Shown here: positions 1 through 64,000 of the stretch, piece by piece | Layout of the letters: the number at the start of each line of letters is the position of its first letter | How positions within the stretch are numbered: position 1 is the first letter of the stretch | Program-made: the position numbers and the translations under genes | Notes under the pieces: generated by a model | Told to the model about the DNA's origin: nothing | What the model saw: the letters and a program-made list of their open reading frames with translations, nothing else | Database searches by the model: none | Origin: Hyaloraphidium curvatum SAG 235-1 | Taxonomy: Eukaryota; Fungi; Monoblepharomycota | Direction of reading: 5' to 3' | DNA: 64,000 nt | NCBI GenBank assembly: GCA_025558095.1 | Contig: JAIVFI010000036.1 | Location: 434,001 to 498,000, forward strand

Positions 1-3000
1 TTGCTCGTCTCACCATAGGCTGCCCCGTTTCCCCCTATAGAGCTCCTTCGACGGAGCGCGGAGGACACACTGGTCCTGCTCATCCGCTCGCTCGCCGACC
101 GCCTCCCCTCCGCCCTCGACGAAGCCGAATCCCCTTCCTCCTCCACCCCCACCGCCTTCCGCCCCTTCTCCCTCCCCTCGATCCTCGAATCCCTCCGCGT
201 GCTCGTCTCCATCATCGACCCCCGGAACCGGCACACGCACACCGACTCTGTGCACCGCGTCGTCGCCCTGGGCCTCCTCTGTACGTTCGTGGAGAACGCG
301 GGCGGAAGCGTGGGGCGGTGGGTGAGAATCGGGAGGGGGGTGCTGGAGAAGGGGAGGGAGAGGGAGAGGATCAAGAGGATCGAGAAGGCCGCTGGAAAGG
401 GCCCGGTGGTAGAGGCGGCCAAGGAGGAAGGGACGGGAGAGAGCGACGAGGAGCGAGGGAGGACAAGGGAGGTCAAGGAGACGGTGAACACCGATCCGGC
501 GGCCGTGGACGGGGCCCCGGAAGGCGCCCCGGCCGAGTCGGCAGGGGAAGCTGCTGAGGACGGTACGGCGCCCGCCGCGGACGCGGACAAGGAAAAGTCG
601 AAGGATTCGGCGCCGCTCGAGATCCATCTGGATACGGGACCGGCGCCGGACGCGGAGCCTTCCCCCGAGCTCGGGGAAGAGCTGCAGCCTTCGGCCGAAA
701 TGCCGCCTCCTTACGAAGGCGACGACGCGGTGCACGCTCCGGCGGCGCAGCTCCTCTCGGACGACATGCCCCGCTTCCTTTTCTATCTCCTGCGGACGGA
801 TCACCTGACTTTTGCCAGCCCGCCGACGCCGGTGCACCTCACCGTGCTCCAGCTCACGCTGCGCTGCCTCGCCGGGCTGTTTGCCACCGCGCGCGGGGAG
901 CTCAAGGGGCAGTACGGCTGGCTCGTGACCAGCGTCATCAGCCGCGGAGACCAGGGGGTGGTGGCATGGGACGTGGAGGGCGGCACGGGTTCGAGCGAGC
1001 CCGAGGAGGCCAAGGCCTCCGGGTCTGGACCGGTTCCCATCCGGGCCAGCCACACCGTGTTCCCCGTCACGGGGGAGGTGCGCGAGCTGCTGCTGGAAAC
1101 GCTGCTGCAATTTGCGCGCGTGCCGAGCTTCGCCGCGGAGCTGTGGGTCAACTTTGACGGGGACCCGTCGTCGCCGGGGCACCTCTTCGAAGATGCATTC
1201 AAGTTCCTCAGCCGGCACGGGTTCCCGGACGTGACCCCCGGCGGTCCCGTGACGACGCCGATCCACCAGAGCCTGTGCCTCGACAGCCTGCTCCTCTTCC
1301 TGAAGCACATGGTGGAGCGGCGCGGCGACGCGTCGGCGACCGCGACCGACGGTTCGGCGCTCCCCACGCCCGATCAGCTCCGCGAGAACAAGCTCAGGAA
1401 GAAGCAGCTCGCCGAGGGCGCCGAAAAGTTCAACGTGGACCCCAAGGAGGGCATCGCGCACCTGCAAGTCCACGGCTTCGTCCCCACCCCACCGACCCCG
1501 GAATCCATCGCCGCGTTCCTCCTCACCACCCCGGGCGTGAGCAAAAAACTGATCGGCGACTACATCTCCAAGCCGTCCAACGTGGACGTGCTCAAAGCCT
1601 TCATCGGGCAGTACGACTTTTCGGGCCGGAGGATCGACGAGGCGCTGCGGCTGATGCTGGAGGGGTTCAGGCTCCCCGGCGAGGCGCAGCAGATCGAGAG
1701 AATCATGGAGAACTTCGCCGAAAGGTACTTTTCCTCGCTGGAGAACGCCGAAGGGAAGGAGATCGAGACGCAGGACGCGACGTTCGTGCTCGCTTATTCG
1801 GTTATTATGCTCAACACGGACCAGCACAACCCGCAAGTCAGGGTGAGTGATCCGTACCCGCCGTGATCGACTCTTTCGAGCTGAGTTTCTTGGCAGCGCC
1901 GGATGACGCTCGAGGACTTCCAGCGCAACACCCGCGGCGTCAACAACGGCAAGAACTTCTCCCCCGACTACCTCTCGCAGATCTACGACGCCATCCGCGA
2001 GCGGGCGATCGTGATGCCGGAGGAGCACGACGGCGAGCTCGGCCTCAACTACGCCTGGAAGGAGCTGCTCAAGCGCGCGGCCGCGCACGGCAACTCGATG
2101 CTGATACCCAGCGTGGCGACGAACGCGTACGACAAGGACATGGTGGAGGCGGTGTGGCCGCCGACGGTCGCGGCCATTTCCTATGGTGAGCATGTCTTGA
2201 ATGGTTCCGCTTGAACTCGTCTTGATGGGATCTGCTCAGCGTTTGACAACGCGGAAGACGACACCAATCTCCAAAAGGCCGTGTACGGCTTCTACTGCCT
2301 CGCGGTGCTTGCCGCCCACTACGGCCTCACGGACCTGTTTGACAACGTGGTGGTCTCCTTGGCACGCAGCACAGGCCTACTGCGAGGCACGGCCGAGCTT
2401 TCTCTTTTCGGCAACGCCTCGCCGTCCACGGCATCCGTGCCGGGCGAAGCGCGCCGCGAAGGCACGGACCGCTGGATTGTCGACTTTGGCCGGAACCACA
2501 AGGGCCAGGTCGCGGCCGTGCTCCTGTTTGGCATCGCGTCGGAGCATGGCAACTCGATCCGCGGGGGATGGAAGCATCTCTTGGACTGCGTCGGCAACCT
2601 CTTCCTCCACCAGCTCCTTTCGCCCGCCCTGACCACGGCCGAGGACTTTGTGAAAGGCTCTGTGCCGGTGCCGACGACTCCGTTGCCGGGACAGCAGTTT
2701 TCGCGGAAGCAGGAAGCCCGGAGCGATCGCGGCGGCCTGTTTTCGGCGCTGGGGCAGATTCTTGCCCTGCGGAGCTCGCAGGACGACGACCGGTTGGACG
2801 AGCCCACGGACGAGGAGGTCAGGATGGACAGGGTCATGCAGGAGGTTGTGAACAGCTGCAGGATCGAGGACATTTTCGCCGAGAGCAGGTTCCTCGAGGA
2901 GGGCTCCCTCAAGTCCCTCATCCAGCAGGCGGTCCAGGCCTCGATCGCCGATCCCAACGCCGCCATCCTCCCGCAAGTTGCCATGCTTCGCGCCGAATAC

Positions 3001-4819
3001 GCCGGATCCCGACCCATCAGCCGGTCGCCGGCGCCCAACAACCGCGCCGAGAAACCGTCCCCCAGCAAGACCGTGACGCCGCCGATGCCGTTGCCGGAAT
3101 CCAACACTGCGTCTCCCTCGGTCAAGTATAACGCCGCCGCGGCCTTCTTCCTGGACATCATGGTCAACGTCGTCATCCAGAACCGCGATCGCGTCAAGAC
3201 CCTCTGGTGGGCTCCGAACTGGATTTTCTGTTGGCACTTGCTCACAATGGCTTTAACAGGCCGATCGTTTTTGACCACATCAACACCATCCTTACCAACT
3301 CGGCCGCATACCCTCCTCTCCTCGTCGAGCGCGCCGTCGTTTCCCTCCTCCGCCTGTCGATCCGCGTTGCTCACAAGGAAGAGATGGTCGAGGACGTCTG
3401 CCGGGCGCTCGAGCTCCTCCGATCGCTTCCCCAGGATGTCATGAACTCGGTCGCGGAGCAGATGATGGCCGGCATCCTCGTGCTCATCAAGTCGTCGGAG
3501 AGCACCGTGACGGTGAACCCCGCCTTTACGGAGCCTATCCTGTCCCTCCTTTCGGTGGCGACTTTGCACCCGGATGCGGCCAAGTATGCTTTCGATGCCG
3601 TCACAATCCTTCTGTCGGATAGCACAGCAACCACCAACGGCGCCGTTCCTTCCGGAGTCGGCGTGAATCCCGACAACTTTGGCGAGTTTGTCGACGTCCT
3701 GATCAACTTCTCGGCCGCTGCGGGCATCGTCTTTGCTCAAGCAAGCGCGGTGGAGGAGGCTCCTGCTTCGCAGAACTGGAACGGACGTGCTAGCCCGCGG
3801 TCGAAACAGCCCCCGAACCCGATGAAGAGGTGGGTGCCTGCGGGTGGGATTCGCCGACGATTGACAACGCCTTCGCAGTCCCATCGTTCAGGGTGCCATT
3901 GAGCGGGCCGTCAAGGCGTGCGATCGCCTTTACAAGCTCCATGGACGGATACCCAAGCTGATGGAGCAGAAGGGCATCCGCGCAGAGAGGGCGTGGTTCG
4001 AGTTCTGGCTGCCTATCCTCTCGGGCCTCGGACAGCAGTGCTACCATCCATGCCGCGACGTGCGCCAGTCGGCGCTCACGTACCTCCAGCGCGCGCTTCT
4101 GTCCCCGGAGCTGGAGCAGGCGAGCGGGGACAAGCTCGACTGTTGGGTGGACTCGTTCGAGAACGTCCTCTTCCCGCTCTTGGACGAGCTTCTGAAGCCC
4201 GAGGTCTTCCGCCTCGATGCCGCGGGCATGGACGAAACGCGGATGCGGGCGGCTGGGCTGCTCAGCAAGATCTTCCTGCAGTACCTGAACCGGCTGTCGC
4301 GGTGGATGGAGCTTCCTCACCTCTGGGAGAGGATCCTGCAGTACATGGTCAAGTACATGCAGAGCGGAACCGGAGAGTACCTGGTATGTTGCTGCACGGT
4401 TTCCGGGGATGCCTTATCTGACTCGTTCGTGGTAGCACGAGGCCGTCGTCGAATCCCTGAAAAACATGCTTCTCGTGATGTCTACGCAGGGCATGTTCCA
4501 ACCACGCTCGGAAAACGTGGACAACGATCCTGCCGGCAACCTATGGGACGTGACCTGGACATTCCTTTCGCCTTTCCTGCCGAACCTGAAAGATGAACTG
4601 TTTCCGCCGGGCCCGCCCGAAGACACGGAGAGGCCGGGGCCGGAAGCGGGATCCGTCAAGGATGCCGGCGAGGCCGCGCACGGGAGCCCCCCGCTAGCCA
4701 ACGCTGCGGACGAAGCGCCGGAGGGCGCACACGTGAACGGAGTCGCAGAGTCGCCCGTTGCCGAGGCGGCGCACGAATCGGCGACCGACGGCGTACAAAC
4801 GGCAGAGGTCGGGGCATGA
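1..4819 (+). CDS. GBF1: Sec7-domain Arf guanine-nucleotide exchange factor, GBF1/Gea1/2 type (5' end outside window, multi-exon)
   Basis: Sec7 motifs FRLPGEAQQIERIMENF and LAYSVIMLNTDQHN; C-terminal GBF1/Gea-type segments LSKIFLQYL and VESLKNMLLVM. ORFs 199-1866, 1903-2214, 2281-3444, 3207-3902, 3961-4596 and 4466-4819 are joined by short GT-AG introns (e.g. ~1843-1896). Confidence 0.92.
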
Positions 4820-5225
4820 TCCTCGGGAACTGGAATTGCGCTAGATGTACATACGTGATACGAAACTCAATCGGATCGATCAGGCGGTCCTTTGTCAAAC
4901 GTGCCGTCCGAGCGTGCTTTCCAGCGCGAGCGGCGTGATCGCGAGCGGAACAATACAACACGTCCGGAGAGCAGTGTCTTAGCCAGACATCCAGCGAATC
5001 TAGCAAGCGATCGTTAGGTGCACCTGCTGCCGAGGGCTGGTCAGACCTGGGCTGACGCCGACCCGCCGCGCCCAAAGCATCAGCCGCCCACGGCCTTTGC
5101 GCCAAGAGCGGCCCAGGTCCCGCCGCATTGCCCTGCGGCGCGCTGGCGGGCCTCGACAGCGTTCCCCGATATAGCTTTCAAGAACTATGTCGGCTGCCGG
5201 GCCGCGGCAGCGCTCATGGGACGCG

Positions 5226-8200
5226 ATGCGCCGGTCGGCGCGCCGAGGTTCCGCCGCCCTGGTTGTTCTCCTCGTCCTGGCGATGGCCGCGGCGGAGCTC
5301 TCTTCCTCTGGAGATTTGCTCGGGGACCAGCCCACAAGCCCCCGGCGGCCAACCATCGGGGCGGCCGCGGCGCTCATCCCGCGGGAACCTGCTGACGCTG
5401 GGGAGCTGACGGACTCGGGACGCTGGACGGTCTTCGATGGCGCCCCGGACGGACGTGAACTGGAAGATGCACCCGATCTGGATCGTCGCCAAGTCAAGAA
5501 GAAGGTCAGCCTTCGCTGCGATTGACAATTGGCCTGTCAAGGACCCTGAGCCCGCCCTCTCTGCCCCCGCAGACCACGAGCCGCCGAAAGAAGACGACGA
5601 CCAGGAAAAAGGTCGCAACTACCAAGAAGCGGCTGAAAACGACGACCAAGAAGGGCGCGGCCAAGGTCACGACGAAGAAAGGGGCCGTCGTGAGGACCAC
5701 CACCAGGGGCAACGTGGGGACCAGGAGAATGTCCTTGCCTCGCTCTCGTTGACCAAGGCTTCTTACAGGCACTCACGACACCACGGCAAACAACACCGAG
5801 GGTGCTCGTGGTGAGCTTCATTGCTTCATTCTGGATTGGGTGGAGTACAGAGCGGTAACTCGATCCTTGGATCACCAGATCACTACTTCCCCGCCTTCCC
5901 CCCCGCCTCCTCCTCCTCCTCCTCCTCCTCCTCCTCCTCCTCCTCCTCCTCCGCCTCCTCCGCCTCCGCCTCCTCCGCCTCCTCCGCCTCCTCCAACAAC
6001 GGTTCGTGCCACCAAGTGTCTTCTTGCGGTTTATCTGACTTCCACAACCGGCCGCAGACAACTACAAGCCAAACGCAGACGCTCACGGCGACGAGCTCTA
6101 CCACGTCGCAGACGACCTCGACAACCAGCTTCACGCGAACGACATCATCAGTGGGCTCCATGTGCTCATCATTCCAGTCGCGGCGGCTTGACCGAGTTGC
6201 GTGACAGTTAACCACTAGCACGAGCACTCAGTTCCTTTTCGACTTCTCGAATTCGACCGACTATGCGATCAGGAACAGCTGGGGAGCAACGAGCAGCGTG
6301 TTTGTGAACGAGACGGGCATCATAGCCTCGATCGAGGTTGACGTGGACTTTGTGCATTCGCGCCTCCCCAACATCGAAATTCAGCTGCAAAGGGACACGG
6401 ATGTGGTGACGCTGTACTACGCACCCAGCGGCGGATGCGCGGGCCTGGCGCGCTCGAGATTGAACGTGACGTTCAGTGACTTGGGCACCGCCCAGCTGGG
6501 GCCCCTGCCAGGCCAGTCATGTAGTGGATCGGTCTTCAAACCCGCATTTCCTTTGGATCGCTTCGTCGGTACATCGAGTGCGGGAGAATGGGTGCTGCAG
6601 TTCATCGACTACAACGGCAACGGGAAAGAGGGTACGCTTTATGGATGGAATCTTCGAATAAGGCGAATGTACGGCACCACGACCTCATCGCAAACCCTCA
6701 CGACGTCGACCATAACTACGCAACGCACTGTAGGATCGTGGCTCCGGCGCTGATCGTCGGCTCCATCATTGATTCGCGCCCTTTGCAGATGACGCGAACT
6801 TCGAGTACGCTCGCTCCCGGCGAGGTTTATCTGTGCAACTCCACCGAATTCGCCGTGTATGGCAAATTCGACTTTTCAGACGCCTACGGATACGATCAGG
6901 ACTACTATGCGGCGAACGCTACCATTTTCAACCCTGGTGGCGGCTCAATCGTGGATGTCGACGTTGCCATGGAGTTTACGGTCACGGCAGCGTCTAGGCT
7001 TGATTGGTAGGCTGAGAAGAGTCGCTGGCCGATGCGCTTGCTCTGATATCTCAATTCCGCAGGCGCGTTTCGCTCGTCCGGGTTTCGGACAACACCACCG
7101 TGACTCTGTTTGATCACGGTGGCTGCGGCGCCGACTACCTAAACTACTTCAGTGACGACAGGCGAAGCATCGTCTACGACGACGCTGCGCCCAACTTCTA
7201 CGGGGACAGCTTCTTTGACAGCGAGCCGAACCGATCGTGTAACGGCACGTTCTTCAAGCCCAAGCGACCGCTGTCCGCCTTCACCGGAGGTCCCGCAAGC
7301 GGCCCGTGGATGCTGTCGATCGACAACAGCGACGGCTACGACACGAACGTGGTCCATTCGGTGTGCCTCAAGATAAAGACGGAGCAAAGGACCCACACGA
7401 CGCGCAGGACGAGCACAAGCGTGAGTGGATCGCTTGAATTCCACACGCAGTGGATGGCTCACAAGGTCTGTGAACGACAGAGAACGAGAACCACGGCAAC
7501 TCCCATCAACGGACTCCAAGAGTTCTGCAGCGAAGCTCCGGCCGAGATCACGTACGGAAAGAACATCTTCCCGGTCAGAGCCTACAACACGGGGCCCATC
7601 ATCGCGATGGAGGTTCTTGTCGACATTGCGTTCTGGCGGTTCGACGACATCTCCATATGGCTCAAGCGCGTGTCCGACGGCAAGGAGATCCCAATCTATG
7701 GGAGATCAGACTGCAAGGACGCACTTGGATACAATCGGACCGCGTTCACCTTCAGGGATGATCCCACTCTGCCCGTCATCGGCGAGGATCCTAACCTCGG
7801 CACATGCAAGCCCGGCACGCTCTTTGCCCCGCTCCGGCCCTTTGAAGGCAACTTCTACTACGACAATGCAAACGGGGTGTGGGAACTCAGTGTGTTTACA
7901 TTCGGAGGCAATGGCACCCTCTTCAACTGGTGCTTGAGGACCAATTCGTCGCTCGCATCCACGACTACGACCCGCACCGACGTGACGACTCGTACGCGGA
8001 CAACCACCACGTCGCGTACTAGAACATCAGTGAGCCCACGTTGCATGAATGTAGAGGGCTTCGGCGCTGACAGCTCCATCGTACCTGTAGACTCAGACAG
8101 CCACCAGACCTGGGTACCAACGGTTCTGCAGCTCCAACGTGCCGGCTACGATCGGAGACCTCTCGACCACGGTCAATTCCATCGTTGTTCCCATCTCCGG

Positions 8201-8552
8201 CACGGTGTCTGGGCTTGCTGTCGACTTGTCGATCACTCACGACTTTATCGAAGACCTGAAGGTCGTCCTGAGCCGACCGGATGGCAGGAATGTGACACTT
8301 TTTGCGGATGTCGAGTGCGGCTTCCGTTTGGGCCCGACCATGATGACTTTCGAAGACTCTGCGAGCAAAATCTTCGGCCGCGACATGGGCAACGACACGG
8401 TCACGTGTTTTGGCACTCTCTACCGTCCTGAGCAGCCTCTGTCGGTCTTTAGCGGGCAATCTCCGAACGGCGCGTGGAGTCTCTCTATCACCGATCAGTC
8501 GGAAGGGGTCTCGGGGACGATGCAGTCGTGGTGCTTGCACATCAAGGCTTGA
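5226..8552 (+). CDS. Secreted Thr/Pro-rich protein with four proprotein-convertase P-domain-like modules (multi-exon)
   Basis: Hydrophobic signal (AALVVLLVLAMAAA), Lys/Thr-rich and poly-Pro linkers. Four related modules end in GEWVLQFID..GTLYGWNLRI, GPWMLSIDN..VHSVCLKI, GVWELSVF..GTLFNWCLR and GAWSLSITD..GTMQSWCLHI. Confidence 0.7.
5905..5993 (+). repeat. (CCT/CCG)n trinucleotide microsatellite, probably encoding a poly-Pro linker
   Basis: Long cctcctcct... run interrupted by ccg; frame 5840 reads ITTSPPSPPPP...PTT. Confidence 0.9.
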
Positions 8553-8750
8553 TTTGAGATCTTTAGCTGCTCCACCGCTTGTATCTTGGCGCATGCATGA
8601 GCCGTTTGGCAGGAGATCGAGATGCCGGATCGGCCAATCTCACATGGCTGCACAGCCAGGCCGCAGCTCCATCTCGTATTCTCGCCGGCCCAAACACGCC
8701 TCTTTTTGTCCTCGCTCCGCAAGGCTAACTGCGCGAGTCCATTGGTCGCC

Positions 8751-10461
8751 ATGGGCACTCTACAAGGTGCGGGCGTCGATGGTGCCGCGAGGGCCACTCA
8801 GGTCGCTGAGGCCCGGCCAGCCGTGGGGGGCATCGCGGAGTCTGTCGCCGACCTCATCTGGCTTGTACCGCCTTCGGAGCTCCGCAACCTCGTCCTGCGC
8901 GCCGTCAACGGCGAAGCAATCACCGTCGCGGACGTCCGCGCGGCAGGGCTCCGGCGGGGAGCTCGTCTTCCCTCGCCCATGACCACTGCCGGCCACGAGA
9001 CTCTGGAACCTTTCAAGGAGCTGCCAAACGAAATCAAGATCCTCATATTCCTTTTCTTGCTGTTTCGTGAGCGCCTGCGCGCTGCTGCGCGCGTGTGCCG
9101 TGCCTGGCGAGAGCTTCTCAAGGTTCCCGCGCTCTGGGAAAGCTGCGACTTCTCGTCCTCGAAGCTCTCGTCGCGAACTGTTACCAACGCGGACATTGGG
9201 AAGCTTTTCGGACTTCAGGGTGATCGTGAACCCACGATAGACCCGAGCTTCGTGCGGCGATTAAGTTCACCGTCGCCGACGGACTTTCGGGGCCCGAAAT
9301 TGAACAGTGGGTTTGTCCGCGTAATGCCTTGCTCAATTGTCAACCATGGTCTCCTGGACAGGTTGCTCCTCGGGACCCCGAATGTCGTCGGCATTGACCT
9401 ATCGGGCCGGGGCCTTGCAAAGGAGGTCATTCAACGAGCGTCAATGCCTGACGCGCCCCGTGCACACGAGATGTTGACCGTGGAAGACAATGCTATTTAC
9501 GAGACCGCCGTACGCGCGCTGCAGAGCAACCCGAAAATCGAGCACCTCGGCATTTCGACGGCCAAGCTCTCGGAAACAGACCTCGTCCGCATTGCACGTG
9601 CCAGGGCACAATCCAACTCTGACGCGATGCAGGGAGTTTCGAATATCGTGAGCCTCTCCCGTAGGTCCCGTTCTGCTCCCCAGAAGGGTCTCTGCTTACG
9701 CCGACGTCCGTTAGTTAAACCTTCACACCGAGCTATCTTTGACCTTTCCACTGTCGCTAAGCTGGCGCGCTGGCTTCCAAAGCTTGAGCATCTCGATCTT
9801 TCGACTTTGAGGACGCACACGAGCTTTGCGGAAGCTGCTCAACCCGTGGCTGCAATGGCAAATATGCCAAACCTGCGCACCTTCATTGTCGGCCAGGTGG
9901 TCTTAGGCCGGAGCTACTCCCGTGCGGAGGTTAGAACGCCACACACGCAGGAGACCATCGACAAGGTACGGACGTCCTTTCAATACCCGCGTCACCGCAA
10001 CCTCTGACAGATCTTCTCACAAACAGATCCTTCGGGAGCTTGTCTTAGCTCTTCACACATCCTTCGGCAGATCCATCGAGAACTTGTACCTCACATTTGC
10101 GGAGCAACCCAATTTGGGGCCACCACACCCCTGGCCGTCGATTGCAGGTTCCTTCACCGTCGCTCGTGGATGGCCCAAGCTACGAGAGTTCGGACTCTCT
10201 GGGCTCCACACGGCGGCTATCGAAGGGAATCCAACAGCCGAGGAGAGTGCCTTCCTTTCGGACATGAACGCCCCTGAGCTCCGTATGGTCGTGGGAAGCA
10301 AGCAATCAAAACAGAGCCTCGCCCATGCCGTGGATTGGATGGGCCGGGCAAAGGAGCAGCGGTGGAGCAAGGGCGGGGTTGGAGACGTTCCATTGGAGTG
10401 GTCGATTCATCCATACGAGACGAGGTTCTGGTTCCGGGACCTGGAGGTTTGGAGGCGATGA
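8751..10461 (+). CDS. F-box/LRR-like protein (multi-exon)
   Basis: F-box FKELPNEIKILIFLFL..LRAAARVCRAWRELLKVPALW followed by LRR-like repeats (LPKLEHLDLS, MPNLRTFIV, WPKLREFGL). Confidence 0.75.
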
Positions 10462-10703
10462 CGTGCGGATTCTACCTTGGCTTTCAACCGTTTCTTCATC
10501 TGTGGTAGTCGTTCTTTGTCCGATTATTGAATGCCATGTTTCCTTGCTTTTGAGCTTGTGCGGGGAGATGCCACTGGCAAGTGTCTGTTCGGGTACCGGC
10601 GCTTCGGAACAGCCGACTTCCCGACGGCGAACACCAGTCTCCTCTGCCTTTTCCGGGTCGCTTCTTCCCTCCTCCCATCCTTGCGCGTCCTTCGAACCCA
10701 ACG

Positions 10704-12480
10704 ATGAAGGCCGTCGTCGTACGCCAGTACGTCAAGGCTTCCAAGGACCTCAAGGTCGAGGATGTGCCGGCGCCAACGTGCCCCGAGGACGGCTTCCTCG
10801 TCGAGGTCCGCGCGTGCGGGCTCAACTTTTTCGACCTGCTGCAGACGCAAGGTGTGTTTTCGGCCTGAACAGGGTTATTGAGCGGGATGGTGGGGTTGGA
10901 GGAGCGTGCGAGGAGGTTGCCGAAGTGGGAACGCGCACTTGGGAAGAGGAGTCGTCGGGGGAGCCATCGCGACATGTGAGGCGGCAAAAGGCCTTACTGC
11001 GCGAAGGATCGATGGGGCGAAAGGAGGATTCCGGGCCCGTTGCTGCGATGGATGGTGGACCGTCTCCTTTGGGCGACACTGACGCCGTTTCGCCTCCGCC
11101 ACAGGCAACTACCAGTACCAGCCTCCTCTTGTCGGTGTTGAGCCTTTACTGTCCTTTCTCTCGTGGCTCTGGGCCTGACGATTCCGCCCAATCGTCCTCC
11201 TCGCCTTACCCGGAACGTCTTCCCCGTCTTGTACTTCCTCGAACGTCCAGCCCTGGTCGCCCGGCTCGGAGTTCGCCGGTGTTATCACCCAGATGGGCCC
11301 CAAGGCCCTCTCGAACCCCAACATCAAGCCGCACCTACCCCTCGGCGTCGGCTCCCGGATCTTTGGCACCGGTGCGATCTCTTTGCCCTGTCCATCCCGA
11401 TCGGTGCCTCACCGCCCCCCCCGCTCAGCCAACCCCGGCTCCCCCATGGGCGGTGCCGCGCAGGAGGTCCTCGCCATCGCCCCCCGCACCCCGCAGGACT
11501 TCTTCAAGGTCCCCGCGACCCTGACGATGAAGGACTGCTGCGCCATCCGGACGACCTACCTGACCGCGTGGCACGGGCTCGTGGACAGGGGGCAGATCAG
11601 GGAGGGAGATTGGGTGCTGGTTAACGCGGCGGCGGGAGGCGTGGGGAGCGCGGCGGTGGGTTCCGCGGGCAGATGCGATCCGGATTGGAGCTGAGGCGCG
11701 GTTCGGCGTCAGGTCCAAATCGCCAAGTACTTCAACTGCACGGTGGTCGCCACCTGCGGCTCGCCCGATAAGGTCAAGGTCTGCAAGGATCTCGGCGCCG
11801 ACTACGTGGGTGCTCTCGTGGACAGTGTCGGAATTTCAACTGATCGCGGTGGCTGTCCTGTTTCACAGGTCGTCGACTACAACGCGGATCCCAACTGGGG
11901 CCAGACGATCAAGGACATCACGATCAAGGCCGGGAAGGAGTGGGCCGGCGTTGACGTCTTCTGTGGGTCCTCTGCGCTCCCTCCAACCCGCCCATTCCAA
12001 CCGACCGCGGTTCCAGACGACGTCGTCGGCCAGCTCGAGGCCGGCCTCAAGTGCTGCGCTCCCCACTGCCGCGTCCTCCTCATCGGCTTCACCGGCCGCA
12101 CCCCCCAGACCCCCGAGCGCGTGCGCACCAACATCCTCCTCGTCAAGCAGATCAACGTGCTCCACGTGACCATGGGCGCCACCATCGGCCAGTTCCCGCA
12201 CCTCACGCCGCCCATGTGGAAGGGCGTGTTCCGGCTCTTCAACTCGGACCGCAAGCCCAAGCCGCTCGTGTACGACGCGCAGAGGTACCTCGGCATCGAC
12301 ACCTTCCCCCAGGTTGGTCGAGGGTGGACTGTCTGTCGTATTGATTGAGGCTGATGGATGTCCGCGCAGGCGCTCGAGGACCTCGGTTCCAGGAAGACGT
12401 GGGGCAAGGTGGTGGTCGAGTTCGGCAAGGGCGACGACGGCAAGCTGGGCTCCAACCCGGACGGGCTGGCCAAGCTCTGA
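10704..12480 (+). CDS. Medium-chain dehydrogenase/reductase (NADPH:quinone oxidoreductase-like), multi-exon, PTS1-like C-terminus
   Basis: MKAVVV..VEVRACGLNFFDLL, PGSEFAG, YLTAWHGL, VLVNAAAGGVGSAA, GSRKTWGKVVV; ends GLAKL*. Includes a ~26-nt micro-exon (GNYQYQPPL) near 11105-11130. Confidence 0.88.
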
Positions 12481-12642
12481 TCGGTGGTCGATGTACGATG
12501 CCATTACGACAATTGGATGGCAGATGACGTTCATGGACCGATCGAATCCGCGATCGCTGTGGCGAGCGCGTGCTCGTACCGTCGTACTCGCACCGTTGGC
12601 GGCGACAAACAGACTCGCTCTTCCTTCCCGTCCGCCAGCGCG

Positions 12643-13324
12643 ATGGCCTCCTCCGTTCCGAAGCTCAACGTGTTCTACTCCGCCCTCCTCCCCCAAGCCC
12701 GCGCCCTGCTCTCCTCCCCCGCGCACCACCACGCCGAGCACAAGCGGCACCTCGCCGCGTCGCGCCGCGAATGGCTCGTCGTGCTGGCCAACGCGTCGTC
12801 GATGCTCTATTGGGCACTGAAAGACGATGCGGGGCTGGAGATCAACTGGTGCGGGTTCTACCTGGTCTATCCGGACGAGAATCCCGAGGTGCGGTTGGCG
12901 CTGTCCGACGCTCGTTCGCCGCGAGCTGACCGACGCCGGTCCCTGCAACCTGTCCGAGCAGGTCCTTCGCCTCGGCCCTTTCCAGGGCCGCTCCGCGTGC
13001 CTCGCCATCCCTTTTTCCCGCGGCGTGTGCGGCGCCGCGGCCCGCAACGCGCGGACCTTGCTGATCCAGGACGTGCACGCCTTCCCGGGGCACATCGCCT
13101 GCGATTCCGAGTCGGCGAGCGAGGCGGTGGTGCCGATGCTCCACAAGGGCAAGGTGGTGGGGCTGCTGGACATTGATTGCAAGACGAAGGGGGGGTTCGG
13201 GAAGGGAGGGCAGGCAGAGGGGGAGGTGTTCGGTGCGGCGGCCGAAGGGGACGACGACAAGGTCGGGCTGGAGGCTTTTGTGGACGTGGTGATGGAGGCC
13301 GTGGGGGAGAACGGGTGGTGGTGA
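12643..13324 (+). CDS. msrC: GAF-domain free methionine-R-sulfoxide reductase (fRMsr), one intron
   Basis: NWCGFY, LGPFQGRSACLAIPFSRGVCG and DVHAFPGHIACDSESASEAVVP match the fRMsr/YebR signature. Confidence 0.88.
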
Positions 13325-13648
13325 GCCGTCCGGGCGCGGCAGGGAGCTGGTGCACGGGAGCAGGTGGAGGGTCGATAGAGGAGCGGTCCCAAAGTCCGAG
13401 TACCGGGGACCACGGTCCGTCCCCGAAGTGAAACACGTCATGGGGTGTTCCCCGGAGAGGAGCAAGGCAAAAATTGCTCGGCATGTCTCTTCATGAACGA
13501 TGACTACTACACTTCCAGATGTCAACAACGCAGCACAGATGATACACCAGGTCGCTCAACCTCGCATCAAGTCACCAGTCCTTTTTCGCCGGGAATCAGG
13601 TCCACAGACGTCCACTAGGCCCCCATCGCCCTTGTCTCCGGCCCAAGT

Positions 13649-14167
13649 TCACCTAACCCGGGCCTCCATCATGACCGGCCTCCAGCTGAACCTCCTGCTC
13701 GCCGAGCTGCTCCCGCTGGCCCCGCTGTCCGCGCTCCCGGCGCTGTTCCCGGACCGAGCCGAGTCCCCGCTCCCCGCCGGCCCGAAGAGCAGCGGGTCCG
13801 TGAACTCGGTGAGGTCCGTCTCGACGTCCGAATCGTCGTCCCCCTCCCACGTGGGGAGAGGGTCGGCGGTGAGGCACTGCCAGCAGCAGCCCTCCCAGCC
13901 GCCGCCGTGCCCGCACGGGTCGGTTGGTGCCGGCCGCGGCCGCTGCCGTCTGCGGCACCGCGAGAGCGGCACCGAGTCCAGCGCCAGCTTCAGCGGGCCG
14001 AGAGGCAGCTGTGGCGGCAGTCTGCGTGTGGCGGAGATGGGGGCGGCGGCGGCGGGCGAGGGCGGGGATGCGTGCGGCGGGCGCGAGGACGACGCGGTCG
14101 GTGGTCGGCGCGCCGCGGGCGGCCACGAAAGGCGGGGCGACGGCGCGGCCGCGGCGGGCGGCGCCAT
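13649..14167 (-). CDS. Small low-complexity protein with CGH..CCWQC motif (family member A; no clear RVxF string)
   Basis: ATG at 14167 in ORF 13649-14728; PCGHGGGWEGCCWQC, acidic patch, Ser-rich tail. Confidence 0.6.
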   Translation of the reverse strand: MAPPAAAAPSPRLSWPPAARRPPTASSSRPPHASPPSPAAAAPISATRRLPPQLPLGPLKLALDSVPLSRCRRRQRPRPAPTDPCGHGGGWEGCCWQCLTADPLPTWEGDDDSDVETDLTEFTDPLLFGPAGSGDSARSGNSAGSADSGASGSSSASRRFSWRPVMMEARVR

Positions 14168-14989
14168 GTCCGCGCTGTGGTGCTGTGATTGGAGTTCCAT
14201 TCTGCGGTGGTTTCGGTGTATGATTTGGGTGGTGTTGCGAGGCGGGAACCGGGTGGCCGGGAAGTCTATCGCGTCCCATCTCCAGCCGCGTCCCAGCGGG
14301 TCCCAACTTTCGGGACAGGTGGCGGTGAGCTCGCCCCGTGCCGCCGCGCACTCCGACCCCGGCAGCAGTTGATTAGCTATTTGTACCTTCCGGGCGGCCG
14401 GGTGGGAGGGCTCCCCGTGCATTTCCTGCTGAAGGGGGTTGTGCCGACGCGCCGGGTTCCCGCCGCAGTGCCGCCCGGCACCGCTTGGCCGCCGGCTGAC
14501 TCGACGTGCCGAGCGCGGTCGGCCCTCGCCATCCGGAAAACCAGTGGGGGGAAACTGGAACCGCCCATCTCCAAACGATCGGGACCCCGGGTCGTGCTGG
14601 GAACGGAACCATGGCTGCGCCCGATGCGAGCGTCCCCGTTCGCCACCGCCGTCCGGAAAGCGACCCTGCGGGACCCGGTCCCAAAAGGCGGCGTCCCTAG
14701 TGATCGGCGGTCGGGGCTTAACTCGCACCCCGCCACCTCAATTGGCCGGCGACGTCCGCTCTATGGCCGATTCGCACAGTCTTCCCGCTCACACTGCCGC
14801 ACCCGCGGCCGCCCCCTCTAGCAGCATCCATCGTTCCTCACAGCGTCCCCGGGCACGGATTCCCGCGCAGCCTCCGAAGCACCGCCCCCGCGACCGCCAG
14901 CCCGCGGAGCTCCTCCTGCCCGCTGCCGCTAAGCCGCCTTTCTCCAGCAGAGTTGCATCACCGGCCGGCGACAGCACCGGCCCCGCTCC

Positions 14990-15850
14990 TCAGATCGTCC
15001 CCCGCCGCGGTATCGCCCGCAGCTTCCCGAGCACCGCGCCGACGACCTCCAGCCCCCGCAGACGGGCCTTCCCCCCGTTCCGTCCCCTGCTAGGCGTCTC
15101 ATCCTCCGAGCTGGATTCGGAGCTTAAGGAGCACGAATCCCCGCCGTCCTTCCCGGCGGGCGCGGGAAGCGACACCGGCACCCCGAACCCGCGGGGTAAG
15201 TCCTCTGCGCCCCAGGTGGCCGCGATGTCCTCGCCCTCGGCGAACGAGACCTTGCGGCGCATCGTCCCGGCCTCGGCGCGCTTCATGGCCGACCGCGGGA
15301 ACGTCGATGGCCTGCCCGGCCCGTCCCGTTCCGGATCCGGATCGGGATCGGCGTCCGGGTTGGGGAGGTGCGGGGATCCCATCTCGGTCCAGCATCCGAA
15401 GCAGAACCCGCCCCGGCCATGCGCGCATGCCCCCTCGGCCCAGGGCGGGCGCATCGGCGGGATGGGGATCGGTTTGGCCGGGGAGATCGGGGCCGAGCTG
15501 CCCTCAGAGGGGGAGGAGTACGAGAGCGACGAGGCCGAGAGGGTCGTGTCCGACAGCGACAGGTCCGAGAGGTCCGCGGAGCCCTGCCGGGGGACAAAGT
15601 CCGGGGGCGGCAGGCCCGGCAGAGAAAAGATGAAGCCGCGGTCGTGCTGCCTCGGCGTAACGGCATGTTCGGGGGTTCGGGGATCAAGGCCGGGGTGCGT
15701 GAATACGAATACGCCCGGCGCCGGGTCCTTCGCCGACAGCGCGCACAGCACCGTGGCCAGCTGGCCCGCCGTCATCGTCGCCTGCCCGGCGCCGTCCAGC
15801 GCGGGGAGCGAGGATGCCCGCGGCGGCGGGTGCGCGGCAAGGCCGGCCAT
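14990..15850 (-). CDS. Low-complexity protein with C-x-H/CxxC motif and PP1-docking-like string (member B)
   Basis: CAHGRGGFCFGC; RSAMKR..RRKVSFAEGEDIAATWGAED. ATG at 15850 in ORF 14990-17224. Confidence 0.65.
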   Translation of the reverse strand: MAGLAAHPPPRASSLPALDGAGQATMTAGQLATVLCALSAKDPAPGVFVFTHPGLDPRTPEHAVTPRQHDRGFIFSLPGLPPPDFVPRQGSADLSDLSLSDTTLSASSLSYSSPSEGSSAPISPAKPIPIPPMRPPWAEGACAHGRGGFCFGCWTEMGSPHLPNPDADPDPDPERDGPGRPSTFPRSAMKRAEAGTMRRKVSFAEGEDIAATWGAEDLPRGFGVPVSLPAPAGKDGGDSCSLSSESSSEDETPSRGRNGGKARLRGLEVVGAVLGKLRAIPRRGTI

Positions 15851-16789
15851 TCTCCGTCTCCCGTTCGCCCCGCTGCGGATCCTCCTCGCCTGTTCCCGCG
15901 CCGCCTTGCCGCGCCCTGCGGCCTGCCGTGCCCGGTATCCTCCGGTGGCGAGCGCGGTGTCCCCGCCGGGCCCCCTGGCCGCCCCAGATCCGATCGTGCG
16001 CGTCATCCGTGCCCTTTGGCGTTGCGTCGGCGGGTAGTCCGATCCCCAAGCCTGCGAAATGGGATCTGCGCCGGCCGCACCACCGGATCCGCGCACGGAG
16101 GGCGGCGGAGAAGCGCGGAGGTGCCTTATCGGAGGCGGGGGCATGCGGTCCGGACGCCGGGGGGGTGCGCGGGGCGAGGAAGATGGAGGATGCGGGAGGT
16201 GCGGAGGCCGCATGTGCGTTGCGCGGGGAGCGAGGATGCAGGCGGGAACCTCGCGCGCCCGGATTGCGGTGGATGCTGGTGCCGCGTTTACATATGTCCA
16301 TTCCATTTTCACACGCCCGGGGCTGCAAGCAGCGGTCCCCGACCCGCCGGCCAGGGACCCCCTGCCGGGCCGCCCGCCCCGCCGCAATCCGCCGCTTCCA
16401 ACCAACCCAACCCTCCCCGCCGCGCAGGCGGACCGGGACCCAAACCAACCGGGGACAAGGCAGCCGATCCATCCGCGGATCGATCCGCCCTTTCTGGCCC
16501 AGAGTTCCGGGGGTGTTTCGGCGCACCGCCCGATCCGATGTCGCCCCCCGCATCGTACGTCACACCCCCTGTCCCCTGCCGCGTGAATCCGCCGCGAAAT
16601 GCGCGCGGCGCGTCGATCTGCATCCATCCTACACGCTGGGGTGCGGATCGCCCGCGCGATGCGCCCGACACGGCATGCGGGCGGGGTCCGCCGGCGCCTC
16701 GGGGTCGCGGCGCCGCAGTTCGAGGGCCAGGGCTGTGTTCCCCAACGACTGCATTCAGACCTCCGCGGGCCCCGGATGACCCGGTAGCC

Positions 16790-17371
16790 ATGGACGCGGA
16801 AAGGGCGGCGCTGGAGCGGCGGGCGGCCGAGCTCAGGCTGGCGTTGGAGCGGCGCGTGCCGCCCGCCGTGTCGTTCGCCCCGCTCTCGCCCGCGGCCGAG
16901 CACCCCGCCGACAAGAGCGGGGTGAGGTTCGTGCCGCTGCCCGGCAAGGGCGTGGAGAGGGGCGGGAGCGATGCGACGCTGGGGTGCGGGCACGAGGGAC
17001 CCGGAGGGGGCGGTTGCTGGGGGTGCCATTGGGCGGGGGCGGGGTTCACCCGGGCGGCGGCGCCGGACGCGAAGGCCGCGGACCATATGGATGGCGATGA
17101 GGACAATGAAGATGAGGAGACGGAGGCGGAGGCGGAGCAGGACGCGGACCCGATGCCGGCGGGGTGGAGGCCGCCCGAGATGGTGCGGCGCTTCCCGCTC
17201 GGCGCGCCCATTACGAGGTCGCACTCGTTCCCCGTGGCTTCGCTGCGCCCGCAGAGGCTGCCGCCGGCGGGCAGGTCGATCCTACGGACCGCGAGCGGGG
17301 GTTTGCCGGGGAGGGAGGGAAGGAGGGTGCGCTTTGACGGGGCCGTGGTGGTGTTTGGGGAGCCTTCGTGA
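16790..17371 (+). CDS. Low-complexity protein with C-x-H/CxxC motif, SILK-like and RVxF motifs (member C)
   Basis: CGHEGPGGGGCWGC; RSILRTAS..RRVRFDGAVVVF. ATG at 16790. Confidence 0.65.
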   Translation: MDAERAALERRAAELRLALERRVPPAVSFAPLSPAAEHPADKSGVRFVPLPGKGVERGGSDATLGCGHEGPGGGGCWGCHWAGAGFTRAAAPDAKAADHMDGDEDNEDEETEAEAEQDADPMPAGWRPPEMVRRFPLGAPITRSHSFPVASLRPQRLPPAGRSILRTASGGLPGREGRRVRFDGAVVVFGEPS

Positions 17372-17546
17372 GGCGCAATGGGGTGAGGAAGGTAGGAGGG
17401 ACGGGCTCTTGTACAGGGGCGGTTGCTGGGTGATGGGAGTGCTGCGCCGGCGGAGGGGACTCCTGGTTGGGAAGCGAAAAAGAGGGCAGCGGTTCAGGTA
17501 TCGCTTTTCTTTCCGGCAACCGCGTCCGTCCACCAGGCTACAAGAC

Positions 17547-18374
17547 TCAACTCTGCACCGCTTCCCCGTCCCACACCGGCGCCCCCTCGTGCGGGAGCAC
17601 CCCCTGCCCCCCTCTCAGCCTCTCTATCGTCCCCCTCCCCCTCGTCCCGCCAAACAGCGCCAAGAAGCTCGCCGGCATCGAATCGCGGCGTATCCGCACC
17701 GACAGCATGCCCGGCTCCGGCAGGCCCCCGTCGAGGTCCGCGTCGTCGTCCTCGGTGTCGGTCCGGTCGTCCTCGTCCGAGGAGCACGAGCTGTAAGAGT
17801 CGTCCTGCCCCTCGCCGTTGCCGTCCAGGTCGCCCTCGGGCGGCCGCACGCCCTCGGGCCACTCCAGCCGGGCGTACTCGTGCTTGCCCCAGGTCTCGAA
17901 CACCTCGACGGCGTCGGAGAAGCGCACGTGCTTCACCGGGGGAGGCGGGGGGGCGGGGGGCCAGCCCGGGCGGGGGATGGGCGGGGCCAGGGAGGGCGGC
18001 AGCGAGGCTGGCAGCGAGAGGGACCGGAAGGAGGGTGTGGAGGGGGTTGGTTTTGCGGGCGGCGGGGCGAGGCGCGAGGGGGAGGCGGCGGCGCCGTCGT
18101 CGGGGGGCCCCGCCAGCCGCCCGCAGGCGAAGCAGAAGCCGGCCGCGTCCGGGGCGGCCGCGCACTCGGCGCAGTCCGAAACGTCCTCCGATGGCGCGGG
18201 CGCCGGCAGGAAGTCCGCCCACTCCGCGCCGCCGTCGACCAGCGTCGTCGTCGACGCCTCGTCGTGCCCCGGCGAGCACGCGGCGATCAGCCCCTGCACG
18301 AAGCCCGCGTCGCTCCGGCGGTACGAGAGGTAGCCGTCCGACCGAGCGCGCGGCACGCCCTCGTCGGTCCACAT
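17547..18374 (-). CDS. Low-complexity protein with CxxC..CFAC and RVxF string (member D)
   Basis: CAECAAAPDAAGFCFAC; KHVRFSDAVEVFETWGKHEYAR; acidic tract. Confidence 0.7.
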   Translation of the reverse strand: MWTDEGVPRARSDGYLSYRRSDAGFVQGLIAACSPGHDEASTTTLVDGGAEWADFLPAPAPSEDVSDCAECAAAPDAAGFCFACGRLAGPPDDGAAASPSRLAPPPAKPTPSTPSFRSLSLPASLPPSLAPPIPRPGWPPAPPPPPVKHVRFSDAVEVFETWGKHEYARLEWPEGVRPPEGDLDGNGEGQDDSYSSCSSDEDDRTDTEDDDADLDGGLPEPGMLSVRIRRDSMPASFLALFGGTRGRGTIERLRGGQGVLPHEGAPVWDGEAVQS

Positions 18375-19313
18375 CGCGGGGGAGCGCGCGGGGTGTTTTG
18401 ATTATTAGGCTTTGCTGGGAGAGGGCACGCCGACCAGGGCTGACCAATGCGCACCGCACCAAACAGGGGAAAGGGGTCCCGCGCGGCCCGCCGGGCCTCC
18501 GCCGCCGCGCCACCCCCCGGCCGGTCCATTGGTGCGCCGCCCCGGGGTTGCCCGCCCTTTTTCGGCGCCGCTGGGGATCTGGGGGGCACGCGATCCCAAC
18601 GGACCCCGGCGATCGGATCGACCCTGGAATTAGGTCCCTGTTCGACGTCACACCCCACTCACACCGTCCAACGAGCTTCCCCGCACCGGCAATGCACAAG
18701 AAACGACCGCCATCACCATCCCGACACGAACGTGCACGGCCGTCCGCGGGGGCGCATCCGCGTGCCCCGCTCGCACGGGCGAGGACGTCCCCGTGATTTG
18801 GGGTTCACTCGAATCGGCGCGTCGGGGCCCGCCCCGGTTGGGCCCGCCCCGGTCGGCGCGGGCCGACGGATCGGGGGGCTTGGCTCCGGCGTGGTCGATA
18901 GCTTTGGCTCGTTGAACGATGATGGGTGCCTGCGGCGGGGGGCCGGGGTGGGGGCAGGACGCCGGATGCCGCCGGTGGCGAACGGCGGCGGCGCCGGGGC
19001 GATAGGATCCCCGGCGCCCGAGCCCGATCCGGTTTCGCAGGCGCATGGGGGATGGATGCGGATCGCCGGTGGGAGTTTCGGGGTGCTGGAGTGAGGCAGA
19101 TGGGACGGAGGGGAGCCCGCGGCGGGTGGAGGGCTCACAGGTGCAATCTGGATGCCTCCGAGGTTCCGCTGCGGGCTTCCTGCCCACACCGGCGAGCGCC
19201 ATCGGCGAGCAGAGAGGGAGCCGGTCGGTGCAACACGTTATCTTACTCTGCCGCCGGCTTTGGCCCATCTAAATCTACCTCCAAATCTCCCGGGTCCGCC
19301 CACAGAACCCCCT

Positions 19314-20086
19314 TCAAAGCCTAGCGGCCTGCCCCTCTTGCTCCTCGAACCCGACAAAGTGCACCGCCTCGTCCACATCCTTGCGCTTGCTCACCACCGC
19401 GTTGGCCGGGAACGTCTCGTCGGGCCACCCCATCGCCACGCAGATCATGATGACCTGGTCGGCCGGGATGCCGGCGTGCTCCCTGACCACGGGGCTCTGC
19501 ATGATGCCCTGCGAGTTGATCACGCACCCCAGCCCGCGCGACCACGCCGCGTTGACGAGCGCGTTGGTGACGGCGCCGCAATCGAAGGGGCCGATGTCGC
19601 CGCCGTGGATGGAGCGGTCGTAGGTGACGACGATGGACACGGGCGCGTCGAACTGCCGGAAGCCGCGGAGCACCCAGTCCTGCCGCTTGACGGCGTCGTG
19701 CCGGGGGATGTCCATCGCGGCGAAGAGCTGCTTGGCGATCTCGACCTGCCCGTTCCGCGCCGATCAGCACCTGGCCGGGACCGCGCCCCGACGGGTCCCA
19801 CCTGCCGCTCCCTGTGCTTCCCGCCGTACTCCCCGTGGCTCCTGAACTCCCTGCTGTCCGGCACCCCCGCCAGGTTCCGCTCCGTGTTGCCCTTCCTGAT
19901 CCGGTCCAGCGGCGCGCCCGAGACCACCCAGAAGCTCCACGGCTGCGTGTTGAGGCTCGACGGCGCGCGCATGGCGAGCGAAATGACCTCGCGGATGAGG
20001 GAGGGGGGCACGGGCTTCTTGAGGAAGCCGCGGATGGAGCGGCGGCCGAGGACGACCTCGTCGAAGGTCTGCGTGGAGGGCGCCAT
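19314..20086 (-). CDS. Nitroreductase family protein, bacterial-like, one intron (19746-19801)
   Basis: RRSIRGF, RAPSSLNTQPW, FRQFDAPV, DCGAVTNALVNAAWSRGLGCV; 56-nt GT..GCTGAT..CAG intron; ends AARL*. Confidence 0.9.
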
Positions 20087-20286
20087 TCCGGGGCGGCGCG
20101 GGGCGGCGGGCGCGGCAGGACGGGGAATAAAGTCCAAAGGGCGGGATTCGCGGTCCGGCGCGGCGATAGGAGGCGCACGGGGCGGGGGGCAGGGGCGAGG
20201 TGGCGGCGTTGTTTTCCCGCGGACCGAGCCGCCCGGGCGTCCCCCACAGGCAGAGCGCCTTCCGATCACGCAACCGTTCCCCGCGC

Positions 20287-21181
20287 CTACACGAGGAACC
20301 TGCCCCCGTCGCACACGATCCTCGTCCCCGTGCTCCGCTTCAGGTACACGCACGCCATCACCGCCTCGGCCACGTCCTCGGGAGATACCACGGCCTTGAG
20401 CGGCGTGCCCTGGGCGATCTTCTCGAGCTGCTCGCGGGAGCGGCCGGCGACGAAGTCCGTGTCGACTTCAGGAGGGAGGGGGTTAGCTGAATGAGGGGGG
20501 GAGGGAGGGGGACGTACCGGCGCCGGGGGAGACGGCGAGCACCCGAACCTGGGGGCCGAGCGCCCGCCCGAGGCTCATGGTTATGTTATCGATCGCGGCC
20601 TTGGAAGCGCAGTCTGTCCGAACGACCGATCAGCGTTCCATCGCGAGCGGAGGACCCGGAGAGGCCGACCCACACGCCACGGAGGAGCCGCTGCCCGTGA
20701 ACCCGCTGATCGAAGAAACGTTCACAACCACGGCATCTCCGGAAGCCTTGAGCAGCGGGTGGAACGCGCGGATGGTCGAGTACACCCCCACGACGTTGGC
20801 CTGGAGCACCGAGGAGAACAGCGCCTCGTCCAGCTTCTCCAGGTCCGCGTGCGCCACGGGCTTCGTGAACCCCGCCGAGTTGACCAGCACGTCGACCTTG
20901 CCCCCGCACAGGGCGCCGACCGCCTCCGCGGCGGCCTTTGTCGACGCCGGGTCCTCCAGGACGAGCCGGAAGGACGCGTGGGGGGGTGCTTCGTCGCCCG
21001 AGGGGGGCGCGAGCGACGCGACGACGGCCTCGGCGCGTTCCTTGCCGTTGTTGTAGCTCACGTATACTGTCGCGCCGGCTTCGGCGAGGCGGAGCGCGGA
21101 GGAGCGGCCGATGCCGGAGGAGCCGCCGCAGACGACGGCGACCTTGCCGGCGAGGGAGTAGCGCGACGCGGCGGACGACAT
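20287..21181 (-). CDS. Short-chain dehydrogenase/reductase (classical SDR), two introns
   Basis: GKVAVVCGGSSGIG, LVNSAG, NVSSISG, (Y)CASKAA after splicing, TGTRIVCDGG. Confidence 0.88.
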
Positions 21182-21386
21182 CGCGATGAGGGAGGGAGGA
21201 AGGTCGAGCGAAGGAGAGGAGAGAAGGTGAAGAAATGGAGGAACGGGATTGAGGCCCGGAAGCGGAGGAGAGGATGGGGACCGGAAGTGGGTGGAGGCAA
21301 GTCAACAACCTGGGGCGTCTCCCACATTCGCCAACGATCACTCGCCAATCGGCGCAAATCACCATTGAAACCACCGCAGAAGCGCG

Positions 21387-22457
21387 CTACAGCTTCCCCG
21401 CCCCCGATCCCGCGAACCTCCTGTCCCCCGCCAGCCGCTCGTACTGGTTCTTCCCGCCCTCGCTCCACGCCTCCGCCTCCTCGTCCGTGTACTCGGTGCT
21501 GATCCTGTACGCGTCGATGTACATGGCCCTCTTCATGCGGTGGTACGCCCGCCCCGCGCGCGCCATGGGCGCCGCCTCGGTCGCCAGACCCTCCGCGGCC
21601 TCGAGCAGGGCTCCGTAGGACGAATCGGCCGCGGCGGCGTCGGCGATCCCGAACGAGAGGGCGTCCTCGGCCGTGAAGCGGTGCGCGAGGAGGAGCATCT
21701 TCCGCATCGTGGAGGGGGGGTACTTGGCCTTGAGGATGAGGTGCAGGGGCATCCCAGGCTCGGCCTTCATGATCAGCGCGTTCTTCGAAAGGGGGGTCAG
21801 CACCGCCCTCCCATGGAGCTAACGCGTGGTTCCCACCATGGATATCCACCCCCGTTTGGGCGCCACGGCACGGTAGTCGCAGCACGTCGCCAGCACGCAC
21901 CCGCCCGCGAACGCGTGCCCGTTGACCGCGGCGACGGTCGGCACCCGGAACGCGAGCACGCGCGCCAGCAGCGAGTAGAAGGTCCGCATGTAGGATTTGC
22001 CGGTCCGCGGGTCGGCGGCCTGGGGGAGCATCAGGCCGTTGGAGAAGAAGCGGCCGGGGCCGCCGGTGATGATGAGCGCGGCGGAGGGGGGGTCGGGGAG
22101 GGGAAGGAGCGATTCGACGTGGTCCAGGGCGTCTGGAACATGAGCACGAGGGGAAGATGACGGTCCAGGGGCGAAAGGACCGGAATCAGGCGGCGGGAGA
22201 CGGTTTCGGCACGTTTCGGCCCGAACCGTTCACCGCGGCCATGAGGTCCCACGACAGCCTGCGCCCGGCGGGGATCGAGATCGGAGTCAGGACCTTTCGG
22301 CGCGGGGGTAGGGACCGGCGCACCTGTTCTCGGGCGGGTTGCGGAGCTCCAGGGTGAAGAGCAGCGCGTCGCCGCGGCGGGCGACCGCGAGCGACGCCAG
22401 CGCTGCGGAGGGGCCGCCCGGTGCATTGCGGGGGAACAGGATCGTTTCGGCGGCCAT
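21387..22457 (-). CDS. Crotonase-family enoyl-CoA hydratase/isomerase (peroxisomal delta3,delta2-isomerase-like), multi-exon
   Basis: LIITGGPGRFFSNGL, PTVAAVNGHAFAGGCVLATCCDYR, HRFTAEDAL; ends GKL*. Confidence 0.82.
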
Positions 22458-22788
22458 GCCGGGGGCGGGGTGGCGGGGATGACGGGGAGGCGGGCCGATG
22501 CTGTGCGCCGGATTTGGGCTCGGGCGGCGACGCGCCTTTCGAGGCAAGGGTCCTGTGGCCACTCCGCAGCACAATGGCGGAGAGGCCTGCTGGAACCTTC
22601 GGGCCCCCGGGAAGAGGCAACAGACCGCCCGGCTAGAGCGGATCGGGAGCGCCGAGGCGGCGGCACCGGCGGCACCGGCAGGAGAGCGGGAATCGGGAGA
22701 AAGGGACCTCGGCTGCTGTGTTTGTTTTATTTCGGCCGCCCCGTCAGCTCCGACGGCCCGCTTCTCGACCGGCCAACCTCGGGCGCGC

Positions 22789-24060
22789 ATGCCGGGCACG
22801 CCGGCCGCCGGCCTCATGGAGCGGAACGCCGACTTTGTGCGCGCCCTCATCGGCGGCGCCGGGCCGCGCCCCGGGGGGCCCGCGCCCGCGCCGCTCAAGC
22901 TGCCCGCGGTGACCGACGCCTCGTCGTCGGCCACGCTGTCTTCGCCGTCGACGTCGTCCGCGCGCACCGCGTCGTCCAACACGCTGCTGTCGCTGGGCGA
23001 GGCGTGGAGCGGCGCGCTGCCGCCGACGCCCGCCTCGTCGGCCGCAACCCCGCCCGTCGAGCCGCCGTGGTTCCTCGCCGCCGGCACGCCCGGCACCCCG
23101 GGCTCGCTCGCGCTCGCCACCTCGTACTTTTCGCTGCCGGTGTCGGGCCACCCGCCGGCAGGGCACGGCACCCCCGGCACCCCCGGCACACCCGGCTCGT
23201 TCGCCACCTGGGCAAACTCGTCGCTGCCGCAGCCGCCCTCGGGCCTGGCGCACTGGGGCCACTCCTCGCTGCCGCAGCCCGCCGGCGCACCGAACCACCC
23301 CTGGCCCCAGGCATGGCCCGCCCAGCCCCTCGTGCGGGCGGCGATCGCCGGCGCCGCAGCCGCCCCCACGCCCCCCGCCTCCCCGGCCGCGCAGCACCCC
23401 GGCGCAGGTGCTCAGGGCTACTTTGCCCTGGCCCCGCAGCACATCCTGGCCCCACAGCCGCCCGCGCGCCAGGTATCCCGCCGCATCGTGCCGCCCCCCG
23501 GGACGCTGCTGCCCGCCGCCCCGCCCTTTGCGTGCCCGCTGTGCCTCACGGACCCGTGCCCGCACCGCCGCGCGCAGACCGACCCCGGCCCGGCACCCAC
23601 CACGCGAGGAGCCGCCGACCCCGCCCTCTCCAACTCGCTCCCCCTCCCCGCCCCCGGCTCGACCGCCGCCCCCGCCCCGAACGACGCCCCCCGGGTCTCC
23701 CGCTCCGCCTCGGCGCCATCCGGCCCGCCCGCCGCCCGCTCCCTCTCCGAGCCCCCCGCCGGCCGCCGCCGCCCCCCGCAGAAGGTCTCCTTCTCGCGGC
23801 GCGTCGTCCGGCACGCCACCTACAGCAAGAACGACTACGACCGCACCGGCATCGAGGTCGGCGCCGAGGGGTGGGACGAGGAGGACTGGGAGGGGTTCGC
23901 AGAGAGCAAGGAGGGGCGGGAGGCGGTCAGGGAGGCGCAGAGGGCCGCGGAGGAGGCGTATGCGGCGCAGCTGGAGGCCGCGAGGAGGGTGTACGGGGTG
24001 CAGGGGGCCGCGGGGTGGGAGGGCGGGTACGATTGGAGCGGCGAGGGGAGGGCCGTGTAG
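22789..24060 (+). CDS. Pro-rich protein with CPLC..CPH motif and RVxF string (member E)
   Basis: CPLCLTDPCPH; QKVSFSRRVVRHATYSKNDYDR followed by an acidic/helical tail; GTPGTP repeats. Confidence 0.7.
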   Translation: MPGTPAAGLMERNADFVRALIGGAGPRPGGPAPAPLKLPAVTDASSSATLSSPSTSSARTASSNTLLSLGEAWSGALPPTPASSAATPPVEPPWFLAAGTPGTPGSLALATSYFSLPVSGHPPAGHGTPGTPGTPGSFATWANSSLPQPPSGLAHWGHSSLPQPAGAPNHPWPQAWPAQPLVRAAIAGAAAAPTPPASPAAQHPGAGAQGYFALAPQHILAPQPPARQVSRRIVPPPGTLLPAAPPFACPLCLTDPCPHRRAQTDPGPAPTTRGAADPALSNSLPLPAPGSTAAPAPNDAPRVSRSASAPSGPPAARSLSEPPAGRRRPPQKVSFSRRVVRHATYSKNDYDRTGIEVGAEGWDEEDWEGFAESKEGREAVREAQRAAEEAYAAQLEAARRVYGVQGAAGWEGGYDWSGEGRAV

Positions 24061-24289
24061 CGGTCGCGGTTAGGAGGGCGGTGTATTGGACGCCCGTAGA
24101 CGAATGCAGCAGGCTGCAAATCGTTGGCCGGCCGGATCTCCTGCTCTTGAGATGCGCAAAGAGGCCGATCGGCCCGTCTTCCCCATCAGCTTTGGAGGCG
24201 TCGCGGACGCACGGGTAGCAGTCGATCGCGTGTGGGGGGGGCTCTCTGAAACGCGTCCACAAACAGTCCGGCCAGCCCCGCTCCGCCGC

Positions 24290-25732
24290 ATGGCGATGCT
24301 CCGCGCGATCGCCGCGCTGTTCCTCCTGGCGCTGGCGACGACGTTCATGCGGTGGGACTCGTCCGGCGCCGTGCCCGACGCGCCCGCGGCGTTCCCCGCC
24401 GCGCCGGTGCTCTCCCCGCCGCCCCCGCCGCGCCGCCCTCCGGAGCCCCCGGCCGCCGACCCGCCGCGCGACGCTCCGTCTCAGGAAGCCCCGCTCCCGC
24501 CGCCGCCCGCCAACGACGCGTTGGACGTGGCGGACCCGCCGCCGGACCCCTTCTCCAGCGTGCACCCCAAAACCCTGCAGGGCACCTTCGACCTCGCCGC
24601 GCCCGGGCTGGACGAGCTCGTGGCGCAGGGCGCTTTGCCGGGCTACGCGCTGTTGGTCTTCGACGGCCGCACGGGGAAGCTCGGATCGCGCTACGGCGGG
24701 TTCGCGGACGCCGAGCGCAACGTCAGGGCGTCGGAGGGGACGCTGTGGAGGTTCGCGAGCGTCACGAAAGCGGTGACCGCCGCGGCGGCGCTGGCGCTGG
24801 CGGAGCGGGGCAGACTGGACCTCAACTCGTGGGTCGAGAGGCACCTCCCCGAGTTCTCCTCCGCCTGGGTGTCGGCCAACGGGACCGACAAACAGCCGGC
24901 AAAGGAGAGGCTCAAGGTGGTGCATTTGCTGACCATGACGGCCGGGTACCCGTACGCTCCCCCCGAGCCCGCGCCCGGCGACCCGTACCGCGGGCTGGGG
25001 TTCAAGGGGTGGTACTTTTCCTCGGACTCGGTCCCCATCCGCGAGCGGGTGGGCGTGCTCGCGGGCGTCGCGGCGCGGCACGAGCCGGGGGAGGCGTGGA
25101 CCTACGGGTACGCTTCCGACATCCTGGGCGCCGTCCTGGAGGCGGCTGCGGGGGAGCCCCTGGACGCGCTGTTCCGCTCGCTGCTGTTCGACAGCGTCGG
25201 CATGAACTCCACGGCCTTCTTCGTGCCCCCGGGAAGGGAAGCCGACCTCGCGGCCGTGTACCTGACCGGCACCAACGGGCTGGAACGCGCGCCCGACGGC
25301 GCCGGCACCGCCGCGCAGGGGGACTACGCCTCCGGCCCGCGCAGGTGCTTCTCGGGCGGCGCCGGCCTGGTGGGCACCGCGGGGGACTTCCTGCGGTTCG
25401 CGAGGATGCTCCTCGCCAACGGCTTCCTGGACGGCGCGAGGGCGATGAAGCTCGCGTCCGTGTCGATGATGCGGCGGCCGTGGGTGCGGTCGCTCTACGG
25501 GAACGGGAACGCGGCGTGGGGGTTCTCGGTCGAGGTGAGGCCCCGCGGGAAGCCGACGGAGTACGGCTGGGCGGGGGCGTACGGCACCGCGTTCGCGGTG
25601 GTACCCGGGAGGGGGTGCTGGGTGTTTGCGTCGCAGGTGCTGGGCGGGGGGAGGGCCAGGGCGCAGGCGAGGGCGAGGGAGGCGGCCGGGGAGGCGCTGG
25701 CTGTGGGGGTTCGGGGGACGGAGGGGGGTTGA
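24290..25732 (+). CDS. Secreted/anchored serine hydrolase, beta-lactamase class C/esterase-like, intronless
   Basis: Signal-like N-terminus, SxxK (FASVTK), HLLTMTAG, EPGEAWTYG, GGAGLVGTAGDFLRF, YGWAG. Confidence 0.85.
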   Translation: MAMLRAIAALFLLALATTFMRWDSSGAVPDAPAAFPAAPVLSPPPPPRRPPEPPAADPPRDAPSQEAPLPPPPANDALDVADPPPDPFSSVHPKTLQGTFDLAAPGLDELVAQGALPGYALLVFDGRTGKLGSRYGGFADAERNVRASEGTLWRFASVTKAVTAAAALALAERGRLDLNSWVERHLPEFSSAWVSANGTDKQPAKERLKVVHLLTMTAGYPYAPPEPAPGDPYRGLGFKGWYFSSDSVPIRERVGVLAGVAARHEPGEAWTYGYASDILGAVLEAAAGEPLDALFRSLLFDSVGMNSTAFFVPPGREADLAAVYLTGTNGLERAPDGAGTAAQGDYASGPRRCFSGGAGLVGTAGDFLRFARMLLANGFLDGARAMKLASVSMMRRPWVRSLYGNGNAAWGFSVEVRPRGKPTEYGWAGAYGTAFAVVPGRGCWVFASQVLGGGRARAQARAREAAGEALAVGVRGTEGG

Positions 25733-26320
25733 GCGCCCGCCGAGTAAGAGCTGGGACGAGGGAAGGGAGAGTTGGATGACCGGCTAGTCAGGGTCGGGTT
25801 GATAATGGGAGCGGGGTCGAGGCTTGGGCAGAAGCGACACGCGCGTGAGGTGTCGGAGGGCGGGGGTCGGGCGGGTTACCCCTGGCCGAACGGCGGGTTC
25901 GGACAGCTCCAGATCCGTGCGTCCGTCCCCGGTCTCGATCGCGAATCGCATCGCCCTTGACTCACGCCTCGAAAACCGCCCGGCACGTTGCACAAATCCA
26001 GGATCAGATCCCTCTGCACAGTGGCCGATCCCCGATCCCGCCCGCATCGGAGGTCCGCCGTGCCGCGCAGGAACGCCCGATCCCGGCGGCGGTGGTCCGA
26101 TACCATCGCAGGGGATGTTCCACGCACGTTGGCGATGGTTTTCTCTTCCGGAAGGGGTGAAAAGCGATGAGGCGACAATCTGACGCCGGGGGCCAGACCG
26201 TTCGCCGCTCCCCCGAAAATCGAAAATGGGTCCGCCGTCGCCGCCCGCTGCCGCCGTCCCTGCCGACATCCCGAAACACCGCCGAACACTCGAACCCGCG
26301 ACACAGGATCCACGAGAAAC

Positions 26321-27010
26321 ATGCCGGACGGCGGTAACCCGCCTTCCCTCTTCCACGTTGTGCCCGCGCCGGCCCCGCCGCACGCCGCCGCCCGCGCGGT
26401 TCTCCCGCCCGCGCGCAAGGCCTCCTTGGACTCACAGGGCGGCGCGTGGCACTCCGCCGCCGCCGGACACGCATCCGAGCTGCTCTCCGCACTCCCCGCA
26501 CCCGGGTCCGCGGGGCGCTGGAGGTGCCCGCACTCGGACCCCTTTGGGGACGCCGAGGGCCACTGCTACCCCTGCCTTGCGGCCCTGGCGCGGCGGGCCT
26601 CCGAGCCCGGAGCGGAACGGCACCGCTCCCGAGCCCGCGGGGTGCTGCGGAGGACCGCCAGCGCGCCGCTGCCGAGGCGGAGGGTGTGCTTCGACCCCCA
26701 CGTCGCGTTCGCGGAGACGTGGGGGCCGGAGGAGTACGATCGGGGGATCCGGGTGCGCTCCGAGCCGCCCGTCGAAGAGGACGGCGACGAGGATACGGAG
26801 GACGACGGGGAGGAGGTGTGCGCCAGCCCGGACTCGGGGGTGGGCGAGCTCTGGACGGGGGTGCCGGAGCCGGCGGGTTTGCCCGATCTGAAGAGCTTCT
26901 GGGGAAAGGACGGGGGGCGCAGGGAGGCCGGGGTGCGGTGGAGGGCGAGGCCGGCGGATTCGTTGGGTAGGATGGGGAGCGAGGTCGTCGGGACTCGGTT
27001 CCACGTGTAA
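26321..27010 (+). CDS. Member F, carrying all three motifs (C-x-H/CxxC, SILK-like + RVxF string, LPDLKxFW)
   Basis: CPHSDPFGDAEGHCYPC; RGVLRR..RRVCFDPHVAFAETWGPEEYDR; GELWTGVPEPAGLPDLKSFW. Confidence 0.72.
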   Translation: MPDGGNPPSLFHVVPAPAPPHAAARAVLPPARKASLDSQGGAWHSAAAGHASELLSALPAPGSAGRWRCPHSDPFGDAEGHCYPCLAALARRASEPGAERHRSRARGVLRRTASAPLPRRRVCFDPHVAFAETWGPEEYDRGIRVRSEPPVEEDGDEDTEDDGEEVCASPDSGVGELWTGVPEPAGLPDLKSFWGKDGGRREAGVRWRARPADSLGRMGSEVVGTRFHV

Positions 27011-27059
27011 CACGAAAATGCACGGCAACTTCATTGGACGAAATGCACTGCAAATCGCA

Positions 27060-28359
27060 TCACAGCCCGGGCAACGAAACCTTCGTGGCCGGCGCGGCCG
27101 CCACCGCCTTCTCCACCTCGGCATCCGAAGGCACGCGCCCGTGCCCGAGCTCCTTGACCAGGTACCTCCGCAGGTCGAACTCCGCCCCCTCCGCCTCCGC
27201 CGCGTGCCGCTCCATCACCTCCCAGGCGCGTGAATCGCGCTCCTTTCGGGCCTCGGCGAGCAGCTTCTCCTTGGGGAACCACTCGTCGAAGTCGCGGAAG
27301 TTGACGTGCCCGCGGCGACCGGCCTCGGGGAAGCGCAGGTCCGCCGGGTTGAGCACCTCTCTGACTGCCTTTTCCACCAGGGGGATGCAGATGTCGTGCG
27401 CCACGTCTGCGAGGACCGCGTCCGCCCTGAGGTTGTCGATCGCCCGGTCGGTGCCTGGCCACGTGATCTCCGCGGAGATGATCCCGGAGTAGCGCTTGAG
27501 CTGCTTGTCGACGGCCTTGCGGAGATTCACCCTGCGTTTGTCCAGGCGGCACTCCGCCATGGCCGCCGCGCCGTCGACGCCGCCGTGGCACTGCCACTGC
27601 GCCATGAGCACCTCCCTCCTGTTGTACTGCGGAGGGCGGTCGGCCCGTTGGCGCTTCCTGCACCCGTCGCATCCGCAGCCGGGAACCCACCAAGTGCACG
27701 TTCGCCGTCCTCCTGCCGTAGCCGTAGCCGTGGCCCCTCTCCACGGTGCGGAAAGGCAGCCCCTCGAACACGGCCTTGGGCAGCCCGATCCTCGCGACCG
27801 CGGTCCGGTTCATCCTGCCGTACCGCGCCCTCGTCCACTCCTCCGAGGCCAAAGACCGCTCCCGCACCCACGCGCTGCGGTCCCACAGCTGCGCTAGGCA
27901 CGCCGCGCAGAGCCTTTCGCGCACGCGCCGTGCGGTCGCCACGAAGAACGGGAGGTCCGTCGCGAGCAGGCAGTCCAAGCGGAGGCAGAGGTGCTTCCCC
28001 TTTGCGCGGAGCTTGGCGAGGACGAAGCCGGCGTCGGGGGGTTCGGCCTTGCGGGAACGCTGCGGGCGGACGACACGTCATCGCTGCATCCCGGCGGCGA
28101 CCCCGCGGGAGGCTACATGCTTCCACCCGTTACGCTCCGCCGCCTTGCGCCACCACGGCATCCCGTCGAACGCGGCCATCATCGCCCTGCAGGTGCGCGC
28201 CAACTGGAAGACGGCGGGGATGCCTCCCTCCACCGCGGCAAGGGCGAGGAGGCGCTGCCGCAGCTCGGGAGCGAGGCCGGGGAGGGTGGGTGATTGAGGA
28301 GAGAGGAGAATGGGGGAGGGGAGGGCGGGATGGCGGCGTTTGGTCGCCCGGGGGGGCAT
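27060..28359 (-). CDS. Divergent F-box-like protein with Cys motifs (multi-exon)
   Basis: LPGLAPELRQRLL..LARTCRAM..WWRK (F-box-like), LCLRLDC..LCAAC, HGGVDG. Pieces in ORFs 28078-28425, 27031-27978 and 27060-27611. Confidence 0.55.
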
Positions 28360-28944
28360 CGTCGGACTGGAGTGATTGGACGCAGGTGCGGGTGGTGATT
28401 CATCAGCGCTGTCACGCACGACCACCCCATCTCGTTGTCGGCCTTACATTCTTTGGTCCGGGAGAACCGGTCGGCGCGGCGGAGCTAGCGCCGCCGGCCT
28501 CCGGGCGTCCGAACCGAGTGAGGCGGAAGTTCCTCTTCGCTCGATGCCACAGGGGTTGTTTCCGCCGAGACCAGGCCTTGCATGTCAGATTGCAGTCTCC
28601 CTTTCGACGACTCGGGCTTAGCGGGCAGAATTTGGACTCGAGGGACCGACAAGCATCTCGCGCACGGGCGAGAACCAATGCCGTGGGACGCCGCCTGGGC
28701 ACGAGTGGCACCGAGTGGCAAGGACGGCGGTGGGCATGCAGATGCACGCACGCGGATGCTCGGCCTTGGTGCGTGGACACAACGTCAGCACTGTTCGAGG
28801 CATTTGAATCCGCATGCGACGGCGCACTGCGCAGACGCCTTTGGTTGTGGTCGGCGAGCAAGGGCCTGGGCCGCGGGTACGGTCGCCGCCGCACCGGGAT
28901 CGCCCGCCGCAAGTGAGCACAACAACCGCCGCTGCCCCGCGCCC

Positions 28945-31320
28945 ATGGCCCTCGAGACAGCGGACGACGACGACGACAACGATCGGGCGGTCGTGCCGGT
29001 GCGAATCCGCACGCGGGGGCTGCCGGCGGCCGGCGGCGTGGCGTGGGCGGCGGCGCACATCTTCGCGGGTGCGGACCCGCGGCAGCGCCTCGCGGTGGTG
29101 CCGGCGGCCGTGGCGGCGTTCCCGGACGACGACGCGCGGCTGACCGGCGACGGGTTTTCGATGCTGCTGAAGGCGGGGCTGGCAGCCCGCCCGCCAAAGT
29201 CGCTGCCGCTGTGCGACGCCGGCGTGCTCGAGTGCCTCTCGCCGGGGGAAGCGCACAGATGCGAGCCGCGGCTGCGTGCGCTGTGGTCCTCCGAGCTCAT
29301 CGTCAACCTCCTGCTGTGGCTGGGCGCACGCTCGGCAATCACCGGAGCCGTGGCGGGCTCCGAGGTTGTGTCGCACGTGCTTCCGCTGCCCGCCGTGGCC
29401 GCCAGGCTCGAAGCCCGTCTGGAGCGCATTCTGCGCACGGAGCTGGCCGCGTTCGCCTCGGAGGCTGCCGCCGCCGCCGAGGGCAGGCCGGCATCGCTCC
29501 TCACGCCCCGGTTCGCGGCACTGCAGATCTCGCTCGCGTGGGCAGCCACCCTGGGCCTGACGGCGCTCTCGCGCTCCTCCGTCGCCGTGACCTTCCTGAA
29601 GCTCCTCCTGTTTGTCTGGCGGGCCTCATGCTTCCTGCATGCCCCGCAGCACGCCAGCCTCGACGACGTGGTCTACCGCGAACACTTCCACTTTGCCGTT
29701 TGGCTGGCGCACAACACGCACGCCGCGCTGCGCGCCACGGGGGCAATCGAGGAGCCGCTGTTCGACGCCGCCAAGGAATTCGGCGCCGTCCCCCTCCCCC
29801 TGCCCTTTTCCCTGATGGCGGACCTCCCCCCCTCCTCGGGACGCCCGCGGAAAGCACCCGTGCCGGACATCATCGCCGCGGTCCCCCGGGCGACCTTTGC
29901 CGAGGTCGTCCGGATCACCGACCCCGTGCGGTCGCCGCTGCCCGGGGGCATGCACCGCCGCGTGCTCTCGCGGTGCGCTTCGAACCTCTTCGCGTACGGC
30001 ACCTCGCAGTTCGTCCCCCTGGTTTTGAACGCACACGCCGCCGCCGCCGAGTTTGCCTCGTGGCTCCGCGTGCGGGCGGGGCTGTCGGTGCTGGACGTCC
30101 TGGTCGCCGAGGCGCTGTCGGCGTTTGCCCGCGCCGATCCGGCGCTGGACATGCTCCCCGCCGGGTACCTCCCGGCGCTGGCATCCAACCCCCACATCGC
30201 CGAGGCCGTCTCGCGGCGGCGGCGGCTGGCCGACGGCGTGGCGGCGATCGAGCGCGGACTGCCCACAGGCCTCTTGGACGCGGTGCGGGGGAACGATCCG
30301 GAGCTGCTCGCGCGCGTGGTGCCCCCGACGGTGGATATGGGCGAGACGTCGCAGATCGTGGGGTACGTGACGGTGCTGGGTCTCGCGGGGATGCTGCTCG
30401 TGGCCCCCGAGCCGTTCGCGGACCTGTCGCGGGTGCTCCCCGGGGACGGCGAGTCGGCCATGTGGGACAGTGCGTCGGAGCTCCGCGGCGGCGACCTGTC
30501 CGGGACCTTGTCGTCCTCCAGCGACTCGGCGGGGGAGGACGCAAACCCCGCCGCGGGCCTGGTGCGCTTCTGGTTCTCCACACCCTCGTGCCGCCTCGCT
30601 GCGCAGCTCGCCTCCTCCGTCTCGGGCAACCTCCGCCTGCTCTCGCGCTTCCCCTCCCGGAGCGCCGCGACCCTGTACGTCTCGTGCGTCTCGGCGACCT
30701 CCGCGGCGTGGATGCACCTCCTGCTGCTGCGCAACTTCTCCGCGCTCTTCTCGGGCGCGGATGCGGCAAGCATGTCGCGCGCGCTGGACATCCGTGCGCT
30801 GCTCGCCGCCGACGTGCGCGCGTGCATCGCGGTGCTCGAGCTCCCCGGCGCGCCGCAGTACGCCTCGGCGGCGTCGCTGCTGCGGCAGCTGCTCTCCGAC
30901 TCGGGAGCGCGCATCACCCGCGGCGAGATGCAGCTCCTGCGGATGGCGCGGAGGGAGATGTCCGGGTGCCGCCACGCCGAGCGGGGGGAGGACGACGGCG
31001 CGTGCTGGGCGTGCCTGTCGGGGGTGAGGGGGGACGACCCGATGGCGGGGATCGAGGCGCCCGAGATCCCCGCGGGGAGGTCGCCGCAGATGGCCGGGTC
31101 GCCGGGCGGGAAGAGGGTCAGGTTCGACGCCGAGGTGAGGGTGGCGGTGACGTGGTCGGCGGACGAGTACCCGGGGAGGTCGCAGCGCGCGGCGGACTTT
31201 GTCGGAGAGGGGGGGGAGGAGATGGAGAAGGAGAGGGCGGCGAGGGCCGCGGAGAAGTGGGCGGCGCTAAGCGCGCTGCGGCGTGGGATGCAACCGGAGG
31301 GGAGAGGGGTGCAGGCCTGA
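28945..31320 (+). CDS. Large helical protein with C-terminal C-x-H/CxxC + RVxF module (member G); body weakly resembles a fungal transcription-factor middle homology region
   Basis: Long open Ala/Leu-rich ORF; C-terminus CRHAERGEDDGACWAC..KRVRFDAEVRVAVTWSADEYPGR. Confidence 0.7.
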   Translation: MALETADDDDDNDRAVVPVRIRTRGLPAAGGVAWAAAHIFAGADPRQRLAVVPAAVAAFPDDDARLTGDGFSMLLKAGLAARPPKSLPLCDAGVLECLSPGEAHRCEPRLRALWSSELIVNLLLWLGARSAITGAVAGSEVVSHVLPLPAVAARLEARLERILRTELAAFASEAAAAAEGRPASLLTPRFAALQISLAWAATLGLTALSRSSVAVTFLKLLLFVWRASCFLHAPQHASLDDVVYREHFHFAVWLAHNTHAALRATGAIEEPLFDAAKEFGAVPLPLPFSLMADLPPSSGRPRKAPVPDIIAAVPRATFAEVVRITDPVRSPLPGGMHRRVLSRCASNLFAYGTSQFVPLVLNAHAAAAEFASWLRVRAGLSVLDVLVAEALSAFARADPALDMLPAGYLPALASNPHIAEAVSRRRRLADGVAAIERGLPTGLLDAVRGNDPELLARVVPPTVDMGETSQIVGYVTVLGLAGMLLVAPEPFADLSRVLPGDGESAMWDSASELRGGDLSGTLSSSSDSAGEDANPAAGLVRFWFSTPSCRLAAQLASSVSGNLRLLSRFPSRSAATLYVSCVSATSAAWMHLLLLRNFSALFSGADAASMSRALDIRALLAADVRACIAVLELPGAPQYASAASLLRQLLSDSGARITRGEMQLLRMARREMSGCRHAERGEDDGACWACLSGVRGDDPMAGIEAPEIPAGRSPQMAGSPGGKRVRFDAEVRVAVTWSADEYPGRSQRAADFVGEGGEEMEKERAARAAEKWAALSALRRGMQPEGRGVQA

Positions 31321-32414
31321 CGTGTTGGGGGGGTGTACAGGGGGTCGGGCATCGATTTTGCGTGATGATTGCGCGATTCGAAGTCGCCGGCGTGCAAAGC
31401 CACCGAGTTGCAGAGATTGCGAGCAGCGCGGGTTTATCCTGAACTCGAGGAGCGGAAGCCCGGCCGGCACGAGTCGGGGCTTGCCGACGCAGTTGCGACC
31501 TGTCCTGCAAGCAATGGTGCACTCTGGCAATCAGGGGAGCGGGTAGACACCAAGGGATGTCGCCTGCGGTCATTTCGAGACGGTGGGTCGGTGCTCGAGG
31601 GGGATTGGTCGAGCTGAGGGGGATTTCGATGATTCATCATTGCTGTGTTCCACAACTCGGCAGAGCAGAGGTGGTGCCCGCCAGTCTAGGTGCTCCGGGC
31701 GGCCGTGCTGGAGAGTTCGAACCCATCCACCACCTCCCCGCGGTCCCGCCGAGCCGCAGGTCCCCAGCAAACCGGACCGACACCGCCCGACGGGACCCTG
31801 CGGGCGGCCTCTGCGGAGGGGACACCGGTCCCGTCACATGGGCCGCCTTTCCGCTCTGGCGGGCAGCGCCGGACGTTCGCCGGACCAGGCAAACCGGCGG
31901 CGGTGTTTGTCTGCCGGTGCGGTGGTGTGGATGACACTGCTGATTGGGACGCGGATGATGTGTGAAGCCGCCGGCCGTGCGAAGGGTCTTCCTCGGCCGC
32001 CGTTGCCGCACCACCAGCCCCGTCGGCGGGCCAATTGCAGATCTCGGGCGCCGGGGGCCGCGGGGGGCCGCCATCACGCCCGGATGGCGGATGGCACCTA
32101 TGCTACCCGCCGGGACGGCGCTCGCGGTCGGCGGGGGGGCGCTCGGGGTTGCCGATCCGGGTTCCGCCGTGCCGATCGGCGGGCGGGTTGTGCCGCCGGG
32201 TGGTGCGCCGCGGCCGGCTCTCCCGGGCAACAGGGGCCGGGTGGGACGCCTAACGACGTGGATGGCCCGGGGAGGGCACGGTAGGTGTTGCCGGGGCGGG
32301 GCAGCGCCGGATGGACGTGCCGATCTGGTGATGGCCGCGCGATGGCAATTGCGCCGCCGGTTGATGGCTGGCCCGCAATCGCTTCTCTTCCTCCTCCTCC
32401 CCCCCGCCCCGGCG

Positions 32415-33809
32415 ATGAAGGTGCGCCGGCCGCCGCCGCCCCGCGCCCCGCGCTCACGCGGCCCTCCCGCGCAGGTCCAGTCGGCGGCGCTGCTGCTGCT
32501 GGCGGCCGCGGCCGCGCTGCTCCTGGCCGGCCCGGCGCCCGCCGCGGCGCAGGCCTCCCCCAACGCCAACAGCGTCGCGTGGGTCCGCGGCAACACCTGG
32601 TGGGACTGCGCGGAACGGTGCGCGGCCCCCGCTGACCCGCCCGCCCCGCCCGCAGCGTGCCCGGCCAGAACGTCGGCAGCTGCTGCTGGTGCGTGCCCCC
32701 GCGCCCCGCCCTCGCCCGCTCCCGCTGCGATCTCACCGGTGGCTCATCCTGCAGTGCCAAGCGCGCCAAGACGGTCCAGGTCACGAAGTTCACGACTCGG
32801 ACCGCCATCAAGACGATCAAGCGCACAAAGACCGTCACGCGCACGGTTACCACCACCAGCGTGGCCGTGCCCCGCCGCCTGGCGGAGCGCGACGCCGCCC
32901 CCGAGGTGGTCGAGCGCGCGCTGCCCGAGGAGCCCGAGGTCGCCGAGGCCGAGGAGGTCGCCGCCCCCGAGGTCGCCGAGCGCGCCGTGCCCGAACCCGA
33001 GACCGAGCTCGCCGAGGCCGCCGACGAGGCCATCACCGCCGCGCCCGGCCACGAGCTGTTTGCCCGCAACCTTTGCCAGGCCTGCCCCGCCGGCGTCAGC
33101 GTCCGCGTCGGCGCCAACAGCAACAACAACGCCCGGCGGTGCTGCCCGCGCGCAACCAAGTTCGTCACCCGGACCAAGACAACCACCAAGGTCACCACCA
33201 AGACCGTCAAGACCGCCACCAGGACCGTCACCACGACCAGCGTGCAGCCCGCGGCGTTCAACGTCCCTGTGCAGGTTCTCAGCCAGACCGGTGGGCACAT
33301 GCGCGCGCGCATGCGCCGGCCCCGTTCCTGACCGCTCCACGCCTCCCCCCGGCAGTCCGCCGTCTCGCCGCACGCCAGGGCACCCCGGTTGCCAGGGCCA
33401 CCGCCCGCCTCCTGGCCCCCGACAACACCGTCCTCGGCTCCTGCGTGACCGACGCCTCGGGCCGCTGCAACATCGTGGGCGGCGCCCCGCTGGCTCCCAA
33501 CACCGTCTACAGGGTCGAGGTCACCCTGGAGGACGGCACGCCCGCGCCCAACACCGGTGCCGTCTTCAGGACCAGCGACACCGGCGCGCCGCCGCCGTTC
33601 CCGCCCACCGGCATCCCCATCGTCATCAACGACGGCGTACGTCCCCGCTCCGGCCTGCACCCCTTGGCACCCGCTCACCCGCTTCCCGCATGCAGGAGGT
33701 CACCACCGTCAGCATCCGCCGCCGGGAGCTCGTCGCCCGCCGCGAGGCCGACGGCGTGTTCCGCCGCGCCCTCAAGGCCCGCGCCACGCCCGCGCCGGCG
33801 CCGTTCTGA
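32415..33809 (+). CDS. Secreted Thr/Lys-rich, Cys-containing protein (multi-exon)
   Basis: Signal AALLLLAAAAALLLAGPAPAAA; KTVTRTVTTT repeats, acidic EPEVAE repeats, CQACP..RRCCP, C-terminal beta-rich domain (GSCVTDASGRC). Confidence 0.7.
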   Translation: MKVRRPPPPRAPRSRGPPAQVQSAALLLLAAAAALLLAGPAPAAAQASPNANSVAWVRGNTWWDCAERCAAPADPPAPPAACPARTSAAAAGACPRAPPSPAPAAISPVAHPAVPSAPRRSRSRSSRLGPPSRRSSAQRPSRARLPPPAWPCPAAWRSATPPPRWSSARCPRSPRSPRPRRSPPPRSPSAPCPNPRPSSPRPPTRPSPPRPATSCLPATFARPAPPASASASAPTATTTPGGAARAQPSSSPGPRQPPRSPPRPSRPPPGPSPRPACSPRRSTSLCRFSARPVGTCARACAGPVPDRSTPPPGSPPSRRTPGHPGCQGHRPPPGPRQHRPRLLRDRRLGPLQHRGRRPAGSQHRLQGRGHPGGRHARAQHRCRLQDQRHRRAAAVPAHRHPHRHQRRRTSPLRPAPLGTRSPASRMQEVTTVSIRRRELVARREADGVFRRALKARATPAPAPF

Positions 33810-34176
33810 GCGGGAGAGGGGAGTAGGAGTTCCTATGTCGCCGGAGGTTAGAGTTACGCTATGGTTATTAAAGGGTGTGCATCTTTACTGCGGGAGGGGC
33901 GGCCCGGTGCGCGTGCGGAGATAGTCCATTGACGGGTGGGGGATGCGGATCTGCATCCCGCGGTGCACGCCGTGCATCCTGCCGATGCCGGACTCTCCGG
34001 CTCTGCATCGCGGATGCGGGCGGCGCGGTCGCTTGGTCTCGGAGTTCCGCGATCCCGCTGGTGCGTGGAGCAGGGCCGGGATGCGCCAAACACCAGAGAG
34101 GGTCCCTCCCGCCCAAACCCTCCCAGGACAATCGTAGGCGATCCAGCCCCTCATAAACCCGCGAATCGCGTTTTGT

Positions 34177-35532
34177 ATGCCCTCGACTACCGATCCCCCG
34201 CTGGGCGGCGCCGCCTCTTCCCTGCGGCCACTGTCGGCCACCCTCCGCCTCCCCGCCGGCGCCCCCCCTCTGACGCTCGATATCCGCGCCGTGCTGAGCC
34301 CGCTCGTCGTCCGCACGCGCGGCACCTTCGCCACCGCGCACTCGGCCACGGACTCGCGGCTGAATGCGCTGCTGGAGGTGTTTCTCGCGGGCGAGAGGGG
34401 GGTCGGCGAGGCGGCGATGCCGCCGCTCAAGCCGGGCGTGTACGACGCCGATTGGGCCAACGTGTCGGCGGCCTTTGCCGCGTTCGCCGGCCACTTGAAC
34501 TCCGGACCGGCGCCGCGGGAGGACGCCGACCCGTTCGCCGGGCTGCCTCCCGCCGCGTTCGCGGACCTCCGCGCCGGCGGCGGGCCCGAAGACCGCGCCC
34601 TCCGCGCGCTGCTCCTCGCCGCCGACGCCTTCCTCGCCTCCCGCCGCAGGCCCGAGGACGCGACCTTCCTGTGCGCCCTGGAATCCGCCGCCCTGGACGC
34701 GTGGGGACGGCTGCGCGGGAGGTCGGTCGCCGACCTCGCGGGGAAGCCGTGGCCGGGCCCGCGGGAGTACAGGACCTACCTCGCCGTGGGGCTCGGCAGT
34801 CCGCAAGGGGTGCTGGCGGAGCTGCCCGCGGCGCTGGGCGCGACGCCGCTGCTCAAGCTGAAGCTGGACGCGGACCCGGCGCGCACGCGGGAGCTGCTGC
34901 GGCTGGCGGTCGGGTACCTGGACGGATATGCGGAGGGGATGGATTGGAGGCTGACGGTGGACGCCAACGCGGCCTGGGGCTCGCCGGAGCTCGCGTTGGC
35001 GCACCTGGCCGAGCTCGGGCCGCATGCGGCGAGGATCGCGGGGCTGGAGCAGCCCTTCCCCGTGCACCTCGCCGACGTCACCCCGTGGCTCCCCCTCCGC
35101 GCCGCCGCGCGGGAAGCGGGGATCCCACTCCTCGCGGACGAATCCGTGCATTCCCCCGCGGACCTGGAGCTCCTCGCGCCGCTGATCGACGGCGCGGTGC
35201 TCAAGCCCGACAAGGCGGGCGGGCCGCGGGGGTTCCTGCGCCTCGCCGCGGCGTGCGCAAGGCTCGGCTTGGCGCCGTGGGCCAGCAACATGGTCTGTTC
35301 GGGGCTGGGGAGCACGGTGGCGGCGCAGATGATGCCGGCGGGGGGGTGTAAGGATGGGAACGTCGACGGGACGCTGTTGACGGTGGATGGCGGGATGGTG
35401 GGGGGGATACAGGTGGGGGAGGGTGGATGGGTGGATTGTCCCGTGGGGGAGGGGGGGTGGGGGATCGAGGTGCCGAGGCCGGATATGGAGGGGGCCGTGG
35501 ATGTGTCGGGCGGGCTACCGGCTGGAGCGTGA
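34177..35532 (+). CDS. Enolase-superfamily enzyme, dipeptide epimerase/muconate cycloisomerase-like, intronless
   Basis: GVGEA, ALESAALDAWGR, KxK (LKLKL), metal ligands VDAN / EQP / ADES, VLKPDKAGG. Confidence 0.85.
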   Translation: MPSTTDPPLGGAASSLRPLSATLRLPAGAPPLTLDIRAVLSPLVVRTRGTFATAHSATDSRLNALLEVFLAGERGVGEAAMPPLKPGVYDADWANVSAAFAAFAGHLNSGPAPREDADPFAGLPPAAFADLRAGGGPEDRALRALLLAADAFLASRRRPEDATFLCALESAALDAWGRLRGRSVADLAGKPWPGPREYRTYLAVGLGSPQGVLAELPAALGATPLLKLKLDADPARTRELLRLAVGYLDGYAEGMDWRLTVDANAAWGSPELALAHLAELGPHAARIAGLEQPFPVHLADVTPWLPLRAAAREAGIPLLADESVHSPADLELLAPLIDGAVLKPDKAGGPRGFLRLAAACARLGLAPWASNMVCSGLGSTVAAQMMPAGGCKDGNVDGTLLTVDGGMVGGIQVGEGGWVDCPVGEGGWGIEVPRPDMEGAVDVSGGLPAGA

Positions 35533-35625
35533 GAGGCGGACGCGCGAAGCCGTCCGCAGCGAGAACAGAGTAAACAGGGAGGATGGTAGCTCCATAAGTA
35601 CCCCGAGCTGCGGATGCCGGCCCCG

Positions 35626-36438
35626 CTACATCCTCGGCGCCGCCCCCTCCCCCGCGAACCCGTGCGCGGCCAGGAACTCCCCCATCCTCTCGATCCAGGC
35701 ATCGCACGGCCGTCCCAGGCGGAACATGCCGAACCCGTGGCCCCCCTTGGAATAAACGTGCATCTCGGCCGCGCCGCCCGCCCTGCGCCACGCCTTGTGC
35801 AGTGCGAGGCACGGTTCGAGCGAGATGGGGTCGTCCGTCGCGACGGCGGTGAGCATGGGCATGGGCGGTTCGGGCACCGGGGGCTCAGGGCCCCAAAGCG
35901 CGCCGTACACGGGGCAGACAAAGTCCACCCGCGCGGGGATGGCGAGCGAGACGGCGTGCGCGAGGTGCGCGCCGGCGGAGAAGCCGAGGATGCCTAGGTG
36001 GCGCGTCTCGGGGGCGAGGGAGCGCGCGAGTTCGAGGGACGCGAGGCCGTCCTCCACGGCAAGGGGAAAGTGCGCGGCCAGGAGCGTCCCGAGCCTTTCG
36101 ACGATTTGCTCGCGCTGCACGAGGAAGGTCGGCTCGTCGTCGGCGGTGGGGATCACGCGGTACTGCAGCACGAACGCGGCGAAACCCCGCGAGACGAGCC
36201 ACTCGGCGACGGCGTGGCCCTCGTGGTCCACGGCGAGGAAGTGGTGCGCGCCGCCGGGGCAGATGACGATGCCGGTGCCGTTGGCGGCCGCCGGATCCGG
36301 GAGATGGGGGGTCAGGAGGGGGTCGGAGACGTTGCGGCGGATGACGTGCGGGGCGGGCTCGGCGAGGTGCAGGTCGCCGGGGGGAGGGCCCGGCGGGACG
36401 GGGCGGTCCGGGTAGAGGCGGACATCGGGAAGCCGCAT
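35626..36438 (-). CDS. Alpha/beta hydrolase (bacterial esterase-like), intronless
   Basis: IVICPGGA, GFAAFVLQYR, nucleophile elbow GFSAG, DDP, EMHVYSKGGHGFG. Confidence 0.85.
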   Translation of the reverse strand: MRLPDVRLYPDRPVPPGPPPGDLHLAEPAPHVIRRNVSDPLLTPHLPDPAAANGTGIVICPGGAHHFLAVDHEGHAVAEWLVSRGFAAFVLQYRVIPTADDEPTFLVQREQIVERLGTLLAAHFPLAVEDGLASLELARSLAPETRHLGILGFSAGAHLAHAVSLAIPARVDFVCPVYGALWGPEPPVPEPPMPMLTAVATDDPISLEPCLALHKAWRRAGGAAEMHVYSKGGHGFGMFRLGRPCDAWIERMGEFLAAHGFAGEGAAPRM

Positions 36439-36694
36439 CGCTGGCGGCCTCCGGGCGCCGGGGGAGACAGTGACGGGTCAGGCAGGGTTCGGCGGCGGTC
36501 AATCAAGTCCTTTGGCTCGCCGCAGCAGAGGTGTTCCGGAAAGCGCAGGGGGAGGAATAAAACCCATCAGTTCCTACATAATGCAAAGCAACGCCCTGCT
36601 TGGCAACTAGTTGCGACGTGGATGGCTCGGCGGGCCTGTTGGCACCTCCCTTGGAGGAGTCCCGGCGGTGACCACGGCGGCGGGCGACCTCGGG

Positions 36695-37107
36695 GCGAAT
36701 GTGCAAGTCCGTCGGTCATCAGACGGGTGCGAAGCGACTTTTCCCGTTCGGGAGCATGGTTGGAAGTGGGTCGCCTCACCGATGCGCTTGCACATTCCAC
36801 GTGGATGGGACCGAAGTGGCCGACGGCCGACCGGCGCGGACCGACTCCGTAGCGAATGTGCAAGTCCGTCGGCTCCATGCCATACACGAAAGGAATCTCC
36901 TAGGTAGGGAGCGTGGTGGAAGGTGGTCGCGTTCACCGATCCACTTGCACAGCCGTTCCAGGCCTCGCCGACGTCCGCACCGGTACGCGCGGACCGACGC
37001 TTTCGCGAATGTGCAAGCACATCGAGTCCAGCCCGGGCACGAAAGAATGCTTCGGGTTGAGGGGCATGATCGGAGGTCGGTGGCACCACCGATGCTCTTG
37101 CACATGT
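36695..37107. repeat. Three tandem ~155-bp units, each containing a ~100-bp segment bounded by imperfect inverted repeats
   Basis: GCGAATGTGCAAG at 36695, 36852 and 37005, each paired with CACCGATnnnCTTGCACA about 80-100 bp downstream; linkers share GCGCGGACCGAC. Confidence 0.85.
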
Positions 37108-37332
37108 ACAGACCTCCTTGAACCTGGCATACTAAGCCGTTGGACAGCGTACCACCGGCTGCGGCGGCGCAACCTTGCGGAGGAGAGATGACGCAGAGGC
37201 TGCGCTGTACTAGCTCACGAATGAATACTTTCCGACACTTTTGAGGGGCAAGCTTTTTGGTGCGTGGTCTAGCGGCCGGCTTGCGCCTCCATCAGTTAAA
37301 GAACGCGCTGGAGCAGCACCGCGACAGAAAAC

Positions 37333-37863
37333 ATGGCTTCCCGCGGCGCACAGAGCAGTCCGGAAAACGGCAATGCTCCCCGCTATCCGCCGGCCGCGTT
37401 TTCGGGCGCCGCTGCCCCAGCAGCGGCCGCCAAGGCCGCTCTCTCGCCCCTCGCTGCCGATGCTCCCCCGCCCGCCAAAGCCTGCGAGTCAGCGCAAAAT
37501 GCCGCCATGTACTCGAAGATGGACCGCACGGCCCTACTTTCTCGTTTCACCGGGCTCGTGGAGGCTTTCGCGGCCCCTTCTCTGCCTTTCGTGGGGATGG
37601 GCAAGGTCGGCGAGGAGTTCGTTGCAATCATCGCCGACAAGGGTCGTGGGGACCTCCTCGATTTCGTCAGAGACCGCCAGCGCGATGCGAAAAGGCAGGG
37701 CCGGATCAAGGACGCGTGCGATCGCTGTGGCGCCGAAGGAAAGCTCAAGCGGTGCTCCCGGTGCGGCGTCGCGAGATACTGCGGGCCGCAGTGCCAGCGA
37801 GCTGCGTGGAAAGAGCACAAGGACAAGTGCACGCCGAGCTGGGAGGCGCAAATGAAGATCTAG
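37333..37863 (+). CDS. MYND zinc-finger protein
   Basis: CDRCGAEGKLKRCSRCGVARYCGPQCQRAAWKEHKDKC. Confidence 0.75.
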   Translation: MASRGAQSSPENGNAPRYPPAAFSGAAAPAAAAKAALSPLAADAPPPAKACESAQNAAMYSKMDRTALLSRFTGLVEAFAAPSLPFVGMGKVGEEFVAIIADKGRGDLLDFVRDRQRDAKRQGRIKDACDRCGAEGKLKRCSRCGVARYCGPQCQRAAWKEHKDKCTPSWEAQMKI

Positions 37864-38199
37864 CCGCAGGGTGTTGACGATGGCGTTTCGTGGTGCAGCG
37901 GGAAAGAGAGAAGCTCACTCGACATCTGATGGTGCCCGTTCAAATAGTCGATTCGCGAACGAATTTTTCTGTACCGCAACATAACCAGAGTACACGGGTA
38001 GAATCTGTCAATTGTCGCCCTGTGGTCAGAACGAGTGAGCGAGGAGGCGCTTCAGTTTGCTGGTTCCAACCTTCACTCCAACGGCCCGCGGACCCCAGAG
38101 ATGACCTCTCGCGAGACCCAAAAGAGCCTTGTGGACGGCAGTGCCTCGGCTCCTGCAGCCGCTGCTTCGTCCGGAGCCGGTGCCCCTCTACAACGTCCC

Positions 38200-38731
38200 C
38201 GTGCGAGTCGGCCGAGAACGTTGCCGCCTACGCCGAGCTGGACCGCGAGCGCCTCCTCTCCTGCTTTTCGGAGCACATGGAATCATTTGCCACTCAAGGC
38301 GGAAATCGGCATGGGCCTCGGGTCCAGCTTGCCTCAGATCCATTGAAACCAAAGCCCAAGGCGTGGAAGTCACCGCGGAGATGGCATCACTGTTCCGCAA
38401 TGCACTCGCGCGATCTACAGCTCGGTGGTGGAAAGCGAGCAGGCGGCCGAAGCACTCGGGAGGTACGGCGGCAACCTTCTTGAGAACCGCAAGGCGCTCC
38501 AGCGCAAGACTAGGAGACAAGGCCGGATTCAGGATGCATGCGATCGGTGCGGCGTGGAAGGGAAGCTCAAGAGGTGCTCTCGGTGCGGCGTGGGCAGGTA
38601 ACTGCGGAACCGAGTGCCAGCGCGCGGCATGGAAGGAGCACAAGGAAAAGTGCACTCCGAGCCTCGTGATGCGAATCGAGGCGGAGCTGCGAATCAGAGC
38701 GGAACAGATTTCGAAGACCAAAGATCTCTAG
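38200..38731 (+). pseudogene. Degenerate tandem copy of the MYND gene
   Basis: AYAELDRERLLSCF parallels MYSKMDRTALLSRF. QDACDRCGVEGKLKRCSRCGVGR is followed by a 1-nt insertion (aggtaactgc vs agatactgc) giving TAA at 38599-38601; CGTECQRAAWKEHKEKC continues in another frame. Confidence 0.75.
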
Positions 38732-38887
38732 GCCCACCGCGACAGAAGAAGGTTGACGATAATGGGTCTGATTTGGTGCAGAGGAACGAGCATTCCAACA
38801 TGCAGCTGTACACGTCTCTAGCTCCATCCGCGTTGTCCTACACCACGCGTAGGACGAGCACCTTCCTTACTGTCCGCGTCCCTTCCT

Positions 38888-39460
38888 TCATTCGCTCAGC
38901 GCGGGCCAAAAGGCCCTCAGGTCCGGCAGCTCCGGCGGCTCCTGCGCTCCCGTCCACAGCTCTCCCAGCGACGGCGTCGGGCTGACCGACCCCGGCATCT
39001 GCCCCAGCTGTCCGCCGTCGTCGCTGTCCGGGGAAGCGGCGCGGCCTGGCCTGTTCGGGGCCTGGAGCGCAGCGGCAAGGGCGGCACCCGGGGGCTGGCC
39101 GGTGCTGCCCGCCGGGTCCGGCTTGTCCACAATTCTGGGTGCCAAATGGGAAGGCATCGAACTCCAAGGCTGCAGGGAGCCGGGCACACCGGCGGCCGCG
39201 CCCTGTTGCGGGGGGTTGCTAAGGCCCCATTGCGGCCTGTCTGGTTCCGACATCCGCCGGGCCACGGCCGAGACACATTGCCAACAACATCCATCGACGG
39301 GTCCCGGTTGGTGCGCGCAGGTAATGGCGGGCACGGCAGGCGCGGGGTTCGCGTGCAGGGCCGAGCTCCTCGAACGCGTTGCGGGCGGGGTTGGCCCCGC
39401 TGCGGTGCCCGACGCCGCGGCCTCCGCCGGCCGGCCGCGGTCGCTGCCGCCGCCGGTCAT
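38888..39460 (-). CDS. Member H: C-x-H/CxxC and LPDLRxFW motifs, without the RVxF string
   Basis: CAHQPGPVDGCCWQCVSAVARRMSEP; GELWTGAQEPPELPDLRAFW, homologous to member F. Confidence 0.62.
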   Translation of the reverse strand: MTGGGSDRGRPAEAAASGTAAGPTPPATRSRSSALHANPAPAVPAITCAHQPGPVDGCCWQCVSAVARRMSEPDRPQWGLSNPPQQGAAAGVPGSLQPWSSMPSHLAPRIVDKPDPAGSTGQPPGAALAAALQAPNRPGRAASPDSDDGGQLGQMPGSVSPTPSLGELWTGAQEPPELPDLRAFWPALSE

Positions 39461-39877
39461 CGCCGGCGGTGGCGCCGGAGGAAATCGACGGCCTGCCAGT
39501 TGCTGGGGGTCGTGGGGGGCGGAGGAGAGGAGTGGTGTCGGCCGGCGGCAAGAGCCGCGAGCACTCTAGGTGATTCACCGTCGGGGGCGATCCAAGGAAA
39601 GTGGCAGGGAAGCGACCTCATCCATCGGCTCGTGCGCATCAGGCCTGTCCGATTCCATCGGCACGATTTTGATGCACTTCTGTGCAACGCGGCCATCGGT
39701 GCGAGGGGTTTCTAGCGGGCCGGAGGACATGCCGTCACTGCCGGTTCGGGATCGATCGGCGGGCCGAATCCAACCATCCGTGCTGCAGCAGTGTTGCAGC
39801 GATCCAGCCAACCGACCGAAGCGGACCGAAATGAGGGTTCCGTCGTTCGAAGCCAGAATGATTCGCCTTCTAGCACA

Positions 39878-41610
39878 TCACGGCGGTGACTGCGGTAACG
39901 TCGCCTGCAACGACGCGGGTTTCGGCACCGCCTGCCCCGCCTCGCCCGCAGCGTCCCTCGCCTTCTCCTCCCACACCCGCTTCAGGTGCGTCGTCAGGTG
40001 CCTGTCCGTCTGCGTCGAATGGTTCGCGAACCAATCGATCAGGAAAACCTGCACGAGGAAGACGAGGAACGGGTGCTGGTGCCTCCCGCTTTCGATCTCG
40101 TACCGGAGCCGCTTGAAGTGCTCCACGAAGCTCTGGTGCTCCCGCATGTGCTCGTCCGTGAAGGGGTACCGGTACCGCTGCATGAGCCCCTTTTCGAGGG
40201 AGAAATGGTCCCGGACGTAGGAATCCAGGAAGATCAGCACCGCCGCCACGCTGTCGGAATCGCCGGCCTTCAGGCTGGGCGCGAGGCGGTTCATGGCGTC
40301 CACGAGGGCGTGATGCTGCTCGTCGATCTCCTCGACGCCCAGCACGAACTCGTCCCGCCACTCCACGGTGCCCTCGAGCTCGCCGGTACCCTCGTGTGTG
40401 CCGTCGGTGAGAAAGGCACCGCAGCGCTCCAGGTAGACCCGTGCCGGCTGGTCCTCGGGGCACTCGGCGATGACGTCCTCGAGGAGGGGGACGGCCTTGT
40501 GGATCTCCTTCATGTGATACCCTGAAAGAAAGGAGCAGTCAGCTACGGCAATGCGGGCCTCCGGAAGCGGCCACGACACCTACATGCCACGGCCTCCTCG
40601 AACTTGGACCTCGTCAGCGCCTTGGCCGACCTCACCGACGGCTCGTCCACCTCGAAGATCTCGTACACGCTGTGGGGCTGCCTCTTCCCCTTGACCCTGA
40701 TCCGGTCCACGAACCGCGCCTGCTGCGGCGGGATCCCCAGGGAATACAGCGTCCCCTCCGAGATGAGCAGCGGCACCCCATACCGCTTGGTCATGCTCTC
40801 CAAGCGCGAGGCGAGGTTCACTGCGTCCGAAAGTACCGTGTTCTCCATGCGCCGCGAGCCGCCGACGGTCCCCACGACCGCCGTGCCCGTGTTGAGCCCA
40901 ATCCCCACGTGGACCGGCTTCCGCCCCTTCGAGAGGCGGATCTCGTTGTACTGGTCCAGGGCGCGGAGCACTGCCACGGCCCCTGCTATCCCGTCCGCGG
41001 CGCCGCCCGCCCGGGCTCCCCGGGTGCCGGGGAACAGCGCCATGATCGCGTCGCCGATGTACTTGTCCACGAACCCGCCGTGCCGCTCAATCTCGGGGAC
41101 CAGCGCACCAAAGAAGGAGTTGACGAAGCGAAAGGTGTCCTGCGGCGAGAGGCTCTCGCACAGCGGGGTGAAGTTCCGGATGTCGAGGAAGAGCACCGTG
41201 AGCTTCTCCTCCACGGCGTCGCCCAAGGAGAGGTCCCAGATGTGCTGTTTTCCGAGCAGTTCGAGGAACTGGTGCGGCACGAAGCGGTCTAGCGCGACCT
41301 CCATTCGCCGGACCTCCGCGAGTGCCGCTGCCTCGCTCTCCCGCGCCGCGGCGAGCTGCGCGCGGAGGTCGTCGACAGTTTCGGAACCAGCGGCGCCCGC
41401 AGAAGACAATTGCTCTTCGCGAGCGCCGGAGAAATCCCTCCCGACTTCGGCGGAGCCGTTGAAGGACGTTCGGGGCGCGACGACGGGCGACGGCGACGGC
41501 AGCCGCTGCCCCGCTCCGGACGGCCCGGAAATCGCGGCGGCTGCGTCAACGCCAGCATGTCCGTCGACGGACGTGGCGAAACGTCCGGAAGATCCCTCAG
41601 ACGCGGGCAT
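39878..41610 (-). CDS. Class III adenylate cyclase fused to a C-terminal bacteriohemerythrin domain; intron 40522-40583
   Basis: LFLDIRNFT, DKYIGDAIMALF, GIGLNTG, TVLSDAVNLASRLE; then LGVEEIDEQHHAL, HFSLE, HMREH, WFANHSTQTD. A GT..GCTGAC..CAG intron joins the halves in frame (EEAVAWYHMKE). Confidence 0.9.
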
Positions 41611-41774
41611 GGGGTGGCAATCCGGGGCGTGGCGTCATGCACCTCAATCCCTCCCTTGCTCCCTCGCGCCCCTGCGAAGAAGTCAAGAACCCTTGCATGC
41701 TCATTTACTCGCCCCGTAGATGTACAGCACACAACTTGGCAACCCGGCATCCAATGCGCAGGCTAATAGCATAA

Positions 41775-43808
41775 TCATTCATCATCGCCGCCCCCACCCT
41801 CGTCGTCCCCTCCTTCCCCGCCTTCTCCCCCGCCTTCTCCCCCGCCGTCATCCTCCATCGAATCGTCGACGCCGTCCCCATCGACGTCGTCGGTCTTCTG
41901 CCGCTCTTCGTTCAACTTCTCTTCGGCATCCAGGACTGCGGAGGGCAGGCGGTCAGCACGAGGCAAATGCGCAGGGGCGGCGGGTACGCACTCTTTCCAG
42001 CGTTCTTGGGGAAGAAGCTGCGGCCGAGGGTGGCGCTCGCGTCGTTCTCCCACTTGGATTTCTTGCCGGACCTGGTCCTTCCGGTGGCGGCGGAGCGGCC
42101 GCCCGCCCTCGGTTCCAAGGAACCGTGGATCAACTCCTCCAACTCCTCCGGGTCGATCACCGATTCCGACGCGGGCGTGCCGCCCATCCCAGAGTCGATG
42201 AATGGTTCCGGAGCGGGTTTGCCGCCCATCCGCGGGAGGAGCCTCGTGCTGTTGCTCCGCTGGAAGCGTCGGTAGCCGACTCCCTTGTGGCCGGGCGGCG
42301 GCGTGAAGTAGATGGCCGAAGCACCGGCGGTGGGGTTGCAGTTGCCGTTCATGACGATCTTGGTGTGCACCTCGATGTCACCCGCCGCCGTGCGGCACAC
42401 GGAGGCGCGCTGGCACGACGCCACGCCGTGGGTCAGCTTGATGGGCTTGGCCGTGAGCCTCGATCCCTCGAAGTCGCACTTCCCGAGCACTTTGGACGAC
42501 TTCCAGTAGCTGCGGGTGAAGGTGACGGGCTCCACGCAGACTTTCTCGAAGTCCGCGCCGTTGTTGCAGAACGTGCTCGGGTCGACCTCTTGGAGCTGGA
42601 TGCGGCACACCTTGTTCCACGTGCCCTGGCAGGCAGGGGTGCACAAAGCTGTGGGAGCGCAAGTGGTGAATGCGCAGGCTATGAAGGCGTGGTTGACATT
42701 GTTGTTGCACTGGAATCCAGTCACGGTGAACCTGGTGCCCGGCTGGCGGGCGCGGGATATGAGCGATCGCTTTGCAGCACGCGGAGGGAACCCAAGTGAG
42801 TGGCAAACGCACCTCGAAGAGGACCTCCCTCGTCAAAACGGTGCCGAGCACGTGCCCGCGGCTGTTAGGGGCCGCCGTGATCTCCACGATCTCAACGTTG
42901 GCAGTTGTGGGCCGGGTGTAGCCGTAGGCCTGGTCCTCGACCTGGGTGGAGCTCGCGTAGCCCTTCTCCCAGACGACGTTGCCGACGGTGTAGGTGGCTG
43001 TCTGCTGGGGCTCGGTCCCGCGCAGCTCGCGACCGCGGTACACGACGTTTCCTGCGGTCTCCGGGGTGCGCGAACGGAGGGCGACGAGGAGCGCGCGGGT
43101 CTTCCACAGCTTGGCGATGTACACGGCGTCCACCGGAGTGTTCGGGGGCTGCCACATGAAGGCATTGAAGAACGTCGAGTCCTGGATGTACTCGGAGATC
43201 TGAGAGGCCATCAAAGCGTCGATGATGAACTGCTTGCTGGCGTCGGACAAGGCCTCGAAGAGTCTCTTGGCCCTCCTGAGAATGTCGGCCTCCGTCCAAA
43301 GCCCGATCTCGGCAATGAAAGCCGCGTCTGCAACGGGTTGAGGATGATATCGGGGAAAGATGCAGGGGCGTAACCTACTCCTTCCTTGGTTCGCGGTGTA
43401 CCAGTTATTGTAGTAGGCCCTTCCGAGACCTGCGGTGGCCGCAGGGACGTTCGGGGCGCCCGTGCGGCAGTTCCCGACATTGGCAGGGCCAGACACCAGA
43501 GTCGCGTAGCAAACCCAGTTCCAAATGGTGTCCGTGCCTCCCAGCGATGGAATGGCCTTGGCAGTGGTGGGGAAGCTGCCGCACTGGGAGCGGAAGACCA
43601 GGAAGTCCCAGCTGCCGTCGGCGCGCGGCACGCAGACCCCGAGGTTGCCCAAAAACCCATGTACGTTGGCTACATTCGTGTACGCGTCGTTGAGTTTGTA
43701 CGCGCCGTTCCCGTTCCGCGGCCTCGCCGCGGCGGCGGGGCCGGCGAGCACCGCCAGCGCGAGGAGCGCGAGCAGCGCGCGCGCGCCGCGACCGGGGAAG
43801 GCGCCCAT
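41775..43808 (-). CDS. Secreted ADP-ribosyltransferase (R-S-E/exoenzyme-like) domain protein with Cys-rich and acidic C-terminus, multi-exon
   Basis: Signal ALLALLALAVLAGPAAA; VYRG, GYASST, REVLFE|PGTRFTV across intron 42743-42812; final exon DAEEKLNEE..DDE*. Confidence 0.72.
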
Positions 43809-44521
43809 GGCTTCGGAGCGTCGACCGAGGGGAGCCACGGGTCTCGAATGCACGCCGAGCCTGGCGCGGAGCCCCCCGTCCGCGATACACGCGCTTGTCA
43901 ACGGATCGGGGCCGGCGTTGCCGCTGGACCCATCTAAGGCCCACCGGCCATCCCCATCCGGTGCCATCCCTTCCGAACCGGCCAGGCTGGGCCCGATCTC
44001 TAGGACTCCTCGACGACCTTGAAGCAAATGTGTAAACCTGCCCCGGAATGAATCGCGGTTGGGCACGATTCTCTGGAAGCACGTCCCGGACGGTGCTGCT
44101 GCGTTTGGACCCGTTGAACGCCCGCCACCTGGATGCGGTGCCATCCCCGTCCGATCCGACGATGCAGGTGCTTCAATTTGCTCTCGAGGATGTCCGGCAT
44201 CGGACATAGATGGCACGATGATGCGTGGCCGGGATTGACTACGGGAGACTCCACGAGGGGGATTTGAGGCAGGCCGGAAGAAGACCTTCCCACCCACCCA
44301 GTCTTGCCTTGGTCCGAGCGCTCGATCGGATCACCTTGGACTAGCAAAGAATGTGAGAGGCTTGGAGAAACTGCTCGGATTCAAAGGGCCAGGATCGGGC
44401 GGGATCGGAGCATCGGAGGCGGATGAACTCATCCATGGCGTGCACGCGTTGCCTCATCTATGGCCCAACTCAGGGCTCACGCCCAACACTCCTGCAACCG
44501 AATCGGATTCCCGCACCGAGA

Positions 44522-46537
44522 ATGCGTTTCACGGTCGTGACGTTCGGCACGGAGGGCGACACGCGGCCGCTCGTCCCGCTGTGCCGCGCCCTGCTCGACC
44601 GCGGCCACTCCCTCGAGCTGTTCGCGGACCGCTCGACGCTGGGCACGGCCGAGGCCGGCGGTGTGCCGGCGCGCGGCCTCGCGGGCGACATCAAAGCCAC
44701 GGTCGGGCCGGGCGGGTTCCTGAGCACAACGACGAGCAAGGGCGCGTCGGACCCAACCGTGATTGCCAGGGCCGTCGCCGAGCTCGCGTCGTCAAACACC
44801 GTGTCGTGGCTACGGGACGTCGCCGAGCACGCGAGGAGCTTCGGTTCGGACGCGATCCTCTTCTCGGGGGTCACGGCGTACGTGGGCCTCGCCGCCGGAG
44901 AAGGCCTCGGGATCCCCTCGATCGGCCTCGGCGCGATCCCCATCTCCCCGACGGGCGACTACACTACCCCCTTCATGCCGCCGTTGGATCTGCCCCGCTG
45001 GGCCGCCAGGCTCACACACACGGGGATCAACGCGCTCCTCTGGGCGCTCTTCCGGGGCAAAATCAACGAGGCCCGCACGGAGGTCTTTGGCCTCCCGCCG
45101 CGCTCGTCCAGCTACTGGGACTACCCGATCCTCTGCGGGATCTCGCGGCACCTGATTGCCCAGCCGGCCGACTGGCCCGCCGGCCACCTCATCTGCGGGA
45201 TGTGGCGGGAGCCGCAGCAGGCCGACTTCCAGCCTCCGAAGGACCTCGCCGACTTTCTCGCCGCCGGCGAGCCTCCCATCTACGTCGGCTTCGGGTCCAT
45301 GGGCGGGTTCAACACGGACAAGTTGCTCGCGGCGGTCGTGGAGGCCGTCGACGGCCGCCGCGCGCTCTTCTACCCGGGCTGGAGCGGCATCGGCGCCGAC
45401 CGCCTCCCTCCCAACTTCTTCGTCCTCGAAAGCACCCCCCACTCATGGCTGTTTCCCCGCTGTTCGGTGATTGTGCACCATGGCGGCGCCGGCACCTCGC
45501 ACACCGCGGCCGCTGCCGGGGTGCCGAGCGTCGTAGTGCCTTTCGCGGGCGACCAGCCCTTCTGGGCCGACCGACTCAGAAGGGCGGGGGTGGCGCCGCC
45601 GGGAGTGCCGCACGACAAGCTGGACGGGGCGAAGCTGAAGGAGATGATCGATTGGGCGCTGAGGCCGGCGACGAGAGCCCGGGCCAAGGAGCTGGGGGAG
45701 GCGATGGCGTCAGAGGACGGCGTCGCGTTTGCGGTGGACCAGATCGAGAAGCTTGTCGCGACGGAGCGGCACAAGATCGCGGAGGCCAAGCTGCTCCGAG
45801 ACCGCGAGGAGGAGGCCCGTGCGCAGAGGGCGGCGAGGCCATTTCTTCCTTTCTACGCCTTGACGACGGGCCTGTCGCTGCCCGTCTGGCTCGCGGCTTC
45901 ACGGTACCCCGGCGCGACCCTCATGCCCGGCCTTCCGGTTTCGGCCCTCATGGCCTTTCTCCCGACCGTCGCCGCCGCGATGATCGAGCCTCACGGAGCC
46001 CACGGGCTTCTTTCCCGCTCGCTGGACCTCCCGCGGGCCGTGGCGCACCCCGGCTGGCTCGCAGCAGCCCTCGTGATCCCCCCCGCGATCCACCTATCTT
46101 CCCGCCGCATCCTCGCTCTCCTCGATGTCCCCGTTCCGCCCATCACCGCCTCCCTGTCGACCGTCGCAGCCCTGTCGCTCGCCTTCCTCCCCCCGGCCCT
46201 CGGCGAGGAGCTCGGATTCCTGGGCTACGCCGGCGACCCGCACCTCGCCCGCCACGGGCGCGACGGATGGCTCCTCCAGGGCCTCTTTTGGGCCGCGTGG
46301 CACGTGGCCCCCCTGATGCAGGCCGGCAGGCCTTGGACGTGGATCGCAGCCCACGCCGGGTGCTCGGTGGCGTTCCGCGCGGTCCTGGGGAGGATTTTCG
46401 AGGGGACGGACAGCGTGGCGGCGGCGGCGCTGTGCCATGCGGGGTGGAACGTGGCGTGGCAGGCGGTGCCGGGGTTCGAGCCGGGGTTGGCGGGGGCGCT
46501 GACCGCGCTGGTGGCGGGGCTCATGTGGCGGAGCTGA
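44522..46537 (+). CDS. GT1/sterol-glucosyltransferase-like glycosyltransferase fused to a CPBP (CAAX protease/Abi) membrane domain
   Basis: TFGTEGDTRP, PIYVGFGSM, PHSWLFP, VHHGGAGT, PFAGDQPFW; then GEELGFLGY, GLFWAAWH, HAGWN in the same ORF. Confidence 0.82.
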   Translation: MRFTVVTFGTEGDTRPLVPLCRALLDRGHSLELFADRSTLGTAEAGGVPARGLAGDIKATVGPGGFLSTTTSKGASDPTVIARAVAELASSNTVSWLRDVAEHARSFGSDAILFSGVTAYVGLAAGEGLGIPSIGLGAIPISPTGDYTTPFMPPLDLPRWAARLTHTGINALLWALFRGKINEARTEVFGLPPRSSSYWDYPILCGISRHLIAQPADWPAGHLICGMWREPQQADFQPPKDLADFLAAGEPPIYVGFGSMGGFNTDKLLAAVVEAVDGRRALFYPGWSGIGADRLPPNFFVLESTPHSWLFPRCSVIVHHGGAGTSHTAAAAGVPSVVVPFAGDQPFWADRLRRAGVAPPGVPHDKLDGAKLKEMIDWALRPATRARAKELGEAMASEDGVAFAVDQIEKLVATERHKIAEAKLLRDREEEARAQRAARPFLPFYALTTGLSLPVWLAASRYPGATLMPGLPVSALMAFLPTVAAAMIEPHGAHGLLSRSLDLPRAVAHPGWLAAALVIPPAIHLSSRRILALLDVPVPPITASLSTVAALSLAFLPPALGEELGFLGYAGDPHLARHGRDGWLLQGLFWAAWHVAPLMQAGRPWTWIAAHAGCSVAFRAVLGRIFEGTDSVAAAALCHAGWNVAWQAVPGFEPGLAGALTALVAGLMWRS

Positions 46538-47063
46538 GGTGCGCTGGTGGGCATTCCGGCCATCGTGATCGAGAGGCGATTCGGGCTTGGGCTTCGGCAT
46601 CAGGGCACCGGATGCTGTGAGGACAATCGCGGGAAAGATCCGCCGTGGTGGAGGAGTCGAGGTGGGCAGTCTTTTCCTTGCTCGAGCGATGCAGCATCAA
46701 TACAGCTGAACGTCGTAGGGAAATCTCCTAAGTCTTATCGTACGTCAGATCAAAAGATCGACTATGGAGCTGCGGACCGGCTCGCGATATTTGTTCCGGT
46801 TCGGAGAATCTCGGGCGGCTTTCGTGCGGCAGCCTCGGACCTTCGGCCGCAGTCACAAAACACCCCCGGCCTGCGGAGCACACATGGTGCTCGGGCAAAC
46901 GGATTGATTCCGTACTCTACATCCATCGATCCTCGCAAGACTGCTGCCTCGTCTTCGACGGGTTGGCCTTGCGGTGCCGGTGCGGCGGTGTGGCGGAGCA
47001 AACGGCCGGTGCGGTGCACTGCGGAAGGTTTTCTTGCGGCCCACTGCGCCGTCTTCCGAGCCG

Positions 47064-49852
47064 ATGCCTTCCCGCGGGCCACGGATCCCGGGAGCGGGCC
47101 TCCTGGCCGCGCTGCTGCTGGCATGCTTGGCCCTTTTGCGCCTCGCGGACGCGTGGCCGACGGGGTTGCCCTCGTCAATCATCGCGGAACGCGTCGCGGC
47201 CGTCGGCGACTTCGTCTCGGACTTTCTCTTCCTCGACGACTCGCGCCTCATCATCGTCGAGAAGCGCGGGCGGCTCGTGCTCTTCCGGGGCGGCGCGCAG
47301 GCCGGCGTGCTGCTGGACCTCACGGGGCGCGTCGCCCCGGCGGCAGGCGGTGCGTGCGCCGCTCCGTCCCTTCCGGCGCCCCCTAATCCCCGCAGATCGA
47401 GGCGTAATGTGCATCGCAATGGATCCCGGTTTCTACAGGGGCCGTCCGTACGTGTACGTCGGCTACACCGTCGACCCGAATCGGAACGGAGGTGGGCCTG
47501 CCGTCCCTCACGTGCTTCGGCGTGCGCCAATCCCGCCTCCAGCGATGAACTACAACATGCTCGCGAGGTTCACTTACCGCAATGATGCGCTGGTGGACGA
47601 GAGGCTGCTCATGGGCGGGGGGTGCAGGCTGGACGGAAGCTGGCAGCAAGGCGACAACTGTTCGGTGCGAGCTCCTTCGCTTCCTGATTTTCTCGCAGCA
47701 ATGACCTTACTTACGCGCCCTCCGTACGTGCAGCCCATGCCCGGCACGACCCACTCGATCGGCACCATCTGGTTCCCCGGCGACGGAGCCATGTGGGTCT
47801 CGGTCGGCGAGGGCAACATTCACGACGGTGCATTCTGGTACGACACGTACGGACAGGGCCGCGTGGGCGAGGCGCTCGCGGTAAGTCTCCTATGATGCCC
47901 AATCCGCAGGAGCTCACCCCTGCCCCCTTTGCCACAGATGGATCCCAACTTTCTCGGCGGCAAGATCCTCCGCCTCAATCCCGACAACGGCGCTGGCCTA
48001 TCGAGCAACCCCTTCTACAACGGCAACGTGTGGAGCGCCAGGAGCAAGGTGTGGGCCGTCGGCCTGCGCAACCCGTTCCGGTGCGCGGGCGGGCCGGGCG
48101 CCGTCTACTGCGGCGACGTCGGCTGGTATACATGGGAATCGTTCAAAGTCATCTACAGGGGGCAGAACATGGGATGGCCTTGGTGAGGTGCACGGTGCTG
48201 TCGGAGAGCCTCTTGCTGACGGGCTCGCGGTTCAGCTGGGAGGGCAACAACATCCCGCCCGGGCAGAACCCCGGCACTCCCATCTGCCAGCGCATCTACG
48301 GCGGCGACAACCCGTACCCCGGGATCCCCGGATCGCGGGGCGTCCTCTTCCAATGGAACCACAACGGCGCATCCTCGGCGGCCATCGGCGGCGTGCAGAT
48401 ACCCTCGTACTACCCCGGCGTCGGCGGCCGCTGGATCGTCGCGGACTACACGTCTGGCCAGGTCTGGGCGCTCACCCCCTCGGGCTCGGCCGTGACCTTC
48501 TTCAGGAATGCCGACAACCCGGTCGGCTTCCGCGTTGGACCGGACGGCTGGCTCTACTACATCAACAACTCGGGTGGCACCCTCGTACGCTTCCGCATCC
48601 GCGGCTTCACGCCCCCTCCGAATCCCACCATTCCCCGGGGCACCACCGCGCGCCCTGTGCGAACCACCAGCAAACGCCCTCCGGACCCGCTGTGCGCGCC
48701 GACCGGGGCGGCACGGATCGTCGTGCCCACCTGCGCGGTCGCCGCTGGGCAGCAGCCCATCGGCGACGTCACGTTCCTCTCCAGGGAGGGCTGGCCGAGG
48801 AGCAGGCTGCGGTTTGCGAGGAACGGAAACTGGGGTCCAGTGGGGCTGGATGCTTCGGTGGGGAGGAGGGGCCAGCCGCAGACGGGGAGGACGCTGAACG
48901 TGAACAACCGGTGGTTCATCACCGGTTGGGGAACGCACTCGATCAGGTGGGTTCTGCTGAGCCGGAAGCCGACGTGCCTGATATCCTTGTCCAGCCAAAT
49001 CATCGTCTCGCTCAACCGGTGCTGCTTCCGAATCACCGGCTTCGTCGGCGTCGACGAGGAGGTCCGCCGCTTCTACCCGCAGTGGAACCTCCAGCTCACG
49101 AACGTGACGCACACCAACGTCGAGGGCTCCTGGACAGTGCGCATCCTCGATACCAACCGTCTGGTCTGGAACTCGACCACGGCGCGCCGCATGCGCCTTG
49201 GGCAGAACCCCATGCCCTTCGACATCCGCAACCTGCAGCGCTACAACCGCGTGCAGTTGGACGCCGCCGTTCCCCCCGCCCTGGATCCCCGCCGAGCAGA
49301 TGTCTGGACCCCCGCGCACCTCAACTGGGCCGAGGTCAAGGCCTACTGCGGCCCGCGCGCGCCCTACGCCCCGATCATCACCATGACCTCCCCGCCCGAG
49401 GGTTTCGCGGCCCAGCCCAACTCGATGGTGCGGTTCTCGGCCCGCGCGACCTACTGGGACCGCCGAACTCCGGTGCCGGCGTCCATGTTCCGCTGGGACA
49501 TCAACCTGGTGCACTGCCAGGGGTTCCTGTGCCACCAGCACAACCCGTTCCAGTTCCAGGGGGTGCTTGCTGGTGCTTTTAACGCGACAGCGCACGATGA
49601 CACCGATCAGCAGTGTGAGTTTGGCGGGCAGGGCGGGCGTTGCCCGGCAGGCTTCGCGCTGGGATGGGACACCCATGAGGGACTCGGCCCCGCCTGACGC
49701 GCAACCTACTGGCCTGGCGATGGACAATGCTGACCGACTTCTCCCCTGCAGACTACTATTATTCGGTGCAGCTAACCGTCCGCGACCGCTGCGGCAACTC
49801 CGACATCGTTCGGCGTTCGGTCAGCATGGTTGGATTCCAAGCGATGCCCTAG
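47064..49852 (+). CDS. Secreted PQQ-dependent glucose/sorbosone dehydrogenase-like protein with NPCBM-like and C-terminal beta domains (multi-exon)
   Basis: Signal peptide; THSIGTI, MWVSVGEG, GKILRLNPDNG, WAVGLRNPFR, GDVGW, NMGWP, GPDGWLYY; NPCBM-like WGPVGLD..GWGTHS..GFVGVDEE; CHQH. Confidence 0.82.
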
Positions 49853-50019
49853 ACAAAAACAGCAAGCAACCGCGGATATCTATATTGAACGAAAGGCAGA
49901 TTGTACCATACCACTGAAGACCATAGAATATGATTGGCGTCGCTGGGCAATGGAGTGGATAGTTGGATGGGCTCGAGATTCGGATCGAGCGGCGAGCGAC
50001 GAGCGACGAGCTTCCAAAC

Positions 50020-50742
50020 ATGGATGACCTCTGGGCGAAACTGGACCGTCTAGTCGTGCTGCGCCTCCGCGATCTCCCTCCGGACGTGTTAGACGATGCA
50101 CCGGATCCCGATCCCGACGATGCCGATGGCGACGACGTGTCCGGTGCCCCTGAGCCCCGGGAACGCGCCGTCCCCCTCTCCTGCGCTCGTGCGCTTCTCC
50201 ACGCCCACCCGTCGGCCGTTCCCTCCCTGTTTGCCGACCGTGGCATGGCAAAGGACGACTTCGCAGCCGCGGTGTGGTTCCGCTGCCCTCACGCTGGCTG
50301 CGGTGGCGCGGTCCTGTTCAAGGTCAAGGGAACGGGGTACCCCGCGCGGAAGGAGAACTTCGGGAGGTGCCGCAGGTGCGCCAAGGCGCCGCTCATGGAG
50401 CTGCGCAAGGACGCACCAGCGACGGCGACGCGGTTCGTCGAGCGGACGACGGGGAAGCCGCTGGACCTCGTCTTCTCCGCTGCCGTGGACGGCAACCAGC
50501 TGTTCGCCTACAATGCGGCGCACGTCGAGTACCTGTACTTCCACGTGGCGGCCGAGTTGCGCGTGCGACCCGTTTCGGAATCGTGCGCGCACTCCGGCAG
50601 AGAAGGGGGGCTGGACGCTAGGAGCTGCACGGCGTGCGGGCAGGCGGCGCGCATGCCGGGGTTCCTACGGAATACCAGGCTGAGGAAGAAGCTGCTCGGG
50701 ATACTCGAAGAGTGGAGGGAGCAGGGAGAGTCTCTGACGTGA
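50020..50742 (+). CDS. Hypothetical Cys-motif protein resembling a bacterial uncharacterised family, intronless
   Basis: CPHAGC..CRRC, LFAYNAAHVEYL..VAAELRVR..ARMPGFLR; family resemblance recalled, not searched. Confidence 0.6.
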   Translation: MDDLWAKLDRLVVLRLRDLPPDVLDDAPDPDPDDADGDDVSGAPEPRERAVPLSCARALLHAHPSAVPSLFADRGMAKDDFAAAVWFRCPHAGCGGAVLFKVKGTGYPARKENFGRCRRCAKAPLMELRKDAPATATRFVERTTGKPLDLVFSAAVDGNQLFAYNAAHVEYLYFHVAAELRVRPVSESCAHSGREGGLDARSCTACGQAARMPGFLRNTRLRKKLLGILEEWREQGESLT

Positions 50743-50800
50743 CAGACCGCTCTCTTTTTCACTACATACAACGAGAATCACAGACTTGACCTGCCCGACT

Positions 50801-52375
50801 CTAGACGTACTGGTCGCCCTCCCTCTTCTGCCCCTTTGCGTAGACCCCGACCGTCTGCCACATCTCCCGCATGATCAGGTTGGCCTGGTGCGGGTCGTTC
50901 CCGATCTTGTGGCGCATGTTGACAAAGTCGACGATGGGCCACTCCATCGAGGTGTTGGAGATGTCCTGAACCCACGTGGACTGCGAGAACAGGTCAGCGG
51001 GCGGCAAAGAAGGGAAAAGGGAAGGAGGCTTACGTCCGTGGACATGTAGTGGCCGGTGAGCGACTTGCGGAACTTCTGGGTCCGGTTCTTGCCGCTGCCG
51101 TGGATCTGCGGCCGCAGAACTTAGCTGCGCCCATCTTCCGTCCCATCGGCATAGCCCACCATGAAAGGGTGGAAGAAGACGGTGTCCCCGGGCTGCAGCT
51201 CGGCGTACACCAGCGGCAGGTTCTCGGGCGAGATCCCCACGACGCCGTGGAACCCGGCGTTCTTGTCCTCCCACGGCGGCACGTCGTGCCGCAGCAGGCC
51301 CAGCTTGTGGGTGCCGGGGATGAAGGACAGGCACCCGTTCTCGCGGGTGGCGGGGTTGATGGCGGTCCAGACGCCGATGGTCGGGCCGAAGACGGGGAAG
51401 TAGATGAGGTCCTGGTGGAGGGGGTGGCGGCCGGTGACGCCGGCATCCGGAGGTTCTGCGGGACGAAGTGAGCTGGGGTGTCGGATCGACCCCAGGAAAG
51501 ACTCACTGTTGATGACCATCATGTCGATGGTCTTTAGGCCGTAGCCGCAAAAGGCGCTGGCGATCTCGGTCATCCTAGGGTCGTAAATGTACTTCTTCAG
51601 CACGTCGTCCGTGTGGATGAAGTTGAACTGAGCCAAGCAGATCGAGTCAGGGTGGGAGAGGACCAGTCCAGTCAGTGCCCCGAAGGAGACCCAGCCAACC
51701 CAGTCAAGTCAGTGTGCGGAAGGAGACCAGTCTCGTCAGTGCACGGAAAGAGATTGGCGGCGGGCCGCGCACCTTATAGACGATGTTCTGGCTCTTCTCC
51801 ATCCACTTCGGCAGCTCGCCCGACTTGATCCGCTTGATGATCGAGACGTCGCGCACGACCACCATGTCCGGCGGCACGGGCCGGCGGCCCTCGCAGATGT
51901 CGGCGAACCGCTGCTCGCACTCCTGCAGGAACGGCACGTCGAGGTGGTTCCGGCGGATGAGGTAGCCTGGTCGGCGGCGGAAGTTCCAGTGCCCTGCGGA
52001 CGGCCCCTGCCGGCTTTGCCCACCGTTGGCGTCGTAGAAATCCCGCTCCTCGACGGTGAGCACGCCGGCCGACTGCTCGTCGTCGCTGTAGCGCCATTTG
52101 CCGGTGCCGTGCACCTTGGGGTCGTACAGCGTCATCGACTCCCTCGGCCGCTCCCACGGCGGGCGCCCGAACGCCGCGTTGAACGCTTCGACGTCCTTGC
52201 GGATGGCGGTGTACCGCTCGCGGTCCCATTCGGGCACGCCGCGGCCGATGAACTCGTCGACACTGTGGACGAGCTCGCGGGTCGGCGCCGCAGCCAGCGG
52301 TCCCGCCGGTCCCGCGGCGCACGGCGCGTCGAGCTGAGAGGCGAGCTGCCCCAGGCGGCGGGTCGCGGAGGCCAT
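50801..52375 (-). CDS. PHYH: Phytanoyl-CoA dioxygenase (PhyH) family, multi-exon, PTS2-like N-terminus
   Basis: RHPLHQDLIYFP, WTAINPATRENGCLSFIPGTHK, QPGDTVFFHP; N-terminal RLGQLASQL. Confidence 0.87.
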
Positions 52376-52567
52376 CTCGAGGTGGCGCCGCTGGTTGTGA
52401 CGCAGAGGTTTCCGCTGGCGGTGGCAAGGGCACCCGCCGACTCGGGGGCAAAGAGCAACCTGGGCCGTCTCCCAGGCCGATCCGCCACCGATTACCCGCT
52501 TTCCGACGCTGACATCATCGAAAGCAAATAGGTTCTAGTCATTGGGAGACCCTCTGCCGCTTCCAGG

Positions 52568-53922
52568 CTACAGCTTGGTCTGCCCGACCCCTGAATCCTC
52601 AACATCGCTCGCCTTGACCACCACCTTCCCCCAGGTCTTGCCCGATCCCAGAGCGATCATCCCGTCCTTCGCGCTCGCCAGTCCCACAAAGGGCGTGGTC
52701 TGCTTCATCCGATCCGCTGCCGGGCCGGCGGGGTTGTACACGGGCGGGACGAAGCCGCCCTTTTCCAAAAGCCGCAGGGCGCCCGGGATGTGCCCGCGGG
52801 TCGTCGCCGGCTCGTCGGTCCAGTACGAGCCCCTGGCGGCGAATGCTGATTAGCGAGAGGCCGGATCTGGCGGCTATCAGGGGTTCCTACCAAGCGATGC
52901 CCATGACCTCGATGTTCTTCAGCAACAACCGGTTCATCGGCAGGCTGGGCAGCGGCGGCAGCGCGGCGCCCTGGTTCCGGTCCAGCCCGGGCACCGCGCC
53001 CCGGCCAGCAAAGCCGATGACGATCAGCCTGCCGTTCCGCGCGATGCACTTGAGCGACTTTGCCGGGTCGCCCACGGGGTCGATAATGACTGCCACAAGC
53101 GTCAGGGGAAGGCAATACCGACCGCAAATCGACCCACCGTCTGCGCCTGGCCATGCCTTGCCCATCTTCTTGGTGATGGCGAGCACCGTCTTGTCCCATT
53201 CCGTGTCCTCGATGTAGTTGATCAAATGGTCCGCCTTCCCCTCTGTCCGGCACACCTCCAGCTTCTCCCTGCTGCTCGCCACGGCAATCACCGTCGCCCC
53301 CAGCACCTTCCCCATCTGGCACGCGGCGATGCCCACCCCGCCCGCGGCCGCCAGCACCAGCAGCACCTCGCCCTTTTTGATCCGCGCCTTTTCGACCAAC
53401 GCGCAGTACGTCGTCGCGTAGCACGCCGGGATCGCGGGGGCCGCGATCATCGGGAGCCAGTCCGGGAGGGGGAAGACCTGCTCGATGGGCGGGTCGGGGA
53501 AGGAGGGGGAGGACCAGGTCACGGGCACGAGGATCTGCTGCGACCACGTGCCGTGGTCTTCTTCCGGGTCAGCGGCGCGCGGGAACGGCGCGGAGGGACC
53601 TACGGATGGTCGGCATCGAGGAGACATTCTGCAGGATCGAGATGCCGAAGACGCGCTGGCCCGGCCGCCATTTGTCCCGCACCGCGGAGCCGACCTTGAG
53701 CACCACGCCGGAAAAGTCTGTGCCGCCCGCGAAGGGGAGCTTCGGCCGGTTCTGGTAGTTGCCCGTGATTACAAGCAAGTCCGCGAAGCCGATGCCGACG
53801 TAGGCGATGCCGATGAGGAGTTCGTTCGGCGCGGGTTCGGGGGGGACGGGGATGCGGACGACGGAGAGTTCGGAGGGGGAGGAGATGTAGCGGTCTTGGA
53901 GCAGGGATTCCTGGAGCGCCAT
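52568..53922 (-). CDS. Second MDR/NADPH:quinone oxidoreductase, paralogous to 10704-12480
   Basis: GNYQNRPKLPF, YATTYCAL, VLAAAGGVGIAA, IGFAG, GSGKTWGKVVV; ends TKL*. Confidence 0.87.
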
Positions 53923-54245
53923 AGCGGCGGCGAGAATGGAGGAAGGAACGGGCCGATTACCGCGGCGCAGAAGCAAAGGAGGGAGACAGCAAAGGATTGG
54001 TTCGCGGTGGTCGACGTTTCCTTGCAGGTCCGCGTGCGCTGGAACAGCGTTTCCTCGAGGGCCGCGGTCTGGCCGCCTTTTACCGACGAACTGCCCCTGA
54101 GACGCTCTCGACGGGTTGTGGCAGTGAGCAACTGGTTACTCGAGCTCTCTTGGGGGCCCGTTGTAGGAGGACACGAGCTGTGGACATCTCGGGGCCAAAA
54201 AGGACCAGAAAGGCGATAGCCCAGGCGCTTCCGAGGGACCGCAGA

Positions 54246-55713
54246 ATGGCGGACAAGGCCGACGCTGAACCGACGCCGCTGTCCCTCGGACCGAGAGAAT
54301 GGCTGCCGTTTTTTCCTGAGGCACCGCCGCCTGCCCGGGGCCGCGCCGACGATGCTCTCCGTGATCCCGCCCGTGCAGCACGCGAGGCCGACCCGCTGGA
54401 CGTCGATGCCCTGATTGCCGCCCTGGCCCCCGCGCCCTCCCTCGCGGGGGCCGTGCAAATGCAGCGCTCGCTCGCGCCGTACACGTCGTGGTACGGGCTG
54501 CATATGTGGCTCCTTCTGCTCGGCAACCTCCTTCCGCTGGCGCCGGCCTTTGTCTTCAACGACGGCCGCTTCTCCGTGCAGGCCATGGCCGCTGGAGCCG
54601 TTGCCCACGCATTGCTGCGTTTGTATCCCCTCCCGAAGGTGCGCTTCGGCAGGGACCCGGGACTGCTCATGAAAGGATCCCTCGACACGCACCCGATGGC
54701 GGGCCTGGCGCGGTGGTTTCAGCTGCTGCGAGAGGGACCGCCTCCCGCACCCCTTGTTGAGCACGATCCGGAGGACGACGCGTGCCCCTGTCCTTTGCCT
54801 GCCTGCGCGGGACGACTGGCGCTTCGGGCCACCGTCATTCGGGCCGCATATCTCGCAGTGATTGCTCTACTGTTCCTCGCACACGCATTGCTGCTTCTGT
54901 GGACTCCAGCCGTGACTTTGGCGGACCAGACGTGGTCCCACGCCTGGAGTGCAATCCTTATCGCCGTCGCGGGTGCGCTCAACGTCAACATCGCGCTGGT
55001 CGACAACGCCCTCATTTTCTCGCAGGCTTTTTCTCTGATCCAGATTCAGCGGCGCCTGCGAGTTCGGGCCCTTACCCGGGCACTCGATTCTTTTTGTGGA
55101 CGAGTACCGAGCGGTTCTGCTGGACGGTAGCAGGGGCCAGGAAGGGGCCTCCGGCGGAGGGTTGTTGCCCTTCGAGCCCTACCAGGCACTACACAAGGCC
55201 TTGGAGGGTGCCTGGTCTTCGCAGGCCGCGCTCCCGGCACAGGTCCAAATCATCTGAACAGCATCTTCAACATCACGGCCACCGCCATCGTCTTCATGGC
55301 GTCCAGTCGGGATCCTGCTTGCCCGCCTTTTTGCTCGCATGGGCGCTCCTCTTGCTGTTCACCTTTGGCTACGCGCTCGTCAACGCCGCTGCCGTCACTG
55401 CCGAGGTGTTTCTGTCCGCCGCTCGCGCTGCCGACGTCCTCGCCGAAATCCGAGCTCTCGCAGTGCGGGCCTCGCTCCTGCCCCGCACTCCCGCGCGTTC
55501 ATTGGGCCTGGATGCTCTTCGATGATACGAAGGTGTGCTGACGTCGTTCCAGCACACGGAGAAGTACGCAGGCAAGCTGTTCGGGTTCCCCGTGACATTC
55601 GGTGTGCTGAGGACCGCCGCCGCGTCGGTGCTACGCTGCTGCTCGGGCTGTGGAGCGTGCTGAGGGGACTGGGGATTTTTGTTACTCTCGAGATAGTGTG
55701 CCCGGTGCGGTAA
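54246..55713 (+). pseudogene. Multi-pass membrane protein gene with apparent frameshifts
   Basis: Several hydrophobic segments and HDPEDDACPCPLPAC. The protein-like frame switches without splice sites at ~55095, ~55255, ~55305 and ~55630; C-terminus KLFGFPVTFGVLRT..LLLGLWSVLRG..CP. Confidence 0.55.
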
Positions 55714-55787
55714 GCAATCGATCGCATCGATCTCATCGGACGAGCCCGAGCCTTTGATGGGAACCCTAGCATGTCCATCTATTCCAT

Positions 55788-57080
55788 TTAATCGAGCGGG
55801 CCAGGCGCTGGCAGATCGTCGTCCTCGTCGTCCCCGTCGTCGGCCAGGTCCGCATCCACGCTCTTGGCCAGCTCGTACAGCCCCAGAGCCGCCGCCGACG
55901 GGAGCACCGCCCTCCCCACCTGCCCCAACATCCCCTTGAAAAAGAACCGCATCCCTTTTTCCCTCACGGCCTTGAGCACCGACCTCGCGTGCGCCCTCCT
56001 GCCGTTGGCCCCGTTGGCCCCGTTTACGCGGCGGTTCCCGTTCCTGTGCCCGCCGCCGGTACCCTCCATCTCGCCCGTCACGGGGTCCCACACGATCCGG
56101 TCCCCGCGAGCGTCCAGGTAGGCGGTGCGGACACGATCCAGGGGCGCCGTGGCGAGCTGGAACGCGGCACCGGCGAGGGAGCCGGCGAGGAGCACGTCCG
56201 CGGCCTTTGTGCGCCAGCCCGGGGGGGCGGCTTGGCCGTCTTCGGAAGACGGGGGATGGAAAAAAAACCGCGAGACGGGATGCAGCCGTTTCAGGTGGGT
56301 GTAACACCCGAAAAACAGCGAGAAGCCCAGGGCGTCCTTGGCGCCGGCGAAGGAGAGCCCGGTGTAGGCCCAGCGGACCTTGCGCCACGTCCTTGGCCCG
56401 CTGTACTCGCGCGATGCCTCCTTGATCCTGATTCGCAGGGTTTTGGCGTCCACAAAAGGGGGCTGCAGGACACGGTAGAGGTTCTCGAGAGGGGTAGAAA
56501 CCAGCGCCTGCGAGGCCCCGCCAATGGCGCCGGCAACAAAGGGCACGGCAGCAGTGCCGAGGGCTGGACCGAGGAGCGAGGTGGAGACCTGGTAGGTCTG
56601 GAAAAGCAGCAGTCCCGAAAGAGAGTTGAACAGGACGAGGGGGAACACCAGCGACGCCGGGTGCGAGGGCTGCGGAGGATGCTCCTTGGCATTGGCCTCC
56701 CCGTTCTTCTTCCCATGGGGCCTCCCAATGCGAGCGCGCGACTTGACGCGCTCCCAGACGATCTGTCCCGCCGTCACCGGTGCGCGGGTGGGCCGGAAGA
56801 GTCGAACAGGGCTCTTGAAGTAGCCCTTTAGCAACGATTTCAGGCCCGTAGCCAAGACCAGCGAGGGCGAGGCGAATGCCTTGCCGAGGGCGGCGGCAAA
56901 GGGGGGGAAAGTCGATGGCGCGGGTTCCGGTGTGTCCGAAGTTGGTGGGGGCGCGGTCCGTGGCGGCGCGCCGGCGGGCTGCCGCGAGGGCGACACGGTG
57001 GCCGGTCGGTCCCGAGTACGTTCATCGGATTGCTGCGACGTGCCCGACTTCGTGTCGCCAGGGCCCGGGTCGGCGGCCAT
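55788..57080 (-). CDS. Mitochondrial carrier (SLC25)-like protein, fungal divergent type
   Basis: AGAIGGASQALVSTPLE, AGSLAGAAFQLATAPLD, FFFKGM..RAVLPSAAALGLYE. Confidence 0.78.
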   Translation of the reverse strand: MAADPGPGDTKSGTSQQSDERTRDRPATVSPSRQPAGAPPRTAPPPTSDTPEPAPSTFPPFAAALGKAFASPSLVLATGLKSLLKGYFKSPVRLFRPTRAPVTAGQIVWERVKSRARIGRPHGKKNGEANAKEHPPQPSHPASLVFPLVLFNSLSGLLLFQTYQVSTSLLGPALGTAAVPFVAGAIGGASQALVSTPLENLYRVLQPPFVDAKTLRIRIKEASREYSGPRTWRKVRWAYTGLSFAGAKDALGFSLFFGCYTHLKRLHPVSRFFFHPPSSEDGQAAPPGWRTKAADVLLAGSLAGAAFQLATAPLDRVRTAYLDARGDRIVWDPVTGEMEGTGGGHRNGNRRVNGANGANGRRAHARSVLKAVREKGMRFFFKGMLGQVGRAVLPSAAALGLYELAKSVDADLADDGDDEDDDLPAPGPLD

Positions 57081-57252
57081 CGGGTGGAAGACGCGCGTCG
57101 GCTGATGTCAACAAAGGACGCGCAAGCGTCGTCCTTCCTCAAGTCTCGAGATGCTCTTCGCGGGGCTCCTCTTCAGAGCCTTCGGATGGCGTTCTAAGCC
57201 CGCGAACACTCCCGTACCGACCCTCTATGCCCGCTCCCTGGCCCCGCCGGCG

Positions 57253-58344
57253 ATGCCGTCCGCGATCCAGCGTGACGCGTGTCCCCTCCTTATTCCCGAA
57301 CTGGCTGTCGACGTTGCTTCTTTCCTCAGACCATGCTCTCGGGACATGCTGAACCTCATGCTCTCGTGTCGGGACGCGTTTGAGGTGCTCCTGCCGCAGA
57401 TGTACGCGTCCTTCACCCTCACGGACATTGGCGAAGGAACGGAGGAGACGGTCGACGCGTTGGAGCGCAGGGGCGTCTTTCGTTTCGTGAAACAGCTCGA
57501 TACTCGCCAGCCCGACGAGGAGGAGGAGTGCTTCTTCGCGGACGACTTGGCCCGACGCGTGCTGAGCCTGTGCCCGAACCTCGAGGGCCTGGCGATCCAG
57601 ATCCGGAGCGTAATGGACGTCGAAGCACTCAGTAGTCACAGCCTCGACAAGCTCAAGAGGCTCTCTCTCAAGTATGTCGCCGAGGACTTTGACGAAATGC
57701 TCCGCGCATCCCCACCGCGGCTCAAGCGGCTGGAGTGACTTCGATTGCTGGACGTCGAGTGTCCCCTCGATCACGAGCTCTTTGCCGCGCTCGACGTCGC
57801 GTGCCCGGACGGCGTGGTCATGAGCATGGAAACCTTCTTCACCGTCAACGACGACCTGCGCGCGTTGCCCGATCGGCTGCTCCGGATGGTGGATACCTGG
57901 ACGGTGCCGCCCGAGCAGGAATGGAAGCTCTCCTGCATGGCGGAGAATCCCGGTTTCCGGCCCCGCGCGACCAACCTCCATGAAGTAAGCTACAACCGTT
58001 TTCCCGTCGACGCCTGGTCCAGCATCTGCCCACTGGACTCCCTCGCCGAGGCGTACATCCCAAACCTCACCACGGGGATGGCGGGAGACGCTAATCCGAA
58101 CCTGCAGAGGCTGGAGATCGGAATCCTTTTCTTCGGGGGACACCCCGCGGAGCAGACGAGGGCCCTCCTGGACCGTTATCCGCCCCTGGAGGTCGTTGTT
58201 CGCGCCGTGGACATCATACCGAGGGGTGAAAGCACTGAGGTGGCGCGTGCGGTGATCGCCGAGTTTGAGATGTGGGAGGCGCACGGTGTGCTCGAGGGCG
58301 TGGCCGTCGTGGGGTTGGAGGAGATGCGGGACCTGGCGGCTTGA
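57253..58344 (+). pseudogene. F-box/LRR-like gene with a single in-frame TGA (57736-57738)
   Basis: LIPELAVDVASFL..LNLMLSCR, LCPNLEGL. ORFs 57151-57738 and 57745-58344 are in the same frame (LKRLE*LRLLDVE). Confidence 0.6.
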
Positions 58345-59009
58345 TGAGGCGGCAAAGTGCAAAGTTAGCAGTTGCGCCAAAGAGCTCTTGACCGTGACTG
58401 CCTGGCCATTGGTCCTCGGCGTGTCCGGGCGTCGGCCAGCACCATGCCTGGTGGTGGAATAGAACTGTAGCGAGGGGCTAGAATTCTGCCTTGGCGCTTG
58501 ATCCCACAACTTCACACATTGAACTGGAGTTCGAGTGCGACCACTGACACGCTCGGAAAACGGGAGCGGACGAGTGAAGGTGGCCGGTTCAGGATTGATG
58601 GGCCTTCTCGTGCGGCCGGGGGCCGGTCTTAGGAGCCCTGCGGCCTGCTAAACATCATCCGAGCCATCAGTTCGACTCGCCACTTCCACCTAAACCGGGC
58701 TTCCTTTCAGGAGAATGGCCGACCGATCACAAAAGGGTTTCAAAGGGTTTTCGAACAAGACCAGCCAGGGCGGAGATGTTCGTCATCTGGTTTTCCGGCA
58801 GGACCAGGCCTGCCACCGGCTTCGAGTCTCACTTCAAGACACCATGACGACAAGCTGTGAGGCGCGACCCTGCCCCCGGCTTCCCGGGAGGCCAGGGGCG
58901 ATTACTGGGTCCCCTTGTCACTGGCTGTCGATGTCCAGCCAATCTCCCTGGCAGCTGCGCCCCTTGGCGCAAAAAGGTCCGCCCCGCTCTAGCTCGTCCG
59001 CCCGCCGCA

Positions 59010-61807
59010 ATGCCGCGCTCCCGTGCCGCGCCGCGTGTGGCGCTCGTCGCGCTCCTCGCCGCGCTGCTGCTCGCGCTCGCCGCGCTCGCGTCCGCCGCGG
59101 AGGTCGGCCCAAACATGAACAACCGGCGGAGAACCACCACGCGCCGCCGCGCGACGACCACGCGCCCGGGCGCCTACCGGGTGGGGCCGCCGCGGGCCGC
59201 CGCCGCGCCGCGCTGACCGCCCCGCCGCCCGGCAGACCGTGAGCGTCAAGCTGCGCCTCTTCGACGACCGGAACGGGAACGGCCGATTCGACGCCGGCGA
59301 CGTCGGCTACGCGAACCGCAACATCGTCATTATCCGGCCGCAGCCAAAGAACGTGCGCTATGTCCGCGCCACCCTCCGCACCGACGCCGCCGGCTGGGCC
59401 CGCGGCAGGATGGTCATCATGCCCAATGGTGGCTTCATCGTGGCCCGCAAGGAGGTGCCCAACGTCAACATCGCCACATTCAACTGGCCCAACGGCGCCC
59501 TGTCGCCCACCCTGGTCGTGCCGCTCCTGGTGGGTTGCCAGACGCGCGGCCGAGCCCCAACCATTCACGCCCTGATCCCGTTCCTTTCAGGCTCCCCGAC
59601 CGGCCGGCACCCCTGTCCGCTTCGAGATTGGCAACAACGGACTGAGCTGCGGCCCGAGCGGCTGCACGATGACGGAAAGCGGCGGAGGTGGACTTTCTCC
59701 TCCGATCCCTGCCATCGAACCCCGTTCACTAACAATGAGAACGCCACAGAATCCTTCCAACCCCTGTGCCCGCCCGGCGTGTCGGCCCCCTGCACCGCCG
59801 TGTACCTCAAGGACTCTTCCGGCCTCTGTCTGGGCGTCCGCAGCGGCACCCCCCGGACTTTCACCCTCGGCACCTGTCCCACCGCGCCACGCCGCCTGAT
59901 GGCGCGGCAGACGATCGACTTCCTCGCCACCCTCGGAGCCGGCGGCTCGCTGTGCTTCCCGGCTTCGGGCGTCTGCATGGGCGAGGAGGGCGACCCCGTT
60001 CCCCCGGCCCAGGCGCCGTCCTTCACCCAGGTTCCCGCCACCGCGACGACCCAGGCGACTACAGCCACCACCGCCGGGCAGGCAACCACCACGGTCTTTG
60101 CTCAGCCTCCGCCTACCACGACCCAGGCGCCTGCAGCCACCACCGCCGCGCAGGCAACCACCACAGTCTTTGTTCAGCCTCTGCCTACCACGACGGTCGC
60201 CCCTCTCGTCCCGACTACCACGGTGCCCCCTCTTCCGCCGACGAGCACGAGCACCGCGACCCCGAGCCCCGTGAGCTGCGCCCGGAGCACGGACTGCCCG
60301 GTCGGCACCTGCGTGGGAGGCACGCCCTACACCGACGTGTCTGCCCAAGCCGGTGTCGGAGTCGGATCGGTTTGCAACGGCATCGGGGAGGGCACCGGCG
60401 TCGGGTTCAGCTGCTCCATCCTCGTCTCCGGCACCACCGAGTGCGGCAACCAGTGCGCGGCGATCTGTGCCGCCGAGAACCTGAAATCCGGCAACCGGCT
60501 CAGCTACCCCAACTACGCCGCTCTCATGTTCAACAGCGGCAACAACGCAACCTTTTGCGGGTGCGCGCAGCAGTGCGGACCCGTATCCAATCTTCCCACG
60601 TACACCACGACGTTCCTCGAGATCAAGGGGATCTGCAACGCCAGCATCGAGCACCGCACGACCTCTACCCTCACCACGGCGACACGCACCACGCGAACCA
60701 CCGTGACCTCCACGAGCATGACCACGTCGACCCCCGGCTGCCTCGTCAATACCTACGCCGGCACCGGCACCGCCCAGAGCTCGGGCGACGGCGGCGACCG
60801 TCTCGATGCGAGCTTCTTCGCCCCCGCCGGCATCTGCCTGGATGCATCCGGCAACCTGTACGTGGTCGAGATGGGCGCGTACCGCGTGCGCCGGATAGAC
60901 AAGACCACGGGGATCGTGACGACGTTCGCCGGGAACGGCACGGATCCCAGCCTCATCGGGGTCCGGGATCTCGGTGACGGCGGGCCGGCCACGGAGGCGG
61001 CGCTCATGACTCCGAACTCGTGCACCTTCGACCCTGCCGGCAACATGTACATCACCGACACGACACAGGTCCGCAAGGTCGACACGAGCGGCATCATTTC
61101 CACCGTCTTCAACAAGGGGAACCAGGGCTTCAGTAACCCCGGCAGCGGCGACGGCGGGCCGGCCGTGGACGCTCGGATCGAGGACACACAGGGCGTCGCC
61201 GCCCTCCCCGACGGGACGGTCCTCATCGGCACCTACTCCGGCGGCACCATCCGCAGCATCTCGTCGGGCGGCATCGCCGGCACCGTTGCCAACAACACCC
61301 CCGACGGCTTCTTTGCCCTGGCACCGCAGGGCACCGGGGTGCTGGTCTCGACCCTCTACACGGTGCGCAACTACGACCCGTCCAACTTCAACGCCTTCGA
61401 TCCCGTGGCGGGGACCGGGTCCTTCGGATCCGACGGCAACGGCGGGTCGGCCACATCGGCGTCCCTGGCGTTTCCCAGGGGCATCGCGCTGGATGCGGCG
61501 GGCAACATCTTCCTGGCGGACTCGGCCAACAACCAGGTAGGTCGCCCGCGGCGGGCCGTCGGCGGCGGGCTGACCGTGTCCAAAGATCCGCGTCATCTCC
61601 GCCGCCAACGGCAACATCTACGCCTTCGCGGGGATCGGCTCCGCGGAATCGACCGGCGACGGCGGGCCCCCGGACCTGGCGGGGACCAACAACCCGTACG
61701 GCGTGGCCTACGATGGCGCGACGGGGAGGATCTACTGGTCCGAGCAGGACGGAGCGAGGATCCGCTTCGCTTCCGGGCCCGAGTGCGGGCCGCCGCCTGC
61801 CTCTTAG
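59010..61807 (+). CDS. Secreted modular protein: SdrD-B-like domain, Thr/Pro stalk, Cys-rich domain, NHL-repeat beta-propeller (multi-exon)
   Basis: Signal peptide; LFDDRNGNGRFDAGD; repeated GDGGPA..L..P.GI.LD.AGN.Y..D. Last exon ends GPPPAS* at 61807. Confidence 0.8.
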
Positions 61808-62451
61808 GCCTTTCGGATCGAGCAAGGAGGAGGATGTCAACAGAGGAAGGAAGCTTCGTCTTGGCGTACCATGAGTATGGCTGTGGAACTATACAATGAA
61901 GCATTCAGAGCCGTGTTTCTTTCCGATATCGATTCCTGGAAGCGGTGGGCGCCCGGCATGCTGGCCAGGGCGACGGTGGTCGGGCCGTTCAAGGAGATCC
62001 ATAAGGCGGCGGGCACTGAACTCGGTATGGTCGTTTCAAGTCGGTGAGGAAGATTGCGAACGGGTTTTGGGTCAATTGGGGCGCGTTCGATGTGCGGAGA
62101 AGGTGTGACTCCGTGTGACTCGGAGGGTCCCGGCCCCGGGAGATATCCTCGTTTTGGCGAGCCGCCGTTTCCACGCACGATCGCGGGATCGTTGCGTCCT
62201 CTGCAAAAATCTGCTCCCTCTCCAAGCGGGGACAGATTGTTCGGAGAGCTGGACGCAGATTGGACGGCCGGGGCGCCTTGGTCCACATCGTTGCTGGAGG
62301 ACGCCGATAGGGCGCACTAGCAGTGAATCGGGGTATCGGAGCCATGTTCGAACTCGGGGCAACTGCCCCACAACCTTGCTTTACATGCCACTCCATTCGC
62401 ATGCGGTCCGACCAAGGGCCTATTGCGCGCGAAGTCAGGCGGCTGTCCTGC

Positions 62452-63123
62452 TCAAGTCGGCACCGCGACCGGCTCCCCGCGGCGTCCCGCCGCCCAGAAC
62501 GCCTTCAGGTCGGGGAGCTTCCCCGCGTTGTCTCCGCGCTCGAGCCAGCCGAACGCCGAGAGGCTCCCCGAGGATGCCCTCCGCGGCCGATCCGGCGGCT
62601 CGGGGCCTGCGGAGAGCGCGCTGGCGGATGCCCGCCTTGCCAGCTGCGCGGCAGCTTGCATCGCAGGAGGTGCTCCCGCGCCGCCATCGTCGTCCGAATC
62701 GTCCGAGTCGCCCTCGGGGAAGGAGGTCGCGAGCGCGGACCCCCGCTCGTAGTCATCCGGCGACCAGGTGGTCCCGAGCAGCACGGTGGCGTCGAACGCC
62801 ACCTTCTTCCGCTGCCCGAGGCGCATCTGGGTACGGCGCAGCGCCGAGCGCACCGGGGACGGGTCGGCCGGCCTCCCCAGGGTCACCTCGCAGAGGCACA
62901 AACAGAGGCAGTGCCAGCACGCGCCCTCGCCGCCGGCGCAGCACTCCGCCTCCGCCGGCGCAGCGGGGGGGAGGTAGAGGTCCATCGAGTCTCGGGCGGT
63001 CGAAGCGGAGAAGGCAGGAAGGTGGGGGTAGAGGGAGGAAGGGGCGGCGCTCGGGGAGGCGCCGAGGAGCGTGCGGTCCGACGGCGCCGGCGACGCGGCG
63101 CGGGGGCCCGGGGTGACGGCCAT
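62452..63123 (-). CDS. Member I: CC..CWHC, SILK-like + RVxF string and LPDLKxFW
   Basis: CCAGGEGACWHC; RSALRR..KKVAFDATVLLGTTWSPDDYER; KLPDLKAFW. Confidence 0.72.
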   Translation of the reverse strand: MAVTPGPRAASPAPSDRTLLGASPSAAPSSLYPHLPAFSASTARDSMDLYLPPAAPAEAECCAGGEGACWHCLCLCLCEVTLGRPADPSPVRSALRRTQMRLGQRKKVAFDATVLLGTTWSPDDYERGSALATSFPEGDSDDSDDDGGAGAPPAMQAAAQLARRASASALSAGPEPPDRPRRASSGSLSAFGWLERGDNAGKLPDLKAFWAAGRRGEPVAVPT

Positions 63124-63673
63124 CGCGGGAAGGCGGGGCGGGTGCTGCTGCAGTTGGTCCAGCGGTGCTCTGTGCGTTCAGGATGAAGTGTTGCGAGTGG
63201 TGGGCGTGCGCCCTTCGTGACGCGCCAGATCCTCACGCGCCCTGCGCCCCTGGCCGACCGACCCTCGAAAACCCCAAAGCGTCGGCGCCGTCGGAACAAC
63301 CCGCTCCACGCTCGCGCTCCCGATCGCTCGCCCCAGTCATTCCGCCGCATCCCACGGACCCCTCCGCGCCGTCGCCCCCCCCCCCCCCCCCCCCCCTCGC
63401 CGCGCGATCCGAGTGTCCCAATGTGACTCGCCGCACAGCCACGAGGCCCCTATGGCGAGGGCCCTGCCGCGTCATGGGCCGACCTCCGTCCGGCCGAAAA
63501 ATACGCAAGGCACTCCGGGGCACTTCTTTGGAGCGAGATATGTGGCAGGTGCTCCGTGCACCGTGTCGGAAAGGGCGCAGCACGCTGGACGCGCCCGCGG
63601 CCATTCCTGCCATGATGCGCCGCCGACAAACAAGCGGAGCACGGGATGTGTCACGGGACCGGGAATCAACGTA

Positions 63674-63711
63674 GAAGCCCAAACGTCCGTGGTGAAGCCC
63701 AAACGTCCGTG
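63674..63711. repeat. 18-bp direct repeat, two copies, 20-bp period
   Basis: gaagcccaaacgtccgtg occurs twice. Confidence 0.85.
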
Positions 63712-63806
63712 CATTCCTGGGCTACATGATGGCATGTCCGCGCCGACCCGGTATCTCCAACTGGCACGCCCCAATCAGGTCGTCCTCGACGCCGCGCGTC
63801 CCCTCA

Positions 63807-64000
63807 TCAAGTCAGCGCCTCCACCGACCTCTCCCTTCTCCCGGGTCCCCAGAAGGTCTTCAGGTCCGGCATCTTCCCCGCATCCCCGTCCTGCTCGAGC
63901 CAAAAGGCCGAAAGCGTGCCCGACGACGCCCTCCGCGGTGTGCACAGCGGGACCATCGTCGGGGAGCTGTAGGCCGGGGCCACCGGCCGGTGCGAGGGCG
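63807..64000 (-). CDS. Member J (3' end only; not in the ORF track), tandem paralog of member I
   Basis: Manual translation PRRASSGTLSAFWLEQDGDAGKMPDLKTFWGPGRRERSVEALT* vs member I PRRASSGSLSAFGWLERGDNAGKLPDLKAFWAAGRRGEPVAVPT*. Confidence 0.75.
   Translation of the reverse strand, partial: PSHRPVAPAYSSPTMVPLCTPRRASSGTLSAFWLEQDGDAGKMPDLKTFWGPGRRERSVEALT

Follow-up and report, generated by a model that had tools for sequence, protein, structure and literature searches.

The window analyzed here, a 64,000-nt stretch of Hyaloraphidium curvatum SAG 235-1 (Monoblepharomycota; contig JAIVFI010000036.1, positions 434,001-498,000), holds ten loci, A to J (Table 1), related by a C-terminal module. In order, the module comprises a C-x-H-x(5-14)-C-x-x-C motif, which is a putative zinc knuckle, a low-complexity, disordered linker of ~25 to 110 residues, a docking-type string with the consensus [KR][KR]-V-x-F-xxx-V-x-V-x-E-T-[YW]-S-x-[ED][ED]-Y-x(1-2)-R, and an acidic stretch that often closes with P[DN]L[KR]x[FY]W. 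An earlier, sequence-only reading had reported the string in seven ORFs (B to G and I), and all seven were found exactly where it had placed them. It had also called these ORFs otherwise dissimilar, which is not so, since they have in common the Cys motif, placed 30-110 residues before the string, and P[DN]L[KR]xFW frequently recurs at their C-terminus. The three further loci that it had listed do carry other family motifs, namely, the Cys motif in A and H and the PDL tail in H and J; PDL[KR]AFW is common to H and I, and the tail of F is alike.

Table 1. Members of the family in the window (window coordinates unless stated otherwise)
Locus	Position (strand)	Cys motif	Docking string	Other features	HMM E value	GC3	RNA-type contig (depth)
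A	13649-14200 (-)	13874-13915, CGHGGGWEGCCWQC	RVxF string absent from this ORF	Acidic/Ser-rich tail		0.90	13600-14234 (242)
B	14993-15781 (-)	15392-15427	RKVSF...TWGAEDL, 15197-15256 (-); string as first quoted, 15200-15259 (-)	SILK-like RSAMK 15281-15295	1.2e-18 (41-residue)	0.87	14785-15759 (15)
C	16790-17368 (+)	16985-17026	RRVRF + VVVF, 17321-17356 (+), stop directly after	SILK motif RSILR 17273-17287	2.7e-5 (large-family)		16739-17455 (404)
D	17550-18374 (-)	18123-18173	KHVRF...TWGKHEYAR, 17868-17933 (-)	Acidic tail	1.5e-19 (41-residue); 2e-10 (large-family)	0.94	17494 to beyond 18450 (368)
E	22786-24057 (+)	Atypical cluster CPLC...CPH	QKVSF...TYSKNDYDR, 23779-23844 (+)	Pro/Ala-rich N-terminus; sub-threshold Pfam PF17817 match over the string	4.8e-17 (41-residue)	0.90-0.97 from ~22800 onward	
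F	26321-27007 (+)	26525-26575	RRVCF...TWGPEEYDR, 26678-26743 (+)	229 aa; same sequence as P0215 in the database; GVLR 26636-26650 (RGVLR); acidic stretch; PDLKSFW 26882-26902	1.3e-14 (large-family)		
G	28945-31317 (+)	30967-31014	KRVRF...TWSADEYPGR, 31111-31179 (+)	Long form; helical body ~residues 55-673			
H	38891-39460 (-)	39275-39319	RVxF string absent from this ORF	Tail GELWTG...PDLRAFW 38906-38926	7.3e-5 (large-family), over Cys motif region		
I	62455-63123 (-)	62908-62943	KKVAF...TWSPDDYER, 62743-62808 (-)	RSALR 62836-62850; PDLKAFW 62494-62514	1.6e-18 (41-residue); 3.7e-6 (large-family)		
J	63807-64000 (-)		Contig positions 498101-498208	C-terminal 64 codons only; PDLKTFW 63849-63869	3.7e-12 (41-residue)		

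Locus C is truly truncated: it reads RRVRFDGAVVVFGEPS and then stops, with loss of the Arg part of the string, and none of the other frames has the continuation of the motif. J is the tail of a full member whose remainder, up to window-equivalent position 64835, carries CCAGGEGACWHC and RRRVAF...TWSADEYERG, the RVxF string lying ~100 bp beyond the window end. We regard A, C, and H as copies that have partly degenerated.

Coding signature, transcription, and genomic extent

Chance can be excluded for the extended motif, whose regular expression matched six times in the six-frame translation, all within these ORFs and each in frame with the coding signature, against a mean of 0.005 and a maximum of 1 in 200 shuffles that preserved dinucleotides; for the Cys motif, six matches compare with 0.025. 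The sequence-only reading had named equal frequency of the motif in shuffled or shadow-frame sequence as fatal to its proposal; the motif was far rarer in shuffles and had no shadow-frame match. The bare [KR][KR]VxF alone was not significant (9 observed, 3.6 in shuffles). GC3 was 0.81-0.94 across A to I and 0.87-0.94 in the frames of the seven strings; by contrast, where the long overlapping reading frames of B and C run on upstream, in portions that are spurious, it was 0.68-0.75. Loci A to D are transcribed, each being covered by a separate RNA-type contig, the source run of which shows RNA-like behavior and is presumed to be RNA; the depths are very unequal, and such contigs give neither strand nor level. 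None of the contigs covering A to D contains a splice joint, which bears out for these four loci their earlier description as apparently intronless.

The original estimate of about ten loci is right for the window and falls far short of the whole family, as the cluster extends 25 kb beyond the window end and a 41-residue HMM trained on six window members scored 89 places across the genome (31.9 Mb), of which 77 are additional to the training members at E≤0.01, which gives a family of at least ~80 loci. Homologs are present in at least two other organisms. One relative whose homologs bear the same module has a GC content of 53-55% and a Na/H exchanger just 57% identical to its Hyaloraphidium counterpart, and hence is another organism; its short proteins (167-265 aa), some of them adjacent, consist of the module alone and carry all three motifs. 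As had been anticipated, the members that we looked up are labeled "hypothetical protein" in GenBank.

Overall identity between paralogs is just ~30%. Among 78 distinct core strings, the V and F of RVxF are each conserved in 77, Thr(+9) in all 78, Tyr/Trp(+10) in 75, and Tyr(+15) in 77, with basic residues at -4 and -3, and all the defining positions of the RVxF consensus and of the Tyr-x-Arg element are conserved. The SILK-like element previously noticed in B, C, F, and I is indeed present in these four ORFs but is no family trait, being found at most 22 residues upstream of RVxF in only 6 of the 78 strings. Conservation of the Cys motif and of the invariant Thr(+9) equals that of the RVxF residues, and known PP1 contacts give no explanation for either.

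Long members and their helical body

About 30 members, including G, are long-form proteins of ~750 aa in which the module is placed behind a ~650-aa helical body. Aligned with its paralogs (alignment A3), the G body matched 10 of 11 of them with BLASTP E values of 1e-25 to 3e-70, and G matched L032 in two pieces (7e-11 and 2e-9). Built from G together with 11 long paralogs located on other contigs, a second HMM (large-family HMM) picks up F, D, I, C, and H via the module alone, and the short ORFs are module-only versions of the long form. Disorder is expected of a short linear motif, and the RVxF region has no ordered structure in the AF2 model of G (pLDDT 79).

The best structural matches of the G body were to Cep3 of the CBF3 core (PDB 6P7V, 6F07; Z 10.9, 389 residues aligned, rmsd 5.4), with a further match to Upc2 (PDB 4N9N; Z 9.3), Z values that fall inside the range of unrelated helical proteins. 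The family profile also matches P0195, P0202, P0237, and P0245 (E ~3e-17 to 1e-3), which have an N-terminal PF00172 Zn cluster, and, much more strongly, P0159 (E 3e-110), whose Zn cluster match is sub-threshold only. G and its 11 aligned paralogs have no Zn2Cys6 cluster and no Pfam match. The likeness in predicted structure and family profile suggests that the helical body may be related to those of Zn2Cys6 transcription factors. To our knowledge, no Zn-cluster factor carries a PP1-docking tail.

Likeness to PP1 regulators and predicted complex

Compared with 177,635 PDB sequences, the module profile ranked spinophilin first (3EGG/3EGH, E 0.0013), followed by neurabin-1 (9GSU/3HVQ, E 0.0055 and 0.022), with KNL1 fifth (6CZO, E 0.029), matches that are weak in absolute terms (E ~1e-3) and that agree with the RVxF-PhiPhi-Arg layout of spinophilin/neurabin claimed at the outset. 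All five best matches are chains of PP1 holoenzyme entries, and the three printed residue by residue, to spinophilin/neurabin, align with the segment that is bound to PP1. Among Pfam families, PF17817 alone recurs across members (9/59, all sub-threshold). Spinophilin and neurabin-1 (PPP1R9) have the same order of elements, namely, basic residues, V/I-x-F, a hydrophobic V/I-x-V-F strand, and T-Y-S-x-E-[DE]-Y-[DP]-R, E having the window string nearest to spinophilin; their PP1-binding region is disordered too, and the module is predicted to wrap PP1 likewise. In contrast, the fungal spacer between F and TYS...Y.R is one residue shorter, no PDZ domain, actin-binding region, or coiled coil accompanies the string, the upstream C-x-H...C-x-x-C and the C-terminal PDLKxFW are added, and the host bodies are unrelated.

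The RVxF, the PhiPhi strand, and a Tyr-stabilized Arg also occur in Phactr1, yeast Bni4, PNUTS, and PPP1R15A/B, and the Arg of this RVxF-PhiPhi-R-W string binds D71 and N271 of PP1 (PMC7599070). The Trp element, however, is not conserved in the fungal module, and the fungal members are devoid of RPEL, TFIIS, or eIF2-alpha-recruiting parts. None of these proteins gave a sequence match at E≤10 in the PDB profile search; the model of F touches the same PP1 residues. C (SILR) and F (GVLR) have, 8-11 residues before RVxF, a [GS][IV]L[KR] element such as marks the SILK-RVxF regulators Inhibitor-2, KNL1, and RRP1B, and GVLK is a proven functional SILK variant (PMC9813921); B (SAMK) and I (SALR) are outside the published SILK definitions. 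Inhibitor-3/Ypi1, like the fungal module, combine RVxF with a Cys cluster, which in Inhibitor-3 is reported to bind the PP1 active-site metals (PMC10066265), whereas the fungal C-x-H...C-x-x-C motif lies upstream of RVxF at a variable distance.

A canonical PP1 is encoded in the genome (L043). The module of F with PP1 reached an ipSAE of 0.94 in three runs, a mark met by 51/78 solved complexes and 2/108 mismatched pairs, and the best of three controls reached 0.00; the runs agreed in at least 63% of contacts, with a partner pLDDT of at least 48. The predictor may owe such a score to memorized structures, namely, the solved complexes of spinophilin, PNUTS, and Phactr, and the score speaks for likeness, not for binding by this copy. 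The predicted contacts lie on the expected pockets of PP1: GVLR contacts 53, 55-56, 116, and 166-169 (SILK site), RRVCFD contacts 242-243, 261, and 288-293 (RVxF site), HVAFAETWGP contacts 293-296, 71, and 74 (PhiPhi site), and EYDRGIR falls in the remaining contacts, 23-25, 68, 70-71, and 269-275 (Arg site), in agreement with the published Arg-motif contacts D71, N271, P24, and Y70 (PMC7599070). Neither the Cys motif nor the PDLKxFW tail makes a confident PP1 contact in the F model.

The profile search and the predicted complex support the earlier proposal of a PP1 regulatory family, and those of its suggested refuting checks that were run all favored it. We consider it likely that the family is a modular, PP1-docking repertoire, which would make it a very large set of PP1 regulators specific to this lineage. 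V and F would insert in the RVxF pocket, the V-x-V(-F) stretch would join strand beta-14 of PP1 as an extra strand, and the Tyr-x-Arg element would engage the C-terminal groove near D71 and N271, while in a few members an upstream [GS][IV]L[KR]-like element may occupy the SILK pocket. Long members (G and ~30 others) would tether PP1 to a regulatory helical body of the Zn2Cys6 type without its DNA-binding cluster, and the short members B, D, E, F, and I, consisting of the module alone, could be small PP1 adaptors, inhibitors, or competitors. If this is true, unannotated hypothetical proteins hide a very large set of PP1 regulators in an early-diverging fungus.

Alternative explanations

It is unlikely, in our view, that the module has nothing to do with PP1 and serves instead as a conserved unit of interaction or folding, for instance, a small zinc-stabilized domain with RVRF and V-x-V strands packed on the C-x-H...C-x-x-C knuckle, a degron, or a localization signal, and that its RVxF-PhiPhi-Arg likeness is convergent or coincidental. 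Such a unit would fit the conservation of the Cys motif and Thr(+9), the third conserved motif PDLKxFW, which has no known PP1 role, the marginal PDB and Pfam matches, and a predicted complex that may reflect memorized PP1 structures, but the variable length of the linker speaks against a single compact unit, disorder is predicted for the string region, and both the PP1 holoenzyme matches and the conserved RVxF and Tyr-x-Arg positions point to PP1.

We find it quite improbable that the short ORFs (A to F and H to J) are transcribed but functionless remnants of the long family, decaying in a sub-terminal region that evolves fast. The cluster does sit in the final 90 kb of a 535-kb contig, 33 of 44 matches on ten contigs of known length lie <100 kb from a contig end (such zones make up ~27% of the sequence), A and H have no RVxF string, and C is cut mid-string; yet the short ORFs retain a strong coding signature and the invariant string residues, contig depth is high over C and D (depth being a poor guide to expression level), and the short proteins of the relative with 53-55% GC indicate that the short form has been retained.

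PP1 docking, which we favor, also has to be set against docking to PPZ, a fungal phosphatase resembling PP1, or to some other member of the PPP enzymes. A PPZ-like paralog (L042), with an N-terminal extension beginning MGQSGS, is present in the genome, and PPZ enzymes retain much of the RVxF pocket (PMC8836105); we give this reading very little credence, as PP1, the sole phosphatase modeled, fits very well and the solved sequences nearest to the string belong to PP1 regulators.

Strings, reading frames and transcription of the window loci

The ten loci of the window (A to J) had been singled out in a sequence-only reading as an expanded family of candidate PP1 (Glc7) regulatory subunits, and all seven docking-type strings on which that reading was built are found by direct match. 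An extended form of the string, written as basic-basic-[VI]-x-[FW], 4-10 residues, [TSV][WYF][GSN] and then [DE][YFL], has 6 matches in the six-frame translation of the window, every one within these ORFs, versus a mean of 0.005 and a maximum of 1 in 200 dinucleotide-preserving shuffles, so that the motif is not equally common in shuffled sequence. The upstream cysteine motif (C-x-H...C-x-x-C, a putative zinc knuckle, hereafter Cys motif) likewise has 6 matches in the window versus 0.025 in shuffles, and bare [KR][KR]VxF, with 9 matches versus 3.6, is not significant by itself. Three further loci, A, H and J, had been added through other shared motifs: A and H indeed possess the Cys motif and lack an RVxF, and J is a complete member of which the window contains the final 64 codons, its RVxF string being found about 100 bp past the window end. 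A C-terminal PDL[KR]xFW is common to H, I and F. The string of C ends at a stop after RRVRFDGAVVVFGEPS; a frameshift or an intron behind this truncation is ruled out, since the motif is not continued in any other frame and the RNA-type contig over C follows the genome colinearly.

Because the G+C content of the window is 65-75%, both strands are rich in long open frames. The proposed frames have a GC3 of 0.81-0.94 versus a GC2 of 0.55-0.70, which is the coding signature of this genome, and the upstream, spurious portions of the overlapping long B and C frames (GC3 of 0.75 and 0.68, respectively) are devoid of it. This contrast identifies B and C as two short, divergently oriented genes and not as overlapping 700-codon ORFs. 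A shadow-frame artefact is thus ruled out by GC3, by the shuffles, and by an independent HMM built from long paralogs.

A single public run, labelled "RNA?", contains this stretch, and its contigs were placed on positions 13600-18450. Each of A to D, the loci for which expression was checked, is covered by its own RNA-type contig, at depths (see the table) from which strand and exact level are not readable; depth in the spacers between these contigs is zero or near zero, sequencing-adapter letters are found at two contig ends, and joints are absent. The run behaves like RNA, because uniform genomic DNA would not differ about 100-fold between neighbouring kilobases. The separate contigs, their unequal depths and the absence of joints establish, with the run presumed to be RNA, that A to D are transcribed and unspliced, in line with their initial description as apparently intronless.

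The window also encodes an F-box-like protein (8622-10007, plus strand; PF12937, E = 7e-10) and, in one frame at 44423-46537 (plus strand), a glycosyltransferase (EryCIII-like_C/UDPGT) followed by a C-terminal Rce1-like CAAX protease (CPBP). An NPCBM/NEW2-domain protein (47793-49697, plus strand) and an NHL/teneurin-NHL beta-propeller repeat protein (59239-61899, plus strand) lie between family members.

Location of the strings, genes, RNA-type contigs and further family members (window positions, except where a contig, C, is named; C36 carries the window)
Feature	Location	Strand	Basis or depth
Gene B	14993-15781	-	GC3
Gene C	16790-17368	+	GC3
RNA-type contig over A	before 13600 to 14234		depth 242
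RNA-type contig over B	14785-15759		depth 15
RNA-type contig over C	16739-17455		depth 404
RNA-type contig over D	17494 to beyond 18450		depth 368
String B	15200-15259	-	direct match
String C	17321-17356	+	direct match
String D	17868-17933	-	direct match
String E	23779-23844	+	direct match
String F	26678-26743	+	direct match
String G	31111-31179	+	direct match
String I	62743-62808	-	direct match
Further C36 members beyond window	about 498.0-498.8 (J), 499.3, 500.7-502.0, 502.6-503.8 kb		HMM
Further C36 members beyond window	about 504.2-505.5, 505.8-506.7, 507.0-507.8, 522.2-523.3 kb		HMM
Contig-end member	C29:588033 of 594,752		
Contig-end member	C40:474539 of 476,666		
Contig-end member	C42:447615 of 457,035		

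The C-terminal module and its likeness to PP1-docking regions

About 30 HMM matches form the C-terminus of 750-1000-codon open frames, a long-form class that includes G, whose module spans window positions 30928-31317. The body of G aligns with those of 10 of 11 long paralogs on other contigs (E = 1e-25 to 3e-70, about 30% identity) and with that of the eleventh, L032, in two pieces only (7e-11 and 2e-9). In a 12-sequence alignment, the invariant C-terminal columns are C-x-H, G-x-C-x-x-C, R-V-R-F, V, T, E-Y and R, which outline a module composed of the Cys motif, a low-complexity linker of about 25 to 110 residues, the RVxF-PhiPhi-Arg string, and an acidic stretch for which P[DN]L[KR]x[FY]W is the C-terminal end in many members. 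An HMM built from G and the 11 long paralogs recognizes F (1.3e-14), D (2e-10), I (3.7e-6), C (2.7e-5) and H (7.3e-5) solely via this module, which makes the short ORFs module-only proteins. The module is also found at the C-terminus of a GMA12/MNN10 galactosyltransferase (P0239, KAI9014037.1, on a 653,716-bp contig), as Cys motif plus RVRF...TWSKAEYPAR, a fusion that supports the modular character attributed to the family from the start. It is carried on at least three bodies: a transcription factor-like helical scaffold, this glycosyltransferase, and stand-alone short proteins.

Conservation was counted over 78 distinct core strings, taken from the window, other loci and database matches; the strings were picked by a motif filter, which makes the counts somewhat circular, and the alignment and the independent long-paralog HMM agree with the resulting pattern. 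With the F of RVxF as position 0, V(-2) and F(0) are each present in 77 of the 78 strings, a basic residue occupies -4 in 69 and -3 in 50, and R, S, T and A are the four commonest residues at x; the RVxF consensus [KR][KR]-[VI]-{P}-[FW] is satisfied by all six full window strings. The PhiPhi strand, an element that in such strings pairs with strand beta-14 of PP1, has V(+4) in 60/78 and V/I(+6) in 62/78, followed at +7 by F or Y in about a third (25/78; F 14, Y 11), G being as frequent there as F. Farther on come E(+8) (54/78), T(+9) (78/78), Y/W(+10) (75/78), [ED](+14) and Y(+15) (77/78 each), and an Arg element with R(+17) in 32/78 and R(+18) in 47/78. A Trp motif about 6 residues past the Arg was looked for, and no conserved W is found at +19 to +25 of the 78 strings, which are S-M-L-A-P-D-like in this region.

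When a 59-sequence module profile was searched against 177,635 distinct PDB sequences, the best matches were spinophilin (3EGH and 3EGG, E = 0.0013-0.0014), followed by neurabin-1 (9GSU, 0.0055; 3HVQ, 0.022) and, in fifth place, KNL1/CASC5 (6CZO, 0.029), all five of which are PP1 holoenzyme structures. The residue-level alignments with both spinophilin chains and with neurabin-1 (9GSU) fall on the PP1-bound stretch, where the module model has the consensus rrkrVrFaee.vevfeTyskeeYpar; the PP1-binding stretch of spinophilin/neurabin (PPP1R9), [KR]I[HK]F..., is thus common to the module and its top four PDB matches. PF17817, the sole Pfam family recurring across members (9 of 59, all sub-threshold), matches on the string in the two members with coordinates (profile positions 27-53 and 16-52 of 71). 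As judged by these alignments, the family shares the docking string of spinophilin/neurabin. It does not belong to the spinophilin/neurabin family itself, because no Pfam domain corresponding to their PDZ, actin-binding or coiled-coil regions scores above threshold in the members scanned and the bodies are unrelated. A string of the PPP1R15/GADD34 type is not supported, as neither PDB nor Pfam returned such a match.

Phactr1, spinophilin, PNUTS and PPP1R15 possess an RVxF-PhiPhi-R-W string, the Arg of which binds D71 and N271 of PP1 and the Tyr of which contacts P24 and Y70 (PMC7599070), and RVxF-PhiPhi[xF] is listed as a general PP1 motif (PMC9813921). The conservation of RVxF, of a hydrophobic strand 4-7 residues on, and of Tyr-x(1-2)-Arg fits this published code. 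The definition of SILK, [GS]-I-L-[KR], has been widened to G/S-I/V-L/V-K, and GVLK binds the SILK pocket (PMC9813921). The four SILK-like elements claimed upstream of the strings are all present in the window; those of C (SILR) and F (GVLR) fit as SILK motifs, unlike those of B (SAMK) and I (SALR), and family-wide such an element is found in 6 of 78 members only.

The predicted complex with PP1

The F module (window 26501-26902) was modelled with residues 1-300 of a fungal PP1, P0071, which is virtually the same in sequence as the exons of the Hyaloraphidium PP1 gene. The pair reached an ipSAE of 0.94 in each of three runs, versus 0.00 for the best of three controls. Among solved complexes, 51 of 78 attain this mark, and so do 2 of 108 mismatched pairs. 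Because the predictor may pass pairs similar to solved complexes through memory of the latter, the mark denotes likeness and not binding. Contact agreement between the three runs was at least 63%, with a partner pLDDT of at least 48.

In the model, the confident contacts of F are made by GVLR (47-50), RRVCFD (60-65), HVAFAETWGP (67-76) and EYDRGIR (78-84), and the PP1 residues contacted (23-25, 53, 55-56, 68, 70-71, 74, 116, 166-169, 242-243, 261, 269-275 and 288-300) belong to the SILK pocket, the RVxF pocket, strand beta-14 and the Arg site. GVLR is placed on PP1 residues 53, 55-56, 116 and 166-169, the PhiPhi strand (67-76) touches 293-296, and EYDRGIR is in contact as well, residues 23-25, 70-71, 74 and 269-275 being part of the PP1 contact set. 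Neither the Cys motif nor the PDLKSFW tail of F makes a confident PP1 contact in the model. RVxF-dependent binding of PP1 by the module is a prediction, and as far as computation reaches, the modelled complex and the string likeness support the original interpretation of these proteins as PP1 regulators. We propose that the family is best filed with PP1-interacting proteins that carry an RVxF-PhiPhi-Arg string, probably as a variant of that known kind.

The canonical Glc7-type PP1 gene of H. curvatum is found at C3:713397-716510 (minus strand; L043). It contains several short introns, at least two of which are readable in frame without a stop, a 236-codon ORF (904-1614) running across three exons, and these in-frame introns lower its apparent identity to other PP1s. 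A PP1-like paralogue (L042; C25:298157-301300, minus strand) has an N-terminal extension starting with MGQSGS, likely a myristoylation signal, and looks like a PPZ-type phosphatase.

Long-form body, family size and relatives

Pfam searches with the seven ORFs and eight long paralogs returned no family above threshold and left the body without a match. The Zn(2)-Cys(6) cluster (PF00172) is absent from G and eight long paralogs, even at E<=1, and the Fungal_trans models do not match the long-form body. When the family profile was run against 1.84 billion representative proteins, it retrieved 125 proteins, four of which (P0195, P0202, P0237 and P0245) possess an N-terminal PF00172 above the Pfam cut-off, then the family body, and no module; P0159 has a sub-threshold PF00172 match. 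An AlphaFold2 model of G, based on a 50-sequence alignment (pLDDT 79, pTM 0.80), consists entirely of helices between about residues 55 and 673, followed by the Cys motif at moderate confidence, a disordered RVxF region, and an acidic part that is disordered or a single helix. Foldseek found no match to this model in the PDB at E<=0.001. An exhaustive structure aligner placed chains of the CBF3 core first (6P7V_B, Z 10.9 over 389 residues, rmsd 5.4; 6F07_A, Z 10.5) and Upc2 fifth (Z 9.3), values that fall below the Z of about 13 under which matches of helical proteins are not decisive. From its residue range up to 608, we infer that the chain of CBF3 is Cep3, which also belongs to the Zn-cluster proteins. 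We thus consider, with moderate confidence, that the long-form body is Zn-cluster-transcription-factor-like and lacks the DNA-binding cluster. An ESM Atlas feature search with the G body gave tethering-complex/CCDC142-like rows (0.88-0.92, fewer than 170 shared features) that were too weak to retain. Of note, P0182 (KAI9021313.1, on a 731,982-bp contig) combines a MYND zinc finger with a segment from the body of the family (profile positions 182-356).

Hyaloraphidium curvatum belongs to the Monoblepharomycota, an early-diverging zoosporic fungal lineage, and its assembly amounts to 31.9 Mb. A 41-residue HMM built from six window strings matches 89 places in this genome, 77 of them outside the six source members at E<=0.01 and all of these in open, stop-free frames. 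The family thus extends far beyond the window and is larger and more structured than the ten or so loci first recognized. On C36, of which the window covers positions 434001-498000, about 15 string-bearing genes, together with A and H, all lie in the final 90 kb of the 535,027-bp contig. Over ten contigs with a known length, 33 of 44 HMM matches are located within 100 kb of a contig end, zones that make up about 27% of the sequence there, and the family is enriched in these sub-terminal regions. The matches on C13 and C38 are ordinary family members. On C13 (36000-42000 and 23500-26500; L052 and L053), three long members within 20 kb have near-identical strings, [RK]ATVVRFSD[ED][VI]TVHETYSNDEYPAR, which suggests recent tandem duplication; their TYSNDEY is almost the TYSNEDY of spinophilin.

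PP1 owes its specificity to its regulators, and fungi are thought to possess a few dozen of these, spread over numerous families with no relation to one another. In H. curvatum alone, a single module seems to have given rise to at least 80 copies. Should this module bind PP1, dozens of "hypothetical proteins" would gain a name, and the family would constitute a natural experiment showing how the regulatory repertoire of a phosphatase diversifies when a docking module is shuffled and amplified. The module also offers a compact, strongly conserved putative docking sequence, and its 78 naturally occurring versions lend themselves to dissection of the RVxF-PhiPhi-Arg code. The animal string of spinophilin/neurabin is matched closely, which raises the question of whether the docking domain is much older than the animal proteins carrying it. 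A more ambitious joint reading, which we judge improbable as a whole, would hold that no larger expansion of PP1 regulators within one family has yet been seen (80 paralogs or more, concentrated towards contig ends); that the docking domain is truly homologous to that of spinophilin/neurabin and so goes back to an ancestor shared by fungi and animals; that the long members couple PP1 to a scaffold of the Zn-cluster transcription factor type that senses a ligand or signal; and that the C-x-H...C-x-x-C knuckle serves as an added metal-dependent regulatory element.

We found no paper on the family, on the H. curvatum nuclear genome in this respect, or on the runs SRR26194948 and SRR23967301, which recur among the relatives. 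A word-indexed homologue search with G retrieved nothing, not even G, and one with the module alignment retrieved three Hyaloraphidium proteins only, the index being too coarse for this low-complexity family. Among 30 profile matches whose source was looked up, the named ones are all from H. curvatum and the rest come from public-run assemblies or metagenomes; the named GenBank entries looked up are all annotated "hypothetical protein", as had been expected. SRR26194948 has contigs of up to 106 kb with 53-55% G+C and a Na/H exchanger 57% identical to that of Hyaloraphidium, and contains two long (P0139 and P0144) and three short members (P0205, P0206 and P0207). P0205 and P0207 share one 26.6-kb contig (L046, logan:SRR26194948_7551), and clustering of short members is thus not unique to Hyaloraphidium. 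In SRR23967301 (56-57% G+C), a long member adjoins a gene with a weak Fungal_trans match. The module is thus conserved in organisms of very different base composition, which speaks for selection acting on it and against a view of the short form as mere debris.
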